From: a virus
Reading direction: 5' to 3' (one strand)
DNA length: 64,000 nucleotides
IMG/VR virus record: IMGVR_UViG_3300013136_000003
Span: 23,382 to 87,381 of that record
Shown: positions 1 to 64,000 of the stretch, one piece after another
How positions within the stretch are numbered: the stretch's first letter is position 1
Layout: the number at the start of each line of letters is the position of its first letter
The notes under the pieces: model-generated
What the model was told of the DNA's origin: nothing
What the model saw: the letters and a program-made list of their open reading frames with translations, nothing else
Databases searched by the model: none
Translations under genes and position numbers: made by a program

Positions 1-651
1 GCAACTTTAAACTTCGCTCCACGTGAAAACGAAGTTTTCACCAGGGGCCGTCACCTCGAAATATCCTTTGCCATCAACGAATCCGGAAACCTCCAACTGA
101 AACTCAACGGAAAAGTGGTTGATGATCTAACGAAGGTTGACCTTACTCAAACTTTCATGATGGAACAGGTCGAGGCTAGAGCAAAACTAGTGAAACTGTT
201 CAATCACCTGGACGCTATCGTAAACTTGGAATTCGCAAAACGCCTCATAAACGAAAGGCTCGGTGCAGATTCGTACGTTTTCACTATCGGTGAAACTCAG
301 TACGTTTTCGAACGTCTGGGAAACACTAGAGTCATAAAGAAAATGCAAGGTTTAGCTTTCCACAATTACGTGATGGAAAATTTCCACTACGACGTTAGCG
401 AACTCTATTCGATCCAACTAACAGAAAGAGAAGACCGGGTAAAGAGAATCGACGAGGAAAAGAGCAAAATCGACAGAGACCTTGAAAAGTTGGAAAAATC
501 GGTCGACCAACTCACAGAAGCTCTCGGAGACAATTCTCTCACGAACGAGTACAGAACTCAGCTCGCAGATCTTAAAGAGTCCATTCAGAAAAACATTGTG
601 GCTCTAAAGAACCATTACATCGAGCTTGACCAGAGCAAAAAAAAAGCCTAA
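1..651 (+). CDS. C-terminal part of a large, probably virion/prohead protein (5'-truncated; possible -1 extension to 941)
   Basis: Frame is open from base 1; coiled-coil-like C-terminus; ends AGC AAA AAA AAA GCC TAA with a start-less -1 frame continuing to 941. Confidence 0.6.
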   Translation, partial: ATLNFAPRENEVFTRGRHLEISFAINESGNLQLKLNGKVVDDLTKVDLTQTFMMEQVEARAKLVKLFNHLDAIVNLEFAKRLINERLGADSYVFTIGETQYVFERLGNTRVIKKMQGLAFHNYVMENFHYDVSELYSIQLTEREDRVKRIDEEKSKIDRDLEKLEKSVDQLTEALGDNSLTNEYRTQLADLKESIQKNIVALKNHYIELDQSKKKA

Positions 652-971
652 ATGAAGCAGAGGACATAACTCTGGTTAATCCTCGAACTTCAAAGTACGG
701 CGCCGGTCAAAAGGTCGTCCTAAAAGACGACAAATCTGCTACCATTCTCGGAGTTGATCCAATCAACAACATTTACCAGCTAATGACTTTAGACAATAAG
801 TCGATTAGCGTGAAGGGCACCGAGATAAAGAAGTTGGAAAAGCCAAAGAACCAAGATTACCAACCATCTGGAATAGATCCGGAAGATCAAACTCAACTTA
901 ACATCAAGGATACGCCGTTCGACTTAGACCCAGAAAAGTAAACGTTGGTAAGTTAGTTCAAAAATAGGCTA

Positions 972-1376
972 ATGAGCCCATACCAACTCTTACAAGAAAT
1001 CTACTATCACAATCCTTGGAAATCAATGGTCTGCTGCATTCTCCTTAACCGGACGAAGCGCGCGCAGGTAGATAGAGTGCGTGAAGAGCTTTTTAGAACG
1101 TACGGTGATGCTCTTGATATGGCTGACGCTGACGCTGACCCTTTGGCCAAAATACTTCAGCCGCTTGGTTTTCAAAACAGACGAGCAAACACGCTCATCA
1201 AGTTCAGCGAGGACTGGGTTAGTAAGGATTGGACAGATCCCAAGGAACTTCACGGAATCGGTCAGTACGCGGCAGACTCGTACTATATTTTTTACAATAG
1301 CAAGCTTGACATAAATCCAAACGACGGGGTTTTAGTAAAATATCTAGAGTGGAAAAAAACCAACCTAAACGAATAA
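972..1376 (+). CDS. HhH-GPD family DNA glycosylase (MBD4-like)
   Basis: LLQE..YHNPWK..V.CILLN.T, L.PLGF...RA..L, HhH motif LHGIGQYAADSY. Confidence 0.85.
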   Translation: MSPYQLLQEIYYHNPWKSMVCCILLNRTKRAQVDRVREELFRTYGDALDMADADADPLAKILQPLGFQNRRANTLIKFSEDWVSKDWTDPKELHGIGQYAADSYYIFYNSKLDINPNDGVLVKYLEWKKTNLNE

Positions 1377-1381
1377 AGAAC

Positions 1382-2437
1382 ATGAAAACATTGTACGCAT
1401 ACTTCGGCGAATTTGGAATCTTCGATCAGAACATTCCAGGTCATTCCTTTTACCAGATCGGCTTGTTATCTTCAATCGCCGAAACGTACGACATCAAAAA
1501 GTTCGATGTTTACAATTATTTGGACGGAGATACAGTTGAACCTAACCTTGGGCCAAAATACCCAGACGGAAAAATAGGAGAACTAATGCAGTCCGTAACC
1601 GACCAGCTTGTCGATTCGTACAGAATACCATTGAACCACGTTATGAAGAACATAGCAAACGGAAAAGTGTACGATTACATCATCCTAAAAGCAAGGTTTA
1701 GAAACTTATCAACTCTTGCAAAAAAGATGGAAGATGCGAAACGGTTTGAGCTGATAATACAGTATGCGTTATCGACTGGGCATAAGCCTGAAAACATAAT
1801 AGTTCTCGATACAGACCTGTCAATGAGTCCAGGCGTGTCAAAACGACTAACTGATCTTAAGATTCAGGTGCTAGTTCCGTCAATTAATTTTCCAGGAATA
1901 GGCAGAGCTTTTTTGAAAGAGTGTTTGCAGATTCACAGAGAACGTTCGGTAAAAAAAGAACAATCTATCGTTTATCACGGAAACATTGATTTTTCCAACT
2001 ACAAGGAAGGCCATTCAAAGAATCCTATCGTTCATGAGATAATCGGAGCGGTGAATCACGAGTTCATGTTCGATCAGTCAGTGTTTCACATGTTCCTGTG
2101 TGCAAAAGATACCCAAGAACTCGTGGCTACCTTGACTGATATGCCAAGAGTTACGCTGGTTCCACGAAACGATAGAGCCTCCATCTGGAAGCACCTCAGT
2201 GAATCAATAGTTTCATTGACCGTTAGCAAGGATCTCTACTTGGAGCGCGGGTTCATTCCTGCAAGAGTTTATGAAGCGATCATTGCTGGTACAATCCCAG
2301 TTTCTTACAAAGCGGGTCAACACCCAGCTATGACATTTGAAACCAGTTCACAGTTTTACGAAATTTGCAAGTTCTTAGCTGAGTGTTCACCGGTTGATTA
2401 CTACAAGATCCTGGAAACTATCGCGAAAAAACTTTAA
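1382..2437 (+). CDS. Putative glycosyltransferase-like protein
   Basis: C-terminal 'IVYHGN...FIPARVYEAIIAGTIPV' resembles GT-B/phage glucosyltransferase C-domains; ATG at 1382 preferred. Confidence 0.45.
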   Translation: MKTLYAYFGEFGIFDQNIPGHSFYQIGLLSSIAETYDIKKFDVYNYLDGDTVEPNLGPKYPDGKIGELMQSVTDQLVDSYRIPLNHVMKNIANGKVYDYIILKARFRNLSTLAKKMEDAKRFELIIQYALSTGHKPENIIVLDTDLSMSPGVSKRLTDLKIQVLVPSINFPGIGRAFLKECLQIHRERSVKKEQSIVYHGNIDFSNYKEGHSKNPIVHEIIGAVNHEFMFDQSVFHMFLCAKDTQELVATLTDMPRVTLVPRNDRASIWKHLSESIVSLTVSKDLYLERGFIPARVYEAIIAGTIPVSYKAGQHPAMTFETSSQFYEICKFLAECSPVDYYKILETIAKKL

Positions 2438-2480
2438 ACCCAGGCTGCGCCTATAAATAATACAAATGACCCATTAGTAA

Positions 2481-4811
2481 ATGAATCACGTATTATCAGT
2501 AGGCGAATACCTCATACACGAAGATCCAAAGTTAAAGGTTCTAAGAGAAGCTCTCTTGAGCTTACCAGTTTACGAGAACATTGCTCCGCTTTCGATGCAG
2601 CCGTTTAGCTTGGCTCCAACCAGCGAGGATCGACTCATCTCTCACCAAATTTACCTGCTAGATCACTTTGACACTCTCGAACAGATAAACGTGAACGAAA
2701 ATCTACTTCTCGTTCATAATTACTCTCCGATTCTTTTAACCGAACTTGGAACGTACGAAAAATCTCTAACTTACTTAGAGTCTCTAAACGAAAGTTTTCT
2801 GTCCAAGTTGAAATCTGTTCTAAGCCTGATGACCGAGGGCGGTTCTGCTATCGGCATTTTCCAATTTGTGTTGGACCTTATCGGCATGATTCCCGCATCG
2901 TGGTTCGGCTTTCCGATCGACATAGCTGCTAACAGTCTAAACGGCATAATATACTTGATTCGTGAACAGTACTTGATGGCCATCATCAACTTCATTGCGA
3001 TGGTCGACATGACCAAAATATTTGCACCGTTAAAGTTTGGAATAAAGACCGTTGCAAAACCGGCAACTAAACTATTTTCAAAATTATTCTCAAAGGGATT
3101 AGGTAAAACAGAAGCTGCGGCATTCAAAGCATCCAGCGAAGCTGCCGCAAACCCAGGAATAGTTAAAATGCTAGGTCAAGCTCTAGGAAAAGTAGTAAAG
3201 TGGTTATCTGAAACAGGCATAAAATTATTAAAGAGCATAGTTCCAACAATCGTTAAGGCCGTAGATAAACTAACGTTCGGAGCATTCAAATTGGATAGGT
3301 ACATTCCAAAGATGACAGCTGCGTTCGACACGCAGATCGCAAAGCTTAACACTTTCGCTAAGGAAGCAGATGATGCTAGCAAGATTTTACTATCAGACGC
3401 GACTGCCAAAAAAGCAGCGTCAACGCTTGGAGATGCATCAGTCGCCGCAAAGAAAGCAGAAAAGCCTCTAAACATAGGAGCGGAAAGAGCTGTAAGAACT
3501 GGAGCAGAACAGTCGATGTACAAAACAGCAAAAGGCGGAAAGATCGGCGGGTTCAGCTCGGACATATTAGCAAAGTCCGAAGCTAAATTCACCAAACTTT
3601 TCCCTGGCGTAACCAATCCAGCCGTGAAGAAGAATTTCATGTACAACGATGCAACTAAACAGTTGGTAGAAAACATTTTGAGCAAGCAGAGCGGATTGAT
3701 TTCGATGACAAAAAACAAGAAGATCATGGCAGCTCTGTCCACTGGAAAGACCTGGAAAGGTGCTGATAGAATGCTAGCTAGCGCTATACGAAAGGGCGAT
3801 CCTACTGAGCTTGGAAACGTGATGCAGAAGATGTTAGACGATCCAGAATTCTTCGCTTTGATCAAGAAAACATCGCCCGACGTTGTCAAAACCATGTCAC
3901 TGTTCAGAAACGCGCCAGAAGCTCTGATAAACGGTTCGAAAAAATTCTCGGATTTTGGAAAGGTCGCTGTAAAAAGCGCGTTTAACTATCGAAAATTCAC
4001 TCTTCAGCTATTACCTATCTTCTTATTAAAGGTTGCTCTTAAAGGAACTGAGTGCGGACGATACATAACTCGAGCAAAGTCAGCAGAAGAAGTAGCAGAC
4101 TTGGCTAAGGGTGCAGCGATCCAGACCATTACTCCTGACATGGCAGCTGTGGACGAAATTCTTTCCAGAGTTTACGAACAAACGGAAGAAGAACTGCTTC
4201 AACTGTCTCAGCAGGAATTGGACAACCTTCGTTCTGAAAATCCGCAGGCTTACACGGAATTCGTAAAAACGCAGACCGAAACAGACCAAAAGATAGAAGA
4301 ACTCAAGCAGAAAACCGATTCAGCCAATCCGTGCTACGAAAAAACGGCAATAGCTCAAGCTGAGGTAGGAGCAATTCTCGATACTAACAACAAAGCTTGG
4401 AAGCAAGGTCAAGTAGCAGTTGACCTAACCAGCCCAGAAGAATTCGATGCTTCGAACTTGAACAATTATTCTAAGGGTGTACTAAGCATGCTAAAGCAGG
4501 ACACCAACATAGACGTTCAGCACCCGTTGGCAGATCAGAACCCAGTAGTTCAAGCTTACTTTTCCGACGTGGTCAAATCCAACGGAGAGATCTCGTACAA
4601 CGAGAGCGATGAATCTAGGCTAGAAGAGATGCTTAACACGTTAGTCAAGCAAGGAAAAATGACGTTAGCCGAAAAAGAAGACAACAGAAAACGAATCATG
4701 GACTCTTGGAAAACTAACACTGTACCGCCTGAGGTGATAAACGCGGCTGAAGAGACCCCAAATCCGAACGAATCGGTATTTAAGGTAGGAAAATTTATCA
4801 CAGTACGATGA
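2481..4811 (+). CDS. Large virion-type protein with pre-toxin-TG-like segment
   Basis: TATAAATA upstream (~2453); N-terminal tag MNHVLSVGEYLIHE; 'LDLIGMIP...IDIAANSLNGIIY' segment. Confidence 0.55.
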   Translation: MNHVLSVGEYLIHEDPKLKVLREALLSLPVYENIAPLSMQPFSLAPTSEDRLISHQIYLLDHFDTLEQINVNENLLLVHNYSPILLTELGTYEKSLTYLESLNESFLSKLKSVLSLMTEGGSAIGIFQFVLDLIGMIPASWFGFPIDIAANSLNGIIYLIREQYLMAIINFIAMVDMTKIFAPLKFGIKTVAKPATKLFSKLFSKGLGKTEAAAFKASSEAAANPGIVKMLGQALGKVVKWLSETGIKLLKSIVPTIVKAVDKLTFGAFKLDRYIPKMTAAFDTQIAKLNTFAKEADDASKILLSDATAKKAASTLGDASVAAKKAEKPLNIGAERAVRTGAEQSMYKTAKGGKIGGFSSDILAKSEAKFTKLFPGVTNPAVKKNFMYNDATKQLVENILSKQSGLISMTKNKKIMAALSTGKTWKGADRMLASAIRKGDPTELGNVMQKMLDDPEFFALIKKTSPDVVKTMSLFRNAPEALINGSKKFSDFGKVAVKSAFNYRKFTLQLLPIFLLKVALKGTECGRYITRAKSAEEVADLAKGAAIQTITPDMAAVDEILSRVYEQTEEELLQLSQQELDNLRSENPQAYTEFVKTQTETDQKIEELKQKTDSANPCYEKTAIAQAEVGAILDTNNKAWKQGQVAVDLTSPEEFDASNLNNYSKGVLSMLKQDTNIDVQHPLADQNPVVQAYFSDVVKSNGEISYNESDESRLEEMLNTLVKQGKMTLAEKEDNRKRIMDSWKTNTVPPEVINAAEETPNPNESVFKVGKFITVR

Positions 4812-5542
4812 AATTAAAAACGTTCGACACGTTTCAACCGAGCGTTGAAACATACGCAAAGAAAGTAGGTTTGGTCGGAGAAAACGAGATGAGAGATCTC
4901 TTCGGAGATAGAACATCTGACGTTGTGATAAAGATCTCACCTAACGCTTTTTCAACGTACCAGGTGTTTAGTAGACTACCTGGTGCAAATTTTATCCCTA
5001 AGTACGTTTCTAATCGGTTGCACGCAACTAGGTTAAAAACGCCGGTAACAGTCATCTCTCCGCTTTCAGAAATAAGAACTTACACGACCTATCGAAAACT
5101 CAGGTCAGACGAACTCTTAAAGAACTCTATCTACTTCCACACTCCCAAGGTACTGGAACAATTCCAGATCACAGCACACGAAGGAAAGATAGTAGGACTT
5201 CGCCAGATAATCGATCGTCAGCCAGTTCACATAAACTCTAATCGCTTTCCGACGACAGCTAGACTTCAGGAAATATCTGAATCTTTATACGAAGCTCTAA
5301 AAACTGATCTAATGAGGTTCAGAGTCGGAATGACTAAAAACGGACCGGTCCTTTTGGCTATGGAAGATTTCAAACTCCAAGCTCCTGAGATGGCAAAAAT
5401 CTACGTGAACGTTTACGAAAATTTTGTTGGTCACATGCCTGAGTGGTTCAAACACCACATTGAGAGTAGCACGGTCATGCCTTTCCTGAGCGAGTACATA
5501 AACCGGGAAGAAATGAGCAAAAAATGTCCCTACTTGCTCTAA
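4808..5542 (+). CDS. Hypothetical protein, possibly degenerate ATP-grasp fold, with N-terminal tag
   Basis: ATGA overlap with upstream gene; MKLKTFDTF; ATP-grasp-like C-terminal pattern (weak). Confidence 0.4.
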   Translation: MKLKTFDTFQPSVETYAKKVGLVGENEMRDLFGDRTSDVVIKISPNAFSTYQVFSRLPGANFIPKYVSNRLHATRLKTPVTVISPLSEIRTYTTYRKLRSDELLKNSIYFHTPKVLEQFQITAHEGKIVGLRQIIDRQPVHINSNRFPTTARLQEISESLYEALKTDLMRFRVGMTKNGPVLLAMEDFKLQAPEMAKIYVNVYENFVGHMPEWFKHHIESSTVMPFLSEYINREEMSKKCPYLL

Positions 5543-5599
5543 TTCTAAAACTTTTTGCTTGGTTTTAAGTACAATTTCATAAATTACAAAACCAAGACA

Positions 5600-6250
5600 A
5601 TGGACGAAAAGCTTGTTACAGATCAGCTGCCTACTGAAAACAGCGAGGCAATCGAAACTCAACTTCCTGTAGTTGATTCAAACGAAGAAACCATTTCACC
5701 AGAAGTTACCGAAGAAACGGCGACTGACGAAGTTACCTGTGATCTGGAAATATCTGACCCAACCGCAGAAGGTCAGCCCGACCAGGAGGAACAACCGGAA
5801 CCTCAAGAAGAACTCACAGAACTCGAAAAACTAACGCAGAGGAGAACTGGCTTTTGGCAAGTAAATCTCCAGGAGCCGGACGTTAAGTGGATCAAAAATT
5901 CATGCAACGGAAAGTTCGAATTTACCGGTCCAAACGAAGCTTTCATGCTCATGAACTGCTTCCTTGGTTTTTCCAGCGCTCACACTAGAATGGCTCCAGC
6001 AAACGGTGAAGAAAGCCAGCCTTGCGTGGTCCAAGCGTCCGCTATCGAAGCATGCGGTTATTTCATGAACCGCGTTTCTGGAAATAACATGGAAGCAGCA
6101 CAACGCGCTTTCAGAATCGCAATGGCGCTCAACCCAATCATCATGGAAATGAGAAACCTTGACACAAAGATCCAGGAGCTTCACGCTATCGAAGAAGAAC
6201 AGAAGAAAGCAGAACCTGCACCGACCGAACTTCAGGAACCAGCAGAGTAA
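5600..6250 (+). CDS. Hypothetical acidic protein
   Basis: ORF after AAAC-N17-GTACAAT motif; acidic N-terminus. Confidence 0.7.
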   Translation: MDEKLVTDQLPTENSEAIETQLPVVDSNEETISPEVTEETATDEVTCDLEISDPTAEGQPDQEEQPEPQEELTELEKLTQRRTGFWQVNLQEPDVKWIKNSCNGKFEFTGPNEAFMLMNCFLGFSSAHTRMAPANGEESQPCVVQASAIEACGYFMNRVSGNNMEAAQRAFRIAMALNPIIMEMRNLDTKIQELHAIEEEQKKAEPAPTELQEPAE

Positions 6251-6259
6251 GGAGGGTAT

Positions 6260-6485
6260 CATGGGATTGAACAAGCGGTACTACTGCATGAAACACGTGT
6301 CCGACCACGCAAAACAGTCGGACTTTCAATCCTTTAACCTCTACATGACTTTCAGCGATGTTCACCTTTACCTGGACGAAGATTGCAAAAAAGTTCACGA
6401 AGAATACTCAAAGGCTGACATGGTTGAAAGGGAACGAATCTACGAACGAATTAAAAAATTCCAGCAGGTTGACCAGACCAGCTGA
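6260..6485 (+). CDS. Small hypothetical protein
   Basis: MGLNKRYY... follows previous stop, ends before terminator; start approximate. Confidence 0.5.
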
Positions 6486-6509
6486 AATAATCACGAATGA
6501 CGTATTCCA

Positions 6510-6540
6510 TAAAAAAGAGAGCCGATAAGCTCTCTTTTTT
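6510..6540. terminator. Bidirectional intrinsic terminator
   Basis: AAAAAAGAGAGC-CGATAA-GCTCTCTTTTTT between convergent genes. Confidence 0.85.
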
Positions 6541-7657
6541 ATTTGTGAGTTTCTAATAAGTACTTAGCGTACTCGACCGGCCGTTTTATAGCAGCTTCTC
6601 TAATGTCTGGCAGTATCTTAAACAAATTTCTTCCAGGAACGGAATTCACTTCTATCAGGTGAATCTTACCAGTCTGATCGATCAAAAAGTCCATTCCTAC
6701 TTCGCCTATTGGTCCGACTTTATTTTCAAGTATCGTAAACAATCTCTTAGCATAGGACCGTATCGATTCAGCAATAGGTCCTTTCATATCTTGGTTGAAC
6801 AGGGTTTCAAGTATCGAACTTAGTGGGGCTTTTCCTCCTCCCTGGTGCAAGTTTGCAGTTATCCGGTTCGGTGCAGCGGTTCTGGCAGCCATGCCAGTTC
6901 TAATAGGTTTTCCATCAGATCCTTTTTGGTAAATGACCCTAACGTCGAAGACAGAGTTCTGGTACTTCGGAAGAGCTATCTTTTCCTGAACGATGTATCG
7001 TCTTGAAAAGGTTCTCATTCTTTCGCGTATTGATTTTATTCGGTCTAACAGCTGATCTTCTGAACACACGATTGATTTATCCTCGTAAACCAATTCGTAA
7101 GATTTTCCGTTCTTGGTCACGCTTATTATTCCTTTTCCACCGGAACCGAACCGTGGTTTCAAGATTGCTTTAGGTCTCTGTTGAAGAAATGGGATCAAAC
7201 CCTCATCTGTGTATTTTTCTGTGTACGGAAGACCTAATTCTCCAAGGTCCTCGTTTACCAAGCTCTCGTAAGTTAGTTGTTTGTCCAAAGCTAACTTTCT
7301 AAAGTTCGCTGAGTTTAACGGAATGCAGCCTAATTCAGCCAAGTACTTTGTGCTGGATTTTCCTTCCATGTACTTTCTAACTCTAAAGCTGCGGTTGTAA
7401 AAAACCTTAGGAAGTCCGCGTTTTTCTGAGATCCACCGGCCGTCTCTAAACTTCCAACCTATCGTTCCGTTTTTTGAAAAATCCGTGAAAACAAAAGCAT
7501 CTAGACCGATCTTTTCGGCTTTTTCCAGCAATCTCTTGAAATAACCAGTCTGCTCTCCAAATTTTGAGCTTCTGCCCTTGTCCCCTAATATCCCAAAGGA
7601 TCGTTCGATTTGGGGTTGGTTAATGTACTGGTTGAATTCGAATACGTACTGGTTCAT
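6539..7657 (-). CDS. YheC/YheD-family ATP-grasp protein
   Basis: P.VFYNR, ILKPRFGSGGKGI, YIVQEKI, FDVRV..QK, ITANLHQGG, GEVGMDFLID..G.I.LIEVNS.PG. Confidence 0.85.
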   Translation of the reverse strand: MNQYVFEFNQYINQPQIERSFGILGDKGRSSKFGEQTGYFKRLLEKAEKIGLDAFVFTDFSKNGTIGWKFRDGRWISEKRGLPKVFYNRSFRVRKYMEGKSSTKYLAELGCIPLNSANFRKLALDKQLTYESLVNEDLGELGLPYTEKYTDEGLIPFLQQRPKAILKPRFGSGGKGIISVTKNGKSYELVYEDKSIVCSEDQLLDRIKSIRERMRTFSRRYIVQEKIALPKYQNSVFDVRVIYQKGSDGKPIRTGMAARTAAPNRITANLHQGGGKAPLSSILETLFNQDMKGPIAESIRSYAKRLFTILENKVGPIGEVGMDFLIDQTGKIHLIEVNSVPGRNLFKILPDIREAAIKRPVEYAKYLLETHK

Positions 7658-7735
7658 CTGATTTATTTATTCGAAAATACTGAGGTGAAACGCGTATGGC
7701 TAGGTGAATAAATAAATAACAAAGTCCAAAAATAC

Positions 7736-9568
7736 ATGACACACATGAACGATCTAAACATCAAGAGCTTTGACGAATTCGTAAAAACCGTGAACGAATC
7801 GGCAAACGAAACCGAAAAAGTAACGGAAAAGGAAGTTTGGAGACTTTCTGGAAAAAGAACGGATGCTGCTGGCGGTGAGGACGAGTACAGTAAGCTGACG
7901 ATAAAGGACGAAGGCAAAAAGATAAAAGTTGTCGTTTCCAAACCAGTCGCGCCTGATGAAAAGATACGATACGATTTTAAAGTGGTAACTTCCTCCCCTG
8001 ACGATCAAGTAGCAGAACAGGAAGCAATGAACCACATCGCTAACCTAATAGCTGACCAGGTAAATCAGAAAAAGATAACAGCTGACATGGTCGGTTTCAT
8101 AAACACCGAAAAGGCTCAAAGACGCGCTCTTGGCGATTACATAGTCGCTGGAGTTCTATCCTTTTACCCAGTCACCAAGTTTACCAATTTGGACAAAGTT
8201 ACGCCAGTCAATAAATTTCCGGTTCCGACTACTGAAGAAAAAACAGAAACTAACGTTCCTGTAACTAGCCGAGTGGTAGAAGCGGATAAATCGATTAATG
8301 AGGCGGCTGACGTTAAGATTTACAAATACGATCAAATGAAAGACCTTTTATCTTCTAGCGCTCAGCCAGGAATGAACATCGCTTCTGCCTCAGCTGTGTC
8401 AGGCGAAAAAGTAGAAGACCCAGGAACAGATAAATCTCAACCTGACGCTAGTACTACTCAAACTACTACAGTTGCCCCTACTCAAACGGCTGCCGAAGCT
8501 GAACCAACTGAAAGAGCTATATCTTTCGAGTATATTAGGAGTAGTATGACTGTCGATCCAAGAGTAAAAGAGCTCCAGTCACGGATTCTATCAAAGGGTG
8601 AAACTGATCCGAAGATTAAAGTAGCAGCAGATTTCATACGAGCAAAAGGCGGAGCCGACGGAAAATTCGGAGATGCAACAGGCCGAGCTATTTCACAGAT
8701 ATTGAAAGGAAACCCAGAACCACCAACTCTATACATTGATAATGTTACTTCAGATAGGTTGGTAACTGCTTTGCGCGGAACTATTTACAATAGAGAGCAG
8801 CAAACTCCGCAAACTACACAAGCGCCAGTCACGCAACCGAATACGCAGTCAGAGCAACCTGTTCAAACTGAACAGCCTCTAGCTACAACTCCGCCAGGCG
8901 GTGCAGTTCAAGTAAAGACTCCTGCCGGAAGCACATTTAACGTTCTTCTAGAGGCTAAAAAGTTCAACTATTTTAACTACGCTCGAACTGTCGAACTTCT
9001 AAAGTTTCGGCCAGTGAACGAAGGAAAGCTCGAACTTTTGAAATCCGGAGCACGCGGAGGTCAGTACAAATGGGCATGGGACACTTTGATGAATGGAATA
9101 GGTACTCAGATCGATAGTGGAGTAACTTACGGAGCGATAAACACCCAGCTCGTTCAGAACGATCCAAAATCGGTGGTCCAAGTACGATGGTCGATGGACG
9201 CTAGCAGAAACGTTTCGCTTTACGTAGTAGGAGAATTTACCAGAACGCAAGCCGACGATACAAAAGCTACTGAAATATGCGAACTTATAAAAGCGCAGTT
9301 TTCAAACGAAGTCTTTTGGAAACCGGCTAAAGGCTGGCCGAACGATAACGAACGTACCGCTCAGGAGCTGTACAACAATTGGTACACCAAAAACATTCTC
9401 CCAAGACTCAGGTCAATGAACCAAGCTGATCCGAACGTTGCAGCTATTAAAAACGCAGACGTCGACATCAGAAGAAGATTGTGGGGTAACACAGGAAACG
9501 ATACAGCTAGGTGGCAGATCGAAACTCTGGACGGGCCTATGAGTTATTCAGTTAACACAGACTTCTAA
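7736..9568 (+). CDS. Virion-type protein with peptidoglycan-binding-like segment and Q/T-rich linkers
   Basis: ATAAATA upstream; tag IKSFDEFVKTVNES; VKELQSRIL...ADGKFGDAT resembles PG_binding_1. Confidence 0.55.
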   Translation: MTHMNDLNIKSFDEFVKTVNESANETEKVTEKEVWRLSGKRTDAAGGEDEYSKLTIKDEGKKIKVVVSKPVAPDEKIRYDFKVVTSSPDDQVAEQEAMNHIANLIADQVNQKKITADMVGFINTEKAQRRALGDYIVAGVLSFYPVTKFTNLDKVTPVNKFPVPTTEEKTETNVPVTSRVVEADKSINEAADVKIYKYDQMKDLLSSSAQPGMNIASASAVSGEKVEDPGTDKSQPDASTTQTTTVAPTQTAAEAEPTERAISFEYIRSSMTVDPRVKELQSRILSKGETDPKIKVAADFIRAKGGADGKFGDATGRAISQILKGNPEPPTLYIDNVTSDRLVTALRGTIYNREQQTPQTTQAPVTQPNTQSEQPVQTEQPLATTPPGGAVQVKTPAGSTFNVLLEAKKFNYFNYARTVELLKFRPVNEGKLELLKSGARGGQYKWAWDTLMNGIGTQIDSGVTYGAINTQLVQNDPKSVVQVRWSMDASRNVSLYVVGEFTRTQADDTKATEICELIKAQFSNEVFWKPAKGWPNDNERTAQELYNNWYTKNILPRLRSMNQADPNVAAIKNADVDIRRRLWGNTGNDTARWQIETLDGPMSYSVNTDF

Positions 9569-9585
9569 TAGTTGCTAAATATTAC

Positions 9586-9614
9586 AAAAACCGCATCTTT
9601 GGTGCGGTTTTTTT
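9586..9614 (+). terminator. Intrinsic terminator
   Basis: AAAAACCGCA-TCTTTGG-TGCGGTTTTTTT. Confidence 0.8.
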
Positions 9615-9649
9615 ATGCCCAAAGAGTTGCTGGTTAGTATAATAACCGC

Positions 9650-10942
9650 ATGAAAAACGAACTTACACACGTGGCCAATTTCGTCGAGGAAATGAAAGCC
9701 ACTTCTTCAACCAACGCAAAGAAAGAAATCATTGCAAAGTACGATTCTCCGTTTCTTAGGAAACTGTTCGAGTACGTCTACAATCCGTTCAAACAGTACT
9801 ATGTCACTTCTTCGAGTTTGATAAAGCACCCAGAGCTTTCAACAAACGGCCACGATGATCTGTTCGCTCTACTTGATGATCTGAGCTCACGGCGCATCAC
9901 TGGTCATGCTGCAATCTCAGCGGTGAATGGTTTTATTGAAAAGAACAGCGAGTTCGCAAGCATCCTCTACGATGTCATCGATCGCAACATCAAAACACGA
10001 GCAACTACTTCCCTGATCAACAAAGTTCTTCCTGGAACGATACCTACCTTCGAGGTTGCTCTAGCACAAAAGTTCAGGGACCACGTAAAGAAAGTAAAGT
10101 TCGAATCAAAGCTCTGGTGGGCTAGCCGAAAACTCGACGGGCTCCGTTGCATTGTCATATTTGACGCAGACGGAGAAGTACGGTTCTTCTCTCGTAAAGG
10201 AAAGGAATTTTTCACGCTTTCTGTCCTAGCAGAGGATCTGAAGAAGCTCAACCTTCGTAACAAGGTTCTCGACGGAGAAATATGCATCATGAAGGAAGAC
10301 GGTCTGGAAGATTTCCAGGGAATTTTGAAAGAAGCCAGAACAGACGATCACACAATAGAAAACCCAATGTACCAGGTGTTCGATTTCCTGGAACTCGAAG
10401 AGTTTGTTAACGAAGAAGGCCAGGTGACTTTCACCGCTAGACAGATCATGCTCAATGCTCTTTTCGGAATGCACCAACTAAAAAACGCAAAAGTTCTCGA
10501 ACAGATCCAAGTCGAAAGTCAAGAACACTTTGACCAACTAGTAAAGGACGCAGAAACCGCAGGTTACGAGGGCATCATGCTACGTAAGGACGTTGGGTAC
10601 GAGGGAAAGAGGACTGCTAACTTATTGAAAGTAAAACAAATGGAAGATGCTGAGTATGTGGTTATCGATTACGAAGTAGGACCTATGAGAATCATCGAAA
10701 ACGGAGTTGAGATCGAAGAAGTGATGCTGCGTAACGTTAGAATTCTTCACAAAGGCGATCCGGTTGACGTCGGCTCAGGTTTTTCTCTTGAACAAAGACG
10801 TCGCTTTTTTCAAAACCCTGAGGAAATTATGAATAAGACAATAACAGTCAACTACTTCGAAGAAACAAAAGACCAGCACGGAAAAAATTCACTTAGGTTT
10901 CCAGTATTTAAGGGAATATACGGAGACGATCGTGACATGTAG
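9650..10942 (+). CDS. lig: ATP-dependent DNA ligase
   Basis: Motif I KLDGLRC, LDGEI, YQVFD, GYEGIMLR, LLKVK, OB-fold VGSGFS and SLRFPVF. Confidence 0.95.
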   Translation: MKNELTHVANFVEEMKATSSTNAKKEIIAKYDSPFLRKLFEYVYNPFKQYYVTSSSLIKHPELSTNGHDDLFALLDDLSSRRITGHAAISAVNGFIEKNSEFASILYDVIDRNIKTRATTSLINKVLPGTIPTFEVALAQKFRDHVKKVKFESKLWWASRKLDGLRCIVIFDADGEVRFFSRKGKEFFTLSVLAEDLKKLNLRNKVLDGEICIMKEDGLEDFQGILKEARTDDHTIENPMYQVFDFLELEEFVNEEGQVTFTARQIMLNALFGMHQLKNAKVLEQIQVESQEHFDQLVKDAETAGYEGIMLRKDVGYEGKRTANLLKVKQMEDAEYVVIDYEVGPMRIIENGVEIEEVMLRNVRILHKGDPVDVGSGFSLEQRRRFFQNPEEIMNKTITVNYFEETKDQHGKNSLRFPVFKGIYGDDRDM

Positions 10943-10981
10943 ATATTTCGAAGAGGCCTAGGATAAATAAACATAAATTGT

Positions 10982-11752
10982 ATGATTATGAAATATTATG
11001 TTTATGTCTATTACGATCCTATTGTAGATATTCCGAGATATGTTGGGAAAGGTACAAAAAATAGAGATACGTCACATTGGCTACGACGAAAAAATCATAA
11101 TAATAGATTGTTTAGAGAATTTTTAATATCTCTAGAAACTCAAAATCTTCAACCAAAAATAAAAAGAATTAAAGAAGGTCTTTCTAATTTTGAAGCTTTT
11201 TTATTAGAAAATCAACTGATTAAAAAGTACGGTAGATTAGAGTTTGATAAAAACGGAACATTATTTAATCGATCATTGAGCTTCGAATTTGCCGAACAAT
11301 CTTATCTTAATTCACAGACATCCACCGACCGATACTTTAATAGTAAACATTTTAATTGCATAGATTTAACAGATGATGAAATTAAAGAAATCATTCACTT
11401 ATATGTCGATAAAAAATTTGGAATAGTTAGTATCGCTAAAATGTTTTGTCATGGACCTGACAAAATAAAAAAAATTTTGACAGATAACAATATTTTGATA
11501 CGAAATAGAGGTGGACAAATCGGTACTGACAACGGAATGTATGGAAAAACTCGTGTAAAAAACGATTTTTTTAAAGGAAAATTTCACACAAGTGCCTCCA
11601 AATTAAAAATTTCTAATTCTCTTAAAAAACCGGTGACTATAAACGATGTAAAATATTCAAGTATGAAGGACGCCGCTGATTTTTTAGGTTTCGCTTACTC
11701 CACGTTTAAGAGATTAGTAAAAATAGGAAAAATTAAAATCCAAAAAGAATAA
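10982..11752 (+). CDS. GIY-YIG-type homing endonuclease with NUMOD-like C-terminus
   Basis: YYVYVY...YVGKG...R; NGMYGK and KGKFHT..SK.KIS motifs; markedly AT-richer than neighbours. Confidence 0.8.
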   Translation: MIMKYYVYVYYDPIVDIPRYVGKGTKNRDTSHWLRRKNHNNRLFREFLISLETQNLQPKIKRIKEGLSNFEAFLLENQLIKKYGRLEFDKNGTLFNRSLSFEFAEQSYLNSQTSTDRYFNSKHFNCIDLTDDEIKEIIHLYVDKKFGIVSIAKMFCHGPDKIKKILTDNNILIRNRGGQIGTDNGMYGKTRVKNDFFKGKFHTSASKLKISNSLKKPVTINDVKYSSMKDAADFLGFAYSTFKRLVKIGKIKIQKE

Positions 11753-12183
11753 TGGAACACAGATTAATGATCGATAACGATCTCCTAGCGCCGCACAATC
11801 TAGTTGCGGACCTTGATAAGATACTTTCTCCACTGGGAGTACACCTCGAAATAGAGAACAAAGAGCACGACGGTTACGATGTGTGCATAGTCACAGTCCC
11901 GGAAAAAACGCAGACAGGCGTAGACCTGATCGCAGCTGAAAGAAAAAGGCAGATTGAGGAAGAAGGTTGGCCTGCCGAACACGATGACAAGCACACTAAC
12001 GAATCTATTTCTATCGCTGCCGCTTGTTACGCATTACCTGCTAATTTGCGTTTTACCATCATGCATCTCTGGCCCTGGGACAGAAAATGGTTCAAACCGT
12101 CAATCGACCGCATAAGAGACCTGGTAAAAGCTGGGGCTCTTATCGCTGCTGAAATAGACAGAGGAAAACGATTAAACCAGTAA
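11752..12183 (+). CDS. Conserved phage hypothetical protein
   Basis: IAAERKRQIEEEGW..EHDD.H...AAACYA...WPWD..WFKP...RDLVKAGALIAAEIDR is a widespread phage motif. Confidence 0.75.
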   Translation: MEHRLMIDNDLLAPHNLVADLDKILSPLGVHLEIENKEHDGYDVCIVTVPEKTQTGVDLIAAERKRQIEEEGWPAEHDDKHTNESISIAAACYALPANLRFTIMHLWPWDRKWFKPSIDRIRDLVKAGALIAAEIDRGKRLNQ

Positions 12184-12185
12184 CT

Positions 12186-13313
12186 ATGAACACTAACGTG
12201 TACAACATTGACGCGATTGCTGTTGAAAACGGCATAGAACGATACTGGGACTACGTCAAGAAGAATAATCCAGCGAACGATAAACCGTATCATAACTTTT
12301 GGCACACAAGCTGTGTTGTGAATTACTGTAACGAGATAGCTGAGGACGAAGAGCTTGACGGTCTTTCAAAAAAGAAGCTTCTCCTAGCTGCTATGTTTCA
12401 CGATTTTGCGCACCACTCAAAGGACGATGCTCGAAACGTAACCGTGGCTAAGGAAATGTTCAAAATCGCTACGTACATTCTTGAACCGAACCTCTACAAT
12501 ACGCCGGACTTCGGCCGATTGATCATGGACGTTTGCAACATAATTGATGCTACAAAGTACCCGTACGCAGTTCCAGAAGATCGACTGACTCTAAGCCAAA
12601 AAGTTATACGAGATGCTGACCTGCTACAGTGGACGGAAGCAACTATCACCGAACACACTTTTGCTGGGCTAGCAAAGGAAATGGAGATTCCTCTGACCAT
12701 GTTCCTGCCAAAGAACAAACAGTTCATTCTTAACATCAAGTACCACACCGAGTGGGCAAATCACAGAGCAAGCATCATGCTTCCTCACCAACTTGAAAAG
12801 CTTGAAGTGTTCGAAAAGATGATAGCTGAACTCGGTCACAAGCGCATCGTTCTAGTTGCTAGGGCTGCTTCTAGAAAAGATTTTTTACGAAACAAATTCG
12901 AAGCTCGAGGTTTCAAACCATCCATCAGCATCACAAACCGGCCTCCAAGACCAGGAGAAATAGAAGGTAAGGATTACTTCTTCATCACGGAATCGAAAGC
13001 CGAGCAGATGATAGAGAACGACGAGTTCTACGAGTACGTTAGGTTCAACACCTGGCTTTACGGAACGACAAAGAAACAATTCATGGAAGATGACGTTTTC
13101 ATCATGACGCCTGCCGGAGTTTCAAAGATTCAACCTGAAGACAGAAAGAGTTGTTTCATCATTTACTTGGACATACCAGAAGACACACGAAAGCTCAGAC
13201 TTCTTCAGAGACAGATGCCAGGAGATACGGTTGACCGACGAATAGAGGCCGACGAGGAAGATTTTCGAAATTTCAAGGATTACGACATGCGGGTAACTAA
13301 TCCAGATTTCTAA
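12186..13313 (+). CDS. HD-domain phosphohydrolase fused to guanylate-kinase-like domain
   Basis: PYHNFWH...AAMFHDF...IRDADL; C-domain T.RPPRPGEIEGKDYFF, WLYGT; P-loop reads ARAASRK. Confidence 0.8.
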   Translation: MNTNVYNIDAIAVENGIERYWDYVKKNNPANDKPYHNFWHTSCVVNYCNEIAEDEELDGLSKKKLLLAAMFHDFAHHSKDDARNVTVAKEMFKIATYILEPNLYNTPDFGRLIMDVCNIIDATKYPYAVPEDRLTLSQKVIRDADLLQWTEATITEHTFAGLAKEMEIPLTMFLPKNKQFILNIKYHTEWANHRASIMLPHQLEKLEVFEKMIAELGHKRIVLVARAASRKDFLRNKFEARGFKPSISITNRPPRPGEIEGKDYFFITESKAEQMIENDEFYEYVRFNTWLYGTTKKQFMEDDVFIMTPAGVSKIQPEDRKSCFIIYLDIPEDTRKLRLLQRQMPGDTVDRRIEADEEDFRNFKDYDMRVTNPDF

Positions 13314-13324
13314 AATAATTAAAA

Positions 13325-13681
13325 ATGAAGAAATGCATCATCATCACGGCTGACACAAACGATGCCGATTACATTACTAAGAAAACAGAAATCACAGATG
13401 AACAGATCGAACAGATCAAACCTGTGATAGCTGCTATCCAAGCTAGACGTGATAAACTAAATGAGGATCGCCATACTAATTGGAATAAGTGGGGACACAA
13501 TTGGGAGACGTCTGAATACGGAAAACTTGGAACGCCAAGTAAGATGTACGTTGACACTGGGATATTGACGGAAGAACAAGTTCAACTATTTAATGAATTC
13601 GTGCCGTATGGCGAATACGGGGTTCACACAATAAAAACCGTTGACATCCTGGTAGTATCAGAAGAAATACAATTATTTTAA
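13325..13681 (+). CDS. Hypothetical protein
   Basis: Clean ORF in operon context. Confidence 0.7.
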   Translation: MKKCIIITADTNDADYITKKTEITDEQIEQIKPVIAAIQARRDKLNEDRHTNWNKWGHNWETSEYGKLGTPSKMYVDTGILTEEQVQLFNEFVPYGEYGVHTIKTVDILVVSEEIQLF

Positions 13682-13690
13682 CATACGAAA

Positions 13691-14104
13691 ATGAACACAT
13701 TTGAATTAACTGGAAACATTGTCGAGATCATGTCGACACAGACCTTTAACAAAGGCTTCAAAAAAAGAGAATTTGTCATCGAGACAGAAGACGGCAGGTT
13801 CACGCAAAAAATTCTGTTCCAAGCGGTTCAGGACAAGTGTGACATGCTGGATTCGTTCGGCATAGGCGACACAGTGAAGATCGCTTTTAACGTGAAGGGC
13901 AGAGAGTTCAACGGAAAGTACTACAACGCTTTGGAAGCGTTCAGAGTTTTTGGAGAAAAGAGAGCTGACCCTATTTCCGACGAGCAGGACATCGACATTC
14001 TCGACGACCCTGAGCTCTTTCCTGAAAAAGGAAAACACTCTCCCAGAAAGAGCGAACTCGAAAAGGTTCCTATGCTCGACCAGGAGGATGAGTTACCATT
14101 TTGA
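13691..14104 (+). CDS. DUF3127-like OB-fold ssDNA-binding protein
   Basis: ELTG.I, FKKREFVIET, FNVKGREFNGKYYN.L.A, acidic tail ending DELPF. Confidence 0.85.
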   Translation: MNTFELTGNIVEIMSTQTFNKGFKKREFVIETEDGRFTQKILFQAVQDKCDMLDSFGIGDTVKIAFNVKGREFNGKYYNALEAFRVFGEKRADPISDEQDIDILDDPELFPEKGKHSPRKSELEKVPMLDQEDELPF

Positions 14105-14116
14105 ACAGAACGTAAA

Positions 14117-14563
14117 ATGGACATAGGATCCGGGAACGCATACCCAGCCAACGCGCTTAGCAACTTTGCTCCGCACCCTTTCGAGTTCGATGGGGTGCAG
14201 TGCAATTCTATGGAAGGCCTTCTACAGAGCTTCAAATTTTCTAGCGTTGACATGCAAAGAGAGGTTTGCAAGTTAGTCGGAAAGGCTGCTAAGTTTAAAG
14301 GAAAACGAAAAAATTGGCAATCAACTCAGAAACTCTACTGGAACGGTACAGAATACGACAGATCGTCTGACGAGTACCAAGAATTGTTGGACAGAGCGTA
14401 CGACGCACTGTTCGCCAACGATTCCTTTAGAAAAGCTCTGGCTGCTTCCGGTTCCGCAACGTTAACCCACGAGATAGGACGCTCCAACGAGAAAGAAACT
14501 GTTCTCACTAAGCGAGAATTCGTCTCGAGGCTAAAAAAATTAAGAGAAAGGTTATCACAATGA
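14117..14563 (+). CDS. T4 gp30.3-like (NADAR-related) protein
   Basis: ALSNFAPHPFEFDGV.C.SMEG.LQS.KF...LYWNG....R.S.EYQ.LL.RAY. Confidence 0.8.
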   Translation: MDIGSGNAYPANALSNFAPHPFEFDGVQCNSMEGLLQSFKFSSVDMQREVCKLVGKAAKFKGKRKNWQSTQKLYWNGTEYDRSSDEYQELLDRAYDALFANDSFRKALAASGSATLTHEIGRSNEKETVLTKREFVSRLKKLRERLSQ

Positions 14564-15417
14564 TTTGCATTTATCACGGAATAGACCTGGACGGTTGGTG
14601 CAGCGCAGCGATTGTCAAGAACAAGTACCCTGATTGTAAGATGGTCCCGTACGACTACGGCCAGCCCGTTCCGGAGTTGGAAGAAGGAGAGGATCTAATC
14701 CTCGTTGACGTTTCCTTCTCGATGGACACTTTTAGAAAGTTTCTAGCGGAAGGACGCACCATTACCTGGCTAGATCATCACATCTCGGCAATACGAGAAT
14801 TCGACAGAGATCTCAGGTACGAAGTTCAAGGAAATAAAAAATTCCTCTTTTCACTAGACCCAAAGAAAGCAGCTTGCGAAATTACTTGGGAATTCATAAA
14901 TCCTGACCTCGACATTCCGCGAGGTGTTCACCTTCTTGGAAGGTATGACTGCTTCGGCCACAAGGGAACGAGCGAGGAGTTTGCAGTCCTAGTGTTTCAG
15001 TACGCAGCACGAGCTCGTTGGAACGGGTGGAAAGAGACTAGCGAAGTTCTTCGTCTAACCAGAGAAGATCTCGTTCAGATGCACAATGCTGGACTCTACA
15101 TCTACCAGAGCTTGTGCACAGAAGCAAAGCAATCCTACGCTAAGGGTTTTGTCATCGAGTTCGACGGTTACCGATTCCTTGCAGTTAACAAGGAAAGGTT
15201 CAACCCGATCAATTTCGAGATCAATTATCACAAAGATGGGTACGACGGGTTCGCTAGCTTTTATTTTGCGGATGGCCATTGGAAATTTTCACTGTACAAT
15301 GACAACGGCAAAGTTGACTGCTCAGAGATCTGCACGCGCAGAGGTGGAGGAGGTCACGCTGGAGCAGCAGGATTCGTAACCAAAAACATAAACGATTATG
15401 TCCAAGCAGGAGTTTAA
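14560..15417 (+). CDS. DHH/DHHA1 phosphoesterase
   Basis: IYH..DLDG, VDVS, WLDHH, GGGGHAGAAGF. Confidence 0.9.
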   Translation: MICIYHGIDLDGWCSAAIVKNKYPDCKMVPYDYGQPVPELEEGEDLILVDVSFSMDTFRKFLAEGRTITWLDHHISAIREFDRDLRYEVQGNKKFLFSLDPKKAACEITWEFINPDLDIPRGVHLLGRYDCFGHKGTSEEFAVLVFQYAARARWNGWKETSEVLRLTREDLVQMHNAGLYIYQSLCTEAKQSYAKGFVIEFDGYRFLAVNKERFNPINFEINYHKDGYDGFASFYFADGHWKFSLYNDNGKVDCSEICTRRGGGGHAGAAGFVTKNINDYVQAGV

Positions 15418-15688
15418 CAAAGTCAGCGAGTACAAACGTTATCGGTTCAACACAAAGGTTCAGCTTAATCACTCAGCAGTTCGTACCCCAGGAGGAGTAG
15501 TAACACACTTGATCACCATAAACGACATGGGTGTAACGACCTACTACCGAACGTACGAATGCGTTTCGGGTGACCTGGAAAAGACGATCAACCTTGCTTA
15601 CGCTAACGCGTGCGCTTGGGTTGATGACAGAGAGCACAAAGGAAAATCTGTCGAACAGATAACTCTAGAAAAATTGGGATTCGAATAA
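15398..15688 (+). CDS. Hypothetical protein
   Basis: Overlapping ORF in operon. Confidence 0.6.
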   Translation: MSKQEFNKVSEYKRYRFNTKVQLNHSAVRTPGGVVTHLITINDMGVTTYYRTYECVSGDLEKTINLAYANACAWVDDREHKGKSVEQITLEKLGFE

Positions 15689-15689
15689 G

Positions 15690-15986
15690 ATGGAAACAAA
15701 AGTAGTTCACTGTAAGAAAGAACCGTACGATGTTTACATCGGCCGGCCCAGCAAGTGGGGAAACCCGTTCACTCACTTGAACGATACGACTCGGGCTCAG
15801 TTCAAAGTGGCAACACGAGAAGAAGCGATCGAAAAGTACGAAGAATGGATACGTCAGCAGCCTCAGCTGTTAGCAGACCTTCACGAACTTGACGGAAAAG
15901 TTCTTGGTTGTTGGTGCAAGCCGCAGGCCTGCCACGGAGACGTATTAGTTAAACTGATAAACGAACAAAAAAATCAACAAGCATGA
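15690..15986 (+). CDS. DUF4326-like protein
   Basis: VVHCKKEPYDVYIGRPSKWGNPF...L.GK.LGCWCKP..CHGDVL. Confidence 0.9.
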   Translation: METKVVHCKKEPYDVYIGRPSKWGNPFTHLNDTTRAQFKVATREEAIEKYEEWIRQQPQLLADLHELDGKVLGCWCKPQACHGDVLVKLINEQKNQQA

Positions 15987-16201
15987 CAGTAAGAGCAAAA
16001 TTCAAGTGCACGGAAGTGACGATTACCGAGAGCGGTAAGAAGGTCACGTTAGTTCCAGTAACAGGCGGAAGCGCAGAAAACGAAACCTTTTTCAAATGGA
16101 CGCCGTACGGCAAGCTTGAAATGGGAACTGTAAACGAAGAAGCAGCCGCGCAGTTTGAACCAGGGAAAGAGTATTACATCGATTTCACAAAAGCCGAGTA
16201 G
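15983..16201 (+). CDS. Conserved small phage protein
   Basis: VRAKFKC...EN..FFKWTP.G.L.M...F.PGKEYYIDFT. Confidence 0.75.
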   Translation: MTVRAKFKCTEVTITESGKKVTLVPVTGGSAENETFFKWTPYGKLEMGTVNEEAAAQFEPGKEYYIDFTKAE

Positions 16202-16261
16202 TGAAATACGTCTCAATTGAATCGGTGAACACTTCACTAATAAATAAAGATAAAGTGAAGT

Positions 16262-16882
16262 ATGAAATTAGTAAAAATATACGTTCTTAAAGATCCAAAA
16301 ACAGACGAAGTTCAATATGTCGGTAGGTCAACTCAACCCGATACTAGGTATCGTCAACACATTTATTTAGCAAGAAAGCCAGGTAAAAAAGACATAAAGA
16401 CCGCATGGATTCGAAGTTTGCTTGATGAAAATCAAAAACCGGTACTTGAAATAATTGACGAATGCGATCAATTTGACGCTCAAATTAGAGAAACTTATTG
16501 GATCGGCGAATATAAAAAACTGGGAAATCTTAAAAATCAACGAGATTTTGTAGAAAATGGGTATTTATTTTCTGAAGAAAGTCGAAAGAAAATGTCAGAG
16601 TCAGCTAAAGGAAATACTAATACTAGAGGTAAAAAAAGATCAGCTGAACAGGCATATCGGTGTGGTAATGCAAATAGAGGAAAACATAAATCAATAGAAT
16701 CTATATTAAAAGTAAGTAAACCAATTTTTCAATTAACTATTGAAAATGTATTAATCTGTGAATGGTCATCTCAGAAGGAAGCAGCAAAGACCTTGTCAAT
16801 AAATCAAAGAAATATTTCATCGGTTTGTAATGGGATTAGACAAACCGCCGGTGGATATAAATGGAAATTCAAAAATACCTAA
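16262..16882 (+). CDS. GIY-YIG homing endonuclease with NUMOD3/NUMOD1-like domains
   Basis: IYVLKDP...YVGRS..P..R...H; SEESRKKMSES; NISSVCNG.RQTAGGYKWKF; AT-rich. Confidence 0.85.
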   Translation: MKLVKIYVLKDPKTDEVQYVGRSTQPDTRYRQHIYLARKPGKKDIKTAWIRSLLDENQKPVLEIIDECDQFDAQIRETYWIGEYKKLGNLKNQRDFVENGYLFSEESRKKMSESAKGNTNTRGKKRSAEQAYRCGNANRGKHKSIESILKVSKPIFQLTIENVLICEWSSQKEAAKTLSINQRNISSVCNGIRQTAGGYKWKFKNT

Positions 16883-16886
16883 AATT

Positions 16887-17534
16887 ATGCGTTTTGTTTC
16901 TATAGACATCGAAACTACTGGGTTAGACCCAGAAACCTGCCAGATCCTTCAGATCGGAGCAGTTATCGAAGACACTCTAAACGTGAAGCCCACCTCGGAA
17001 CTTCCGTCCTTTTCGTGCATCATCGATCACCAAACAATAACAGGCCGGCCATTTGCTCTCAACATGAACAACTGGATCATGAAGATCCTTGCTTCTTTGG
17101 AAACAGCGTCTAAGGAAGAACGTGCTGAGATAAGAAAATCGAATCACATCATGGGAGAAGGCTTAGTGGCCAGAGCACTTTACGAGTGGTTAAGAGGTCA
17201 AGGAATTCACCCAAGAGCCGATTCGAAGACTGAACAAGTGAACATAAACGTTGCTGGCAAAAACTTTGCCACGTTCGATAAACTTTTCCTAGAAAAGCTT
17301 CCTAGCTGGTCAAGCTTCATCCAAGTCAACCAGAGGATAATCGATCCAGGCATTATCTTCACAGATTGGCAAACCGACGAAAAACTTCCGAGTTTGGGAG
17401 TTTGCATGAAGAGAATTGGAGTAGACGGAGAAGTCACTCACGATGCTGTGCAAGATGCAATCGACGTGATTCGCGTGATTCGTAAGGTGACATCGGACTA
17501 TCAGAACGTTCTGTATCTGAGTCCGAATAGATAA
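16887..17534 (+). CDS. DEDDh 3'-5' exonuclease (DnaQ/oligoribonuclease-like)
   Basis: SIDIETTGLD, GKNFATFD, HDA..DA; ATG at 16887. Confidence 0.9.
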   Translation: MRFVSIDIETTGLDPETCQILQIGAVIEDTLNVKPTSELPSFSCIIDHQTITGRPFALNMNNWIMKILASLETASKEERAEIRKSNHIMGEGLVARALYEWLRGQGIHPRADSKTEQVNINVAGKNFATFDKLFLEKLPSWSSFIQVNQRIIDPGIIFTDWQTDEKLPSLGVCMKRIGVDGEVTHDAVQDAIDVIRVIRKVTSDYQNVLYLSPNR

Positions 17535-17541
17535 CCTTACT

Positions 17542-17781
17542 ATGACATGCTGTAACGGCGAAAAACCTAAACCTAACCCAACTTTCCTCAGCCGAATCCT
17601 AGATAAGGTGTTCGTTTCTGAAGCTGAGAAGAATCGTCGCATGTCCATCTGTAGGGCATGCGATCATTTTAACCCGACATTCGTTCAGTGCAAGCTGTGC
17701 GGGTGTTTTCTTGAAGCAAAAACCCGTCTTCAGGGGTTTCACTGCGCGTTAGACCTCATCGGCGAGCAACCGGCTTGGTGA
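17542..17781 (+). CDS. Small Cys-rich, likely metal-binding protein
   Basis: R.SICRACDH...QCKLCGCFLEAKTRL...C...W. Confidence 0.75.
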   Translation: MTCCNGEKPKPNPTFLSRILDKVFVSEAEKNRRMSICRACDHFNPTFVQCKLCGCFLEAKTRLQGFHCALDLIGEQPAW

Positions 17782-17861
17782 TAAATAACACTGAAGCAGA
17801 CTTGTGCTTCCTTAACTGGTGAGGAAAATCCCAGCTATGAAAACCGGTACTCCGGTGGACA

Positions 17862-18122
17862 GTGACGTTAATAAACAGGAAAATAAAACGATTGAGCAAC
17901 CTAGCGAACTGGGCGATGATGATCGGGCTGTTTTTCAACCCGTTTGGCTTCGACGCTGTGCAGTATTCTTTGATCCGCCTAACTGGGGATCTCTGGTACG
18001 CCAATTTTATTATGTACTGTGCGGCGGCATCGTTTTTTGGACTTGCCTTCTTCTTTCGCTTTAGGTACAAACGGATCGAAAGAAACCTAAAAATTCAGGA
18101 AGAGTTAAATGGAAATAGTTAA
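17862..18122 (+). CDS. Small two-TM membrane protein
   Basis: Two hydrophobic segments around FFNPFGFDA. Confidence 0.6.
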   Translation: MTLINRKIKRLSNLANWAMMIGLFFNPFGFDAVQYSLIRLTGDLWYANFIMYCAAASFFGLAFFFRFRYKRIERNLKIQEELNGNS

Positions 18123-18339
18123 AACGTTCGACGGTTTTGTAAACGAAAACAATTCAAGGTTTCCACACGAGATAAAATCCGAAAAGTACTGGAGGCAGAT
18201 GGCATACGGTGATAAATTTCTAAACGACGTGCTGGATACGATAATGAAAAAGCAAAAAGGCTTTGCTTCGGACAGACAGATGGCACTGCTAAAAAGAAAA
18301 GCCAGCGGCGATACTACTCCGTATTCCACCAAAAATTAG
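18109..18339 (+). CDS. Small protein with capsid-targeting-like N-terminal tag
   Basis: MEIVKTFDGFVNE. Confidence 0.65.
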   Translation: MEIVKTFDGFVNENNSRFPHEIKSEKYWRQMAYGDKFLNDVLDTIMKKQKGFASDRQMALLKRKASGDTTPYSTKN

Positions 18340-18431
18340 AGCCAGCTCTTAGGTACGTCTATCATATTCACTGAGTGTTAATTGCAAGAAGTTTTCTGGT
18401 TGTTTTTGAATAAATAAAAACAAAAATCACC

Positions 18432-18989
18432 ATGAAGAAATTATTGTTTTTGGTAGCTTTTGTTCTGCTAGCTATTAGCTGCGAAAAAGAACAAACGCCA
18501 GAACAGATCCTACCGAAACCTACACAGGTTTCGCAAATCGAATTAGATGCGGGTTATACACAGTACGTTCTTCCGAACATTACGCTAACTCAGCTAAAAG
18601 CTGGCAACGGCAATGGAAATGGAAACAACCCAAGAGTAGATAACGGTATTAGAATCGTTTGGGATTCAAATCTCAACAACGGAACCTCGCCAGATGGTCC
18701 AATTTACTTGGAAGAAGGAGAGAACATGCAGTTGAGCATCGAATGGTTGGCTGATGAAATTCCAGGAGCAACTGTAAATTGGTACACAAACGATCAGCAA
18801 GTAGCTAGTGTAAATTGGTTGGGCGTGCTATCTGAATCCTGGATAGGTTCTTGGTACCCAGGTTATTCGACAGTAACGGTTATTACAGCAGTCATTTACC
18901 GCCCGAAACCTAATTACAACGGACCACACCCATGGAACGGTTGGCTTCAGCCTTACCAAGATAACGTCGTCGTACACATCGTTCCATAA
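18432..18989 (+). CDS. Lipoprotein (possible Ig-like Big_2 segment)
   Basis: MKK-hydrophobic-ISC lipobox; VNWYTNDQQVASV..G; ATAAATA upstream. Confidence 0.7.
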   Translation: MKKLLFLVAFVLLAISCEKEQTPEQILPKPTQVSQIELDAGYTQYVLPNITLTQLKAGNGNGNGNNPRVDNGIRIVWDSNLNNGTSPDGPIYLEEGENMQLSIEWLADEIPGATVNWYTNDQQVASVNWLGVLSESWIGSWYPGYSTVTVITAVIYRPKPNYNGPHPWNGWLQPYQDNVVVHIVP

Positions 18990-19058
18990 TTTTTTACTGA
19001 AGAAAAACCGATTGATAAGATCATAGTATATTATCAACCTAAGTTCTTAAACATTTTG

Positions 19059-19474
19059 CGTTCGGTAGAGGAATCAGGAAGTCATGAGCCTGGTTCTAGT
19101 GCGTGCCAGAACAACCTGTATTGCAAAAGCAGGTAATGGCTCGAGCTAGGGGGATGCCCCACATGCAATGAAAAAGGCGGCCAAGCGGTCGGCATGAACT
19201 GTCTAACCAGCAGAGCTTGAGGTTTCGATCAGATACTTAAATGGTATCTTGCAAACGACGTACGGGTATACAAGATCCCCGTCTTGTGGCCGAATAATTT
19301 TCGTTGCGTGAAATAAGGCACGCAGTTTGTTGTGGTGACACAGCAGCGGTTCATGGAGCAGCTAACCTGCTTTGAGCTGCCCTCGACAGAGGGAACTGAT
19401 GGTCGTCGTACACACTTGCAGCGCAACATCGAACTGGAGGTAAAACCTAACCCTTCCGTACGTTCTACTGAGCG
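19059..19474 (+). ncRNA. Large structured non-coding RNA, family unrecognised
   Basis: 12-bp terminal stem 19059-19070/19463-19474; many internal helices; upstream promoter motif and boxA-like AAGTTCTTAAACAT; terminator directly after; no credible ORF. Confidence 0.75.
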
Positions 19475-19479
19475 ATATT

Positions 19480-19551
19480 AAACCGGCCACAGTGCCGGTT
19501 TTTTTATGCGACTCGCGCTGCACAAAAAAAAGCCGGACTGGCCGGCTTTTA
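19480..19551. terminator. Two back-to-back intrinsic terminators (one per strand)
   Basis: AAACCGGC-CACAGT-GCCGGTTTTTTT and AAAAAAAAGCCGG-ACTGG-CCGGCTTTT. Confidence 0.8.
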
Positions 19552-19568
19552 AGTTCGGTTGGTAGAAG

Positions 19569-19769
19569 TTACTCCTCCAAAACGCTCATGATCTTTGATT
19601 CCTGAACGCTCTCGATAAAGCACGGAGAGATTCCATGAGAGAAACGCTTTAACGCTTTGTCTTCTGCATCTCCGACCGAGTCGGCATCCACCAAGTGTTG
19701 TTCTTTCACTTTCTTGACCTTTCCGTTTTCCTGGTCAACTTCAAATCTGATTTTTACTAAGTAGTACAT
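19569..19769 (-). CDS. DUF4494-like protein
   Basis: YLVKIRF....ENGKVKKVKEQHLVDA.S..DAE...SV.ESKI..V, typical of Bacteroidota. Confidence 0.75.
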   Translation of the reverse strand: MYYLVKIRFEVDQENGKVKKVKEQHLVDADSVGDAEDKALKRFSHGISPCFIESVQESKIMSVLEE

Positions 19770-19983
19770 TGTTCTTCGATTTTGTTTGCTTATTTTACTA
19801 GAGCTGTGCCCTAGGTTTCATTTATTTATCCAGACAGCCAGACTAACCTAGGATCCCACAGGAGACCCCCAGACCTCATCCTACTGAGAAGTCACTGTGT
19901 AACACATCTTCAGTATGCGCACACGCCTGAGCCCTCTAACGAATCGTAAACTTCAATCGACTTTTTAGTACAATTTAAAGATT

Positions 19984-20640
19984 ATGAAAGTTAGAGAAGA
20001 ATTGATTTACGAACCAGACAAGACCTGGTTCATCAGCGATACCCACTTCGGACACGATAACGTGCTGAAGTTTGAAGCAGGGTACCACAATTTTGCAAAC
20101 ATCGAGGATCACGACAAAACGATCGTCGCAAATTGGTTTGCAACAGTTTACGATGACGATACTGTATTTTTCTTGGGCGATGCTTCTATGCCAAGAGTTA
20201 AATTGGACTACGTTAGAAGCATCTTTGCTCAGCTTCCAGGGAAGATAGTGTGGGTGACAGGAAATCACGATTATCACATCGATGATTTTTGGAAGAAAGA
20301 ACTGATCAGAGTAGCAAACATAGTGGAATTCACGAGCTACAAAGAAATTTTTATCAAGTGCAAGGAACGGACAAACTATCCGCACGGTTACGATTTTCTT
20401 CGGCACATCGTTCTGTTTCACTACCCTATCGCAGAATTTAACGGCTCCTTTAGGGACACGTTTCACGTGTACGGTCACACGCACGAAAATTTGTACCCGA
20501 TAAAGAACGCCTACACAGCTACTGCATGTTTAACTGGTTACAAACCGGTGAATTATGCATGGCTTGCTGAAAAAATAGCCGAACACAATGAAGGACTTGA
20601 TAGACCTGGGAAACCAAGTATTCAACGTTTTAAAGGATAA
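19984..20640 (+). CDS. Calcineurin-like metallophosphoesterase
   Basis: SDTHFGH, FLGD, GNHD, LFHYP, YGHTH. Confidence 0.9.
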   Translation: MKVREELIYEPDKTWFISDTHFGHDNVLKFEAGYHNFANIEDHDKTIVANWFATVYDDDTVFFLGDASMPRVKLDYVRSIFAQLPGKIVWVTGNHDYHIDDFWKKELIRVANIVEFTSYKEIFIKCKERTNYPHGYDFLRHIVLFHYPIAEFNGSFRDTFHVYGHTHENLYPIKNAYTATACLTGYKPVNYAWLAEKIAEHNEGLDRPGKPSIQRFKG

Positions 20641-20947
20641 ACACGGAGAGATCGAAGAATCTCGAATGCTTTTTCTGTACTTCATCACTCAAAAAAATAA
20701 GTGGGACATATTGGGTTCTAACCATTGGATCATCTTAGAAGTAAATGGAATAATCAAGAATTTCGCGGATCCGGCGATCGATCAGTTGAACCAAGAATGG
20801 TTAGCCCTAAAAGAACGAGTGGATTACGAATTTCTCATCAACAAGCTTAACCACCTCAGAAAAGAGTACGACCGTCCTGCGCCAAAGGATGGAGACATTT
20901 GGGAATTTGGCTCAAATTCTGGAACATTTAGAAACATTTCTATATGA
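20588..20947 (+). CDS. Hypothetical protein
   Basis: ORF in operon. Confidence 0.55.
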   Translation: MKDLIDLGNQVFNVLKDKHGEIEESRMLFLYFITQKNKWDILGSNHWIILEVNGIIKNFADPAIDQLNQEWLALKERVDYEFLINKLNHLRKEYDRPAPKDGDIWEFGSNSGTFRNISI

Positions 20948-21129
20948 GCAAATCCATCTTCAATAAGGATTGGGAAGAATTCGTAAAGACGTTAACCCCA
21001 GAACAGCAAGAAGCTCTAAAACAATACGACGAAGCTGTTTTTAAAGCTCAGCAAAGAAAACCATTTATCGTTTGCTCAGCTAAGCTGGCTGAAGAATTGC
21101 AAAAATTACAAGAACAACCGAATGAATAA
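20944..21129 (+). CDS. Small hypothetical protein
   Basis: ATGA-coupled ORF. Confidence 0.55.
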   Translation: MSKSIFNKDWEEFVKTLTPEQQEALKQYDEAVFKAQQRKPFIVCSAKLAEELQKLQEQPNE

Positions 21130-22191
21130 CTTAGATAAGCAATACTTTGAACTGTTGGAAGACATTCTAAGTAACGGAACACAAAAAGGAGACCGGACCG
21201 GCACTGGAAACATCTCAGTGTTCGGTAGAATGATTCGCCACAAGATGAGCGAAGGTTTTCCGCTCATCACAACCAAGAAAGTTTATTTCAAGGGGGTTCT
21301 CGTCGAACTTCTCTGGTTCCTCAAAGGTGGGACCAACATCAAGTACATGGTGGAAAATGACTGCACCATCTGGGTAGGAGATGCTTACAAAAAATTTCAA
21401 AGCGTTCAGAACGCCATCATTGGGTTAAAGCCGCCTGCGTCTGATGAAGCACTCGCTAAGTACATCGATTGGTACGAAAACATTAAGACTAAAGACGATT
21501 TTATCGAAAAAATAAAAACAGACGACCAGTTTGCACAAAGGCATGGTGATCTTGGCCCAGTTTATGGAAAGCAATGGAGAGAATGGCAAGGATCAATTCC
21601 ATCAATCGATCAGATAAAAGATCTCATAGACAAATTAAAAAATAATCCAGAAGATCGTCGAATGATCGTAAGCGCATGGAACGTTCAGGAAATTCCATTA
21701 ATGACTCTACCTCCGTGCCACTATTCATTTCAGTGTTACGCTAGGCCATTAAGTTCAAAAGAGCGAGTTAATTTATGGAAGGTAAAACACGGAATGACAG
21801 AATCAGAAGAATTACTTTACCTTTACTAAATTCAACATTAGAGGAACAAAATATTCCAAAATATGAGTTATCTCTAATGTTTAACATTCGCAGCAATGAC
21901 GTTCCGTTGGGCTTGCCTTTCAACTTGGCTTCCTACGGCCTCCTTCTTGAGATCTTAGCGAAACACGTGAACATGGTTCCTGGAGAGCTGATAGCATCTA
22001 TCGGAGACACTCACATCTACTTGAACCAAGTGCCGATGATCAAGGAACAGTTGGAAAGAGAATCTTTTCCATTACCAACTATAAAGATAGATGACCGCCA
22101 AGTCGACGACATTTCTGAGTACAAGATAGAGGATTTCGAGATCTTTGGTTACCAATCTCAGTCGGCGATAAAAATACCTCTTTCTAATTAG
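21122..22191 (+). CDS. thyA: Thymidylate synthase, split across two frames (21122-21829 and 21775-22191)
   Basis: DRTGTG, FPLITTKK, ELLWFLKG, LGPVYG.QWR, LPPCH in first frame; RSNDV.LGLPFN.ASY and GDTHIY.N in the -1 frame. Confidence 0.9.
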
Positions 22192-23516
22192 GCAGTAGGA
22201 ATTGCTGGTGGGTTGATAGTTCCGCCAGCTAAGACGCGTTTTACGCCGTCACCTGTTCCCCAGGTTCTAAGATCTGGGCAATCTGCCAATTGTTGAGCAG
22301 TCACTGAATCATTCCTAAGAAGAGCTAACAGTCTAGCGTAGTACGGGAGTTTTAGAGTAGCAACCGTTGCTGCTAACCCGGCCGCTGGATTTGGATATTC
22401 CTTAACCCCAGCCGAACTGTAATTTCTAATTCCTTTAATTTTCAACTTTTTGGTAGTGTTGAACGGATTGTAGTCTGCTTGACCTCCTTCGGCTTGACGC
22501 CATGCTTTTAAGAACTTCATCTTTTCTGGAGTTTCGTTAGTACCAAGCATTCTAAGAATTGCTCTGTAGAAATTATCATCATTAACAGATCCGCCTACCA
22601 CCACGTCTGCTCCACCGATAGTAGCGTACTTCGAAAGTTCTTCCTTTCCGAAACCTTTGTTTTGTAAGTTAGCAATCAGTCGCTTGACCAAACCGCCATC
22701 GATCAGCGATATTCCAGGAGAACCAGCGGGTTCTCCAGCTGACTGTTTTGCTGCTGACAGACTTGATTTGTGTTCCCAATGCCAGGGTTCTCTCGGTATG
22801 CTGGTAAACCCGTAATTCTTAGCGTTAGTGTTCATCCAAGCTTGAGCTTTAGCGTCCAACTTTAAGTCCAAGGCTGCACCCCAACCATGGTTGGAAGTTC
22901 CAGGAACGGCAGCGTACCCGCCTTGGTTGTATAGGCCCTTTTCCTTTGCCACTTGAACTTGCTGATCGTAATTTCTGTAAGAGTCTGTGATCTGCCAAGT
23001 TACACCATCTTCGGCGGCAGCCTTGACCATTTTTTCATAGTCTTCTTTCGCTTCTTTGTTAAGTCTGTGGTGAGTTTCTCCGTGACCAGGAGTAGAAATA
23101 GTTTCAAGATCGTTTGTACCAAGCCGGCCGTTTTGCGCTTCACCTACTAGTTCTGAAAAACTCTTGAAATTTACAAGAGATTCGTCCGCCGGTTGGTTAG
23201 ATTTAGTAGCAGAGTTAAAATTAGCAATGGCATTTGCTGTTTCTGGGCCAAAGTAACCGTCCACACCGTGTTTTGGCATCTTAAAACCTAGGAAATCCAA
23301 GCCTGCTTGAATTTTCTTGACGAGATCCGAGTACTGCATGTTACCTTTTGACTGAACGGTGATAGTTTTTCCAGAGTTGGCAAAATCCTCGAGCTCAGAA
23401 TAGAATTCCTTATCGTTGGCGGAAAGACCTTTAGTTTCGTCCTTTTTTCCTCTTAACCAATCCCAAAAACCGCCCTCGTTCATCTGCTTTTCAAAATCGT
23501 CGAAGTTCTTTACCAT
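22188..23516 (-). CDS. Multidomain peptidoglycan hydrolase (PG-binding + M15/VanY peptidase + lysozyme-like C-domain)
   Basis: VDGYFGPET; SYR.YDQQ, AA.PGTSNHGWG.A.D, EPWHWE; AWRQAEGG...NPFNTT; N-terminal tag MVKNFDDF. Confidence 0.85.
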   Translation of the reverse strand: MVKNFDDFEKQMNEGGFWDWLRGKKDETKGLSANDKEFYSELEDFANSGKTITVQSKGNMQYSDLVKKIQAGLDFLGFKMPKHGVDGYFGPETANAIANFNSATKSNQPADESLVNFKSFSELVGEAQNGRLGTNDLETISTPGHGETHHRLNKEAKEDYEKMVKAAAEDGVTWQITDSYRNYDQQVQVAKEKGLYNQGGYAAVPGTSNHGWGAALDLKLDAKAQAWMNTNAKNYGFTSIPREPWHWEHKSSLSAAKQSAGEPAGSPGISLIDGGLVKRLIANLQNKGFGKEELSKYATIGGADVVVGGSVNDDNFYRAILRMLGTNETPEKMKFLKAWRQAEGGQADYNPFNTTKKLKIKGIRNYSSAGVKEYPNPAAGLAATVATLKLPYYARLLALLRNDSVTAQQLADCPDLRTWGTGDGVKRVLAGGTINPPAIPTA

Positions 23517-23572
23517 GTAAACTATTTCCTTATTTTTTGTACTAGAGTACGGCTGATAAATTATTTATTTGA

Positions 23573-24343
23573 ATGAGCGAGAAAATAAAAAGAGTCACGA
23601 TAGAGGGTTTCAGGTATTACAAAGTAACTGACGGTTTGGATTTAATAGGGGTGTTCCCCAGCGTGACTACTGTGTTGGGAGAAACTGGAGACAAGGAATG
23701 GCTTGCTCAGTGGAAGGACCGCATCGGACACAGCAAAGCGAACGAGATAAGTTCAGACGCTACAAAGAGAGGAACGGTCATGCACAGACTGTGCGAGATT
23801 TATCTGAACCTTCCTCAGTCGCTGTCGAGTCACGATAAGCTGAATGAAACCTTAGCTCTTTCACGATTGGACGATGAGATCGATAAGTTTGACAATAGAG
23901 CAAAAATCGTTGGCGGAGCTCTTTTTTACAATTACATCAGAGCTGGCGTGTTCAATGACATTCAAAAAGTGATCGCTCAGGAAAAATTTTTGTGGACAGC
24001 TAGGGACGGCGGTTTTGCTGGAACGCTGGACAATTTGTCCCTTTTAACGACCAACGAACACGCTGTAATAGATTTCAAAACAGCAAAAAAGCCGAAAGAT
24101 GAAGCTTGGATCAAAGATTACAAACTGCAAGTTGCAGCGTACGTGATAGCTGCATGGGATCGGCTTCGGATAAAATCAACGTCCTGCAGAATTCTCATAT
24201 CGAATGAAACATCTCACGTTCCTCAGACGTTCACTCTAAACGAACGCGACATACGGGATAATTACCTTCTGTTTAGAACAAGGTTAGCTAAGTTCTATGA
24301 GATGCACCCGCCTAAATCACTTGAGGAGCTCCGAGCTTTCTAA
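23573..24343 (+). CDS. PD-(D/E)XK (Cas4-like) phage exonuclease
   Basis: PSVTTVL, W..RIG, RGT.MH, AGTLD, IDFKT, LQVAAY. Confidence 0.85.
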   Translation: MSEKIKRVTIEGFRYYKVTDGLDLIGVFPSVTTVLGETGDKEWLAQWKDRIGHSKANEISSDATKRGTVMHRLCEIYLNLPQSLSSHDKLNETLALSRLDDEIDKFDNRAKIVGGALFYNYIRAGVFNDIQKVIAQEKFLWTARDGGFAGTLDNLSLLTTNEHAVIDFKTAKKPKDEAWIKDYKLQVAAYVIAAWDRLRIKSTSCRILISNETSHVPQTFTLNERDIRDNYLLFRTRLAKFYEMHPPKSLEELRAF

Positions 24344-26225
24344 GAAGGTCCAACCTAACCGAAACGCTTCTTCCTACGTAACCGTAAACATTCAAATAGA
24401 TGAACTGCTGCCTTGACGAATTTACAGCTCCGTACTGACTCTTAGCTATAACTCCGTAAACGTTCTGGTGACCAGCAATGTAAAAATGATCTTGCGCGCG
24501 TGCTCCTATCTTGTCAGCTGTCGTAACTGCAGATAACGGGTAAGCCGTCAAATTTAACCCTGTGTACGGCGGTTGGATCGTTTCTCCGGACACAGCATTT
24601 GTTAACCTAGCTGTTCCGTTTTGTAGATCTTCAATAGATGCATTTCTGGGTCTTCTCATAGGCCCTATAGACCCTGTCCATGCAATGTAAACCGGAATAG
24701 CCCAGCTCTGTCTCATCAATTCTCTCTGTGGCGGACCCAACACGATGAATGGCATTGAGTAATAGAAAACTCTCTCTCTAAACGATTTTAGCAGAGTCCG
24801 GTAATTTTCAACGTTCGGCCGGTTCAACAGAGCGTCCTTTATGCTATTAGCAGAGGACGGAGCAAAACCAAACGTTCTAGGTTCAGTTGCCCTTTCGACG
24901 TTCTGAGTTGTCTGATCCTGCGCTCTTTTTTGACTAGCTGCACGAATTTCTTCCTGCCGCCTAGCTGCTGTTTCCGGAGACAGTTTATCCTCAATGTACT
25001 CTTTTTCTTCTCGGCTGAGATTAACGTTATCTAGGTCAGGAATTTCGTTCAGGTTTACTTTTACCCAAGCAGATTTATCTCTAGTGGTTCGGTTGTCCCT
25101 ACCCTGAAGAGGATCTATCTCGTTACTTTGAACTCTGATCATTTCCTTGATGTTGAGAGCGTAATATTGACCATCCTGGTAAGTTGCAACTTCGCGAATA
25201 GGAAGAGGCTCGTAATCTGGCCGGTATAGGTAATCCTTAACGACTATGAAATCGCCAATGTCCCAATCCGCATCTGGGTCTGCGCCGAACCGTGAAATTC
25301 TGGCGATCAATCTCTTTCTAATCAATCGTTCTTCCCTAGCTGCTCTTTCTCTAGCTTGTTCGGCCTCTCTAGCAGCTCTTTCTCTAGCAGCGATCTCTGC
25401 TCTAGCCCTGGATTCTCTAATCGACCTGTATTTTTCTTCGGTTAATCTGCTGTCTCTCACCAACGACCTAAGGTACTGATCGCTGAGTGTTGACAAAAAT
25501 TCTTCGGGTAGCTGTTGAAACAGTTCATCGTCCATATCAAACTGATCTGGATCAGTTCTTCTGGTACCGATAGCATCATTTATGAATCTCATAGCTGCGC
25601 TGAGCTTGGTGTTCTGGTCCAAATTTTTGTCCAATGCCATCCAGTTACTGGAACCAACGATTGCGTGAACGTCTTCTTCCGTTAAATTTCCGTTAGCGTC
25701 CTTTTTTACTTCAAGCATTGATGCCCACACGTTGTCCTTTTCTCTAGTTCCACTAGGATTGGAAGATATGTAACCGACTGTTCTCACAAGAGCACGGTAC
25801 AGCTTTGCTCCAAGCTTTGTTCCGCGTAAACCCAAAGGAATACCGTCATTTGGAAAGTGGCTCCTTTGGTAAGAATCAGGAGCGTCAGTTTTCATGTAAA
25901 TTGCGTCCGAGTCGTTAGGGTAAACGTCCTTCCATTTTCCAACCACCTTAATCAAACGACTTTCGTTATCACGTTTCATTTCTTGCATGATCTGTGCAAT
26001 TTCAGGATTATTAAACCTAGGATAGTACTTTCTCTCGCCGCCTGATCTTTCCATTGTGATGTCTGAACTTCGTGTCGCTTTCAACAAGGCAAGCAACCGT
26101 CCTAACTTTTGAGTAAATTGACGAACATCAGCTAATTTGCTGCCGGTTAACCTAGCAACGCTAGGAACACCCATTTCGGTGACTTCAGCCGATTCATTCA
26201 CCAAATCTATGAACGATTTGATCAT
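24312..26225 (-). CDS. Virion-type protein with possible GNAT-like N-domain and RAAREE coiled coil
   Basis: ATAAATA upstream; tag MIKSFIDLVNES; IPLGLRGTKLGAKLY resembles GNAT motif A. Confidence 0.5.
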   Translation of the reverse strand: MIKSFIDLVNESAEVTEMGVPSVARLTGSKLADVRQFTQKLGRLLALLKATRSSDITMERSGGERKYYPRFNNPEIAQIMQEMKRDNESRLIKVVGKWKDVYPNDSDAIYMKTDAPDSYQRSHFPNDGIPLGLRGTKLGAKLYRALVRTVGYISSNPSGTREKDNVWASMLEVKKDANGNLTEEDVHAIVGSSNWMALDKNLDQNTKLSAAMRFINDAIGTRRTDPDQFDMDDELFQQLPEEFLSTLSDQYLRSLVRDSRLTEEKYRSIRESRARAEIAARERAAREAEQARERAAREERLIRKRLIARISRFGADPDADWDIGDFIVVKDYLYRPDYEPLPIREVATYQDGQYYALNIKEMIRVQSNEIDPLQGRDNRTTRDKSAWVKVNLNEIPDLDNVNLSREEKEYIEDKLSPETAARRQEEIRAASQKRAQDQTTQNVERATEPRTFGFAPSSANSIKDALLNRPNVENYRTLLKSFRERVFYYSMPFIVLGPPQRELMRQSWAIPVYIAWTGSIGPMRRPRNASIEDLQNGTARLTNAVSGETIQPPYTGLNLTAYPLSAVTTADKIGARAQDHFYIAGHQNVYGVIAKSQYGAVNSSRQQFIYLNVYGYVGRSVSVRLDLLRKLGAPQVI

Positions 26226-26290
26226 TAAGTTTTACCTTTTTTCTTTATTTATTCGGCAAGTCGGTAGCAACCTGAGCTATAAATATTTAC

Positions 26291-26992
26291 ATGCAGACAG
26301 TAACTATAAAAAAGGATGGAATTTTCTTCTCGTTTTGGGACGAGCAGGTCGCTTCGTGGGTAGATAGAAACATACTGGACTCAGATTTTCCTATCTCTCA
26401 CTACTTGCCATATAACACCAGAGTAGAAGGCGAGATAACAATACGAGATTTTCTGAAACACCTTTCTCACTTTAGACCGCAAGTCCAACAGATATTTGCA
26501 AACGCTCTATCTGGAATAACCTGCGATCAGATTGCTGAGATCATAGAAACGTCAAAGAAACCGAAATCAAACGTTCCGATGAACGCTGTTTACTTATTCA
26601 AAATGGGTAAAGTCTTTCCGGTAAAGGATGAGGAAATTGATTACCTCAGCACGTACTCAGTTCTCATGGGTTTGTTCGTGGAAGAAAACGTCGAAGAGGA
26701 TAAAGTTTATCACCTGTCAGCGTTCGACGTTAGAGATTGGGTTGATCTGCCGTTCGCTATCGATAGTTTTATGGAATACACTGACGTGCAGACCGAAGAA
26801 ATCCTGCTAAACGGATTGATCGATTGGAAATTTTTCGAAGTGATTCACGCAGTTCTCAACCAGATAACTCTAACTTTTCAGATCAGGCAGATGACGTCAA
26901 CCGTCGATTTAAAGAAATTGGAAAGCGGTCCTATGCTGATAGGCGAATTATTAGTGTGGATCGATGAACTAGATAGAATATTTGCTAACTAA
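26291..26992 (+). CDS. Hypothetical protein
   Basis: 233-aa ORF after TATAAATA. Confidence 0.7.
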   Translation: MQTVTIKKDGIFFSFWDEQVASWVDRNILDSDFPISHYLPYNTRVEGEITIRDFLKHLSHFRPQVQQIFANALSGITCDQIAEIIETSKKPKSNVPMNAVYLFKMGKVFPVKDEEIDYLSTYSVLMGLFVEENVEEDKVYHLSAFDVRDWVDLPFAIDSFMEYTDVQTEEILLNGLIDWKFFEVIHAVLNQITLTFQIRQMTSTVDLKKLESGPMLIGELLVWIDELDRIFAN

Positions 26993-27544
26993 TTAAGTAG
27001 GGTAAGAAGTTCTTCCAGCATCTGGCGGTGGAGGAGTTGGTTCTGGATCCTGACCGGTTTGATCTCCTCTAGACTGTCCGCTTGGGTAAGGTCGTTGATC
27101 ATAACCGTATCCCTGATCGTAGCCGCCGTTATCATAGCCTTGATCATAACCATATCCCTGATCGTAACCGTAACCATTTCCGTAACCTCCGCCGTATCTA
27201 GGATCGTAATCGCCAAACCGTTTCTGTCTCTGTATCTGCCACGTGATGTACCCTCCGACCGCAAACTCAAGAGATGCCCACATGATGAAATCGTACATTG
27301 TGAGATCCTGGTACTTAAAGATCAAGAAGAGTATCATCCCCAACTGGCCGACGATAAACGAAAAACCTGACTCCATTCTCTTCTTTGAAAAGTAAGATGG
27401 TTGACTTGAATAGAGTTTGCCTATCTCTTGAATGAACCACTTGGTGTTGTTCCAGCCAAAGAACCAATCGTTCCTTCCTCTAGGAGGTGGAGTTGGCCTA
27501 GGTCTAGGTCTTGGTCTGTGATTTCGGTTACGGTTCGAAGTCAT
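26993..27544 (-). CDS. Two-TM membrane protein (holin-like) with Arg/Pro N-terminus and GYGYDQ repeats
   Basis: YFSKKRMESG followed by two hydrophobic helices; low-complexity GY(G/D) tail. Confidence 0.55.
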   Translation of the reverse strand: MTSNRNRNHRPRPRPRPTPPPRGRNDWFFGWNNTKWFIQEIGKLYSSQPSYFSKKRMESGFSFIVGQLGMILFLIFKYQDLTMYDFIMWASLEFAVGGYITWQIQRQKRFGDYDPRYGGGYGNGYGYDQGYGYDQGYDNGGYDQGYGYDQRPYPSGQSRGDQTGQDPEPTPPPPDAGRTSYPT

Positions 27545-27872
27545 TGCTCTCTGATACGTTGTACTTTTTCATCGGTGCTGACCGCTGGTCAGTTAGATCT
27601 CGCCACAGGTCTCTAACATCTGGTTGTCCAAGAGCCCCGGTCTGAACCATCGTGTAAAATTCATTGTCAGAATTTTGCATCATGCTAAACCAAGTCTCAA
27701 GGCTGGGTTTTTTGTCCAGCTCTTTCACTCTGACCTTTAGCCGTCTGAACCTTGGAAAAAGTTCAAACTCGTAACGCGTTCCCTTGTACCGACGGTTCAT
27801 GTCCAAGTCCGAGAGGTTTCTTAAAGGCCTAGCATTTTCGCTAATCCATTGATCGAATGTTAAAATGTCCAT
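27528..27872 (-). CDS. Small tagged virion-type protein
   Basis: Start MDILTFDQWISE directly after minus-strand AATAAATAA. Confidence 0.6.
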   Translation of the reverse strand: MDILTFDQWISENARPLRNLSDLDMNRRYKGTRYEFELFPRFRRLKVRVKELDKKPSLETWFSMMQNSDNEFYTMVQTGALGQPDVRDLWRDLTDQRSAPMKKYNVSESNDFEP

Positions 27873-27926
27873 GCTACTGTTATTTATTCTGAGAAGCGGA
27901 TAAATAAAGAAAAAGAATCTAGCCAC

Positions 27927-28376
27927 ATGCCTATTCAAATGTATGAGGAATGGTTGAAAGAGTCGGAAAAAGTCGATCCTCAAGCTGTTCCAACCGCTAG
28001 CCCAACTACTCAACCGGCTCCTAGCACTGATGTTCCGCCAGTCGGAGACATTCCGCTAGAAATCTCTCCAGAGGGTTCGCCTGAACCTACGACTGACTCT
28101 GTTGGTGAACCTGCTTCCGAATTGGAAGAGTTCGAACAGATAGACACTACTAGGAGAGACGCGATAAAAGCATTCAAAGACAAGCAGAAAGAGTACATGG
28201 AAATTCCGATCGAAATTAGGAACAGTCCTACTACCGACGAGGATAAGACGAAAGTTGAGAGCATAAAAGCTGAACTACAGACTCTAAACACAGCAATGAA
28301 AGATGCTGTTGCTGCTTACGACGCTTTTAACGATAAGATGCTAGGTTCCTCATCTGATGCAAACGAAGAGCCGTAA
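27927..28376 (+). CDS. Acidic tagged virion-type protein
   Basis: GATAAATAA upstream; MPIQMYEEWLKES. Confidence 0.7.
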   Translation: MPIQMYEEWLKESEKVDPQAVPTASPTTQPAPSTDVPPVGDIPLEISPEGSPEPTTDSVGEPASELEEFEQIDTTRRDAIKAFKDKQKEYMEIPIEIRNSPTTDEDKTKVESIKAELQTLNTAMKDAVAAYDAFNDKMLGSSSDANEEP

Positions 28377-28393
28377 AATAATCACGCAAGTTC

Positions 28394-28615
28394 ATGAAAC
28401 AGTTAGTTCTCGGCTTTGGACAGTTCGTTAACGAGATGTTCGCCCAAAATGAGAGCCATGAAAAGAAATCTGCCTGCTGCGGAGCAGCCGTGTTGGAAGA
28501 CGGTTGTTGCTCTGACTGCGGTGCAGCTGAACCGAAGGAAGTAAATGAAAACCCAGAAGCAGCAGGTGCTGCTCACATACACAAATCCACCGGCACAGAG
28601 CCTAAGGACGTGTAA
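28394..28615 (+). CDS. Small tagged Cys-containing protein
   Basis: MKQLVLGFGQFVNE; SACCGA...CCSDC. Confidence 0.65.
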   Translation: MKQLVLGFGQFVNEMFAQNESHEKKSACCGAAVLEDGCCSDCGAAEPKEVNENPEAAGAAHIHKSTGTEPKDV

Positions 28616-28632
28616 AAAGAACGCTAAACAGC

Positions 28633-29391
28633 ATGAAACAGTTTATTTTAGATTTTAAGGGATTCGTCAACGAGAATTTCGATCCAGAAAACGAACCTAT
28701 CGTTTCAGGAGAAGGCGGAGTTGAAACCGCTGAACTGCCAAAGGAAGTCGGAGACATCGCAGCGTCCATCATCAACGGAAATTTTGAAGGTCACAAGATC
28801 ATCGGAGTAGACGGGGATACGATAAGAGTGAAAACTTCAAAGCAAGATTTCAAGTATGCTCCAGACGTTCTCACGCTAAGGGACATGGGATTTGAAGCAT
28901 GGAGTGGTAAACCGTACGACGTAAAGTTGGAACTCGACGATGCTGATCCAGCAACCGGCGAACTTTCGTACTTCATAGAGTTCACACCAAAAGCAGCCAG
29001 GAGAGCAAAGGTTGAAACCGGAGAGGATGACAACGAGGTAGAGGACGAGTACACAAAACCTAGTGAGTTTGAAGATCTTCCGGAAACTCCCGAAGAAGAT
29101 ACAACTGGTGTGGTTGGTAAGGGTGATAACTTGTTCAAGGACGAGGATGAACTCCCACCATCAGAAGACGAAGAAGATGAACTTTACGAGGGTCGTAAGA
29201 AAGCTCAGACCGGCGGATTCCCAAAGCTGAAGATCAAGCAAGCTCCTAAGAAGGACAACCCTAATCTCAACATACCTAAGGTTAAAGGAAAGGGATTTAA
29301 GCCTGAAACTAAGTTCGATCTCATGAAGAAAGACCCGAAAAAGATGGTCGAGGTTGACAAAGAAAAGAAAGAACCTCCTATCAAAAAGTAA
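28633..29391 (+). CDS. Tagged virion-type protein, acidic middle and Lys-rich tail
   Basis: MKQFILDFKGFVNE. Confidence 0.7.
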   Translation: MKQFILDFKGFVNENFDPENEPIVSGEGGVETAELPKEVGDIAASIINGNFEGHKIIGVDGDTIRVKTSKQDFKYAPDVLTLRDMGFEAWSGKPYDVKLELDDADPATGELSYFIEFTPKAARRAKVETGEDDNEVEDEYTKPSEFEDLPETPEEDTTGVVGKGDNLFKDEDELPPSEDEEDELYEGRKKAQTGGFPKLKIKQAPKKDNPNLNIPKVKGKGFKPETKFDLMKKDPKKMVEVDKEKKEPPIKK

Positions 29392-29402
29392 ATCAGACAC
29401 TT

Positions 29403-29429
29403 AAAAAGCCGGCTAGTCCGGCTTTTTTT
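29403..29429 (+). terminator. Intrinsic terminator
   Basis: AAAAAGCCGG-CTAGT-CCGGCTTTTTT. Confidence 0.8.
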
Positions 29430-29463
29430 GTTAAAGATTGGTACATTATCTAAAAACGCAGAC

Positions 29464-30012
29464 ATGAAAAAAGCAATCCTAGCAGCGGTTTTTACTATAC
29501 TATCGATTGCCGCTATTTCCCAAACCATCGAGCAAGCCTTCGTAGACAAGCTCAACGAAGTAAGAAAGGAAAAGAACCTTCCTGCTTTCGTAAGAGCAAG
29601 TGAGTTTGATTCAGCAGCCAAAGTTCAATCAACGTGGATGGTCAAGACCGTAACATTAAGTCACCAGCAAACCGTTCAGGTTCCAGGAATGAAATTGTTA
29701 GCTTACCCATGGGACCGTGGTCGTGAGTACGGAGTGGATGTTCTTTCAGAAAATTTGATACTGGCCGTGCAGTACAAAAACAACGGAATGACCGATTCTC
29801 TGTCTGTTGGAAATTCGATATTCCAAGTGTGGCACGATTCGAAGAACCACTTACAGAACATGATGGTCAATTACGGATCCGCTGTCGTTCCGACGATAGG
29901 CATAGCCATCACGGAATTTCCGGAGAGTAACAGTTGTTCAGTGGTTGCCGTGTTCGGAGTTAGACCTTTCCCGTCTGAGCTAGCAAGTTCGGAACATTCT
30001 CCGAACAAATAG
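29464..30012 (+). CDS. Secreted CAP/SCP-domain protein
   Basis: Signal peptide MKKAIL...; LNEVRKEKNLP, AAK..S.WM, LSH, SEN, W..S..H..NM. Confidence 0.8.
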   Translation: MKKAILAAVFTILSIAAISQTIEQAFVDKLNEVRKEKNLPAFVRASEFDSAAKVQSTWMVKTVTLSHQQTVQVPGMKLLAYPWDRGREYGVDVLSENLILAVQYKNNGMTDSLSVGNSIFQVWHDSKNHLQNMMVNYGSAVVPTIGIAITEFPESNSCSVVAVFGVRPFPSELASSEHSPNK

Positions 30013-31033
30013 TTGATATTGAAAATCTTGTAGCTTCCAGAGGTGAAAACACTCTGATCTTAAAGGAATCGTTTTCCCAACCTTTCGTAACAGTAACCGC
30101 GTAAACTCCCTCTTCTGCTCTCTGGTATTGACCTTTGACCACGTTCCAAGTGCCGTCCTGGTTTATTGCATTGGGCTGCAACTCTCTAACTGTCTTAGTG
30201 CTACCAAGCGCTCTTAACTCTGCGTTTATTTTTTCTTCAAGGTCAGGAATGGCTGATAACTTAGAGGCTAAAGTTGCAGATCCTTGAAAAGCACTCAAAA
30301 ATTCAGTGTCCTTATACTTCACGTAAAACATATCAGGTATGTGAAGAGAATTAAAGGATAGCGTTATCGTGTTTCCTGCGGCTATCGTGAGTACCAAGTC
30401 AGCTGAGTAACCGGCGTAATTGTTTTCGGCTGTCCCCATCTTGCCGTTAAAAAGACGATCTCTTAAACCGCAAGGAACTTTGATAGCTTCAGGAATTGGA
30501 GTTCCTGTCTGGACTAACTTCATCGATACGTACTGCCATTGCTTTCTTTCTTCTGGTGTATTTCCTGCACCCTGGTTAGGTTTTAGAACCTTTCTAAATT
30601 CTACTTTAGTCAACAGTCCCTGAGGAGTAGTCTTTAGAGATTCAGATAAGATGTTAGTTATCAACTGTTCCATGGTAGTTAACCTAGCTTCGCACAGCAG
30701 AGCGTTTCCGCTCGGATCGTTCTGTCCATTCCCTGTGTAACCCTCACTTTGCAACTTTTGAACGAGCTGAGGAGTCAACCGTAAAGTTGAGGTGGACGCG
30801 GTGAGTTCGATGATTGTCTTGCCGTTCATGTACTTTGGAATGAGAAGTTCAGCAAAAACAGGTTTAAGATCGGTTTTCAAAATTTCTACCTGGTTAGGTG
30901 GGATTTCGGACGCCAGGTACCTACCACTTTCGAAGTTAAAGGCAAACTTTACTTCCTGGTTTAAGCCCACCTGAAAGGCCTCAGTCACCTCAGAGAACAA
31001 TGATTCGAACAGCTGTATGTACTTGGTTTTCAT
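29960..31033 (-). CDS. Tagged virion-type protein
   Basis: MKTKYIQLFESL; minus-strand GATAAATAA upstream. Confidence 0.65.
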   Translation of the reverse strand: MKTKYIQLFESLFSEVTEAFQVGLNQEVKFAFNFESGRYLASEIPPNQVEILKTDLKPVFAELLIPKYMNGKTIIELTASTSTLRLTPQLVQKLQSEGYTGNGQNDPSGNALLCEARLTTMEQLITNILSESLKTTPQGLLTKVEFRKVLKPNQGAGNTPEERKQWQYVSMKLVQTGTPIPEAIKVPCGLRDRLFNGKMGTAENNYAGYSADLVLTIAAGNTITLSFNSLHIPDMFYVKYKDTEFLSAFQGSATLASKLSAIPDLEEKINAELRALGSTKTVRELQPNAINQDGTWNVVKGQYQRAEEGVYAVTVTKGWENDSFKIRVFSPLEATRFSISTICSENVPNLLAQTGKV

Positions 31034-31097
31034 GCTAGACAAAAATGGGGCGATTTTAGTTATTTATCTCCTCACGTATTCTAATTAGCTATCGATC

Positions 31098-31426
31098 CTA
31101 CAGGCGAAGAAGTATCTTCAACTGGCCGTCGTAGGTGTACTGCATGGTGATGGCCGATCCCGACAGAGTGTACGTGTTGGTTGAGCTGTCGCCCCAGTCG
31201 GTGTCGATTACCGCCCCCGAATTTCCAGCTATGGAGAACCCCTGAGGGTACGATGTCGGAAAGCTGTAGTTGTCTGACGGAGCATCGACGAAGAAGGCAA
31301 TGACCGGCCCTCCGCCCGGAGTCTCCGGTAACAGCAGGACCTGGTTGGCCGGGCTAGGGTCGACCGTGTCCAGTTCCACCGTGCTGTTGGTTTAGTAGCT
31401 CTAACTACGACTCTCGCGTGCGCCAT
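31098..31426 (-). pseudogene. Frameshifted/truncated fragment of a structural-type gene (PKD-like DWGD motif)
   Basis: MAHARVVVRATK joins ...TNSTVELDTV only if one A is added near 31391; IDTDWGDSSTNTY. Confidence 0.45.
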
Positions 31427-31570
31427 GTTCCGGTAAGTTAAGGTTCTTTCATTTATCTATTCGCAGCACCCGCTCGCGCCCAAGTGTGGGGTAACTCGGC
31501 GGGTGCACAGCACTGCAAACCCAAAACCGGGGCTCGGTAAGGCAGTAAAAGACCCAAAATTCAGAACTAT

Positions 31571-31969
31571 ATGCCGAACCGCAAGGAAAAGTTAAAAGAG
31601 CTCGAAAAGTTCGCCGAAGCTCTGGCCAAGGACGTGATCTCCAAGGACCTTGACAAGCTCAAGAGCGACATCATACTGGTCCTGTACCTGTCGGTAGCGG
31701 GCATGTCACCGAGCAAAGTGCCGATCCTAGCGAGGTCAGCGGCAGAGGGCCTTCACCAAGCCGTCCCGGACGCCAGGCTGGTCGTCATACCGACGAGCAA
31801 CCAGGATACCCGGCTTGAGTGCATCAACCCCCGCTTAGCCGAGCCTGAAGAGAGAGCAAAACTCCTCGAAACCATGGAAAAAGTGGACCGAGACTTCCAG
31901 GAGTTCCTAAAAGCGGTAAGTTTGCCAAAAGAAGAAAAAAGTGAAACACACCAAGAGAACCGTGCTTAG
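31571..31969 (+). CDS. Hypothetical protein
   Basis: ORF after AAAC-N17-GTAAAAG. Confidence 0.7.
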   Translation: MPNRKEKLKELEKFAEALAKDVISKDLDKLKSDIILVLYLSVAGMSPSKVPILARSAAEGLHQAVPDARLVVIPTSNQDTRLECINPRLAEPEERAKLLETMEKVDRDFQEFLKAVSLPKEEKSETHQENRA

Positions 31970-32267
31970 GGTCCTTTACTGGGTTCAAGTGCTCCTTTTC
32001 GTACCAGCTCAAATTGCTCTGGTAATCCACTTAATCTGGATCCCGTACTGGCTCCTGACTGGGCGCAACGTCTTCAGCGATTACACCAACTGGCAGCCCC
32101 TATCGTTTTACGGGTTCTTACCGAGCAACAAGGAGCTTGACATGGTCGGAAAGAGCAAGCACACCAGAGACAGGAAAGGTCACCGCACGAACACGTGCTT
32201 CGGAACAGGATACGACAGCGCTTTCGGGTTCGGCGACAGGAGCCTGTGGGACCGGCTCGACGATTAA
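31941..32267 (+). CDS. Hypothetical membrane protein
   Basis: Hydrophobic N-terminal segment. Confidence 0.5.
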   Translation: MKHTKRTVLRVLYWVQVLLFVPAQIALVIHLIWIPYWLLTGRNVFSDYTNWQPLSFYGFLPSNKELDMVGKSKHTRDRKGHRTNTCFGTGYDSAFGFGDRSLWDRLDD

Positions 32268-32479
32268 AGGAATAAATAGGGTAAACAAGCCCAACCAAAT
32301 TAAAAAACAGAGATACTTTCTTCAGCAACCTTTGCCGGATAAATGCCAGGCGGTTCATAAGCGCTTTAGTAGTGCTAGCGATAGCAGCTTACTTGCTGAG
32401 AGCTGGACTGAACCCGCTGGAAGTCTTCGTAGCTGAGTTCGTCCCAGCTTTCCTAGTCTTCCTTGACTGGTACCTAACC

Positions 32480-32950
32480 GATTGCAAAAAAAAGCGATAG
32501 AAACAGACCCCCAGCCCGGGGAGAATTTCCAACCCAGAGAAACGATACATTCAGAAACGCGAAAACCCAGACCGGCCCCCAATAGGGGCCGGCTTTGCTT
32601 TAACCGAGAAAAAAGGTACCGGGAGCTCTCCTGGACCTGGGGAACTCAGGAAACCGAAAAAGCTCGGGGATCGGACCCCAGGACTTGGGGATTTGGGAAA
32701 AAAACAAAAGTGCACTTGCCGAGCTCCCGGTACATCTTTTTACCAGTGCATATAAGGCCCCCAGGCACCTCCCGGAGTGACCCTGGCGCACCTCCTGGAG
32801 TAGCCTGGGGTGACCTCCAGGAGTCACCTGGCAGGCCTTCTTGGAGCAGCCCTGGCCGGTGCCAGGCCAACCTCCCGGAGTAGACACCCGCCTGGCGGGC
32901 TTGGCCGCCTAGGTACCGTCGGCTACCAGGCCGGCGTACGGGTCCAGGCT
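32480..32950. other. GC-rich non-coding segment dense in CCWGG, at left edge of early block
   Basis: Repeated CCTGG/CCAGG, several imperfect inverted repeats, no credible ORF. Confidence 0.55.
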
Positions 32951-33072
32951 CTTGGCAGGCTTGAGGATTCCGAGCTTGCGCATGGCGCGGTACTTGAGGG
33001 TTAGGAGCTTGAGCTTCATGGCTTCTGCAATTTGGTTAAGTAAATATAAGACCTTTTCGCGAAAGGAAAAAA

Positions 33073-33393
33073 TCAGGCCTGACCTTTCTTGACCTCGTTC
33101 ATCACGCACTCGATCATGCGGTTGATGTACTCCTCGTACTTCGGCTCCGGCTTCGGCATCCCGCCCAGCATGTACATGTTCTCGAGCGCGGCTCTCAGCT
33201 GGTTCCTGATACTCGACTCGTTCTTCAGCGGCTGGCCGGTCAGCTCAGCGTAAGCGCTGTTGAACTCGTCAAGCGTCAGTTCCCGTTGGTTAGCGTAATT
33301 GACCTCGTGAAAGGTCACAATCGCTCCGCGTACCTGAAGAACCTTGACCTGAACGGCCGGGTTCGAGTTCTTGGTGTAAGTCTTTCCTACCAT
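33073..33393 (-). CDS. Early hypothetical protein
   Basis: Preceded by minus-strand early promoter motif (~33411-33446). Confidence 0.7.
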   Translation of the reverse strand: MVGKTYTKNSNPAVQVKVLQVRGAIVTFHEVNYANQRELTLDEFNSAYAELTGQPLKNESSIRNQLRAALENMYMLGGMPKPEPKYEEYINRMIECVMNEVKKGQA

Positions 33394-33445
33394 AAGTTAG
33401 TTAGTTTGTAAGGTAAAAGTAACCAAAGAAACTGACAGGAAAAAA

Positions 33446-33830
33446 TCAGTCGTTGGAACCTTCCCACCTCACGTGGCCGTTGCCGACCACTTCCAAGCGG
33501 ACGGCGTACTCTATGTCGTTGTAACCGCAGGTCACGGTGTTGCCCCGCACGTCGAATACTTCCATGGGTACCGAGTGCTGAAGGTCGCGAGCGTAAACGT
33601 CTATGAACTGACCGACTCGCGGAGCTTTAGCTCTCAGCTTTGGGCTGGTGGCCGTGACGACAGGGTCGCGGGGCAAGCTCCTCAGCTCCGACTCTTCCGC
33701 GTTGATGGCTGCTTCTATGTCAGCCACGATGCTGTCCAAGTTGGCGATGTCGAATTCCTGGTGCTGGATCCCCTCGCAACGGTCAAGGATCGCGTCCTTG
33801 ATCCTCTGCTTGGTCTTTTCTGAAAAGTTC
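33446..33830 (-). CDS. Early hypothetical protein (start uncertain)
   Basis: Open frame downstream of minus-strand early promoter (~33851-33883); no ATG at the expected position. Confidence 0.5.
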
Positions 33831-34184
33831 AAGTTGTTCGATTTGATAAGGTAAAAGTAACCAATCCAGCTGAAAGGAAAAAACTCCGCGCGCAGCCGCT
33901 TCAACGTGACGCCCGCGCCGCCTGCCTTAAGCTAAAGCTTAAGGGCAGGCCAAGGTTACTGAAGTAGAACCTTTGGTTGGCGCCCTACCGGCCGCCAACT
34001 GATGAGTAGCCGGTTGGACGGACTGGTTGGACAGGTTGGACTGGCCGTTCGGTACTCGTGCGAGAGAAGGGTAGTAGTAACGTTGTTGTAGCAATTGAAA
34101 ACTTGTTGCCCTCATTCGGTAATAAATAACAGAGACCGACAACTCCGCCATAGAGCGGCCTAACTAATTGAAACCTAACTACCT

Positions 34185-34490
34185 ATGAGAGAACCAGTCG
34201 ATAGCATGAAGGAACGAGTACTGGCGGTCCTATCCAAAGCTGGACGCAACAAGCGCCAGATCAACAGGACGTTGGACAAGCTGGAAAGAGAGATAAGACA
34301 GCAGACAGGAGAGAAGGACAAGGAATGGACGGAGGAATACTACCTTTACCTTTTAGAAACGTACGCGCGGGCGATAGAGGCTGCAATACCGATCGCCGTG
34401 AAGCGTGAGGAGTACGAGTGGGCTGAGATACTGACCGAGCGCAAAGCCAACGTTGAGTCCACGATCGATCTCATGTCCGTGGAAAAGTAA
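34185..34490 (+). CDS. Hypothetical protein with UVR-like C-terminal motif
   Basis: AVKREEYEWAEIL. Confidence 0.6.
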   Translation: MREPVDSMKERVLAVLSKAGRNKRQINRTLDKLEREIRQQTGEKDKEWTEEYYLYLLETYARAIEAAIPIAVKREEYEWAEILTERKANVESTIDLMSVEK

Positions 34491-34544
34491 GCAGAATTTT
34501 TTCCTTTCGCGGATTCGTGGTACTTTAGCTTAAAATCAAACGAC

Positions 34545-34748
34545 ATGCTGAACTTATTAATCACAATCGCGATCATTGCCCTCGGGCTCAACATGCTGAG
34601 GTTCCTCTTCGGAGCCGGTTACATAATCGTCAAGGGTGAAGCCAACGGAAAGAAGGTTGGACGCTGGTTCCAGCTATTAAACCTCCTCGAAGCTACAGCT
34701 ATCGTAGCTGCGTACGTGATCCTAATCGTAACCTACTATTCCAAGTAA
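34545..34748 (+). CDS. Early two-TM membrane protein
   Basis: Follows early promoter; two hydrophobic helices. Confidence 0.7.
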   Translation: MLNLLITIAIIALGLNMLRFLFGAGYIIVKGEANGKKVGRWFQLLNLLEATAIVAAYVILIVTYYSK

Positions 34749-35063
34749 CGTGAGAAAGAAGAAACTGTACGCAGTCCTTTCCTTCGCAAGGATAGGCTGC
34801 TTTCGTGGGTTCGCGAGTGGGTTCACGAAAACTCAGGCCGGAAGGATCGCTTTCGACGAAAGTTTCAACGGCCACAGACTCGTGCTCGTGATACCGGACG
34901 AGGACATGCGAAAAGTACCGAGCAAGATGATCGAATCAAGTTACTGGCAGCTGTCCACCGACACGACCGACCTGCAGCAGGTTATAGACGGGTTGAACCA
35001 GTTTTAACCGTTTTTTCCTGTCAGAAATTCTGGTTACTTTAGCTTAAACATAAAAACAACAAC

Positions 35064-35297
35064 ATGAAAAAGATTCTCTTTGCAATCCTTGCCCTTGCTC
35101 TGGTCGCTACCGTAGCGACGAGCTGCTGCCCGAATTCCTGCGAAGCCAACACGGTTCCTGAGCCAGGACCCGCGCCGACCACGATGTACCTCGTCGCTGA
35201 GGGTCCGGACTTTAAGGTCTATTTCTCGCAAGTAAGCGGCCGTAATGTTTACGTGATTACTCGGACCGGCGGAGGAGTCGGTATCTCAGCGAACTAA
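35064..35297 (+). CDS. Early lipoprotein
   Basis: MKKILFAILALALVATVATSC lipobox; follows early promoter. Confidence 0.75.
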   Translation: MKKILFAILALALVATVATSCCPNSCEANTVPEPGPAPTTMYLVAEGPDFKVYFSQVSGRNVYVITRTGGGVGISAN

Positions 35298-36047
35298 CAT
35301 GAGAGCGAAAAGAAACAAGCGCTACTGCAAGAAAAGGCCGGCCGTCTCGTCCAAGCTGGCCAAAGTACCGGCCGGCCTGGACTGGGGCGTGCAGGACAGG
35401 AACGTCAGTACTCTTCGCAACTTGGAAAAATCCATAGCGAGTGAGGCCGAATTCAAGCAAACTGAAGTATAATACCGACCTAACACATTCGAACCATGAA
35501 ATACCCAGCCAGACTCCTTTACTTCTTCGGCTTGTTAGTCTCGACTTACGTCGTTCTTCCGGCCGTTTTCTTCGTCTTCCAGTTGATTTACCTTATGTGG
35601 AACCTGCATTGGATCCCCAAGGGCAAGATGAAGTGCGTGACGAAGGGCTGGCAAGAGGTTCAGATCGGCGGCTTGCCCGGCTTTCCGGACAAGGTCTACG
35701 CCAACCCGTACCATTACCTAATCAGAAAAGAAAAAGTAAATGAAGAGTAAAGTGCTAGCGGCTCTAGCCGCGTTCATCATCGTGATCCTAGTTGGGCTCG
35801 TGATAGGTCGGTTAATAATCCAATCGGACCTGAAGGAAGCTTCCGACCAGATGCTCGGAAAGACCGTCGTTCTTGACGGTCAGTGCTACACGATTACTGA
35901 CCATTCGCGCGATTCGAAAACTTGGACCCTGTCGAACGGGGCGACCATCAGCTGGGAACTGCTCAAGAACTTGAAAAGGTACGATGCGTGCTCTGAAGAA
36001 AACTCGAAAAAGTAAAACTTATTACTGACCGATTGTAAGATAGAACC

Positions 36048-36266
36048 ATGGAAGAAAAAACTAAAAACTTAAGGCGCAACGATCCGGAATACATCGAGAT
36101 CAAGGCACACAAGCTGAGCTACAACGACGGTATTCGTCGGTTATTTCTCAACCTGCCGAACTGAAAACAGCTCTCGCGAGCTACCGGAATTCTGAACGTG
36201 CCGACCGACCTGGACGACAGGCTCAGGGTTCAAGCCGACCTGAAGAGAAAATACGGCAAGAAGTAA
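36048..36266 (+). pseudogene. 72-codon ORF interrupted by in-frame TGA (36162-36164)
   Basis: ...FLNLPN*KQLSRATG...; preceded by AAAC-N16-GTAAGAT. Confidence 0.55.
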
Positions 36267-36285
36267 TTAAAACCAATACTGACAA

Positions 36286-36543
36286 ATGAAGAAACTGCAG
36301 ACTGCAACGGTCCTGCCGCAAGCGCCGGCACCCGTGAACGAACGGCCGGAAGGCATGAGCTTTGAGGACTACAAGAAGCTGAGGAAAGAGACCAACAAAA
36401 CCATACGGGACAGAGTGAAGAAGGGGTTCCTTGTGTTCCTCTCGAATGAGATCCTGCTTGACGACATGAAGAGACCGACCGGCATGAAGTACCGCCACGG
36501 AAAGACCTTCGTCGGTAATACCAAGTTCCTGCAACTGGTTTAA
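36286..36543 (+). CDS. Basic hypothetical protein
   Basis: RPEGMSFEDYKKLRK; clean ORF. Confidence 0.7.
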   Translation: MKKLQTATVLPQAPAPVNERPEGMSFEDYKKLRKETNKTIRDRVKKGFLVFLSNEILLDDMKRPTGMKYRHGKTFVGNTKFLQLV

Positions 36544-36862
36544 ACCCCATTTTTTCCTTTCGCGAATTTGTGGTACATTAGCTTTAACAAATTCAGTTAA
36601 CCAACTCAGCACGACCATGAAAAGAATCTAAAGAAATTCAAGAAGCGAAAACCAACCGTAAAGTCCTATAGAGGGGCCGAGACCGGAGACCGCGGTAAGT
36701 CTGTCGGCTGACTCTCGGATCGCGAGGCGGCAATGGTTGCTAGCTGGGCATTCCGGCCCAACGGAAAGCTGGTAAAAAAGCCGGGTCCAAAAGGTCCGGC
36801 TTTTTCGTTTTCAAAACTTTTCGAGAACCTGTCGTAGAATATACAAAACAACAAAACTTCAA

Positions 36863-37129
36863 ATGGAAAAACCGTTGCTAGATCCAAAGACCGTGGCTAA
36901 GAACCAGGTCAAGATCGCTTTACTGTCGGTATTCGGCGGAATCCTAATCTCCTTTCTGCTCGCGTTTCCTATCAAGTGGCTTTGGAACTGGCTGGTTCCT
37001 GGCCTGTTTGCCGGCCCAGAAATATCTGCTATCCAGGCATGGGGATTGACCTTCCTGACTCGCATGATAATACCGACCAACGTGACGTTGACGGAACCAA
37101 AGAAGGACGATAAAAATAATCCAAGGTAA
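36863..37129 (+). CDS. Membrane protein
   Basis: WLWNWLVPGLF...I...QAWGL is a common phage membrane motif. Confidence 0.7.
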   Translation: MEKPLLDPKTVAKNQVKIALLSVFGGILISFLLAFPIKWLWNWLVPGLFAGPEISAIQAWGLTFLTRMIIPTNVTLTEPKKDDKNNPR

Positions 37130-37432
37130 ATGCCAACGTACGACAACCAACCAGCAGCAAGCACCCAAACTTTTTTGAGTTCGATAGAATCTCGAATCAG
37201 AGAAGCTAGCATTCACATGCAGGAAAATAACGCTGACCTTTGCAACAAGATCAACGAGATCTTCGGAGCCGAGCCGGCCAACAAGCTGAGCGAAACCGAA
37301 AAAGCTCCGCAGCCGAACTGTGCAGCTGACGCGATAAACGCGAGAATGACCGAACTGTTCGACCAGATCGACAGAGTTAGGTACGAAATCAACAGACTTT
37401 CACGAGTATAAACCATTCAATATCAATCAAGT

Positions 37433-37669
37433 ATGAGCACAGACAACCAAGCAAAAGTCGGTATGAAGTACCGCAAGCTGAACGTTGCCGCTAAACGGGC
37501 GGTAATCAAATCGAGACAGAGACGCTACGATCGCGCGAAGATCGCCAGCGCTCTGGGTTACAATGAAGTCTACGTCGGTAACGTGATCAACGGCCACTAC
37601 CCGAACGAGAGGATCGTCAACTACGCGTACAACATGGTCCGCAGCAGGAAGAAGAACTCTGACCGTTAA
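37433..37669 (+). CDS. Small basic HTH-like DNA-binding protein
   Basis: AKIASALGYNEVYVGNVING; very basic. Confidence 0.6.
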   Translation: MSTDNQAKVGMKYRKLNVAAKRAVIKSRQRRYDRAKIASALGYNEVYVGNVINGHYPNERIVNYAYNMVRSRKKNSDR

Positions 37670-39255
37670 TTCGGAATACTGATCGCTCGAAAGAGCGGTC
37701 TTTTAAGGCCGGCACCTTTGCCTGCCAGTGACAGGGGCCAACCGCTTGGGCCCCTTGCCTCGTTTAATTGGTAAGATAGTACCGAAGAAATAGATAACTA
37801 TGTACTCAATTGCCGTATACCATAATGGGCGCGAGGTCGTCTACCAGGAACTAGAGAACGCTGACTCTCACAACGACGTGAAGTACGTTCTTAGCAACCT
37901 GCTAGAAATTGATAAACCGGAAGACGGTTTCGAATACGCGGTATTCAGGGGCGGAAAGGAATACTGGAACCCTACCCAGGTACTGAAGGAGATGAAGGGG
38001 TTCAGCCCAACAAAATATCTCATGAATCCCTATGCCGAACAAAGGTGATAGACAGAGAATGACCACCTTAAAGTTCTTCAAGCGGCTGAAGAAATACTGC
38101 TTGCTCGAGGATTTTAGGAAGGGTAAAGGTAACTTCTTCGTTTTCAAATCGACCGGATCGCCGTGCAGCTGTGAAGCTTGCGCAGGAAAGAAGTACTCAA
38201 GAAAGATCAAGCACAAGGACCAAGAATTACCGATCAGCAACCAAGGTAAAATTCCAAAGAAATTTTTTCCTGACAAGAGATAGTGGTAAATTAGCTTCAA
38301 ATTCTAACGGTATGTCCGACTTAAAACAAGTCCTAATGAACCGGGACGGAATGTCCTCGGAAGAAGCTGATTCAGCCATCAGCGATATGCGGGAAAGAGT
38401 TCTCGAAGGAGAGGATCCCGAAGAGATACTGATGGACGATTACGGTCTCGAACCGGATTACGTGTTCGACATCATAACTTTCTGACCGTGGCTATAGGTT
38501 GGTCAGCTGTCAGAGACCGTCACGCGAGCGGTAACACGGAACTTGGTAAAGTCTGGCTGAGAACCGACCGAGCTGGTCTGGTTACCGGCGTTTACACGCT
38601 GTTCGGCCGGACGAGAAAGTACGTTCCAAAACCGGAAGAGAGCTGGACAGTAGAAGACGGTAAAGTCGTCGCTGAGCTAGCTCTTGAGGACGCGATAGCT
38701 TTTAGAGAAAGGTTTCCAAATTAAAAACAGACAACAATGGCACTAGCATTTTTCTTAACATTAGTCCTTGCCTTCGTGGCAGGGTGGGCAGTAGGCGCGA
38801 TCTTCGGATTCGGAGCAGGACCGGCATGGCGTCGGTACAAGAAGAGCATCATCGAGGAGTACGAGAACTCTAAAAATCAACAGCCCAAGTAATTCGATTT
38901 TTTCCTGTCGTCAGTTTTGGGTACTTTAGCTTTACATCAATGAAGCTACTCGTATGCAAACCACCCAGTCGACTGCCAACTGCGCTTACAGTTTACCTAA
39001 GCCCGATGCTTGGAAAAGGCGCGACAACTCGATCCTACTCGATGTAAACACCGGAAATTACAGGGTTCACAACCGAACTCGTGGAAGACTTCGTCTCTAC
39101 CTTGGATCTTTCCAAGATGGAGACTTTTTTATCACTGTGCCGACGATCAAGGCGGTCCCTTTTGAAACCGATCAGATGATTCGCGAGATAGTGAGAGAAG
39201 CAATTGTTGATCTTAACTACGTGAGAGTGGAACTAGCAAGAAGGAAATTAGCAAG

Positions 39256-40137
39256 ATGAAACAACTGAAGATCTCAAGGTTACTGACGGATTCTGAGAAG
39301 ACCGAAACTTTGAACCGTTACTTGAAGGACGTTAAGGAGCTTAGTTTCGCGCTGACCGCGGAAGAAGAAGCTAGCTTGGCGAGAAGGATAAGAGCAGGAG
39401 ACAGAACAGCTCTCAACGAGCTGGTCAACTCCAACCTCCGGTTCGTGATAAGCGTAGCAAACCAGTACAGCGCGTACGCTTCGCTTGAGGACTTGATAAA
39501 CGAGGGCAACCTCGGCCTGATCAAGGCTGCTGAAAGGTTTGACGAATCAAGAGGAGTGAAGTTCATATCCTACGCTGTCTGGTGGGTAAGGGACAGCATC
39601 GTTCGTTACGTGGCTCAAGTCCACCCGATCGTCAGAGTACCGTTCGTAAAGAGCAACGACTCTTTCAAGTACCGAACGGCTGAACGCTTGCTCGAGCAAG
39701 CTTTCGAAAGAAAACCGACCGTGTCAGAGATAGCAGAATCCCTGAGCTTGATCTCAGGAAAGAAGTACTCTGACTCGTACGTTGAAGTACTGGCGGAGAC
39801 GGCAAACCAGGCCAGAGTCTCGATAACCGACGCGTTCGACTTCGAGCTGGAGCTAGATACCGACGTCGAAGGAGCGGTCAGTATTCCAGAACCAGCGGAA
39901 GAGACCAGCCCGCAGGTTACCGTTCGTCGCGAGCTGCTCAACAGCTTGAAGAAGTTGGACGATCGTGAACGTTACATCGTGACAGAGTTCTTCGGCCTAG
40001 CTGGAGAAGCCAAGACCTTGGAACAGATAGGTCAGTACTTGGGAATATCAAGGGAACGAGTTCGCCAGCTGAGAAACGAGACTCTTCTCAAGCTGAGAGA
40101 GACGGTCAGCGAAGAGTTCAGGTTCTTTGAATCCTAA
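39256..40137 (+). CDS. Sigma-70 family factor (RpoD/SigA-like, regions 1.2-4)
   Basis: LNRYLKDV, NLRFVISVA..Y, DLINEGNLGLIKAAERFD..RG.KFISYAVWW.R, TLEQIG..LGISRERVRQ. Confidence 0.95.
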   Translation: MKQLKISRLLTDSEKTETLNRYLKDVKELSFALTAEEEASLARRIRAGDRTALNELVNSNLRFVISVANQYSAYASLEDLINEGNLGLIKAAERFDESRGVKFISYAVWWVRDSIVRYVAQVHPIVRVPFVKSNDSFKYRTAERLLEQAFERKPTVSEIAESLSLISGKKYSDSYVEVLAETANQARVSITDAFDFELELDTDVEGAVSIPEPAEETSPQVTVRRELLNSLKKLDDRERYIVTEFFGLAGEAKTLEQIGQYLGISRERVRQLRNETLLKLRETVSEEFRFFES

Positions 40138-40985
40138 TTTTTTCCTTTCGAGTAATAGTCTTATATTTGCCCTATCAATCAACTATAAAGCTATGATAGA
40201 AAAAGTTCGCGATTTTTTCAGAGAGCGCTACGCTCACGTAAATTTTCAGGCCATCAGCGATGCCACCATCGAGGAATTCATGAGCCGCTCCTACATCAAG
40301 GACCGTGCCTTCGAGAGCCAGATGGACCTCCTCTACGACATGATCCTGGCCAACGACATGGCGGAGGTGGAAGAATGAGCCTCATCGACGAAGCGGGAGC
40401 CAAGTCTCTGATGACCTGGCTCCCGACCCGCGGGATGGACCCGGTGGAAGTGACCATCACGAAGGGCGAGGAAACCCTGACCCTCACGGTCACGAAGGAT
40501 TCCGACCTGGCAATGCTAAAGATACTGTGCGCTCAGAACGGCGCGAAACTTGAAACAATGGAATTAGTGTCAGCTAACTAAAAATGAAAACATGAAATGG
40601 ATCCCGTTCGTCGGCATCTTCCTCGTGAAGTTCCCGATCCCAGGAAAGCAGTGGAACCTCTGGTTCTGGTACCAAACTTCGGTAATAATAGCTAGCCTCT
40701 TGGGTCTCTTGGCCTGGACGGTCTGGCCAGTATTCGTGTAACCTTCCTGTGGCGGGAAGTTTAAACCCAAAAGATATAAACCCTCAAGAATTCAAGGAAG
40801 CGCTCAGCCGGTGCAAGACCGAGCAGGAAATAGACAGCCTTTGTCAAAGGGAAGTTAAAGTCCTGTTTCTCAGCCCGCAAACGAGCGAACTGATGAAAGC
40901 AGTTTACGCTGCAAGGTACGTGATAATTACGAAAAGAATCGCGGCCTGATTTTTTCCTGTCGAGAAGTCGTGGTACTTTTACCTA

Positions 40986-41056
40986 GTTATCTTGCTAAAG
41001 GCAAGCTCTGACGGGCCGAACCTACGGGACCTTGGGAGAGTGTACTCCGCTCTACA
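40986..41056 (+). ncRNA. Small RNA family copy 1
   Basis: Directly behind early promoter, no ORF; GTTATCTTGC-TAAAG-GCAAGCTCTGACGGG...GGGAGAGTGTACTCCG then T-run. Confidence 0.6.
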
Positions 41057-41159
41057 CTTTATTTTTTTAGAGAAAATTTTTCGAAAATTTTTTACCCGGA
41101 TTTTTTCCGCTCGTGCCGGATGATTAATTTTACCCCATAATCAATCAACAACCCGCCAC

Positions 41160-41699
41160 ATGAGACACAATCACGCAGCACCCCGTCCGAACCTCAACCC
41201 CAAGGCCCTTCCCACCCTCGCTCTGGCAGGCCGCGCAGTGTTGACGTTTCGTAATACCGAAGCCGGCACCCACTTCACCGCCCGCATTCGTCAGAAGCGC
41301 GACAAGAAGGACCGCAAGGTCAAGCTGCCAGCTTACAACGTCGAGATCAGCCTCCTTCAGGACGGCGTACAGCGCTACCGCTACACTGGCATGATCTTCA
41401 CCGATGAGCCTCAGATCCGCATCTGGATCGCTCGTGAGCTCAACGAGTCCCGTCCGAACGATGCACGTCTCATCGCAGTGTTCCGCTGGATGATCCGCGC
41501 CATCCAGAATCCTGAGATCCTTCGCGGTCGCGTCGGTCTCTTCCACGAAGGTCGCTGCTGCCACTGCAGCATGCCTCTCACCCATCCTGAATCCGTCTAC
41601 ACCGGCCTCGGCCCAGTCTGCCTCAAGCACATGCAAGCTGACCTCGCTCGTCAGAACGTAACCATCGCTGAGGTCTTCGCTCCGGTCGAGCAGATTTAA
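41160..41699 (+). CDS. DUF6011-like Zn-binding protein
   Basis: HEGRCCHC..PLTHPES...GLGPVC. Confidence 0.75.
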   Translation: MRHNHAAPRPNLNPKALPTLALAGRAVLTFRNTEAGTHFTARIRQKRDKKDRKVKLPAYNVEISLLQDGVQRYRYTGMIFTDEPQIRIWIARELNESRPNDARLIAVFRWMIRAIQNPEILRGRVGLFHEGRCCHCSMPLTHPESVYTGLGPVCLKHMQADLARQNVTIAEVFAPVEQI

Positions 41700-41897
41700 C
41701 CGACCCAGGTCGGTAGGCCGGCTCCGAAGAGGAGTCGGTCCGGCTCGTTCGAGGACGAGGATAGGGTATACTCCGCCCTGCCCATCAGTATCTAAAGTAC
41801 TCCCTAGTAAACTGTTGCAAAATTTTTAGCCCAGATTTTTTCCTTCCAACAGTTCGTGTTATATTAGCTTCATATTAATCAACTAACACTTTTCACC

Positions 41898-42155
41898 ATG
41901 GCATTCAGACACCAACCCATTTCGACCGAAGACCTTCAGGCTCGCCTCCGCAGCGGAGTCGTTAGGTTCGCCTTTGTGAAGCTTGATGGCTCTCTGAGGG
42001 AAGTTCAGGGAACGCTTAACTTGAACCACATCCCTGCGACCAAGCACCCCAACGGGAACGGAAGCCCTTCTCCGAGAGCGGTGCGGTTTTTCGACTACCT
42101 CGTCGGAGAGTGGAGAAGCTTCCGCATAGACAGTCAACTGTTCGTATTAGAATAG
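41898..42155 (+). CDS. WYL_2/Sm-like SH3 beta-barrel protein
   Basis: GVVRF.F.K.DGS.RE..GTLN...FFD....EWRSFR. Confidence 0.8.
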   Translation: MAFRHQPISTEDLQARLRSGVVRFAFVKLDGSLREVQGTLNLNHIPATKHPNGNGSPSPRAVRFFDYLVGEWRSFRIDSQLFVLE

Positions 42156-42226
42156 TCTCAGCCACACACCCGAGCCCTTCAGATTGGCTCGGGTAGGAGG
42201 GATAAATAGAACAAAAGGCCCTCCAC

Positions 42227-42802
42227 ATGTCACACGTAATGTCATTTAATGAGTTCATAACCGAATCGATACAACCCATAAACGAGATGCCAAGACACCA
42301 CAGGTACGGCGGTTACCGCAGCAGGTATAACGGATCAGCAGAGTACTACAACGTCCTTCCTCGCGACGAGATGAGAGCACGTAAGCTGAGCAAGAGACCA
42401 TCCAACTGGAGAGCTAACATTTCCGACGAGGAGGTAGCCATCATCAATGCCAAGAAGATGGCCAAAGCGATTACCGACGAGGGCAAGATGATCGCTCGCA
42501 TGGAAGCGGTGTACAACCAGTGGGGTCCGGGTCCAGTGCTGCAGCCTTTTATCGACCGGATAATGGAAGCCATGCCGAACAGGAAGTACACAGCAGCGTG
42601 GAGGATCGGTACTCAGGACGGAGCGGTCGCAGCAAACCCTGAAGGCCACATGTCCGCAGACGATGACGCAGCTATCGCTCACATACTCGCGGACCTTGGA
42701 GTCCTGCCGGACGAGCACAAGTTCAAGGGTAACAGTGCCGAGCAGATAATCTACCAGGTAGCCTACAACAAGGCCATGGAAGAGGAACTAGCTAGGGCTT
42801 AA
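42227..42802 (+). CDS. Tagged virion-type protein inside early block
   Basis: GGATAAATAG upstream; MSHVMSFNEFITES. Confidence 0.7.
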   Translation: MSHVMSFNEFITESIQPINEMPRHHRYGGYRSRYNGSAEYYNVLPRDEMRARKLSKRPSNWRANISDEEVAIINAKKMAKAITDEGKMIARMEAVYNQWGPGPVLQPFIDRIMEAMPNRKYTAAWRIGTQDGAVAANPEGHMSADDDAAIAHILADLGVLPDEHKFKGNSAEQIIYQVAYNKAMEEELARA

Positions 42803-42824
42803 GTTACTCCCTAGTACCGGTCTG

Positions 42825-42965
42825 ATTTTTTCCTTTCAAAAGTTATTGTTAAATTAGCAATCTCAATACTAGAGATATGAGATCCAACAAGATAATTTTT
42901 TCCTTTCAAAAGTTATTGTTAAATTAGCAATCTCAATACTAGAGATATGAGATCCAACAAGATAA
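42825..42965 (+). repeat. Perfect 70-bp tandem duplication containing early promoter and first codons of HDAC gene
   Basis: ATTTTTTCCTTTCAAAAG...ATGAGATCCAACAAGATA occurs at 42825 and 42895. Confidence 0.95.
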
Positions 42966-44122
42966 AAGTATTTTACAACCCGAAGCAAGTCCTATCAGCG
43001 GACGCGAAAAAGAACTTCAGCAAGAGCCCGCTCAAGCCGAAGCTTCTGCTCGATCATTTAGCTGATAACGGGTTGGCTGACCACTTGACCATGGTCAGTA
43101 ACTTCAGACCGTACAATGCTTACGATTTTCAGATAGCCCACACGGTCGAGTACGTCAACTCTTTCTTCAAGGGCGGTTACTTAGCTTCGACCAACGGCCT
43201 GGCTTGGAGCCAGCAGTTCGCTGACTCTGTTAGGTACACGAACGCCAGCCTGTGGGAAGCTATAAAGAACTCCCTAGTAAACCCTGACGAGGTAAGCTTC
43301 AGCCCGACCAGCGGGTTCCACCACGCTCGTCCGAACAAGGGTTCAGGGTTCTGCACGTTCAGCGGGCAGGTCATAGCGAGCGTCAAGGCTTACCGCAAGT
43401 TCGGAGCGGTTGGCTGCTACATAGACTTGGACGGACACTTCGGCAACAGCCTCGAAGATTCCCGGTACTTCCAGCCTGACCTCAACGAGGCAGTACCTGT
43501 TGGATTCAATTTTAACTCGCGCCTGCAGGGAGAAGCTTACTACAAGGATTTAACCAACTTCGTTTTAAAGAGACTAACTCCTGCCATAATCAACGGCGAG
43601 ATCGATTACGTGGTGTGGTGCCACGGAGCTGACAGCCACGAGTGGGACCAGCTCGGCTACCAGGTAAATACCGAACAGTGGGTACGCTGCTCCAAGTTCT
43701 TCTGGACGTGGGTGAAGGAGATGGACCAGGCTCTGGGCCGCCCGCTCTCCGTAGTAGCTTCCCTATTCGGTGGTTACAGGTCGGACGATTACGATTCGGT
43801 CTTAAGCCTCCACGCTAGCGACTTACGCGAGTGCATGAACTGCTTGCTCGGCTTGGACGTCTACTACGAGACAGACGTTAAGCCTGCTCCGAAGAGAGAC
43901 TACTTCAACACTCACAGAGACTTCTACGTCGGCCGGACCGAGGGGTCAACCATAGACCGTAGTCTCTACCGTCCTTCCACTGATCGCGGGACGAGACTCT
44001 CCGACCAAGCCATGCTCGACATCAGGAGAAAGGAATGGGAAAGAGAACGCGACCGCCAGAACGAGGAGGAGTTCGAGAAGTACTACGCTCTGAGACAGAA
44101 GTTAAACGGCAGGTCAGAGTAG
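42947..44122 (+). CDS. Histone deacetylase (Zn-dependent HDAC/AcuC) family protein
   Basis: AHT.EYV, GFHHA....GSGFC.F, DLDGHFGNS, HGADSH..D.LG, GGY. Confidence 0.9.
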   Translation: MRSNKIKVFYNPKQVLSADAKKNFSKSPLKPKLLLDHLADNGLADHLTMVSNFRPYNAYDFQIAHTVEYVNSFFKGGYLASTNGLAWSQQFADSVRYTNASLWEAIKNSLVNPDEVSFSPTSGFHHARPNKGSGFCTFSGQVIASVKAYRKFGAVGCYIDLDGHFGNSLEDSRYFQPDLNEAVPVGFNFNSRLQGEAYYKDLTNFVLKRLTPAIINGEIDYVVWCHGADSHEWDQLGYQVNTEQWVRCSKFFWTWVKEMDQALGRPLSVVASLFGGYRSDDYDSVLSLHASDLRECMNCLLGLDVYYETDVKPAPKRDYFNTHRDFYVGRTEGSTIDRSLYRPSTDRGTRLSDQAMLDIRRKEWERERDRQNEEEFEKYYALRQKLNGRSE

Positions 44123-44617
44123 ATTTTTTCCTGTCAGAGATTCTTTTTACTTTTACTTTAAATTATTAAAGCAATGAACTTAACAGAAGTCAAAGTCCGC
44201 AAGTCAGAACGCCCGCAGAAAACAAGGATATTCATCTTCGAAAAGGGCGAAGGAATTCTTGAAAACTTAATGAAGCGGCACAGCCGCCCGTACGAAGCGT
44301 ACAAGAAGGAAGTCCTTCCTCTCGTGAAAGCATGGCTCGCCGCCAACCGGCCAGACGTCAACGAACTGGAAATCGGCAGAAGCATAGGCTGGAGCCAGAA
44401 AGCTGGCTGCTCGTGCGGCTGCTCTCCAGGGTTTATCGTCGACTACTTCGGCTGCCGAGACATTTACGTAACCATCTCGAACTGAGGTGGCCATGCCCGC
44501 CCGGCATGGGTATCTCAGGGTCCCCTCTACCGAGGGGATTTTTGTTAAGAGAGAATTGAGCCCGATTTTTTCCTGTCAACCAGTCGAATTATATTAGCAG
44601 CATCAATCAACAAAACT

Positions 44618-45214
44618 ATGAGCGCAGAAACTACGACAAAAGTCACCACCCTTACCGAAGCCAGAGCAGCCATCGCCGGAATACCAGGTCTTCACCAAGG
44701 CGGGTGCGGCATTGCTGCTCTTGCCCTAGCTCGTTGGATAAAGAACAGCAACATGGCCGCTACCACTCTGTTCGTCCTAGGTGACAACAGCGGCTGCTAT
44801 TACAGGACCAACGTTAGCGCGATAATCGATTCGTCGATCGAACCCGACTCGTGCTCGCACATAGGGCTGATAGTATACGACTTCAACAACAACAACCAAC
44901 AGTACATAATCGATGCTCGTGGAATATACGACATGGGTGAGTACCTCTACATCAACATCGTTTCGAAGGAACAGATAATGGTCAGGTCCATAAACCGAGT
45001 CGACCGGTGGAACGATTCTTTCGACCGTCGTAACGTTGCTGAGATAGCTAAGCGCCTAGGCATAGACCTTTCCGACATCGATTGCAGAACTCGCAGCGAG
45101 TTCTGTGAAGCTGCGGCTAAGGAAACTAAGATCGAAGAAACTCAGACGGTCGAAGGCTACCAGTCCCTTCTCTGGGAAATGCTGCAGCCCACGTCCCTGC
45201 TGATGTCAATGTAA
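44618..45214 (+). CDS. Early hypothetical protein
   Basis: GGCGIAALAL...H...IID..G...WN..FDR; follows early promoter. Confidence 0.7.
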   Translation: MSAETTTKVTTLTEARAAIAGIPGLHQGGCGIAALALARWIKNSNMAATTLFVLGDNSGCYYRTNVSAIIDSSIEPDSCSHIGLIVYDFNNNNQQYIIDARGIYDMGEYLYINIVSKEQIMVRSINRVDRWNDSFDRRNVAEIAKRLGIDLSDIDCRTRSEFCEAAAKETKIEETQTVEGYQSLLWEMLQPTSLLMSM

Positions 45215-45778
45215 GTATATTATTAACAACTTAAAATCAACCGACACGAAGAAAATCTTTTCGTTACTGCTCTTGACCTTGATGGTCGCGATCGTTCTCC
45301 CGTCCTGCACAGACAACCAAAGAGCCAAGAGGTTCGGCGGAACCATGGAGTACCAGGTACCGAAGGGCGAGGAGTTCGTCAACGCTACGTGGAAGGACAA
45401 CAACCTGTGGGTCATCACGAAGAACCAAACTACCGGAACGTTTTACATGCATGAGGTCTCTGATTACGGAGTCATGCAGGGGAACGTCGTCATCACGCCA
45501 TGAAGAAAGAGCATGCCATCATCCTTGACCTGATCCGCCAGTACCTAGAGGACAAACCAACCCTAAGGTTTGGGCAAGCCCTCTTCAACATGGGAATCCT
45601 GGACCAGGAAAAGAAACTGGACGAGAGCGGGATCCACCGGCCGCGAGACATTCACGCGGACCAAGATCAACAGATCATAAGCAGAATCAGAGAACAAGCA
45701 AAAAAGAATCCGGGAATTTAACCCGGATTTTTTCGTTTCAGAGAATAGACTTATATTTGCTTATCAAATTTAACTAAC

Positions 45779-46162
45779 ATGCAAGAGCACCAGATCGAAA
45801 CAATGCACAGGGAATTGAAGGAAGCCGCACGCACCGTCCTAGCCAAGTACGGCATGGACCTCATGTCATCCTCTCTTTCCTACAGCCGCAAGCTTGACCG
45901 CAGCGGAGTTGAAGGTTTCCATGTCTAGATCAAAGGTATAACCCAGGTTACCTCTGAGACTGCCAAGACAGCTGACGATGGAATGATCCGCTCAGGTTTT
46001 GCTGGACCCAACACCAAAGCATGGGTTACTGATCGTAACGGTCGTCGCCGCGAGGTGATCATCACCGAAGCTAAGAGGTCGAAGTATGCCTTTTACTTTG
46101 CTGACGACCAACGTAAGAGCCCGATGCTCGGGCACTTCCGTCTGTTCTCCGCTACTCAGTAG
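45779..46162 (+). pseudogene. 127-codon early ORF interrupted by in-frame TAG (45926-45928)
   Basis: Starts right after early promoter; ...GFHV*IKGIT... stays open to 46162. Confidence 0.6.
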
Positions 46163-47816
46163 CGGGGACAGGATTTTTTCCTTTCGAGAAAAGGTCTTAT
46201 ATTAGCTCCATAATCAATCAACAATGGGAAAGAAGTTAAATAAGTTCGCAAAGCAGATGATCGACGCCGGCATGCCGATGAAAGCCGTATCAGAGCTTAC
46301 CGATCTCTACCTTGACCAGAATTTTACTGGCGTCGTGGAGATTAAGATAAAGGAAGACCCATACGTCGAGGGAACGTTCGCCATAAGGATCGTGCAGATG
46401 CAGGAAGTGTACTACCGGCACGAGAACGAGGAAAAGAAGATAGAGTACTTATCCGACCTCGACCTCCTCTGGAACAAAGGCGATTACGGCGAAGTCGAAT
46501 TCAACACCTGGCCGCCTACTGCCGGTCCAAATAACCTCCAATTCTTATAGCCAATCATTCAACCCATAAAAAGACATGAACAAAGTACCTATTGACAAAG
46601 ACGGTCACCGTATCCTTACGAAGGAACAGCGCCGGAGAGTTTACGAAAGAGCTCTCAAAACTTTCAAGAAGCACGTCGAGACAGTGATCGAAGAAAAACG
46701 GGGACAGTGTAACGGAATGTGCGTGCACGTCGACCGTGCAGTCAGTTACCTGGGATACGACAGGTACTGGCCGGTAAAAAGATCGTACAGCCGGAAAGCC
46801 TGGCCGGAATACAAGTCGTTCGAGCCGAAAGCCGGCTGGAAGAAGAACACCAGCTTCTGGCTGACCAGGAACGTCAAAGCCAACGGACACACAAAACGAA
46901 TTGCCATCCTGACCGCCCTAGCCGAGGGCAAGTCAAAAGGCGAGTAGTTGATTGATTCTGAAAGAGATGGGGCTTCTGTGGCGGAGGTCCCATTTTTATT
47001 TTTTCCTTTCAAAGAAAATTGTTACTTTTACTTCATAATCAATCAACCTATGGAAAGAACAGGACTAGCTAAAATCGATTTTAACCGCAAGGTCGAGCAG
47101 ATTGCAAGGCAGGATCGCAATAACCGGATGAGAACCGGCCAATACAAGCCTCTGCCCATGTGTCGTAAGGATGCAAAAGCCAAGGTTGAGGAACTACACT
47201 TCATCACAGCCCACAGGAAGTACATGGGCATGAGAGAGTACGATTACCTCGTTAACCGTGCAGTTGAGTGCGGCGAGGGAACCATCTTCTACAAGGGTCG
47301 AACCATAAGCATAATGTAACATGAACGAGATAAATTCAAAAGGATTTTCGATCAAGCTGTGCGGAGACAGCAGCGTTGGCATATTCGATGCTTACTACAA
47401 GCTGGAAGGCGACTTCTGCTTCGAGTCAATGGAAGATCTCCAGGAATTCAAGGAATCCCTTCACAAGACCTTCGAACTTTTGACCGACATGGGAATGGAG
47501 ATTGACACGTTCGAGGAGTTGGAAAAGTCCGACCAGTACGAAAGAGAAGTCGACGAAAGACTCAACGATTGGGAGAAGATCGAAGCTAGTGACGACCTTA
47601 AATCCAACTTTCGTTCTTGGGAAATCGACCATAACGACGAACAATCAGCTGACGCTCTGTTCTACACGATGACTGCACGTCATCCTCAGTGCAAGTCGAG
47701 CTGGCTGCAGAAACTGTGTGATAACTGGGTAGGTTATGAAAGAGACCCAAACGAAGATGTCGACTGATTTTTTCCTGTCGAGAATAATTAGTACATTTAC
47801 CAAATAACTTACTGAA

Positions 47817-48158
47817 ATGAAAACATTTGTATTACTTCTCATCGCTGGTTTGCTGCTCGTTACCGGCTGCCAAAAAGACGACACAGTGGTCGTTCGGAAC
47901 GACCACACAGCTCAAGTAACGGTCAAAGCTTATGGAGACAGCTCATTCATCTTTGGCTGGAGAACTTCCGACATGGAAGACGGATACTGGAACAAGTGGT
48001 TGGAAGAAGACAGTTTAACTCTAGTCGTTGCTCTTAATGTGATGGACACCCTGGAAGTAGGTAGTTACGGCAATCGAGTGGTAGCTTACTTCGACGACGT
48101 TCTCTACGTGGACACAGCTTTCTCCGAGTACACTTACCTAAGGTTACCGATGCAATGA
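47817..48158 (+). CDS. Early lipoprotein
   Basis: MKTFVLLLIAGLLLVTGC lipobox. Confidence 0.75.
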   Translation: MKTFVLLLIAGLLLVTGCQKDDTVVVRNDHTAQVTVKAYGDSSFIFGWRTSDMEDGYWNKWLEEDSLTLVVALNVMDTLEVGSYGNRVVAYFDDVLYVDTAFSEYTYLRLPMQ

Positions 48159-49395
48159 AATTGATAGCTTTACTATTAACTGTGCTAGCTCTGGTTAGTT
48201 GTGAAGCGATAAAGCCAGTGGTTCAAGAAGTCGAAGAGTGGGACACAGTCTACCAAGCCAAACAAGGGTGCGTGTGGACTCAAGTAAACGACAGCACGTG
48301 AGTAAAAGATACCATTCCTTGATTTTTTCCTTTCGCCGAATTGTTCTATATTAACTCTATCAAATTCAACTAATACAAAAAACAGATCATGATCGAACTG
48401 AACATCAACCAAATTTTCGTGACGGATGACATCACACAGCTGCCGTTGTCCGTGCAGAAAAAGGTTCTCGAAGAGTTGGTGATCGCTCACATCCGTAAGG
48501 AAAGCAGGCCGGACGACCTGGACGTTCCAATCGACATCTTCGACGGACACCTCGTTCGCATTCCGCTTCCTCAGGAACCCAACGCAAAGTGGACCTTCCG
48601 CAACTGGGAATGGGCCAAAGGTTTTTGCGAAGCTCACCCAGGCGCCGTTCCTTGCCATGACGAGGACCTCGACCACTCGAGCTATACTTTCATCGACTGC
48701 AGCCAGCTGCGAGTAAGGCCGATGGAATAAGCTGACATCTTCTCAACGGAAGTGGAGCCCAAAAGGCTCCACTTTTGTTTTACCTGGATTTTTTCGTCTC
48801 GTTAAAACTTGTTAATTTTACAGCATAATCATTAACAACATGGCAAAAGAACTAATTGTAGCCCACTTCGCAGCCGATTACAAGGACACTGAGGAACTGA
48901 TCGACGGATTCAAGGAAGCTCTCACGCGTTTTGGAATCAAAGTGTACGACGATCCGAACTGCGAAGGAACTGACACATACGGTTTTCTTCTCTCGAACGA
49001 GGAACTGACCGAGGACGAAGTAAAAACTTTAACTAACGTATCATGAAGCAGCCGCTCGACGTTACCCACCCAGCCATTCACTGGAACGCAGCTGACCAGA
49101 GTTTTTCTTGCGAGCTGTCAAGCATAAGCTTGAACCACATTGACCTTCAGTGCCACCGTCACGAACCGATCGAGCTCGTGAACCCGAATACTGGTGCAAA
49201 GGTTACAATAACCTGGGTCAAGGACGACAAGGACGGAAGCGGCGAGGACACTTACGGGTTCAATTACATCGGTTACAATAAGAGTACAAACCGTCACTTT
49301 ACATTTTTGTTCATAAATGATTAACACTTTTGAACCGAATTTTTTCCTGTCAGAGATTCAATTTATATTTGCTTCATACATTCTAAACAACCACA

Positions 49396-50115
49396 ATGGC
49401 ACAGAGATTTGAAACATCGGAAACCCTTCCACCGTACTTCAAGGAGATCTCGCTCGTCGAGGACCACATGACTAAGGAGGAAGAGCAAGCCTTAGCTCGT
49501 AGGATTCAAAGAGGGGACGAAGCTGCTCTCAACAAGCTCGTGAGCGCGAACCTTAAGTACGTCGTGACCATGGCCAACAAGTTCATCGGCATGGGAGTTT
49601 CGGTCGACGACCTGATTCAGGAAGGAAACCTCGGCCTCATCGAAGCTGCCAAGAGGTACCGCCCGACAGCTGACACGAAGTTCCTCACCTATGCCAAGTT
49701 CTGGATCAGAAAGAGCCTCAACCTCGCTCTGTGCAACCACGGAAGGACCGTTCGATTACCAGTCAACCAGGAATACGACATCTACAAGCAGAAGATGAGG
49801 GGCGAGACCCCGAACCTTGCCAACGTTCGCATCGACATTAAGGTCGGCGAGGACAAGGACGTCAGCCTTGGAGACCTCGTTCTTCGCGACGAGTTCAACG
49901 ATCCGTTCGCAAACCAGGACACTGATCGCATCATGAAAGCTCTTCTCGAAATCCTGAAACCTGCCGAGAAAAGGATAGTTGAACTCTTCTACGGCTTGAA
50001 CGGCGGTGACGGTATGTCGACCAAGGAAGTAGCTGAGCAGGTCGGAAAGACCGCAGCTGAAGTCAACCGCGCTCTGAAAGTCGCGAGAGCGAAGATGAAA
50101 CGAATCGTCAAGTAA
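49396..50115 (+). CDS. Second sigma-70 family factor
   Basis: YFKEI, NLKYVV..A, DLIQEGNLGLIEAAKRY, KF.TYA.FWIR, RTVRLP; region 4 STKEVAEQVG. Confidence 0.93.
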   Translation: MAQRFETSETLPPYFKEISLVEDHMTKEEEQALARRIQRGDEAALNKLVSANLKYVVTMANKFIGMGVSVDDLIQEGNLGLIEAAKRYRPTADTKFLTYAKFWIRKSLNLALCNHGRTVRLPVNQEYDIYKQKMRGETPNLANVRIDIKVGEDKDVSLGDLVLRDEFNDPFANQDTDRIMKALLEILKPAEKRIVELFYGLNGGDGMSTKEVAEQVGKTAAEVNRALKVARAKMKRIVK

Positions 50116-50480
50116 TTTTTTCCTTTCTTAAAATAGTTCTACTTTTACCACATGGAAACTCCAAAACTGAGAACATCAACGGAAGATACTGCTCGCTGCT
50201 GGGCAAAGACGGGAACGGACATTCTATTCTCGGAATCAGACCCCTTCGACTGCAAAGTCTCGAAGGAAAAGCTTGAGCGGAACTTGTACAACCGAATACT
50301 GATCAACCTCGTAGACCTGGAAACCCCAGAAGTAAGCGAGGTTCAGCTCAAGGAATGCATCGAACTATCAAAGAATTAAAGGTATACATTCTGATCACAA
50401 AAGAGTTGCTAGGATCTTACCTTTCAACTCTTTTTTAGTATATTATTAGTAGATAGACCAAAAAAGACTGAGCGCACCAG

Positions 50481-50750
50481 ATGGAAACTAACAAACCTAT
50501 AGACCCGAATAAAAGAACGTATCACGAACTTCTCATGGAGCTGTTTAACCTCAAGGAGAAGGATTACGATAAGTTCATGCACAAGCTTTACGAAGCTTTG
50601 ACAGGCGAAGCTCGAGACGCGCTTCAAAGTCCTGACCCAGTCTCAGAAAAGAAGAAAGCTCTGTGGACCATGATCCAATACTTCCAGAACAAGGAAGAGT
50701 ACGAGAAGTGCGCTGAGCTGAAAAAAATGGCTGATTCATTACAAGATTAA
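50481..50750 (+). CDS. Hypothetical protein with YF...EEYEKCA.L (UVR-like) motif
   Basis: MIQYFQNKEEYEKCAELKK. Confidence 0.7.
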   Translation: METNKPIDPNKRTYHELLMELFNLKEKDYDKFMHKLYEALTGEARDALQSPDPVSEKKKALWTMIQYFQNKEEYEKCAELKKMADSLQD

Positions 50751-51234
50751 ACGATATGACAACTCTTTGGACACAATCATGCACGGACCAGTTTTTGGCT
50801 GCAGCAGTAGTAGTGATAGCAGTGGTGATAACGATCGCTGTTGCTTCCTGGATAATCAAAAGGATAAGAAAATAGGATGCCTAGCCAGCTAAGAAAGAGC
50901 AAGAAAGTCTGGATCATAACCGTTCGAACGGTGGACAAGGAAACGCCGACCGGAGTAGCCACCACGTTCAGGTCAGCTTACAAGCTAGCTCTTCTTGACG
51001 GAAAGATAAGCAAGCCCTGCTTGGAAGAGAGACTCGCGAGGATCCTGTACAGGAAGACTGGATTCTGCCTGATCTGGAATACCGACGAGTTCGAATCCTT
51101 GGAAGAAGCAATGTACTCGCCGGTCGGTCGGTTGGTTAAGATACAAGAGGTACCAGTAAGACGTACCTAGCAGTTGGTTGATTGATGCACGAGAGGAACC
51201 CAAACGGTTCCTCTCGCTGTATAAATAGAAGTAT

Positions 51235-51933
51235 ATGTCAGTCGTACTAAACCTTCAGATACATGGGCAAGGAGCAATGGTAACGTTGCAAGTGTACAGC
51301 CCGTCCAGCTACTACCGCGGAGCTCTATTCTCCAGCAAGGATACGAAGCTAGACCTGTTCTTCGAAACGATAGGCAAGGTGGAAGTTGACTTCCCGTCGG
51401 TCGAATATCGATCTACTTTCTTAACTGACCTGCGAGCCGGGTTAGACGGAGCGGCTGATTTTACCCTATCCAACCTAGGGCCGATCGCAACGACTACTAC
51501 CACGACATCCGGCCCGACTACCACGACCACTACCGATTCTCCGACAACAACGACGACAACCGCTGGAGCTACAACGACCACGACGACAGAATCTCCTACT
51601 ACAACGACCACGACTGAGGCAGCCACGACTACCACTACGACCGCGGCTACTACCACTACGACGACTCTCGTGCCGGAAGTCTACTCGCTATCCAATAGTT
51701 CTTACGGAACCACCGGAGCGGCTTGCGCGATAGACACGCTGAGCCAGACAGTTTACGTTGCTAACGGTATAAACCTTAACAGCTTGAACGGCAACACAAT
51801 CTTTACTGACTCTAGCCTGACTACCAAGATGGTAGGAGATGGTAACTACTACACCATATCAGACGGTGTCAACAAGCACGCGATCATGATCGATTCTGAA
51901 GGACTGATGTCCAACAACTTTACTTGCACGTAA
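51235..51933 (+). CDS. Late Thr-rich (mucin-like linker) protein
   Basis: GTATAAATAG upstream; repeated TTTTTT blocks. Confidence 0.75.
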   Translation: MSVVLNLQIHGQGAMVTLQVYSPSSYYRGALFSSKDTKLDLFFETIGKVEVDFPSVEYRSTFLTDLRAGLDGAADFTLSNLGPIATTTTTTSGPTTTTTTDSPTTTTTTAGATTTTTTESPTTTTTTEAATTTTTTAATTTTTTLVPEVYSLSNSSYGTTGAACAIDTLSQTVYVANGINLNSLNGNTIFTDSSLTTKMVGDGNYYTISDGVNKHAIMIDSEGLMSNNFTCT

Positions 51934-51969
51934 TTTTTTCCTTTCGCGGATTCTTCTTACTTTTACATC

Positions 51970-52037
51970 GTTATCTTGCTGAAGACAAGCTCTAACGGGT
52001 TCGCAGAACAAGCGCAGAGGGTATACTCCGACCTACA
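51970..52037 (+). ncRNA. Small RNA family copy 2
   Basis: Behind early promoter; GTTATCTTGCTGAAGACAAGCTCTAACGGG...AGAGGGTATACTCCG. Confidence 0.6.
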
Positions 52038-54074
52038 CCGAACTTTGGCAGAAAAAATATTTCGCTGAGATTTTTTCCTTTCGCCAGCTTTAGTTAATTT
52101 TACAGCATCAATCAACAAATACTGAAACTATGAGAAAGATCGTTATCTTAAGGTTCGGCCCGCCCATTCCGATTCCGGAAATAAACGCGGCCCTGCGTCC
52201 TCACTTCGCTAACGACCAGTCCGCGAAAGCGTTCCCAGTACCAGGTGGAGTCATGTCGGTCTTCAACACCGATTCAACCCCCGAGCAGATCGCCGAGTCG
52301 ATCAAGGCACTCAGCTTGGACATTCCGTTCTTCGTGTTCCCTTACGATAGTAAGGCCAGCTCCCTACCTCAGCCTCTTGAGGACGCCATCAACAGCGAAT
52401 CGGTACCGTCAAACGGTGCTCAGCCAACTACTCAGACACTCACAGTGGACGAGATTCTGGAGAAGATATCCGATCACGGAATCGAATCGCTCACCGAGGA
52501 CGAACGTGCAACTCTTAACGCTACCAGGTCGGAGGGTTAATCCCTCCGGCCCTAGGCCGAAATACCGAAGACCATGACAAAGCAAGAGAAGGCAAGAAAA
52601 TCTTTTGATTATGCCTGCAAGCAGGCCAGCAAGTGCCGTCACGAGAAGTACCACGTGTCCTGTCACAGCTGCCCTGAGGAAGAGAAGTGCGACATACAGC
52701 AGAGGATCAACAAAGCTCGTGAGGGCATGCACAGCTAGTACTCCCTAGTACCGACTATTTTTTCCTTTCAACAATTAGTATTATATTAGCAACAAATTCA
52801 ATAACATGGCAACAGTAATCGTACCCTTCAGGTTGGGTACCAAGTTTAATTCGCACAAGGTCCACAACCCGGAATGCGACATCATCGAAGGTCACATCGA
52901 CGAGGACACCACACTAATTTACGGAATCTACGTCAAGGGACCGAAAAAGGGTCAGGAATTCTGCGAGTACTACAGCGGCGAAAACTACTGCGTCCGCTCA
53001 AAGAAAAAGAGCTATTCCCGCGCGTGGAGCCCGGTCAACATACCGGTTAAGTACTTCACCCTGTGGCAGTTACTCCGTAGCACGTACGAAACATTACCTA
53101 AATAAATCGCATGAAAGAGATCGTGAGAATCTACGTCAAAGACCCGAAGACCGGGCGAGAGAGAGGAGAGATGGATCCTGAAAAGATCGTCGCTGCTCTT
53201 TCCAAACCAACAGAAGACATTGAGCTTGACTACGACGACGGCTCCGGACGGAACGTGAGGATGGGAACGAGCATGGAACTTGTCGGAGAGAAGGTCAAAG
53301 TCGGAGACATGGAGATCGAGATCCCAGCCCACTAAGTACTCCCTAGTAAACAGACAATGATATGCACACTCTAGCTGAGATTAAGACCGAGGAGGTCAAA
53401 AAGAAGATCGTCGAACGGTGCGGGCCGGAACCTGACAAGCAGGGTCTGGTCTGCCCGTACTGCGGAGCCCACGAGGTTTACGCGGACAGGAAGGAACCGA
53501 ACAATGTCGACAAATGGTTCTGGATGATACGTGCGTTCAGAGTCGACAATTCATCAGAATGCAATAACTGCGGAAGATGGTTCGACCTGTAACAAAGGAC
53601 TCCCTAGTACAGGAGATAGCTAGCCTGAAAGAAAGGTTAGCGACCATCGACGAACGGTGGAAGGGTGCTGTAGTTACCAGCATCTGGGCAGGAAGCACGT
53701 ACAACCATGCTAGGTACTTTCGCGGATTGGAAAGGCAGTCGCTTTATTCCAAGCTGAAAAGACGAGAGCAGAAACTAAGAAAAATACTGAGAGATGAAAG
53801 ACAACCAATTGTACGAGAGAACTGATCCAAGGTTCAAGCACCTCATAGGAAAGAAGGTCAAGTTCGTTTACAAGGGCGAGGTGTGCATCGGCACGCTAGA
53901 CTTCGCAGGAATAAACGACATGCTGCACAGCCAGTTCCAAGTTACCGCTAGCAGGACCCCTCACTGGCCGGTTGACCCAAGTACGATAGAGGAATACGTG
54001 GACGACAGAGTCCGTGTGGGAAAATAAAACTACACGGATTTTTTCGTTTCGTGCAAATGTGGTATATTAGCTTT

Positions 54075-54145
54075 GTTAACTTGCTAAAAGCAAGCTCCAA
54101 CGGGCCGAGCCACATAGGACTTGGGAGAGTATACTCCGTCTTGCT
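54075..54145 (+). ncRNA. Small RNA family copy 3
   Basis: Behind early promoter; GTTAACTTGCTAAAAGCAAGCTCCAACGGG...GGGAGAGTATACTCCGT then T-run. Confidence 0.6.
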
Positions 54146-54341
54146 TTTATTTTTATGTAGCAGTCTTCAGCCGCAAAAGTTTAGTTTGCAGCAGAGGTGC
54201 CGCTGATGTTAGTCTGTAGTACAATATTAGTAACGACAGCGACTCACAAAAATACGCAAATATTTTAGTCCGAGATTTTTTCCTGTCAGTCTTTAGTGTT
54301 ACTTTTACTACATCAAATTCAACTAACACAAACTTCAACGT

Positions 54342-55502
54342 ATGCAGCAGAACGAAATTTCAAGAATGGGGAGAAAGGAAATCCTCGTCCGGCAGTTCTT
54401 CACTGAACACCACGGCGGCGCAATTCCGATCGACCGCACGGTTCAACAGCTCTACTCCCAGTTCATGGCCAACACCGAGAACGCGGACGTCAGTTACGGG
54501 CTGTTCAACGGGGTCGTCAAGAAGTTACGCCGCGGGTTCAATGCAATAGCTCCAACAGGTAGGAACCAAACTCCCCTAGGTGAAGGTATCGTCGAATCGG
54601 ACGAACAGGACGTGGTCGAACCAGCCAACGTAATCGAGATCGGAAGCATGGCATTCCCAAACTTCCAACTCTACCCGACCGGAGGACTGATCGACAAGTT
54701 ACTGTCCGATCACACCGAGGATGGCGGACTCTACTCTGGAACTGCGAACATCGTCGTCGGAGAGTCCGGCGTCGGTAAGTCGACAGTGATGCTTCAGATT
54801 CTCGCTAAGATCAAGAGAGAGAAACCTGACGCTAAGATTCTCTACATCTCTTCCGAGATGACTCGCAATGACCTGTTTTTCTTCTACGCTAAGATGCCGA
54901 TCATCGGCACCGTTCCTACCCTGCTCCTCATGGACTACATCATGGGTCGGTTCGACATCGTGCTGAAAAACACCATCAACAGCAATGAGTACGACATCAT
55001 CCTCCTCGATTCTTACCAGGACACCATCGTGAAGATGGCAGACGTCCTTGGTTGGAAGGCAACCCGTGCAGCAACGTGGCTGACCAACATGCTCATCGAA
55101 GCTGCCGATAAGAACGGCAAAGCGATCTTCGCTATTCAGCACCTTACCAAAGGCGGACAGTACGTCGGCTCTACTTACCTCAAGCACGCTACAACAGCGA
55201 TGATGGAGATGAGGTTCGACGAAGCTGGCCGCAGGTACGTGGAATTCTCAAAGAACCGCCGCGGCGGGTCTCACATCAACAAGAGACTGTACTACTCCCT
55301 AGTAGACGGTGAACTCGTCTGGGACGAGGAAGCATGGAACCAGGAAGTCGAAGCAGCCGCGCTCGCAAACGGAGAGAGCTCCCGTCGTTCTGAGCTCGAA
55401 CACAAGTTCAACGATCTGTTCCTGTCGGTCGGTAAGAAAGGAACGGACGGAGAGGCAGAAGAAGTGACGGTGGAGGAAACCGGCGAAGACCAAGAAAATT
55501 AG
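54342..55502 (+). CDS. RadA/Sms-like (RecA-fold) ATPase
   Basis: GESGVGKST, LYISSEM, IILLDSYQ, H.TKGG.YVGST.LKH, KNRRG. Confidence 0.85.
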   Translation: MQQNEISRMGRKEILVRQFFTEHHGGAIPIDRTVQQLYSQFMANTENADVSYGLFNGVVKKLRRGFNAIAPTGRNQTPLGEGIVESDEQDVVEPANVIEIGSMAFPNFQLYPTGGLIDKLLSDHTEDGGLYSGTANIVVGESGVGKSTVMLQILAKIKREKPDAKILYISSEMTRNDLFFFYAKMPIIGTVPTLLLMDYIMGRFDIVLKNTINSNEYDIILLDSYQDTIVKMADVLGWKATRAATWLTNMLIEAADKNGKAIFAIQHLTKGGQYVGSTYLKHATTAMMEMRFDEAGRRYVEFSKNRRGGSHINKRLYYSLVDGELVWDEEAWNQEVEAAALANGESSRRSELEHKFNDLFLSVGKKGTDGEAEEVTVEETGEDQEN

Positions 55503-55529
55503 TAATCAACCAACTTAAAAATTAAGCGC

Positions 55530-56357
55530 ATGATCGGAAACGACGAATTCACAAACATCGTGGTTGCCGAAAGGTACAACCGCTTGACCAACGAGACCCT
55601 CTTCCAGACGACCGAGATGCTCATCAACGAGATACCGGACCTGTCGGTTGAGTCGGTCGACCGCCTCGGAGACGGGAACGTCAGCATCAACCTCGTCCAC
55701 ACCAAGGACGCAGGGTTCGAAAGGCTCTGACCTGACGAGGTCTTCCGCTTCGGAATCTCCCTAGTAAACACGCCTCACACTTCTGAGATCAAGGACTTCA
55801 TGTACCGTCTGGCTTGTTCCAACGGTATGATCAGCCGGACTCCGGTCGATGACGGCCAGAAGTTCAAAGGACCTGGCGGCGGTGGACTCGCAGGGCCAGA
55901 CGCTTTCCGCGACATCATCAACCAGGCCCACATCTGGTCCAACAACGGTTTCATCCCTACCTCGTTTGAGGATAAGCTCGGAAGAGCGATGGACACGCAA
56001 GCCAGCCTTGCCGAACTCAGCAGAGTGTGGAACCTCGTTCAGAGTCAGATCCGCGAGGAAGACCCTGACAGGAAGTTAAAGATCGTGCAGTCCGCAAAGC
56101 TCCAGCTGTTCCCTCACCTTGAGGAGACCGAGCGCAGGCTGATCAAGAAAGGGTTCGACCCGAAAGCTCTCATCCCTGACGAGATGAAGTTCATCCGCAC
56201 CGGCCACACGATCTGGGACCTGGTGAACGACCTTACCTGGCTCGGTTCCCACAATTCGATCTTTGACCTTTCTAACCCGAAATCTTTCAAGGTCGACGGC
56301 TGAAACCTCTTCACGAAGAACTGGGACCTCCAGCACGCAAGACTGGCAACAGTTTAA
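55530..56357 (+). pseudogene. DUF932-like gene with two in-frame TGA codons (55728, 56301)
   Basis: One continuous frame ...GFERL*PDEV...YRLACSNGM...TIWDLVN.LT...VDG*NLF...TV-TAA. Confidence 0.6.
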
Positions 56358-56467
56358 GCATACGTTGAATCACAGGGTGGGACGCTGCAGTCCCACCCTT
56401 ACTTTAGTTAGGGCAGACTTTACTCCCTAGTACAGCAGGATAAATAATCAAAACAATCTAACTTAAC

Positions 56468-57286
56468 ATGGCGGAAACTAAGCACGTAAAATTATTCGAA
56501 CAGCTGGACCAGGAAGGAGCTTTGAATTCGGAGGAACCGAAGAAGGAGTTGAGACCTGGCCAGAAAGCAGCAGCAAGCAGAGGGGACGACATCCTAACGG
56601 ACGAGCAGTACGCAGCTTGCTACCTAAACGCAATAAGATCGCTCGGAAGGGCTGAAGATACGAGAGGAAGGGGAGATACAGCTCTCACAAGGAACGCGAT
56701 GAAGATGACTCAGGAAACGAGCGATGACTGGCAGAACGTGTCAAGCGCCAAGCTGTCAGCTTACCTGAACCTTAAGCCGCAGACGGTCGAAAGGACCGTG
56801 TCAAAGTTCAAGCTTCTGCTACAGGGCCAGAGAGAAGGCACAGAATCCAACATCATCTGGCCGGAACTCGCCAACCTGTTCGACCGGTTCGAATCCATGC
56901 CAAGGGCGGAAGTACTTTCCATGGCTGAGGAATCCATAACGAGCGAGCCGGACATGACCGCTTACCAAGAGTATCTGGATAAGATGAACGCTCAGTCGAA
57001 GAAGAGCAGGGATAAGCAGAAAGATACCGACGCAAAAGTAAGGCGCGAGATCAGGTCAGTCTTTCTTGGAATGATAAAGAAGTTTGGTGGAGATACCGAG
57101 AAAGCTGCGAGCATAACCAAGAAAGCTCTTGCTAAAGCTTTCAACACGGACCCGTCGGACATAGTAAACCTAGCCAAGCTGGAATTCAAGAACGAGGAGA
57201 GCCTCAGGAAAGCTTGGGTAGCTAGGCGGTTCGACAAGCCAGAACCCGTAGTAGTCGGCAAGGGACAGGAGCAGGAGACAGAGTAG
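56468..57286 (+). CDS. Tagged virion-type protein
   Basis: GGATAAATAA upstream; KHVKLFEQL. Confidence 0.7.
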   Translation: MAETKHVKLFEQLDQEGALNSEEPKKELRPGQKAAASRGDDILTDEQYAACYLNAIRSLGRAEDTRGRGDTALTRNAMKMTQETSDDWQNVSSAKLSAYLNLKPQTVERTVSKFKLLLQGQREGTESNIIWPELANLFDRFESMPRAEVLSMAEESITSEPDMTAYQEYLDKMNAQSKKSRDKQKDTDAKVRREIRSVFLGMIKKFGGDTEKAASITKKALAKAFNTDPSDIVNLAKLEFKNEESLRKAWVARRFDKPEPVVVGKGQEQETE

Positions 57287-57476
57287 TCTACTCCCTAGTA
57301 CGGTAAGATTAACCTTCCGCGCCCGCGCGTCATGATAACGCGCGGGCGCGGTTGTTTTTACTGAGAGCCCATGCCCTCCCGGCATGGGTATTTTTTGTGA
57401 CTCCAGGCTCGAGGGGTTTTCGGGACCAGCCACAAAGGCTGTTTTCGGTTTGGATAAATAACAAAAACGTTTCTCA

Positions 57477-57791
57477 ATGACCATAAGCAAGGCCATCATC
57501 ACAGACTTTGGGATAGACCTAGCTCACCACGTTACTTTCAACATAGAAGTATACAGAGGTTCCAACCAGCTGGGTTTCAAGCTAAAGGGTTACCCGACCG
57601 CGACCCAGTACAATGACGGCAAGAATTCCATAAAGAACGAGGATTACTTATTCGACTTCTCGGTCCTGCCAGCTTCCGTTCTGACCAAGATAACGGAGCT
57701 GAAAGATACCATAGAGCAAGAAATGATAAACAACCTGCCTGAGTGGGCAGGTGGAACGAGAGTGAACGATGACGGAACGCCAATAGTATAA
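57477..57791 (+). CDS. Late hypothetical protein
   Basis: GGATAAATAA upstream. Confidence 0.7.
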   Translation: MTISKAIITDFGIDLAHHVTFNIEVYRGSNQLGFKLKGYPTATQYNDGKNSIKNEDYLFDFSVLPASVLTKITELKDTIEQEMINNLPEWAGGTRVNDDGTPIV

Positions 57792-58186
57792 TGCAGGAAA
57801 TGGAAAGTAAAGCACCAGCGATAAGGAAAGAGCAGGTCCAGGACCCAGAACTCAGAGAGTTCCTAGCTTACGCAAGGGAGATCATCAAGTACTCCAAGCC
57901 AGCTAAGATCAGGGTCTTTGATGACCACGGTCTCTCGAAGCAGATGAAGTCCATGGGAGCTTTCTTCCCGAATACCGAAGAGATCTGGATCCTACGCGGC
58001 AGGCGCGTGAGAGCAGATTGGTACCGGACCCTAGCCCACGAGCTGGTCCACCACGGTCAGAGAGAAAAGAACATTGATCTTGACGGAACCGACGGGTCCA
58101 AACACGAGAACGAAGCTAACAGCTTAGCCGCCGTTATCCTACGCGAGTGGGGCAGGCGTCACCCAGAAATATACGATCCAGCATGA
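57791..58186 (+). CDS. HExxH zinc metallopeptidase-like protein
   Basis: RTLAHELVHH.Q...ENEAN..A. Confidence 0.8.
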   Translation: MQEMESKAPAIRKEQVQDPELREFLAYAREIIKYSKPAKIRVFDDHGLSKQMKSMGAFFPNTEEIWILRGRRVRADWYRTLAHELVHHGQREKNIDLDGTDGSKHENEANSLAAVILREWGRRHPEIYDPA

Positions 58187-58809
58187 GCAAACTAGTCTAT
58201 AACTTCAAGGAATTCCTAGCCGAGGCGGTCAAGTTCGACGTTCACGGTTTCAACAAGAACGTCAGGGATCCTGAGTACAAGGAGCTGAGGAACATGGGCG
58301 TCCTGAACACGGTCGAGCCGGCTCACCACAAATACCTACACTACCTAAAGATGGAGGTAGACGACGCTAAGCGGTTGATGGACGACATGAACTACGATTC
58401 AGCGATCATGGCTCTAGAGGAAGCTGAGTCCATGCTCAAGATGCTGAAGAAAGCGGTGGAAGACGCGTTCATTGCCAACCAGGAAGAGAACCAACCGCCG
58501 GACGAGGAGGAAGAACAGGTTACCGAGGAGGAGGAAGCTAGCATGAAGGAGTACTGGGACTTAGTAAAAGCAGGCGTGCTGCCAGAACCTGACTTCGAGG
58601 ACTTCAAGAGCTTGCCTTCCCATGCCAAGTGGGTCAAGTGGATCCAAGACGACGGCAACTTCATGATGAGCTTCCTGAAGGACGGTAACTTTAAGATGGT
58701 AAAGCACTACGTCAACGAGATTGAGTGGTTGCTGGGCAAGCTAAGGAGCTCTGCAGAGCAGGCAGCCGCAGAGCAGGAAGCCGAGGCTGGCCGGAAGGGT
58801 ACTCCGTAG
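58183..58809 (+). CDS. Tagged virion-type protein with internal duplication
   Basis: MSKLVYNFKEFLAE; EYKELRNMGVL / EYWDLVKAGVL repeats. Confidence 0.7.
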   Translation: MSKLVYNFKEFLAEAVKFDVHGFNKNVRDPEYKELRNMGVLNTVEPAHHKYLHYLKMEVDDAKRLMDDMNYDSAIMALEEAESMLKMLKKAVEDAFIANQEENQPPDEEEEQVTEEEEASMKEYWDLVKAGVLPEPDFEDFKSLPSHAKWVKWIQDDGNFMMSFLKDGNFKMVKHYVNEIEWLLGKLRSSAEQAAAEQEAEAGRKGTP

Positions 58810-58841
58810 TAAGGCTACTAGCTAAAAGATAGAACAAGACC

Positions 58842-59249
58842 ATGAAGTTAAAGCACGTTCTCCTTTTCGAGAGTTTCCAGGAGCTGAGCAAGTCAGAATT
58901 GCAAGAGCTAGAGGCGGCCGGCATCCTGCCGTCATGGTTCTCTGACGTTGAATCCCTGGTTGAGGACAACCCCAGCTTGGAAGTGGACGAGGAGAACGGT
59001 ACGATAAGGGATTCTGACCAGGATTTCGTCCTGGACTTCAGGAACAGGACCTTCACAGACGAGGAGGAGGGCGAGACCAAGAGCTTCGACGATCCGGACC
59101 TTCTTCCTTTCTTCACGGTACCCAATGGCAAGTCCGACCTCTCGCCCAAGCAGCTGGATCCCATCCTAAACTACGCGGCAGACCGGGTGGAGACCCACAG
59201 GAGGATGAGGGAACTTTTCAGCCAATCTGAGGATCCTGATTGGCGGTAA
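58842..59249 (+). CDS. Tagged acidic virion-type protein
   Basis: MKLKHVLLFESFQE. Confidence 0.7.
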   Translation: MKLKHVLLFESFQELSKSELQELEAAGILPSWFSDVESLVEDNPSLEVDEENGTIRDSDQDFVLDFRNRTFTDEEEGETKSFDDPDLLPFFTVPNGKSDLSPKQLDPILNYAADRVETHRRMRELFSQSEDPDWR

Positions 59250-59397
59250 CTAGCAGGGGTGGGACTCCCTAGTACGGGTACCGGGCCGGCTAACCGGCCA
59301 GATTTCTAAGTTCTACCTGCACTCCGTAGTACAGCTACCCAAAAAGCCTGCAGGGGCCGGGAAAAAGATACCTGCAATCTCTCTAACTAATTGATTA

Positions 59398-60084
59398 TCA
59401 ATTTATTTCTCCGAGAGCCCTCTTGGCCTCGTATATGAGTTCGGTCAGGTCCTGCTTGATCTCCTCGCGGTACTCTTCCCTAAGCAGGACAGGCGATGCA
59501 ACGTGGACTTCCACGCCGTGCCATTTCAGGAACCGGTTGAACAGGTGGCCCATGCCCCAGCGAGCTATCCGATCCTCGGTCTCGACGACCAGCAGAGATA
59601 CTTGCTTCCTCATGACCAGCTCTATCAGCTTGTCGTGTCCTTCCAGGGCCTTCCGGCCGTTCACAGGCCCGACCTCACTGATGACTTCATCCACCCGTAT
59701 TCCGGCCCGCACGCAGTACTCCTGCATCCTGTCCACCTGCCTGGCCAAGCGGGCAGGTGCGGATTCGCCCGGCTCGCCTCTACTCCCTAGTACCGCTACC
59801 CTGCAGTAGAGGACCACACGCTTAGTCTGCTTCAGTTTACTCCCTAGTACAGCTACAACGTTCGCTTCAGTGTACATGACCCGGCCGTTAGCTTGGTTCT
59901 TTATAGGTAGTAGGAGACCCCGTTTCTCGTACCGGAGTATCGTAGCTTTCTGAACGCTAAGGAACTTCATGGCGTCCTTTCTGTAGACCATGCGGCCCAA
60001 GGATCCCATGTCTCGCACGTTCTCGAGAGAGTAATAGTTTACAGTGGGCTGGCTGGTGGTCGTTGTGGTAACTTGTTCTTCCAT
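59398..60084 (-). CDS. MerR-HTH + serine resolvase (IS607 TnpA-like), catalytic Ser apparently replaced
   Basis: A.KFL.V...TILRYEKRGLL...GR..Y HTH; VLYCRVA (normally YxRVS), L.RQV, DEVISEVG, LVVE..DRIARWG; no tnpB nearby. Confidence 0.85.
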   Translation of the reverse strand: MEEQVTTTTTSQPTVNYYSLENVRDMGSLGRMVYRKDAMKFLSVQKATILRYEKRGLLLPIKNQANGRVMYTEANVVAVLGSKLKQTKRVVLYCRVAVLGSRGEPGESAPARLARQVDRMQEYCVRAGIRVDEVISEVGPVNGRKALEGHDKLIELVMRKQVSLLVVETEDRIARWGMGHLFNRFLKWHGVEVHVASPVLLREEYREEIKQDLTELIYEAKRALGEIN

Positions 60085-60719
60085 AACCCTATTTATCCCA
60101 GAACTAGGTATCTTCTCGCACGGTTCTGATACCGCGGGCTGCTTAAAGCTCGGCAGCTACCCCTAGGGCCACGGTCTCTCGCGAATCGTTTGTTCGGGCA
60201 CGCAGAGGGAACCCCCACCACCCGCCCGTATTGGGGTGCCCCTTTGGTACCCGCTGGCTGGGATGAATTTCGGCTGGAGCTAGGTACTTTTTGGGCTAGG
60301 ACTCCCTAGACTCGCTACATCGGGTCACTGGCTTGCCCTAGTAAGGGAACCTGGGGTGCGGGAACTTGGTACTTTTTTAATATCAGCTAGGTACCTTTTA
60401 CGTTCATTCCCTGTCCGTGACCTGCTTGATCTGGTTTCCAAGTGACGTGAGAACTTCGTACTTTGCCGTGCTGTTTCTGGTTGGGTTTTTTTCTTTTTCT
60501 GATAATGATGTTGGTGGGGCCGCCTCTCCGATTTTACTCAACTTCGGGCTCGGAAACGTGGAAGCTATGACGAATTCGGTGCTGTAGCGTTTCACCGTTC
60601 CTTTGGCCTAACTTACTTCTTCCAGCTGAAAAAGAGCAACGGTCTTCATGCGATTATTTTTTTTTTGGTTCGACCTTTATCTGCCTGACCTAGAATAAAT
60701 AAATAGAAATAGAAAAACT

Positions 60720-61097
60720 GTGTCAGAGACCAAGGTTTGGCTTGTTTGGAACAGGGACTCGTTCGTTTGGAACAAGGTCCTTCTTACTTGGAAGGATTCG
60801 TACGTCATCGACGAGGTTCTCAAGTACAAGGGCGGAGCGCCCTTCCTTCTTGATGAGGACCAGCCCTGGAAGAGCTTGGAACAGGATCTTGAGGAAGCTA
60901 ACGTTCCTAGCGAAACCGTTGAGAAGCTCTTGGAAGTTGTGGTCAGAGTGAACGGCTTGGACAAGAAAGTGTCCAGAGTTTCAGAAGCTAAGAACCCAAC
61001 GGTCACGGTCGATCACGTTAGAAAAGTTCTTCTTGGGTCAGGCCGAGAAGTAAAGGTGGTCGCTGACCTAGCTAAAATAACCGAATCAGAAAGATGA
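60720..61097 (+). CDS. Late hypothetical protein
   Basis: AATAAATAAATAG upstream; Trp-repeat N-terminus. Confidence 0.65.
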   Translation: MSETKVWLVWNRDSFVWNKVLLTWKDSYVIDEVLKYKGGAPFLLDEDQPWKSLEQDLEEANVPSETVEKLLEVVVRVNGLDKKVSRVSEAKNPTVTVDHVRKVLLGSGREVKVVADLAKITESER

Positions 61098-61702
61098 GCG
61101 GAAGCAGAGTTTCCACGTTTTCGGAGTTCGCTGGAAAACCGACAAGTGAGGTGAAGTTCGCTGAGACTTCCGCCGGACCAAAGAAGGTAGAACCTCAAGA
61201 GGAAGAGGAACTGGCCGATTTTTTAACGAGTTTAGAAGATGAACAGGATTCTTCCGACCTTGTCGAAAGAGCCGATCTCCTCCTTGAAAAACTCAAGGAA
61301 GAACGAAGAGTACAAGAAGAGATCGTTCCGATTAACGAGAGCTTGGTTCCTAAGTTTGAAGGTTATCGGATCGCAAGAGATAAGGACGAAGTTTTCGAGT
61401 GCAAGATCTCGGTCGAAGGGACCACTCTAAACGAAGCTAGAGCGAGGTTAGTCCTTGATTCGGAACCGTGGAACTTAACGTTTTACGGAAAGATACACAC
61501 GGATGGGCATTGCACGGTACCCATAAAGAAAGGCCTTCCGCTGGGAGAAGGTTCAACCGGAAAGATCAGGCTGGAAGTCATAGCAGAGGACCAGCTTTTC
61601 GTGGGTTGGGAGAACGAATTTTTAGTCGAGGTATCGAAGAAGCTCAGCGTCGAGGTGAAGGAACAGAAGAAGGTCAAGGTGAGCTTTGACTCGGTTGGCT
61701 AA
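61094..61702 (+). CDS. Conserved late structural-type protein
   Basis: ATGA overlap; DKDEVFECKISVEG....ARARL...F.GKI...G.C.VPI...GKIRLEVIAED..F. Confidence 0.7.
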   Translation: MSGSRVSTFSEFAGKPTSEVKFAETSAGPKKVEPQEEEELADFLTSLEDEQDSSDLVERADLLLEKLKEERRVQEEIVPINESLVPKFEGYRIARDKDEVFECKISVEGTTLNEARARLVLDSEPWNLTFYGKIHTDGHCTVPIKKGLPLGEGSTGKIRLEVIAEDQLFVGWENEFLVEVSKKLSVEVKEQKKVKVSFDSVG

Positions 61703-61717
61703 AAATATCTTTTTACG

Positions 61718-63991
61718 TTGCCTGAAGAATTTCCAAACGATTTAACGAACAGGAGAATAGCTGACACCTACCAGAACGTGGTACAAGTAGTCGGTGGAAC
61801 CTTTTACGATGGCTTGGGAAACGAAATCGCACCGCCAGGCGGAGGAACTTCAGGATCTTCAGGTACGTCTGGCTCGTCAGGAAGCTCAGGAACTTCAGGT
61901 TCATCCGGAACAAGCGGAGAAGCTGGTAGCTCAGGAACTTCAGGTTCTTCTGGAACAAGTGGATCTTCAGGTTCTTCTGGAACAAGTGGATCTTCAGGTT
62001 CTTCTGGAACAAGCGGAGACTCAGGTTCGAGCGGTAGTTCGGGAACAAGCGGTTCGTCTGGAAGCTCAGGCTCTTCGGGTTCAAGCGGTAGTTCGGGAAC
62101 AAGCGGTTCGTCTGGAAGCTCTGGATCTTCAGGTTCAAGCGGTTCAAGCGGAAGCTCTGGCACAAGCGGTTCAAGCGGAAGCTCTGGTACAAGCGGTTCA
62201 AGCGGAAGCTCTGGTTCGTCTGGTAGTTCGGGAACAAGCGGTTCGTCTGGAAGCTCAGGAACATCGGGAACTGGATCTTCGGGAACATCTGGAAGCTCAG
62301 GCTCAAGCGGTTCGTCTGGAAGCTCAGGCTCTTCGGGTTCAAGCGGTAGTTCGGGAACAAGCGGTTCGTCTGGAAGCTCTGGATCTTCGGGTTCAAGCGG
62401 TAGTTCGGGAACAAGCGGTTCGTCTGGAAGCTCAGGAACATCGGGAACTGGTTCATCTGGAACGTCTGGAAGCTCAGGCTCTTCAGGTTCAAGTGGAACG
62501 TCTGGAAGCTCAGGCTCTTCAGGTTCAAGTGGAACGTCTGGAAGCTCAGGCTCTTCAGGTTCAAGCGGAACGTCTGGAACTGGTTCATCTGGAACGTCTG
62601 GAACATCTGGTGGTGGATCATCTACTAGACAAATTTCTCTTGTCACCAACTTAGCTAATGCAGGAGACACTGGTACTATCAACCAGACTCTAGTTGGAAT
62701 AGGGTACTCTGGAACTATCAGCGGTTGGCACCTCACTTGCTACCCTTCTGCATCAGTCACTGTGGATGTCTGGAAAGTCTCTGGAGCGGTACCGCCAGTT
62801 GCTAACACAATAACAGCATCAGCTAAACCCTCAATATCGTCCAACCGTCTAAACTCTAGTTCAACTCTTACTGGATGGACAACATCTGTCTCAGCTAACG
62901 ATTATTTCATGATGAACGTCGATTCGAATACGGCTGCGACATACATTAACTTGCAACTAATAATAACGTACGGTGCGTTGTTGAATCAAGGCCTCGATGC
63001 AACACTCACATCTACAGGCACAGGTGCAGGTGTGTCAACCTTGAGATTGGAAGTCAGCGAAAATCAAACGCTTACAATCACATCAGGTAATGCACGCTTT
63101 TACACAGATGCAGCCGGGACTTTAGGTGAATCAACAACGTGGGATGTAACAACAGGTGCGCTCAGGACTATCTATTTAAAAGCGCCATCTGGCGAAAGTG
63201 TGTTGAATATTCCGAAGCCTGGCAAAGTTATAGAATTAGGCAATAGCACAACAGATGGCTGGATAAGTTCGACAAATGCCGCACGGTTAAGCATAGAAAT
63301 AGGTAAACTTGCGCTGACACAATTACGCATTGCAGGTACGTCAACACTAACAGGTGCATTGCCGACTGGATTGACTTCATTGACTTTGTACGGTAATTCA
63401 ATCGCATGGACTTATGCAGGTGCATTGCCAAGTGGATTGACTTACTTGCTTTTAGAAGGAAATCTAATCGCATGGACTTACAATGGTGCATTGCCTATTG
63501 GGTTGACTACCCTTTATTTGAACGGTAATTCAATCGCATGGACTTATACAGGTGCATTGCCAACTGGATTGACTTTCTTGTGTTTATCTGGAAATCTAAT
63601 CGCATGGACTTACAATGGTGCATTGCCAACTGGATTGACTTTCTTGTATTTATACGGAAATCTAATCGCATGGACTTATACAGGTTCATTGCCAACTGGA
63701 TTGACTTACTTGACTTTGTCAGGCGACTCAATTGCATGGACTGGATTAGATGTAGGCAATAATGGTAATATAGTAACATTCAACCTTGCAAACTACCGCA
63801 TAACTAAAATGTCAAGTGCTGACATGGTTACACTGTTAACTCAACTAACTAACCGCACAGGCTCACTACCTGCAACTATCACAATCAACGATTACGCTGA
63901 TTATGCAAGCCCGCCGGCTGAGGTAACAGCAGCCGTAGCAGCATTAAAGGCAGCAAAACCAAATATCACAACTGTAACTCTGGGGGCATAA
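61718..63991 (+). CDS. Fibre/adhesin-like protein with (GSS/GTS)n linker and C-terminal leucine-rich repeats
   Basis: ~255 aa of SGSSGTSG repeats (61845-62615); six 22-aa repeats ALPTGLTxLxLxGNxIAWTYxG; TTG start uncertain. Confidence 0.8.
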   Translation: MPEEFPNDLTNRRIADTYQNVVQVVGGTFYDGLGNEIAPPGGGTSGSSGTSGSSGSSGTSGSSGTSGEAGSSGTSGSSGTSGSSGSSGTSGSSGSSGTSGDSGSSGSSGTSGSSGSSGSSGSSGSSGTSGSSGSSGSSGSSGSSGSSGTSGSSGSSGTSGSSGSSGSSGSSGTSGSSGSSGTSGTGSSGTSGSSGSSGSSGSSGSSGSSGSSGTSGSSGSSGSSGSSGSSGTSGSSGSSGTSGTGSSGTSGSSGSSGSSGTSGSSGSSGSSGTSGSSGSSGSSGTSGTGSSGTSGTSGGGSSTRQISLVTNLANAGDTGTINQTLVGIGYSGTISGWHLTCYPSASVTVDVWKVSGAVPPVANTITASAKPSISSNRLNSSSTLTGWTTSVSANDYFMMNVDSNTAATYINLQLIITYGALLNQGLDATLTSTGTGAGVSTLRLEVSENQTLTITSGNARFYTDAAGTLGESTTWDVTTGALRTIYLKAPSGESVLNIPKPGKVIELGNSTTDGWISSTNAARLSIEIGKLALTQLRIAGTSTLTGALPTGLTSLTLYGNSIAWTYAGALPSGLTYLLLEGNLIAWTYNGALPIGLTTLYLNGNSIAWTYTGALPTGLTFLCLSGNLIAWTYNGALPTGLTFLYLYGNLIAWTYTGSLPTGLTYLTLSGDSIAWTGLDVGNNGNIVTFNLANYRITKMSSADMVTLLTQLTNRTGSLPATITINDYADYASPPAEVTAAVAALKAAKPNITTVTLGA

Positions 63992-64000
63992 TGGTAAAGC

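Follow-up and report, generated by a model that had tools for sequence, protein, structure and literature searches.

A probable double manA-type RNA, free-standing and abundant, in uncultured giant freshwater and wastewater phages

Two homologous structured domains can share one RNA chain, as in the tandem glycine riboswitch, whose two aptamer domains dock within a single transcript. For the RNA described here, the closest comparison is manA (RF01745), a family that Weinberg et al. 2010 (PMC2864571) rated a riboswitch candidate and that Rfam types as cis-regulatory on the basis of a potential 5′ UTR position. Classical manA copies come from marine cyanophages and pelagiphages and lie 16–24 nt before same-strand genes, as seen in P-SSM2 and in the Pelagibacter phage Mosig. 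Of four classical phage genomes, three have a single copy and the remaining one, Syn9, has none. According to a cryo-EM preprint (10.64898/2026.07.01.735769), single manA units of under 200 nt use loop-loop contacts to form decamers built on pentamers, and a 60-mer cage, in vitro only. The introduction of the same preprint describes ROOL and GOLLD as large RNAs, associated with phages or prophages, which build multimeric cages out of RNA alone, and the preprint also reports the EGFOA variant as a strand-exchanged dimer, in which the exchange takes place between two molecules.

The RNA analysed in this work lies at 19059–19474 on the + strand of the window, the whole 64,000-nucleotide stretch of phage DNA under study. 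An earlier sequence-only reading had taken it for a large structured RNA of unrecognised family, and all 24 sequence strings named there were recovered at their places, with AAGTTCTTAAACAT at 19041. The Rfam scan of the whole window at gathering score returned no match, because both manA-type units score under the 55.2 bits that RF01745 requires. Once the search goes below that score the family is recognisable, as RF01745 matches the RNA twice, each time significantly, over the full model (positions 1–192) and including the conserved sequence blocks. The two matches overlap: unit A spans 19071–19292 (+; 52.2 bits, E 2.3e-12), unit B spans 19263–19464 (+; 37.2 bits, E 2.1e-8), and the hairpin 19262–19282 is common to both. 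Searched against the 87-kb record, the same matches have E values of 5.9e-14 and 1.6e-9. Unit A of the close relative L003 reaches 56.3 bits, above the gathering score. Both matches recur in all five further homologue records (unit A 40–54 bits, unit B 34.9–40.4 bits), none of which reaches the gathering score, and the same search gave no match in 14 control genomes. Since the window units score below the gathering score, with only unit A of L003 above it, the RNA is filed, on its sequence matches, as a divergent manA-type variant; under Rfam's rule it does not count as a member of the family. That it is a manA-type double unit we consider highly probable.

Among the other Rfam families, only weak chance matches appeared at E up to 10 over 18900–19700. 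ROOL, GOLLD, other large ornate RNAs, RNase P RNA and tmRNA gave no covariance-model match, either in the gathering scan of the window or at E ≤ 10 over 18900–19700, and ARAGORN called no tmRNA or tRNA, in agreement with the earlier statement that the RNA is neither RNase P nor tmRNA. In the main texts of the published sources we found no double manA RNA, and the word 'tandem' occurs 0 times in that of the preprint.

The + strand of 19059–19474 folds at −157.7 kcal/mol (z −5.20), and none of 100 shuffles is as good; the − strand has a z of −0.54, with 27 of 100 shuffles as good. The structured strand is +, as shown by this difference together with the terminator that follows the fold. To compare homologues we used seven distinct sequences only, from about 4–5 lineages, in an alignment of 439 columns. 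In this set 109 pairs in 20 helices are paired in 99.1% of 762 cells, and 40 of the 109 pairs show two-sided compensatory changes, against 27.7 in shuffles, with none of 500 shuffles reaching 40. When partners were slid by 1–3 columns, 39.9–45.0% of cells were paired and 2–7 pairs had two-sided changes, a control biased towards the structure, which was drawn from the same seven sequences. Further pair types numbered 84 versus 85.2 in shuffles (352 of 500 as high), the one of five measures not above shuffles. The pairs of three variable hairpins were left out of the pair test, because MAFFT misplaces gaps there, and were checked by single-sequence folds instead. Mean column identity of the RNA is 78%, and syntenic neighbour proteins are 35–63% identical between the same phages. 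The dense structure proposed earlier is thus borne out by both the fold and the covariation.

These data also bear on the possibility that there is no RNA element here and that the signal stems from a small protein gene or from chance complementarity. Stop-free frames of 46–94 codons do exist on the − strand, but their reading frame and position are not the same from one homologue to the next, the − strand folds no better than shuffled sequences, and the two-sided changes and the indels, which sit in hairpin tips, speak for an RNA. A coding reading was rejected, as no open frame is conserved among the homologues, and we regard this whole alternative as having a negligible chance of being right.

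The fold is enclosed by a closing helix, H0, whose 5′ strand at 19059–19069 (+) pairs with 19464–19474 in 11 pairs, four of them with two-sided changes; every cell with letters is paired. The sequence-only reading had given this helix 12 bp, and the twelfth pair turned out to be part of the next hairpin. That hairpin, P0 (19070–19097, +), is stacked on H0 and has 8 pairs, five with two-sided changes; its 10-nt loop carries the invariant AGUCAUGA, including the palindrome UCAUGA at 19081–19086, with the loop letters present in all seven sequences. Within the units, local helices 4–8 (unit A) and 12, 13, 15–17 and 19 (unit B) are 100% paired, and each of them except helix 16 has 1–6 two-sided changes. 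The three-hairpin junction of unit A (19141–19220, +; loops GAUG, AAGC and CUAACCA) is closed by the stem 19141–19147/19214–19220, in which 6 of 7 pairs changed on both sides, with 2 and 3 such pairs in hairpins. Its counterpart in unit B (19323–19398, +; loops GUGA, CUAAC and GACA) has a stem at 19323–19327/19394–19398 with two-sided changes in 4 of 5 pairs, as has its third hairpin (4/5). The terminal hairpins of both units are paired throughout, but are invariant or changed on one side only. Taken as a set, the local helices of manA, namely the first hairpin with its internal loops, the three-hairpin junction and the terminal hairpin, are supported by covariation.

Unit B also contains a pseudoknot, in which the loop GUUGCGU (19303–19309, +) pairs with GCGCAAC (19421–19427). 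It is paired in 46 of 49 cells, with two two-sided and four one-sided changes, and appears as three unrelated complementary sequences. In unit A, the palindromic loop UUGCAA (19121–19126, +) is complementary to a second UUGCAA at 19249–19254; both copies are present in all seven sequences, the loop copy reading UUGUAA in three of them and still pairing through G-U. With no two-sided change, this pair is a candidate pseudoknot or a candidate contact between molecules.

Compared with manA, the RNA shares the GUG-C-GAA(U/C)AA and UAA-GG blocks around the first hairpin, the three-hairpin junction (with an ACCA-type loop in unit A and GUGGUG in unit B), the terminal hairpin and its 11-nt GGGUA...CC-type loop, the loop-to-downstream pseudoknot and the carriage by phages. 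It differs in having two units in a ~400-nt chain instead of one of ~190, in adding the closing helix and a first hairpin whose large loop is invariant, and in forming the enclosing helix and the long stem between units.

The latter difference concerns three helices. The 5′ strand of the enclosing helix P1 (19099–19103, +; unit A) pairs with 19457–19461 at the 3′ end of unit B in 35 of 35 cells, with one pair changed on both sides and two on one side, whereas the within-unit alternative 19099–19103/19283–19287 is paired in 28 of 35. In the long stem, strand a (19224–19229, +) pairs with b′ of unit B (19428–19433) in 42 of 42 cells, two pairs having two-sided changes, and strand a′ (19256–19260, +) pairs with b of unit B (19404–19408) in 35 of 35, one pair having changed on both sides and one on one side. 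The corresponding local pairing of the long stem reaches 37 of 49 cells inside unit A and 27 of 49 inside unit B. Across the within-unit alternatives the counts are 28/35, 37/49, 27/49 and 6/35 cells, so the units do not close singly as manA does. We rejected a simple tandem in which each manA fold is complete in itself, the within-unit pairings being weaker than those between units. From these aligned sequences it is likely that the two manA-type units are interlocked and not merely arranged in tandem. The resemblance to the EGFOA dimer is that helices are completed by a strand of the partner unit, with the difference that the exchange here would be between covalently joined units of another family.

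When the 12 helices named in the sequence-only reading were tested on the seven homologues, half of them were supported and half were unsupported or displaced by better-supported helices. Beside the closing helix, ACCTG/CAGGT, TGTTGTG/CACAGCA (49/49 cells) and CCCTC/GAGGG (35/35) stood, as did AGATAC/GTATCT, a length-variable hairpin that forms in the single folds of four of the seven sequences and is weak in the L052 group. The long-range ACGACG/CGTCGT, paired in 38 of 42 cells (inner five pairs 35/35), is the a′/b stem described above. GTTCT/AGAAC (16/35), ACAAGA/TCTTGT (28/42) and GCAGCT/AGCTGC (26/42) were not retained; TGCGTG/CACGCA (36/42) conflicts with a covarying hairpin and the pseudoknot, and GAGCC/GGCTC (33/35) overlaps three fully paired helices. 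A pseudoknot is present, although not the one proposed, which was a crossing of ACGACG/CGTCGT with CATGAACTG/CGGTTCATG; that crossing is not the supported one because its second arm is displaced by two helices paired in all seven sequences. The pairing CATGAACTG/CGGTTCATG itself is nevertheless kept in 55 of 63 cells and may represent an alternative state of the RNA or else a contact.

The RNA evidence consists of assembled metatranscriptome contigs, not reads, from runs X19–X22 of four studies. They cover only about 19070–19470 and are mostly 95–99% alike, with one piece at about 90%. Run X21 holds a 425-nt contig over 19070–19470, with adapter letters directly before 19070; X19 covers 19075–19457, X22 covers 19075–19226 and 19269–19468, and X20 covers 19092–19276 and 19251–19468. 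In X21 the depth is 5817.7, versus 16.5 for the upstream gene (about 350 times less) and 4.8 for the downstream gene, figures that indicate a rough level only, since contigs give neither strand nor true ends and their depth reflects expression poorly. Stretches without contig cover, such as 19017–19047, 19482–19543 and others, are no evidence by themselves. The 5′ strand of H0 (19059–19069) is in no RNA contig, and because of this the leader and the 5′ strand of H0 may possibly be trimmed off, which we take as a faint hint.

Upstream of the fold, a −10-like box TATATT at 19027–19032 (+) can be read from the sequence as a candidate promoter element, and the homologues have TATAAT, TATAAA or TACAAT about 17–50 nt before the closing helix. 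A sigma-70 scan of 18400–20200 called no promoter on the + strand, so that of the promoter proposed earlier the −10-like box is visible and a scan call is lacking. Between this box and the fold lies the leader motif AAGTTCTTAAACAT (19041–19054, +; core GTTCTT(T)AA), 7–10 nt before the closing helix, which was called boxA-like and which may resemble the rRNA boxA consensus. It occupies the same relative place in all seven homologues, with the core intact in six. The idea that GTTCTTWAA is a phage-wide promoter motif was rejected for want of enrichment in the window (53 matches at ≤1 mismatch, 50.6 expected).

Could the RNA be the processed 3′ end of the upstream mRNA, resistant to nucleases by its structure and with no promoter of its own? 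In the window the upstream gene (18432–18989) shares the strand and stops 70 nt short of the fold, the promoter scan made no call, and RNA contigs that begin inside the closing helix suggest processing. However, only the window and L003 were found to have this 185-aa gene. The L052/L049/L242 lineage has, upstream of the RNA, a conserved 368-aa gene encoded divergently on the opposite strand, yet the RNA, the leader motif and the −10-like boxes are kept there. The depth ratio in X21 likewise stands against processing from this mRNA, and we hold this origin to be very improbable. Depth and divergent neighbour together uphold the earlier proposal of a large, independently expressed phage noncoding RNA.

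On the other side, an intrinsic terminator at 19480–19508 (+) follows the closing helix by 5 nt, with an 8-bp stem containing 5 G-C pairs and a T run; the terminator-like site was placed at 19480–19501. All seven homologues keep a G+C-rich hairpin and T run of differing sequence 5–8 nt after the helix, confirming that the RNA has its own terminator. A second terminator at 19528–19550 (−), belonging to a convergent 66-aa gene (19569–19769, −), closes the locus on the right; this gene is kept in every lineage, always in convergent orientation. The neighbouring genes encode small proteins of unknown family.

This arrangement has to be set against a regulatory role, in which two manA aptamers in tandem would sense a ligand and set read-through at 19480–19508 into downstream genes as a riboswitch or attenuator. 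The 2010 candidate rating, the Rfam type, the classical copies just before same-strand genes and the terminator directly after the fold all favour it, and the L004 and L052 lineages have two small same-strand ORFs after the terminator, leaving room for read-through control. Against it, in the window, L003 and L005 the gene that comes next downstream runs towards the RNA, its own terminator lying in between, so these copies do not sit in a 5′ UTR; in three of the seven sequences the RNA has no gene to regulate, and in the window no same-strand gene lies before the convergent unit for an expression platform to govern. The terminator lies outside the conserved fold and does not overlap it, no alternative pairing between fold and terminator was found, and the closing helix seals the fold. 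Furthermore, the RNA contigs stop at the fold end at very high depth, and the L052-type downstream ORFs have their own TATAAT after the terminator. Like tandem riboswitch aptamers, the RNA has two homologous structured domains in one transcript, but in the window lineage it is without an overlapping expression platform or regulated gene, and it accumulates as a discrete abundant species. We therefore judge the regulatory role improbable. That the RNA is free-standing and abundant rather than a cis-regulator is very likely, because the upstream gene is divergent in one lineage and no same-strand gene follows in the window lineage.

The carriers are uncultured giant freshwater and wastewater phages, the homologues coming from lake, sludge, digester and wastewater samples. 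A blastn search of 19000–19560 against 50,697 deposited phage records gave no match, and neither did a tblastn search with a 776-aa protein. The phages carrying this RNA type thus differ from the marine carriers of classical manA in having no close match there, and the searches pointed to no cultured relative or host. With the upstream 185-aa protein, one near-identical contig only was retrieved. Pattern searches returned mostly chance stretches: at least 116 for TGGAGGTAAANCCTA, with four full-length homologues by nhmmer among the matches listed, and 114 for AGTCATGA...GGGATGCC, with one. A metagenome scan added one new contig, and L258 was a chance match. Two scans of the genomes of 185,579 species gave no full-length homologue and no prophage or host lead; the first returned 0 stretches and the second 12, with one 28-nt partial match only (E 0.004). 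For a terminal-hairpin pattern, 19 of 30 stretches were not homologues and none of these 19 had manA at gathering score; among five of their records searched at E 0.01, one has a single manA-like match.

As the best overall explanation, to which we give reasonable though not strong confidence, 19059–19474 (+) would be the gene of one ~400-nt noncoding RNA made of two manA-type units fused head to tail and locked together. Each unit would keep the GUG-C-GAA-AA hairpin, the three-hairpin junction and the terminal hairpin with its 11-nt loop; the 3′ end of unit B would meet the 5′ side of unit A in the enclosing helix, the long stem would arise from exchanged strands (a/b′ and a′/b), and H0 would clamp both ends. 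Transcription would start on its own from the −10-like box, run through the short conserved leader and end at the intrinsic terminator. The transcript accumulates, as the RNA contigs show, far above the neighbouring mRNAs, and it would control no downstream gene. By analogy with manA, each chain may act as a preformed covalent pseudo-dimer that joins other chains of its kind, and the two invariant palindromic loops, UCAUGA and UUGCAA, are candidates for symmetric intermolecular contacts. That the RNA self-assembles in infected cells is a tentative reading, to which we give somewhat less than an even chance.

A free-standing RNA that acts as a monomer draws on the same evidence for a stable, abundant and independent transcript. 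Such a monomer might titrate a protein of the host or the phage, as a sponge or decoy, with a defence sensor, a nuclease or an RNA-binding protein as conceivable targets, or it might be a ribozyme. Many loop and junction letters are invariant, and the units satisfy each other's long-range helices in one chain, which could replace contacts between molecules. On the other hand, conserved adjacency suggests no protein partner, the neighbours being small and of unknown family, nothing speaks for the ribozyme once suggested, and no known ribozyme family was matched. Two invariant palindromic loops are easier to explain by symmetric RNA-RNA contacts, and the parent manA fold is reported in the preprint to assemble. 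A monomeric function appears distinctly unlikely. The earlier comparison with ROOL and GOLLD comes close in spirit, in that these RNAs are likewise several hundred nt long, ornate, phage-associated and free-standing, and the building block of the RNA is reported in the preprint to form closed RNA-only assemblies; the fold is another one and the assembly would be an analogy.

A more far-reaching version, which we regard as doubtful, is that a strand-swapped covalent manA dimer, very abundant, forms RNA-only shells or rings in the infected cell with an rRNA-like biogenesis. Here the boxA-like leader would protect transcription of an untranslated RNA, H0 would serve as a 5′/3′ processing stem that is cut away, and the terminator would be dedicated to the transcript. 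If this were true, the manA family would consist of phage structural RNAs, not riboswitches, and the in-vitro cages would gain a biological counterpart.

The family has been an orphan 'cis-regulatory / riboswitch candidate' since 2010, and the in-vitro cages of the 2026 preprint are presented there without a known biological setting. At this locus the manA-type RNA stands as a transcript of its own that is bounded by a terminator and extremely abundant, and two units fused with their long-range helices exchanged, if so interlocked, would argue that unit-to-unit contacts are under selection. The Rfam threshold misses such double-unit forms, and the manA-type family is not confined to marine cyanophages but also occurs in giant phages from lakes, sludge and digesters. 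The locus provides a defined construct (19070–19470 or 19059–19474) and a reason to re-type the manA family.

An ORF scan of the RNA element at 19059-19474 (+) gave no credible gene, only short overlapping open frames on both strands. The plus strand folded at -157.7 kcal/mol (z -5.20), a stability reached by none of 100 dinucleotide shuffles, whereas the reverse complement gave a z of -0.54, with 27 of 100 shuffles as stable. The sequence-only reading had called this RNA densely structured, which agrees with the strand difference, and all the sequence strings it quoted were found in place. It had also called the family unrecognised; an Rfam scan of the entire window at default gathering scores is blank (0 families), which accounts for this. 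This part did not hold, since a sub-threshold Rfam search revealed two overlapping matches to manA (RF01745, cut-off 55.2 bits). The first, unit A, covers 19071-19292 over the full model length (52.2 bits, E 2.3e-12), and the second, unit B, covers 19263-19464 (37.2 bits, E 2.1e-8). The matches share 30 nt, so that the terminal hairpin of unit A doubles as the first hairpin of unit B. No other family came near the score of manA in this search of the element, and no tRNA or tmRNA was found within the window. The element is thus a real feature, a fused, interlocked, stand-alone form of the known manA kind; the earlier observation is in part confirmed and its interpretation in part supported. We consider it highly probable that this is a free-standing manA-type double RNA.

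Nothing similar was found among deposited phage genomes. IMG/VR and JGI contigs, scanned by pattern and then with nhmmer, yielded full-length homologues on at least 12 further contigs, with seven distinct sequences, including that of the window, among the matches listed. All share the order exonuclease, two to three small genes, RNA, convergent 66-aa gene, 119-aa gene and thymidylate synthase. Protein identity between the most distant phages is 35-63%, compared with a mean column identity of 78% for the RNA. Paired overlapping sub-threshold manA matches occurred in all five homologue records searched, and unit A of the closest relative, L003, reached 56.3 bits, over the 55.2 cut-off. The homologue records are fragments of 25-128 kb; CheckV completeness was 29-46% for the larger ones (78-128 kb) and 32% for the 87-kb window record, and therefore the phages have genomes of roughly 270 kb.

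Helices were taken from column pairs complementary in all seven sequences, written as one structure and then counted. This gave 109 pairs in 20 helices, with standard pairs in 99.1% of 762 cells (one pair in one sequence). Two-sided changes occurred in 40 pairs against a shuffle mean of 27.7 (reached by 0 of 500 shuffles), and the covariation score was 0.496 versus 0.262, counts that rest on about four to five lineages and on a structure drawn from these very sequences. With the partners slid by 1-3 columns, pairing fell to 39.9-45.0% and 2-7 pairs had two-sided changes; further pair types were not above shuffles (84 versus 85.2; 352 of 500 as high). Six of the 12 helices named by the sequence-only reading survive on this alignment and the other six do not.

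The local parts of both units follow the manA model, and its two long-range helices are not closed inside a unit. For the enclosing helix, the strand on the 5' side of unit A (19099-19103) is paired to the extreme 3' end of unit B (19457-19461) in 35/35 cells, compared with 28/35 for the expected partner inside unit A. The long stem is likewise exchanged: one half joins 19224-19229 to 19428-19433 (42/42 cells, two compensatory pairs) and the other joins 19256-19260 to 19404-19408 (35/35), against 37/49 and 27/49 cells for the within-unit versions. An 11-bp closing helix (19059-19069/19464-19474, four compensatory pairs) is stacked on a new first hairpin, whose 10-nt loop contains the invariant AGUCAUGA. 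Unit B contains a true pseudoknot between hairpin loop 19303-19309 and 19421-19427, which occurs in three versions of unrelated sequence; the counterpart loop of unit A consists of the palindrome UUGCAA, for which a complementary UUGCAA lies at 19249-19254. The two-unit fold with exchanged helices is conserved.

The proposal that the RNA has its own terminator was borne out. A terminator-like hairpin plus T run occupies 19480-19501 (+), and in 7/7 sequences a G+C-rich hairpin and T run follow the closing helix directly, by 5-8 nt, with differing stem sequences; the terminator is a dedicated one. A second terminator-like site, at 19550-19528 (-), is that of the convergent 66-aa gene. Upstream, all seven sequences carry a -10-like box at 17-50 nt and, closely 3' of it, a GTTCTT(T)AA leader motif (core intact in 6/7) that is no general feature of the window and that we take to resemble the boxA consensus. 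We infer that the RNA has its own promoter and that the leader has a boxA-like function. A conserved 368-aa gene (identity 58-67%) lies upstream of the RNA on the opposite strand in three of these seven, L052, L049 and L242; being divergent, it leaves no upstream message there of which the RNA could be the tail. A possible operator-like site, the inverted repeat TTGATAA-12 nt-TTATCAA (19012-19037, +), surrounds a -10-like TATATT just upstream of the leader; L003 differs in one of its arms. The few promoters in sigma-70 scans may be explained by a sigma factor of the phage itself (39256-40137, +; PHROG 351, E 1.3e-48).

A public-run index gives lake water as the likely source of the stretch, parts of which also occur in DNA and RNA runs from sludge, digester, wastewater and sediment. 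We compared four metatranscriptome runs of four studies (X19-X22) with 18800-19700. The contigs over the element were 95-99% alike, except for one X20 piece of roughly 90%, and were confined to the RNA: 19075-19457 in X19; 19251-19468 and the roughly 90%-alike piece, 19092-19276 (depth 14153.6), in X20; 19070-19470 (425 nt, depth 5817.7) in X21; and 19075-19226 and 19269-19468 in X22. In X21 the upstream gene (18801-18977) had a depth of 16.5 and the downstream gene (19573-19697) 4.8, about 350-fold and 1200-fold below the RNA, where depth is a rough figure and the contigs, unlike reads, give neither strand nor exact ends. DNA carry-over cannot explain this difference. The RNA is very abundant, and its abundance is confined to the fold. 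Sequencing-adapter letters stand right before 19070 in the X21 contig, and 19059-19069 is covered by no RNA contig, which hints faintly at removal of the leader together with the closing helix's 5' strand; the RNA may be processed at this helix.

The surroundings of the RNA vary among the phages. The 185-aa gene directly upstream (18432-18989, +), without Pfam or PHROG family, is limited to the window and L003; in other lineages small conserved genes immediately precede the RNA. The 368-aa gene (L250 8774-9880, -; homologues in L260 and L242) has no PHROG family, is divergent from the RNA gene and is just 58-67% identical among phages with nearly identical RNAs. A 206-aa homing-endonuclease-like ORF (16262-16882, +; PHROG 314, HNH and GIY-YIG matches) extends into the start of the exonuclease gene (16830-17534) and looks like a recent mobile insertion, because L003, a 94-98% identical relative, matches its last 42 residues alone. 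The phosphoesterase gene (19984-20640, +; PHROG 547) is complete in both the window and L005; in L003 (4554-4824) only residues 1-61 and 187-218 match, and most of the gene is therefore deleted there. Unusual cargo includes an HD-domain/guanylate-kinase fusion (12186-13313, +), a protein with a histone-deacetylase domain (42947-44122, +) and a 757-aa collagen-repeat protein with an FNIP repeat (61718-63991, +).

The original description presents manA as a riboswitch candidate that lies in potential 5' UTRs and is found in marine metagenomes, in T4-like cyanophages and in two gamma-proteobacteria (Weinberg et al. 2010, PMC2864571), as does a 2023 cyanophage paper (PMC9964418); the structure was corrected in Rfam 14 (PMC7779021). 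Classical manA RNAs are single copies, whereas here there are two units: P-SSM4 (184.1 bits), P-SSM2 (181.6) and Pelagibacter phage Mosig (64) each gave one match, and Syn9 gave none. In P-SSM2 and Mosig a same-strand gene begins 16-24 nt downstream of manA, whereas the next gene downstream is convergent in the window, L003 and L005; the window lineage has no gene for the RNA to regulate. The Mosig copy (MT647606.1, 108164-108371, -) is unannotated and over the cut-off, and it occupies the gap that precedes a putative rubrerythrin gene. In P-SSM4 (AY940168.2) the hypothetical CDS PSSM4_169.1 (164884-165057) overlaps the manA RNA (164829-165014) and is probably a spurious ORF call. On a cyanophage-like contig (IMGVR_UViG_3300048007_000150), a tRNA, a glutamine riboswitch and a 50-aa ORF are followed by a single manA-like RNA (1501-1699, -; 52.1 bits, below the cut-off). 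This RNA lies between a promoter-like site (TTGACC/TATATT) and a terminator right after it, and therefore free-standing single units exist too.

Literature searches, supplementary files aside, found no fused, interlocked, stand-alone manA form in print. A cryo-EM preprint of July 2026 reports that single manA RNAs of <200 nt assemble, by way of pentamers with kissing-loop and GNRA-receptor contacts, into a 60-subunit icosahedral cage as well as decamers and octamers; it still terms manA a putative cis-regulatory element and does not contain the word 'tandem' (10.64898/2026.07.01.735769). By analogy with these single units, the RNA described here would assemble with copies of itself, and its invariant palindromic loops would serve as symmetric contacts. 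We put forward such self-assembly in vivo tentatively, as a real possibility that we do not quite favour.

What the first reader, a model, noticed from the sequence alone, without database searches (positions are those of the whole stretch)
40986..54145. Three-copy family of ~70-75-nt early small RNAs with a 5' hairpin and predicted pseudoknot
Seen: at 40986, 51970 and 54075 a dedicated early promoter is followed not by an ORF but by GTTA(T/A)CTTGC-loop-(G/A)CAAG-CTC(T/C)-(G/A)ACGGG-[variable 20-25 nt]-(G/A)GAG..GT(A/G)TACTCCG; the 3' part recurs at ~41762 (AGGGTATACTCCG). CTCY can pair with RGAG and CGGG with the downstream CTCCG in crossed (a-b-a'-b') order, with conserved flanks around a variable middle. 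Known: phages use small RNAs as anti-defence decoys (pseudo-ToxI pseudoknots, CRISPR-repeat mimics). Inference: an undescribed early RNA effector family (antitoxin mimic, sponge or guide-like RNA).
Basis: partly seen in the sequence, partly recalled or inferred. Interest (0 to 1): 0.8.

Follow-up and report, generated by a model that had tools for sequence, protein, structure and literature searches.

The report
Phage small RNA with invariant hairpin
The three repeats are genes for a short non-coding RNA that many large phages of Bacteroidota bacteria carry, including one phage that can be grown in the laboratory; the family is in no RNA catalogue searched, and what it binds is unknown.

Summary
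The 30-nt 5' pattern occurs exactly three times in the window against 0 expected. Each copy starts 3 nt after one of the phage's 26 + 3 regular promoters, and no ORF follows.

The reading is partly right. These are small-RNA genes, but the anatomy differs from the proposal.
- **Variable middle:** it is a hairpin (P2) with strong covariation, not a guide.
- **Pseudoknot:** the CUCY strand is missing in distant members, so it gets no support.
- **Conserved module:** it is the 3' hairpin UAKACUCCGACCURC. In other lineages a U tract follows it.
- **Distribution:** 49 stretches on about 42 IMG/VR contigs, mostly jumbo phages, with 1-4 copies per record.
- **Cultured member:** Tenacibaculum phage Larrie has two copies.

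Several alternatives were tested and not supported.
- No Rfam match.
- No host copy or CRISPR array carrying the motif.
- No reading frame stays open across members.

Best guess (0.42): a trans-acting RNA whose invariant 3' module binds a conserved partner, more likely a protein.

Earlier scan notes on other DNA describe multi-copy small RNAs of Bacteroidota phages with a constant loop. They are probably the same or a sister family, but I could not verify this.

The parts
40950..40982 (+). Promoter of copy 1: TTTTTTCC (40950-40957), 16-nt spacer, -7-like box TACTTTTAC (40974-40982)
   Evidence: It is one of 26 + 3 copies of the same promoter. The early timing and the start site are inferred.
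40986..41068 (+). RNA copy 1 (type 1): P1 40991-41005, junction CUCUGACGGG, P2 41016-41035, GAGAG, 3' box UGUACUCCGCUCUACA 41041-41056, U tract to 41068
   Evidence: terminator-like hit at 41037-41053 followed by a T run. Orthologues are in L009 and L019.
41744..41782 (+). Fourth, promoter-less copy of the 3' half: hairpin CUCGU/ACGAG (41744-41759), GAUAGGG, box UAUACUCCGCCCUGCC (41767-41782). It lies in the 3' untranslated region of the gene at 41160-41699.
   Evidence: R1, E 0.013; R2, E 0.0046. Promoter-less copies also occur in L025, L059, L077 and L080.
51934..51966 (+). Promoter of copy 2
51970..52037 (+). RNA copy 2 (type 2): P1 51975-51989, CUCUAACGGG, P2 UUCGC/GCGCA 52000-52016 with a conserved U.C mismatch, GAGGG, box UAUACUCCGACCUACA 52022-52037. 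The 3' end is not clear.
   Evidence: (R1 68.5 bits)
54039..54071 (+). Promoter of copy 3 (TTTTTTCG variant, box TATATTAGC)
54075..54161 (+). RNA copy 3 (type 1): P1 54080-54094, CUCCAACGGG, P2 CCGAG/CUUGG 54105-54124 with a G.U pair, GAGAG, box UAUACUCCGUCUUGCU 54130-54145, U-rich tail
41160..41699 (+). Neighbour gene A, 179 aa with a C-terminal DUF6011 motif. It recurs next to the RNA in the jumbo clade.
   Evidence: Pfam E 3.1e-9. Its BLAST cluster has 11 rows from the 48 candidate sites, 8 downstream and 3 upstream of an element.
41898..42155 (+). Neighbour gene B, 85 aa, WYL_2 (Sm-like SH3 barrel). It lies directly downstream of an element at 9 of the 48 candidate sites.
   Evidence: Pfam PF10902 E 3.9e-19; clustering. 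Not found above the cut-off in 10 other records that carry the RNA.

Best explanation
Each unit is a stand-alone gene for a non-coding RNA of roughly 80-100 nt, made from its own promoter of the dense array that I take to be the early one.

The RNA has a modular build:
- an optional 5' hairpin P1 of free sequence;
- a G-rich junction (R-ACGGG-A);
- a second hairpin P2 of free sequence but kept pairing;
- a purine linker (GRRGG);
- a nearly invariant 3' hairpin, whose stem GGUA/UACC closes the loop U-A/G-ACUCCGACC.

In most lineages outside the jumbo clade a U tract follows, so the 3' hairpin also ends the transcript.

I think the RNA acts in trans. The invariant 3' hairpin together with the two conserved junctions forms the surface that a conserved partner recognises. 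That partner is more likely a protein than an RNA, and could belong to host or phage. P1 and P2 would be scaffolds. The 1-4 copies per genome would raise the dose right after infection, as a decoy, sponge or cofactor.

Shown: the gene architecture, the family, the P2 pairing, the absence of coding, and the absence from the host genomes searched. Inferred: transcription, timing, action in trans, and the kind of partner.
For: **Architecture.** A promoter is followed by the element without an ORF in the window. In nine diverse members the promoter has a clear -7 box, and a U run follows the element. After that comes either a new promoter for the next gene or no same-strand gene. In cultured phage Larrie both copies lie on the strand opposite to the neighbouring CDS.

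**Family size.** The 17-mer of the box finds 49 stretches on about 42 IMG/VR contigs (my count). That gives 45 distinct members, later 48, of which I judged 2 to be chance hits in coding DNA.

**P2 pairing.**
- In 11 type-2 sequences, pair 8-16 is CG 7, UA 2, AU 1, GC 1.
- On the 52 distinct rows aligned to model R2, all 6 P2 pairs show double changes and 87% of cells are paired. None of 500 shuffles reaches this, and slid controls give 36-47%.
- G.U pairs (CCGAG/CUUGG) work only on the + strand RNA.

**P3.** Its stem and loop barely vary while P1 and P2 change freely. That pattern fits sequence-specific recognition better than a plain terminator or a seed alone.

**Copy number.** It is low and specific: 2, 2, 1, 3 and up to 4 per record.

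**Phage-only in what was searched.**
- Of 57 hits in genome contigs, about 5 are phage contigs and the rest are single coding-sequence chance hits.
- 1 of 151 Bacteroidota genomes matched R2, and that match was false on inspection.

**No obvious RNA target.** The complement of the loop is not enriched in the window or in a complete 271-kb relative.
Against: - No transcript has been seen. The only RNA data were contigs of about 90%-identical relatives in sludge metatranscriptomes. They cannot show a small RNA, its ends or its strand.
- Single-sequence folds are no better than shuffles: z -0.41, 0.17 and -0.95. My own hairpin-adjacency statistic did not beat shuffles either: 2 of 48 at 0.05 or below.
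- The alignment used was fitted to the structure by the model, which leans towards that structure.
- Several copies have no promoter of their own and sit in 3' untranslated regions or after a terminator (window 41744-41782, L025, L059, L077, L080). This fits a cis signal as well.
- Only 11 of 48 have a strong T run after the box. In the window's clade the 3' end is mostly unclear.
- No partner was identified. The only recurrent RNA-binding-fold neighbour (WYL_2) is confined to one clade.
Confidence: 0.42

Rival explanations
1. Base-pairing regulator. The exposed C-rich loop (ACUCCGAC) of the 3' hairpin pairs with G-rich, Shine-Dalgarno-like sites (GGAG) of host or phage mRNAs and blocks their translation. 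C-rich loops of Gram-positive small RNAs work this way (recalled: RNAIII, RsaE/RoxS).
For: - The loop is invariant across very different phages.
- It contains CUCC, which is complementary to GGAG.
- The RNA's own linker GGAGG can mask the loop through the alternative hairpin GGAG:CUCC, which the MFE chose for L083, L093, L104 and L113.
- Earlier scan notes e1-5863663 and e1-6045870 report phage RNAs with rpsU-like ribosome-binding sites in similar phages. I used these as a lead only.
Against: - The stem of P3 is as invariant as its loop, and a seed model does not need that.
- Complements of the loop are not enriched in the window or in the complete relative.
- The phage's own leaders are A/C-rich without GGAG.
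- Host targets could not be searched because the host is unknown.
Confidence: 0.2
2. Cis-acting signal in nascent early transcripts. A hairpin plus a conserved linear box would recruit a factor to RNA polymerase (nut/put-like antitermination). Alternatively it would switch between a terminator (P3 plus U tract) and an anti-terminator (GGAG:CUCC).
For: - It sits right after promoters.
- Some copies lie after an ORF or in a 3' untranslated region without their own promoter. As recalled, nutR likewise lies behind cro.
- Two mutually exclusive hairpins share CUCC.
- Copy 3 lies just upstream of the last array promoter (54276); beyond that promoter the array stops.
Against: - In diverse members and in Larrie the next gene has its own promoter, or lies on the other strand.
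- Downstream genes are not a constant family outside one clade.
- In the window every neighbouring gene has its own promoter.
Confidence: 0.15
3. Anti-defence mimic of a host RNA: a CRISPR-repeat mimic, or a mimic of a type III antitoxin RNA such as ToxI.
For: - Expression from the dense promoter array, which I infer to be early.
- Several copies per genome.
- Phage-only distribution.
- P1 of the window copies has the outline of a repeat hairpin (GUU-NN-stem-loop-stem-CU...). I recalled a resemblance to type I-F repeats but did not test it by alignment.
Against: - No locus among the 57 genome-contig hits has more than one box.
- The P1-like repeat with up to 3 mismatches gives 24 scattered single hits in 23 of 401 Bacteroidota genomes. 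The reversed control pattern gives about 35 (my count from the table).
- Model R2 finds no true copy in 151 Bacteroidota genomes.
- P1 is not conserved in sequence and is absent from several members.
- The units are not tandem repeats; they lie 2-11 kb apart.
Confidence: 0.08
4. DNA-level element: an operator or protein-binding site, or an origin where a promoter-driven transcript primes replication. One copy lies close upstream of the DnaB/RecA-like ATPase gene throughout the clade.
For: - A copy lies 0.2-1.7 kb upstream of the ATPase gene in the window and in L013, L025, L028, L030, L032, L035, L037, L038 and L041.
- AT-rich DNA follows copies 1 and 3.
- The related ACTCCCTAGTA boxes also occur inside ORFs.
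Against: - P2 keeps pairing through G.U and double changes, which DNA recognition does not explain.
- The motif is asymmetric, and the TATA centre is TAGA in many members.
- GC skew of the complete relative gives no origin signal there.
- Members in other lineages are not next to that ATPase.
Confidence: 0.08
5. A tiny protein gene. In one frame the three window copies read through as ...GxxxxxxRVYS.L...
For: - The frame is open in the three window copies (ORFs 40992-41123 and 54051-54206).
- Types 1 and 2 differ by 3 nt.
- The three differences between copy 1 and its orthologue are third-position changes.
Against: - In-frame TAA/TAG occur in L013, L018, L024 and L032.
- No frame is open in more than 26 of 46 members.
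- There is no ATG, and L030 has no start codon of any kind.
Confidence: 0.01

Closest known systems
Protein-titrating or protein-bound small RNAs (CsrB/RsmZ type, 6S RNA; recalled)
   Same: A stand-alone, highly expressed small RNA whose conserved structured module, rather than a variable seed, is the functional part. Several gene copies are present.
   Different: There is no repeated GGA motif and no open-promoter mimic. The partner is unknown. The RNA is encoded only by phages. No Rfam match.
Phage RNA decoys: RNA anti-CRISPRs (Racr / solitary repeat units) and pseudo-ToxI (recalled from the literature; not read here)
   Same: A small phage RNA with its own promoter, apparently made early, in a few copies.
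   Different: No host repeat or antitoxin with this sequence was found. The units are not tandem repeats. The conserved part is a terminator-like hairpin.
C-rich-loop regulatory RNAs (RsaE/RoxS, RNAIII hairpins; recalled) and Bacteroides small RNAs GibS/FopS, which earlier scan notes say are in Rfam
   Same: A promoter, then hairpins, then a terminator, with a C-rich exposed loop that could meet G-rich ribosome-binding sites.
   Different: No Rfam family at all passed the threshold in any search. Bacteroidota mRNAs mostly lack Shine-Dalgarno sites (recalled). The stem of the hairpin is invariant too.
Lambda nut sites / HK022 put RNAs (recalled)
   Same: A hairpin of variable sequence next to a conserved linear box, placed just after promoters of the presumed early array or after a first ORF.
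   Different: Here the element is usually followed by a U tract and then by a separate promoter for the next gene. It is often on its own strand.
Multi-copy small RNAs of Bacteroidota phages noted earlier in this scan (e1-5389445, e1-5969249, e1-5365138, e1-5942085)
   Same: Individually promoted small RNA genes in lake jumbo phages of Bacteroidota, with a variable 5' hairpin, a constant 3' module and a constant 9-12-letter loop. They are also present in cultured phages.
   Different: I could not see their sequences, and sequence look-ups returned nothing. Identity with this family is therefore likely but untested.

Membership tests
Any Rfam 15 family | Match to a covariance model at the gathering score, or at least a low E-value | tested here: not met
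   - 0 matches at gathering score in the whole window.
- At E up to 10 in 40900-54300, none of the 5 weak hits overlaps a copy.
- At E up to 1 in 11 loci of diverse members, none of the 4 weak hits overlaps the element.
   - CUCY is absent in L024, L030, L032 and type 3.
- Only one-sided C-to-U changes occur in close relatives.
- ACGGG variants have no matching change in the invariant CUCCG.

Pairing of the GGG run with CUCC is not excluded.
RNA anti-CRISPR / solitary repeat unit | Close likeness to the repeat of a host CRISPR array | tested here: not met
   - No multi-copy locus appears among the 57 genome-contig hits of the box.
- The P1-like pattern gives 24 single hits in 23 of 401 Bacteroidota genomes, against about 35 for the reversed control.

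Only a sample of genomes was searched, and the host is unknown.
Type III antitoxin RNA / pseudo-ToxI | Tandem array of short repeats cut by a cognate toxin, and likeness to a host antitoxin | tested here: not met
   The copies are single and 0.7 to 11 kb apart. No host copy was found in 151 genomes with R2. No tandem-repeat search was run.
Intrinsic (Rho-independent) terminator | Hairpin directly followed by a U tract | tested here: inconclusive
   - P3 (AGGUA/UACCU or AAGGUAG/CUGCCUU) is followed by UUAUAUUUUUU in L096, L103, L113, L117 and L118 (L121 has a shorter U run), and by U-rich tracts in Larrie.
- Only 11 of 48 members have at least 9 T in the 16 nt after the box.
- The scan tool flagged copy 1 only.
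Lambda nut-like or put-like antitermination element | Lies within the transcription unit of downstream genes that depend on read-through | tested here: not met
   The next genes have their own promoters or lie on the other strand. Function itself cannot be tested here.
Small protein gene | One frame open, with a start codon, in all members | tested here: not met
   The frames are open in 18, 16 and 26 of 46 members. In-frame stops occur in four lineages.
Earlier-noted multi-copy small RNA of Bacteroidota phages (this scan) | The same constant loop or block | not testable with these tools
   The notes show no sequences. Look-ups by sequence were blank.

The most novel reading that the evidence does not exclude
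The invariant module is a mimic of ribosome RNA. Its purine linker (GGAGG) and its loop (CUCC) together imitate a Shine-Dalgarno / anti-Shine-Dalgarno pair.

Within minutes of infection the RNA would capture a component that guards the hidden 16S tail of Bacteroidota ribosomes, or the tail itself, and so reprogramme host translation.

A second bold reading concerns the window's clade only. There the RNA could be the client of the phage's own Sm-like WYL_2 protein, whose gene lies next to it. That would give a phylum without Hfq (recalled) a phage-borne RNA-chaperone pair.
Probability: 0.1. Interest if true: 0.85.

Novelty: new variant of a known kind. Interest (0 to 1): 0.6.

Why it matters
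Phage-encoded small RNAs are little explored, and almost none is known for phages of Bacteroidota, a phylum whose RNA biology differs from the model bacteria: no Hfq and few Shine-Dalgarno sites (recalled).

Here one RNA module stays letter-for-letter the same across phages whose proteins are only about 50-60% identical. It appears to be made from the first promoters to fire, and it is present in 1-4 copies. Such constancy points to a conserved and probably important partner.

The family also occurs in a cultured phage (Tenacibaculum phage Larrie), so that partner can be sought at the bench by deletion, pull-down and small-RNA sequencing.

If the RNA turns out to be an ordinary regulator of phage genes, the find is a useful new RNA family. 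If it targets the ribosome or a defence system, it would be a new mode of host takeover.

Tried and rejected
- **RNA-seq.** One search for runs and one laying. Only Logan contigs of about 90%-identical relatives in two sludge metatranscriptomes, one 'probably DNA' run and one DNA run were available. They cover most of the promoter-array (presumed early) region, but they cannot show small RNAs, ends or strand. Parts without cover mean nothing.
- **Thermodynamic folds.** Folds of single copies are not better than shuffles.
- **My hairpin-next-to-the-box statistic.** It was too permissive and did not beat shuffles, so I dropped it as evidence.
- **RNAalifold on the 12 close copies.** It proposed GUUA:URAC and GAG:CUC pairs, but there was too little variation to judge.
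- **sigma-70-like reading.** TTCGCA-16-TATACT was rejected. The TTCG part is absent in type 1, L041 and L028/L054 (GGTCC), and the spacing changes.
- **Micro-ORF.** Rejected.
- **Operator palindrome.** Rejected because of the GTAGAC variants.
- **GC skew of a complete relative.** No origin signal.
- **Complement of the loop in phage genomes.** No enrichment.
- **WYL_2 as a universal partner.** Not found above the cut-off in 10 other records.
- **Host copy.** Searches found none.
- **Cultured relatives of the phage itself.** The ATPase has no close match in INPHARED, and the DNA has no match.
- **Papers.**
  - PMC12619734 ('moraphages'): abstract, outline and four passages read. It describes jumbo phages of Bacteroidota with a sigma factor and T4-like structural genes and does not mention non-coding RNA. 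Whether this window belongs to that lineage was not tested.
  - Three literature searches were seen as listings only. None named such an RNA.
  - Supplements are closed. The candidate lists of PMC8040213 and PMC5737381 could hold a gut member such as L137, and I could not check them.
- **Resemblance to rRNA.** A likeness of type-3 P2 to a conserved rRNA stretch was recalled only and never tested. It carries no weight.

Full report
**1. What is in the window.**

The window is bases 23382-87381 of an 87,381-bp IMG/VR viral contig that CheckV rates about 32% complete. Its source is lake-water metagenomes.

Between 33 and 54.3 kb lies a dense array of one promoter type: TTTTTTCC, 16 nt, then a box TAYWTTWRC. 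There are 26 copies on the + strand and 3 on the - strand. The usual sequel is an A/C-rich leader (AUCAAUCAAC...) and an ATG without a Shine-Dalgarno site.

The next promoter follows 50-140 nt later. The 30-nt 5' pattern occurs exactly three times and never in shuffles. The short 3' motif occurs a fourth time at 41766. ARAGORN finds no tRNA, and Rfam finds nothing at gathering score or at E up to 10.

**2. Close relatives.**

Pattern scans found the same units in three other IMG/VR contigs and seven metagenome stretches, giving 12 distinct sequences. They fall into two types:
- type 1: copies 1 and 3;
- type 2: copy 2.

In this set the 5' hairpin P1 changes from CUUG/CAAG to CCGG/CCGG. The middle segment is also a hairpin:
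- type 1: CCGAG/CUUGG, CCGAU/AUUGG;
- type 2: UUCGC/GCGCA, UUCGU/ACGCA.

The G.U pair in type 1 pairs only in the + strand RNA. RNAalifold had too little variation to choose among the remaining pairings.

**3. Distant relatives change the picture.**

The ATPase gene next to copy 3 (54342-55502; AAA_25/DnaB-like) has 562 relatives, on contigs of up to 288 kb. Thirty-two viral loci around such genes showed the following:
- The TTTTTTCC promoter is special to the window's sub-clade.
- The 3' half of the element persists: a hairpin, then GAGGG or GGAGG, then UAKACUCCGACCURC.
- P1 and the CUCY strand are often missing (L024, L032, type 3), or P1 has another sequence (L030).

A scan of IMG/VR with the 17-mer of the box gave 49 stretches on about 42 contigs (my count). 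That yielded 45 distinct members, later 48 candidates. My scripts skipped sites within 100 nt of a locus end, and I set aside L092 and L110 as chance hits in coding DNA.

Nine of the members (L086, L093, L096, L103, L113, L115, L117, L118, L121) stand behind promoters with a -7 box of the TAnnTTTG kind. I recall this as the Bacteroidota consensus. Most are followed by UUAUAUUUUUU. Then comes a fresh promoter for the next gene, or no same-strand gene at all. That is the layout of an independent small-RNA gene.

**4. Structure.**

A first model from 11 gap-free type-2 sequences (A5, R1) found 45 hits in 41 sources. It found none around ATPase genes of 56% identity or less (L042-L053).

On A5, pair 8-16 of P2 is CG 7, UA 2, AU 1, GC 1, and the U.C mismatch at pair 2 is constant.

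A second model from nine type-3-like sequences (A8, R2) aligned 52 distinct rows. Counts on that alignment:

| Measure | P2 (6 pairs) |
|---|---|
| Pairs with changes on both sides | 6 of 6 |
| Cells paired | 87% |
| Shuffles reaching the observed measures (whole structure) | 0 of 500 |
| Slid controls, whole structure (observed 85.9%) | 36-47% paired |

The caveat is that the alignment was fitted to the model. Single-sequence statistics are not significant.

The three inner pairs of the 3' hairpin P3 are kept (GC 47; UG 25 / UA 24; AU 47 plus one GU). They hardly covary, because stem and loop are nearly invariant.

An alternative hairpin GGAG:CUCC competes with P3 for the same CUCC.

The junction 5' of P2 is mostly R-ACGGG-A. 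Its variants have no compensating change in CUCCG.

**5. What it is not.**

- **Not coding.** In-frame stops occur in four lineages, and no frame is open in more than 26 of 46 members.
- **Not an operator palindrome.** Many members read GUAGAC, and the motif is asymmetric.
- **Not a general terminator.** Complete or large records hold only 2, 2, 1, 3 and up to 4 copies.
- **Not a copy of a host RNA, in what I searched.**
  - Of 57 hits of the box in one-genome-per-species contigs, about five are phage contigs binned into MAGs. One is a 254-kb contig in a Bacteroidetes MAG. The rest are single hits inside ORFs, such as a conserved CR(Y/F)xPTCS stretch that I take to be yidD.
  - R2 gave one hit in 151 Bacteroidota genomes, and it was false on inspection.
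  - A P1-like repeat gave no arrays in 401 Bacteroidota genomes and was no commoner than its reversed control.

**6. Context.**

In the jumbo clade the element recurs upstream of two small genes:
- a 179-aa protein with a DUF6011 motif (41160-41699);
- an 85-aa WYL_2 protein with an Sm-like SH3-barrel fold (41898-42155).

One copy always lies 0.2-1.7 kb upstream of the ATPase gene. WYL_2 was not found above the cut-off in ten other records with the RNA, one of them a complete 288-kb genome. I therefore read this as clade synteny and a lead, not a rule.

The host is inferred to be a member of Bacteroidota from:
- the promoter type and the SD-less leaders;
- the MAG bin;
- the cultured member (below);
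- the 'moraphage' paper on jumbo phages of Bacteroidota with a sigma factor (PMC12619734; abstract and passages). Membership of that lineage was not tested.

**7. A cultured member.**

A 76-nt query from L118 hit Tenacibaculum phage Larrie (ON950054.1, 77.5 kb) weakly, at E = 2. Inspection shows two good copies at 18815 and 19447. Each stands behind a TTTG / TAnnTTTG promoter and on the strand opposite to the neighbouring CDS.

The second copy has the full layout of the window's type 2:
- a 5' hairpin (AACGU/ACGUU);
- GGG;
- P2 UUCGCAU/AUGCGCA with the same U.C mismatch;
- GAGGG;
- the box (with A at position 9);
- U6.

**8. How it most likely works.**

Two hairpins are free in sequence while a third hairpin and two junctions are frozen in both stem and loop. 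Copy number is low, placement appears to be early, and the RNA is phage-only. To me this argues for a trans-acting RNA whose 3' module is read sequence-specifically by a conserved partner, more likely a protein (0.42).

| Reading | Probability |
|---|---|
| Trans-acting RNA with a conserved partner | 0.42 |
| C-rich-loop base-pairing regulator | 0.20 |
| Cis signal on early transcripts, helped by the promoter-less copies and the P3 / anti-P3 alternative | 0.15 |
| Mimic of a host defence RNA | 0.08 |
| DNA-level site or origin | 0.08 |
| Small ORF | 0.01 |

None of the steps beyond the gene architecture and P2 is shown.

**9. Relation to earlier notes of this scan.**

Notes on this genome already listed the promoter array and the ACTCC boxes, and I re-checked both. 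Notes on other genomes describe multi-copy, individually promoted small RNAs of Bacteroidota phages with a variable 5' hairpin, a constant 3' module and a constant 9-12-letter loop, also present in cultured phages. This is very probably the same or a sister family, so the scan has met it before. I could not confirm it, because no sequences are shown and look-ups by sequence were blank.

**10. Verdict.**

It is a new variant of a known kind, the phage small RNA gene. Interest is 0.6: a widespread, frozen RNA module with an unknown partner in a poorly studied phage-host world, and it is testable in culture.

Noticed in passing
window 41798-59849, + strand (e.g. 41798, 42805, 52739, 53337, 55293, 56421, 57289, 59781, 59838): Boxes TACTCC(C/G)TAGTA give 23 matches with up to 2 mismatches against 5.4 expected, and every perfect copy is on the + strand. 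Many sit right after stop codons and some inside ORFs. In a complete 271-kb relative the same box occurs only at 255-263 kb, forward strand. It shares ACUCC with the RNA's loop; whether the two are related is open.
   Followed up: partly
window 33072-54310: The promoter array has 26 copies on the + strand and 3 on the - strand, with invariant spacing and a TTTTTTCC upstream element. Leaders are A/C-rich without a Shine-Dalgarno site. Relatives with ATPase identity of 64% or less use other upstream elements, and a near-palindrome GTTAATAAC recurs ahead of their promoters.
   Followed up: partly
window 42826-42965: A perfect 70-bp tandem duplication doubles the promoter ahead of the gene at 42947-44122. 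Contigs of relatives in all four runs laid skip 74 nt here (42820 to 42895). The duplication is therefore special to this genome or an assembly effect.
   Followed up: partly
window 54214-54247: Between copy 3 and the last array promoter lies CTGTAGTACAATATTAG. This motif is conserved upstream of the ATPase gene in distant relatives as ACTGTAGTAtAAT. Contigs of two RNA libraries end here with adapter letters at 54243 and 54247, a weak hint of a second start site.
   Followed up: no
window 41898-42155: A stand-alone 85-aa WYL_2 (Sm-like SH3 barrel) protein under an array promoter (presumed early), Pfam E 3.9e-19. Among the 14 control genomes the family also appears in Bacteroides thetaiotaomicron.
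   Followed up: partly
L022 18020-18060, - strand (close relative, beyond the ATPase gene): Model R1 hit of 24.7 bits, E 3.7e-5, beginning AGGTTCGGGTTCC and lacking the box. It was not seen in the window and not examined.
   Followed up: no
window 39256-40137: A phage sigma factor (phrog_351, E 1.3e-48) lies within the promoter array.
   Followed up: no

Follow-up and report, generated by a model that had tools for sequence, protein, structure and literature searches.

The boxes spread over the second half of this phage DNA raise the question of what a short, polar word does when it recurs on one strand only, between genes as well as within them, and what might read it. The source is an 87,381-nt contig, 32% complete, of which the window analysed here is a 64,000-nt stretch; coordinates below are those of the window. 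The contig holds 16–18 boxes with the consensus (T/G)ACTCC(C/G)TAGT(A/C), confined to the + strand at 41.8–60.3 kb; the copies at 43745 and 60300 are weaker boxes (Table 1). In a count by strand against background, a check set beforehand, the exact word TACTCCSTAGTA was found 10 times on the + strand and never on the − strand, with 0.02 expected by chance; the count stayed below 10 in every one of 100 shuffles. With up to two mismatches allowed there are 18 matches where 2.98 would be expected, 16 of them on the + strand (41798–59849); the two on the − strand (19755 and 40036) carry two mismatches each and are at chance level. A scan of the whole contig for the core CTCC[CG]TAG returned 18 copies on the + strand (window 41800–60302) and none on the − strand, and no copy in the 64.7 kb preceding the field or the 3.7 kb following it. 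The initial annotation had reported about 15 copies, all on the + strand, absent from the first 41 kb and ending at about 60.3 kb, and this description holds.

Two further impressions have to be revised. The spacing had seemed to shrink toward the recombinase gene; the approach is not steady, with a 9-kb gap (43.7–52.7 kb) followed by one box per 0.26–1.7 kb and a dense end cluster spaced at 463, 57, 461, 57 and 462 bp. The box had also been taken for an inverted repeat, TACT/AGTA, of which only ACT/AGT remains: positions 0 and 11 are pairable in 78 of 168 boxes, compared with 76.7 in shuffles, and because they do not covary the hairpin is not the selected thing. The logo is asymmetric and 11–13 bp long, and among 102 boxes every position outside −1 to +13 holds at most 0.22 bits.

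Table 1. Boxes and associated features of the field (window coordinates).
Feature	Position	Strand	Context
Box TACTCCCTAGTA	41798..41809	+	intergenic; class A (early) promoter 25 nt downstream
Box	42805..42816	+	stop of 42227-42802 2 nt upstream; class A promoter 7 nt downstream
Box variant AACTCCCTAGTA	43268..43279	+	within histone-deacetylase-like gene 42947-44122
Weak box CTCTCCGTAGTA	43745..43756	+	within histone-deacetylase-like gene 42947-44122
Box	52739..52750	+	immediately 3' of stop codon; class A promoter 6 nt downstream
Box variant TACTCCGTAGCA	53071..53082	+	close to 3' end of ORF 52806-53105
Box	53337..53348	+	1 nt past stop of 53111-53335; ATG 53362 follows after 13 nt
Box GACTCCCTAGTA	53598..53609	+	stop of 53362-53592 5 nt upstream
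RecA/RadA/DnaB-like P-loop ATPase gene	54342..55502	+
Box	55293..55304	+	within ATPase gene, encodes YSLV; codons frozen in 8/8 orthologues
Box variant ATCTCCCTAGTA	55755..55766	+	within DUF932-like gene, encodes ISLV
Box	56421..56432	+	intrinsic terminator 22 nt upstream; late promoter ATAAATA (56440) 7 nt downstream
Box	57289..57300	+	2 nt past stop of 56468-57286; then two strong terminator hairpins
Two strong terminator hairpins	57317-57351, 57367-57389		downstream of box 57289
Box TACTCCGTAGTA	58800..58811	+	own TAG is stop codon of 58147-58809; ATG 58842 30 nt on
Box	59263..59274	+	first of 57-bp pair, 3' of last + strand gene
Box CACTCCGTAGTA	59320..59331	+	second of 57-bp pair begun at 59263
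Recombinase-like gene	59398..60084	−	228 aa; MerR-type wHTH and IS607-type serine-recombinase catalytic domain
Box	59781..59792	+	antisense to recombinase-like gene (VLGS), in loop expected to hold catalytic Ser
Box	59838..59849	+	antisense to recombinase-like gene (VLGS), wHTH-catalytic linker; 57 bp past 59781
Late promoter of recombinase-like gene	60090-60096	−
Degenerate last box GACTCCCTAGAC	60300..60311	+	~600-nt non-coding stretch upstream of recombinase-like gene

The boxes lie in a delayed-early block that encodes an extra sigma factor, the RecA-like ATPase, a DUF932-like protein and the recombinase-like protein. The DUF932-like gene is truncated in this contig. Non-coding DNA makes up 13% of the region, yet it holds 10 of the 18 boxes. 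As first noticed, boxes occur both after stop codons, five of them 0–5 nt past one (42805, 52739, 53337, 53598 and 57289), and inside ORFs, where they spell YSLV or, twice in antisense to the recombinase-like gene, VLGS. The ATPase gene carries one to three boxes in every aligned relative. Its eight orthologues share 170 invariant residues with degenerate codons; only nine of these are encoded by the same codon throughout, and three of the nine are the adjacent Y, S and L of the box.

The recombinase-like gene at the end of the field has the domain order of an IS607-family serine transposase, an N-terminal winged helix followed by the catalytic domain. Pfam places MerR_1 at residues 42–77 and Resolvase at 91–197, the protein matches phrog_6620 ‘transposase’ (E = 1.8e-27), and a profile of 20 relatives matches the IS607-family TnpA catalytic domains 3lhk, 3lhf, 6dgc, 3ilx and 6dgb, its closest solved relatives; the same domain order is described for IS1535, IS607 and ISC1926 in PMC6188088. 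IS607 TnpA has a nucleophile serine and a TnpB partner, neither of which was found at this locus. In place of the serine of YxRVS the window protein reads YCRVA (YARVS of 3lhf aligns with ycrsa), Ala97 is invariant at the nucleophile position in 20/20 family members, and in 9/9 more distant homologues the residue is A, N, P, D or G. For TnpB, PF07282 was the sole model used, and it gave no match in three records (G000, G004 and G005, comprising the present contig, 32% complete, and two relatives that are near-complete), with eight control genomes matching. Because the nucleophile is replaced and TnpB was not found, the gene, hereafter the relic, appears to be kept for a role other than transposition. 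An exact ATAAATA, the phage's own late promoter and a motif separate from the box, stands 5–25 nt upstream of the relic ATG in 12 of 16 genomes.

In this serine-less gene the box occupies the catalytic-serine loop in two different reading frames. Its reverse complement directly follows the YxRVx codons in frame 0 (VLGS) in all three genes examined from the clade of the window contig, and in frame 1 (GTTES) in five of seven genes of a distant clade; it is absent from this place in the two intermediate genes examined (L052 and L063). Together with the frozen codons of the ATPase gene, the two-frame box bears out the early suggestion that selection acts on the DNA and overrides coding sequence. 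Synonymous sites within the box are frozen, and selection for the word at the DNA level is clear.

Comparison with relatives shows how far this selection reaches. More than 30 related contigs of uncultured giant lake phages keep the word on one strand, as ACTCC(C/G)TAGT in every clade, and it outlasts the divergence of surrounding proteins down to ~30% identity. In a 270,136-nt, 100%-complete relative ACTCCSTAG occurs 0 times forward and 10 times in reverse, all within 230073–238259 (8.2 kb); in a 253,137-nt, 94%-complete relative the counts are 0 and 13, all within 173700–184736 (11 kb). The minor strand is free of copies in 7/7 relative records scanned whole. These distributions bear on the proposal of a polar guide for a translocase, like KOPS or Chi, or of a signal for packaging, injection or segregation that points to 60.1–60.4 kb. 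The boxes do share the polarity of such words, are densest at one end and have a RecA-like ATPase gene within their field, but in each near-complete relative over 240 kb lack the word, and its orientation never flips; the flip past 60.4 kb that had been named as a check is not seen. Because it is confined to 8–11 kb and never flips, the word is not a genome-wide KOPS/Chi guide, and the two relatives show neither a genome-wide excess nor an orientation switch at a terminus. Its 11–13 conserved positions also far exceed any Chi or KOPS word, none of which, to our knowledge, is as long. Cumulative GC skew has no landmark at the array, and a deletion joint between boxes was not found in four lake metagenome assemblies. 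A packaging signal was considered as well and is weighed against by the large terminase gene, ~70 kb from the box field. Clusters of parS sites are local protein-loading clusters that sometimes lie inside the gene of the binding protein; the boxes are not parS-like palindromes, given their asymmetric logo and flanking positions that lack covariation. Guide or signal functions of this kind are accordingly given very little credence.

What accompanies the word throughout is the relic. Both are present in 18/18 loci found through the relic and in 11/11 found through the ATPase, counting related contigs that cover both places, and the nearest outgroup, LR756508.1, has neither. The arrays show a further regularity: 23 adjacent box pairs in 11 contigs lie 56–58 bp apart, 22 of them at 57 or 58 bp, and in relatives the non-coding stretch upstream of the relic holds two to five boxes at this 57/58-bp period. 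The paired boxes enclose spacers of hardly any sequence likeness, suggesting that the constraint falls on length or phase.

From these patterns it is tentatively proposed, with confidence well below even, that the boxes are a polar docking word whose leading candidate reader, the IS607-type relic, would mark or regulate the delayed-early block. That some protein docks on them as their primary function is the better supported part, if still somewhat short of an even chance; that the 228-aa serine-less relic is the reader is the more doubtful one. The relic is a candidate because word and relic co-occur in every related contig covering both, and because IS607-family TnpA, according to PMC6188088, uses its N-terminal winged helix to bind short motifs in direct repeat, where it nucleates before spreading. 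Those end motifs and the boxes are both short, asymmetric, directly repeated and clustered beside the gene. Cooperative protein binding would be expected to give a fixed length or phase, and the 57/58-bp arrays adjoin the relic's own gene. Docking is also favoured because the relic is catalytically dead yet conserved, and late-expressed according to its predicted promoter. A late-made relic protein could nucleate on the boxes, in the way IS607 TnpA nucleates on the direct repeats at its element ends, and bridge or coat the 8–18-kb domain. It would then be a polar fence or silencer, either a roadblock or insulator that separates the early block from the late genes beyond it or a means of shutting that block off late in infection.

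Several observations count against this docking reading. The winged helix is the least conserved folded domain of the relic (mean pairwise identity 56% vs 66–67% in the catalytic and helix-E parts; ~30% between clades, no better than the remaining protein), whereas the word is nearly invariant. IS607 motifs, as described in PMC6188088, are 9 bp long, spaced at 10–11 bp and found within ~60 bp of the element ends; the boxes are longer (11–13 bp) and sparser, 57/58 bp or 0.26–9 kb apart over 18.5 kb, and the field, 8–18 kb among relatives, enters coding sequence and shows no sign of mobility. The arrays of more distant clades lose the 57-bp period, with spacings of 68–327 bp, and docking leaves unaccounted for an excess of G over C on the box strand in 16 of 20 array spacers outside the relic coding sequence. 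The co-occurrence of word and relic may also be plain synteny and shared ancestry. Furthermore, strict co-orientation with genes is not needed for docking and is expected of a transcription-linked signal. Of the early idea of a protein-loading cluster, the polarity, the DNA-level selection and the clustering at the recombinase-like gene stand; loading itself is still the leading reading, though transcription-linked readings match the data about equally well.

The first of these is a stand-alone middle-class promoter for a sigma factor of the phage itself, built as a single block like the T4 late promoter. On this reading the arrays represent promoters in tandem, and transcription from the antisense copies would run through the recombinase-like gene. 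Late promoters of T4 carry TATAAATA, middle promoters use the MotA box, and tandem promoters are known in T4. Like these, the boxes are a short exact word, co-oriented with genes in every copy, mostly intergenic, limited to a single gene block and shared by distant relatives, with a depth of conservation resembling that of the late promoter ATAAATA. They begin where the early class A promoters run out (22 on the + and 3 on the − strand at 33.0–54.3 kb), and some stand immediately upstream of early or late promoters, as tandem promoters would. The contig encodes three sigma-70-family proteins and a complete relative five. Among 189 boxes, 15 lie 9–54 nt past an intrinsic terminator, where a promoter would usually be placed, but eight lead into one within 8–57 nt and three sit inside a hairpin. 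No second conserved element was found within 45 nt on either side of 102 boxes, nor an A/T-rich or start-site signature; the second hexamer at fixed spacing of a two-block sigma-70 promoter, and thus a fixed −10 partner, is missing, although the block's own sigma factor has regions 2 and 4 and therefore predicts a two-block promoter. In three places a start codon follows the box by 0–2 nt, several conserved copies are intragenic (up to three in the ATPase gene), and the arrays keep a fixed period in G+C-rich DNA. A T7-like RNA polymerase was not found, in a search whose controls gave no match either. The promoter reading is thus unlikely, if far from negligible.

The order of boxes and terminators also bears on a co-transcriptional pause or antitermination word, read in the non-template DNA or in RNA like RfaH ops or lambda nut/boxA, which would carry early transcription past terminators and over the 1.5-kb untranslated antisense stretch at the recombinase-like gene. 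Such elements are ~12-nt, single-block, orientation-dependent words within transcription units, sometimes placed immediately behind a stop codon, with a terminator following. The boxes resemble them in their strict sense orientation along a long co-directional block, in standing after stops and ahead of terminators (57289, and three clades with the order stop, box, terminator) and in being tolerated within genes. Their density peaks in untranslated + strand sequence, 6 of the 18 boxes falling at 59.26–60.31 kb. The sense strand of the array spacers is rich in G and poor in C, and RNA of this composition would be poor for Rho loading. So invariant a word would also suit a reader that is itself conserved, for example RNA polymerase or a host factor. 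However, processive antitermination normally needs no more than a single site, and here there are many per unit, with arrays whose 57/58-bp period is left unexplained. Boxes after a terminator outnumber those before one (15 vs 8), a separate late promoter at 60695 serves the genes beyond the array, and a NusG/RfaH-like gene was not found in this contig or two near-complete relatives, where the search controls matched. An antitermination role is therefore improbable. The RNA runs checked for this DNA each hold at most ~0.1 of the sampled words.

Sense orientation and location just past stop codons would equally suit an RNA-processing site that cuts polycistronic early transcripts at gene boundaries. 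Cutting at the conserved copies within the ATPase frame would destroy its mRNA, though, no RNA substrate is apparent for the arrays and antisense copies, there is no hairpin covariation and the window has no Rfam match. This function is scarcely credible.

There is a slim chance that the boxes specify programmed single-strand nicks of the kind made in phages T5, tf and the phiKMV group, either in the virion or in replicating DNA. In PMC3517423, known nick words are 9–19 nt long, exact, on one strand and conserved in position among relatives; phage tf has 14 nick sites at TACT/RTGMC, and phiKMV-like phages use CGACxxxxxCCTA/CTCCGG, with which the box shares TACTCCG. The boxes likewise keep to one strand (18 on +, 0 on −; minor strand 0 in seven records). 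They lie on the non-template strand, and clamp-dependent late transcription requires a nick on that strand, as stated in PMC12867686. In distant clades they stand 1–17 nt upstream of ATAAATA late promoters, and likewise in the window at 56421. Nicks could thus be built-in clamp-loading sites that switch on nearby ATAAATA promoters without replication forks, the relic marking or holding the sites, but this version is slimmer still. The nick words of PMC3517423 spread genome-wide and the phiKMV word lies on the non-coding strand, the opposite sense, whereas the boxes are confined to one block of 8–18 kb while late genes occupy most of a 270-kb genome. A nickase candidate was not found: the neighbouring DUF932-like protein matches no fold clearly, and the relic lacks the nucleophile serine.

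What this locus offers is a word written into genes in two frames, exactly where the catalytic serine of a transposase belongs. Docking by the relic, as said, is a tentative reading. If the relic does read the word, a serine transposase in a bacterial virus would have been turned into a marker or regulator of a genome domain, and the two would form a ready-made, highly specific protein-DNA pair. As a promoter, an elongation signal or a nick site, the word would instead define the missing ‘middle’ control layer of a large group of uncultured T4-like lake phages.

The box, a polar motif of 11-12 bases, had been described in the initial annotation as a plus-strand element of a single region, and this observation is borne out. 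In the 87,381-nt contig (an IMG/VR virus record with an estimated completeness of 32%, the window being its final 64,000 nt), the core CTCC[CG]TAG occurs 18 times on the plus strand and never on the minus strand, every copy falling within window positions 41800-60302. Exact TACTCCSTAGTA is found ten times on the plus strand of the window, where 0.02 copies are expected, and not once on the minus strand; with up to two mismatches there are 16 plus-strand copies, from 41798 to 59849, and two minus-strand matches at chance level.

More than 30 related IMG/VR contigs were retrieved via the RecA/DnaB-like ATPase and the recombinase-like protein, and in every one the word lies on the gene strand, opposite the recombinase-like gene. 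This polarity is kept even where the ATPase is 49-56% and the recombinase-like protein ~30% identical, the word in those divergent contigs being mostly ACTCCGTAGT(A/G). All ten copies of ACTCCSTAG in a 270,136-nt genome (100% complete) lie on one strand inside 8.2 kb and all 13 in a 253,137-nt genome (94% complete) inside 11 kb, while the word read backwards, used as a control, gave 1-2 matches per strand. Neither a copy outside these fields nor a flip in orientation was found in the two genomes; the distribution is neither uniform over both strands nor genome-wide, which argues against a genome-wide guide signal. In the nearest outgroup, a 484-kb phage with a 31% identical ATPase, the word is not above chance and the relic protein is absent, and a contig whose recombinase is 25% identical to the relic (L032) has neither boxes nor another obvious polar word. 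A 20-kb megablast query matched nothing among GenBank phages, and tblastn of the ATPase and the relic returned only matches of at most 31% identity, with no cultured or named relatives.

Across 102 distinct boxes from ten related contigs, the logo is one asymmetric block, g(T/G)ACTCC(C/g)TAGT(A/C)(c/a)(c/a), with no further conserved positions up to 45 nt on either side. The inverted repeat noticed earlier holds for ACT/AGT and no further, as the outer positions do not covary. A hairpin was rejected on the same absence of covariation and because no fold is common to the array units.

Several features show that selection acts on the DNA itself. Ten of the 18 boxes lie in non-coding DNA, which makes up 13% of the region, often 0-5 nt past a stop codon or providing the stop themselves, and the boxes within genes occupy linkers or loops. 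In an alignment of eight ATPase orthologues, a single codon is kept at only 9 of 170 invariant degenerate residues. Three of these are Y, S and L, which follow one another within the box; its fourth codon varies solely in the base that forms the variable last position of the box. The strongest case is the recombinase-like gene, in which a reverse-complement box immediately follows the YxRVx codons, at the place expected for the catalytic serine loop; it reads VLGS (frame 0) in the clade of this contig and GTTES (frame 1) in a distant one, with a length difference of six residues. At the serine loop it is the DNA word and not the peptide that is conserved. The earlier statement that boxes overwrite coding sequence was therefore right.

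The phage appears to be a T4-type jumbo phage and encodes a large terminase, a baseplate wedge protein, a DNA ligase and collagen-like fibres. Besides the two sigma-70-family genes in or bordering the box field, a third lies elsewhere on the contig, and there are three classes of cis-element: early promoters, late promoters and boxes. Sequencing runs containing its DNA are all lake-water metagenomes, and in RNA runs the share of sampled words does not exceed 0.11. Scans of the window for tRNAs and Rfam families found nothing. The structural half has a G+C content of ~0.42, which climbs at 30000-34000 to the ~0.50 of the early block. The DUF932-like gene lacks ~310 nt of its 5' part relative to L011, a 90% identical contig, and has an in-frame stop 26 nt upstream of the box at 55755; in 11 relatives the gene is undamaged and encodes 372-393 aa. 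A language-model atlas groups its product with DUF932, and its predicted fold (pLDDT 79) matched nothing in the PDB at E <= 0.001, with faint Rad52 rows only. A 3.4-kb block of small genes at 45229-48654 is absent from L011, and a 1.5-kb block of L011 is missing here at 50381-50383, differences that represent cassette-like turnover of the early region. The collagen-like 9-nt-periodic repeats at window 61718-63991 recur at the contig start (genome 10-500), and the assembly break probably falls inside a single repeat-rich fibre gene or separates two that are related.

Genes in and around the box field, and examples of late promoters from the whole contig (window positions)
Feature	Position	Strand	Remark
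Sigma-70-family gene	39256-40137		In or bordering the box field
Sigma-70-family gene	49396-50115		In or bordering the box field
RecA/DnaB-like ATPase	54342-55502	+	In or bordering the box field
DUF932-like gene, truncated	55499-56303		In or bordering the box field
228-aa protein (recombinase-like gene, relic), MerR-type winged helix and IS607-type catalytic domain	59398-60084	-	In or bordering the box field
391-aa protein, histone-deacetylase-family domain	42947-44122		Early block; Pfam E = 8e-18
Late promoter examples	2453, 7708, 10963, 26279, 42202, 56440, 57454, 60096(-), 60695

The early promoter (~37 bp, GATTTTTTCCTKTC ... TAnnTTnnC) occurs 22 times on the plus and three times on the minus strand within 33038-54310, each copy co-oriented with a gene and 20-25 nt ahead of a start codon that lacks a Shine-Dalgarno sequence. 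Its -10-like part resembles the Bacteroidota TAnnTTTG element. An exact 70-bp tandem duplication at 42825-42965 bears one early promoter, and the histone-deacetylase-family gene is preceded by a box and this duplicated promoter. In four lake metagenomes, the assembly graphs are interrupted or jump at early-promoter copies (joints 44153>48322 and 46203>47764). A T4-like late promoter, (G/A)ATAAATA(A/G), is found contig-wide, 15-30 nt ahead of many start codons; the recombinase-like gene is among those that have one.

Readings linked to transcription draw on the co-orientation of boxes with genes, the way in which boxes succeed early promoters along the block, spacers that are rich in G on the sense strand, and a very deep conservation of the word, similar to that of the late promoter. 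The box could itself be a stand-alone promoter, a possible though doubtful reading: a terminator lies 9-54 nt upstream of 15 of 189 boxes, but eight are followed by a terminator, three belong to a terminator hairpin, start codons occur only 0-2 nt past some boxes, a second element is absent and the arrays fit badly. An elongation signal of the ops or nut kind would accommodate the order stop codon, box, terminator and the dense packing of boxes at 59.26-60.31 kb, which is untranslated; however, no NusG-like gene was found in the three phage records searched and the downstream genes have a late promoter of their own. This reading is unlikely. Two very strong tandem terminator hairpins lie right behind a box at 57301-57395 and could be a small RNA of ~50-95 nt or a mere double terminator. 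A conserved box followed after ~30 nt by a terminator stands at another place in three distant clades (L068 630, L071 2852, L072 121).

Words at which one strand is nicked have real precedent (PMC3517423), and clamp-dependent late transcription requires a nick in the non-template strand (PMC12867686); the boxes, however, are restricted to one block, and a nick site is very improbable. Recombination or cassette boundaries were rejected: the 310-nt deletion and the 3.4-kb and 1.5-kb indels relative to the 90% identical contig do not end at boxes, and no box-to-box joints were found in four assemblies. A replication origin was likewise dismissed, as GC skew tracks gene direction only.

The final six boxes, at 58800-60311, are separated by intervals of 463, 57, 461, 57 and 462 bp that do not resemble one another in sequence. 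With a helical turn of 10.5 bp, 462 bp corresponds to 44 turns; this regularity may be chance, because a 73% identical contig (L012) has intervals of 57, 449, 57 and 471 bp. Relatives carry 2-5 boxes with a 57/58-bp period in G+C-rich non-coding DNA just upstream of the recombinase-like gene; in 11 contigs, 22 of 23 adjacent pairs are 57 or 58 bp apart with barely alignable spacers, and G exceeds C on the box strand in 16 of 20 array spacers outside coding sequence. More distant clades do not keep this period. Two related GC-rich segments were considered and rejected, blastn of 59-61 kb against the remaining window giving no match at E = 1e-3. A second small repeat, GA(A/G)CT(A/T)GGTACTTTTT, has 3-5 plus-strand copies at 60101-60464, in non-coding DNA ahead of the recombinase-like gene.

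The best single reading, held tentatively, is that the box is a word on which the IS607 relic, devoid of its catalytic serine, docks. It is favoured because IS607 TnpA binds directly repeated motifs through its winged helix and then spreads from them (PMC6188088); because the relic is enzymatically inactive by sequence in all 29 sequences examined, with no TnpB partner found in the three records searched; because a late promoter drives its gene in 12 of 16 genomes and the gene always lies within the densest part of the box field; and because cooperative protein binding predicts a fixed period with free spacer sequence. Against docking of the relic stands its winged helix, the least conserved folded domain within the family (56% versus 66-67%) and, like the remaining protein, ~30% identical between clades while the word stays almost constant; a protein that recognises 10-18 fixed sites would be expected to keep its DNA-binding surface unchanged. 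Docking by some other protein is improbable, and all remaining readings together are given an equally small share.

Literature searches returned only primers and nucleosome-positioning constructs for three 10-mers of the box word and, among the titles listed, nothing relevant on domesticated or inactive serine recombinases in phages, and within this limited search the box system has not been described before. Of the earlier interpretation, the translocase guide and the packaging signal are not plausible, whereas a polar cluster that acts at the DNA level and loads a protein is plausible.
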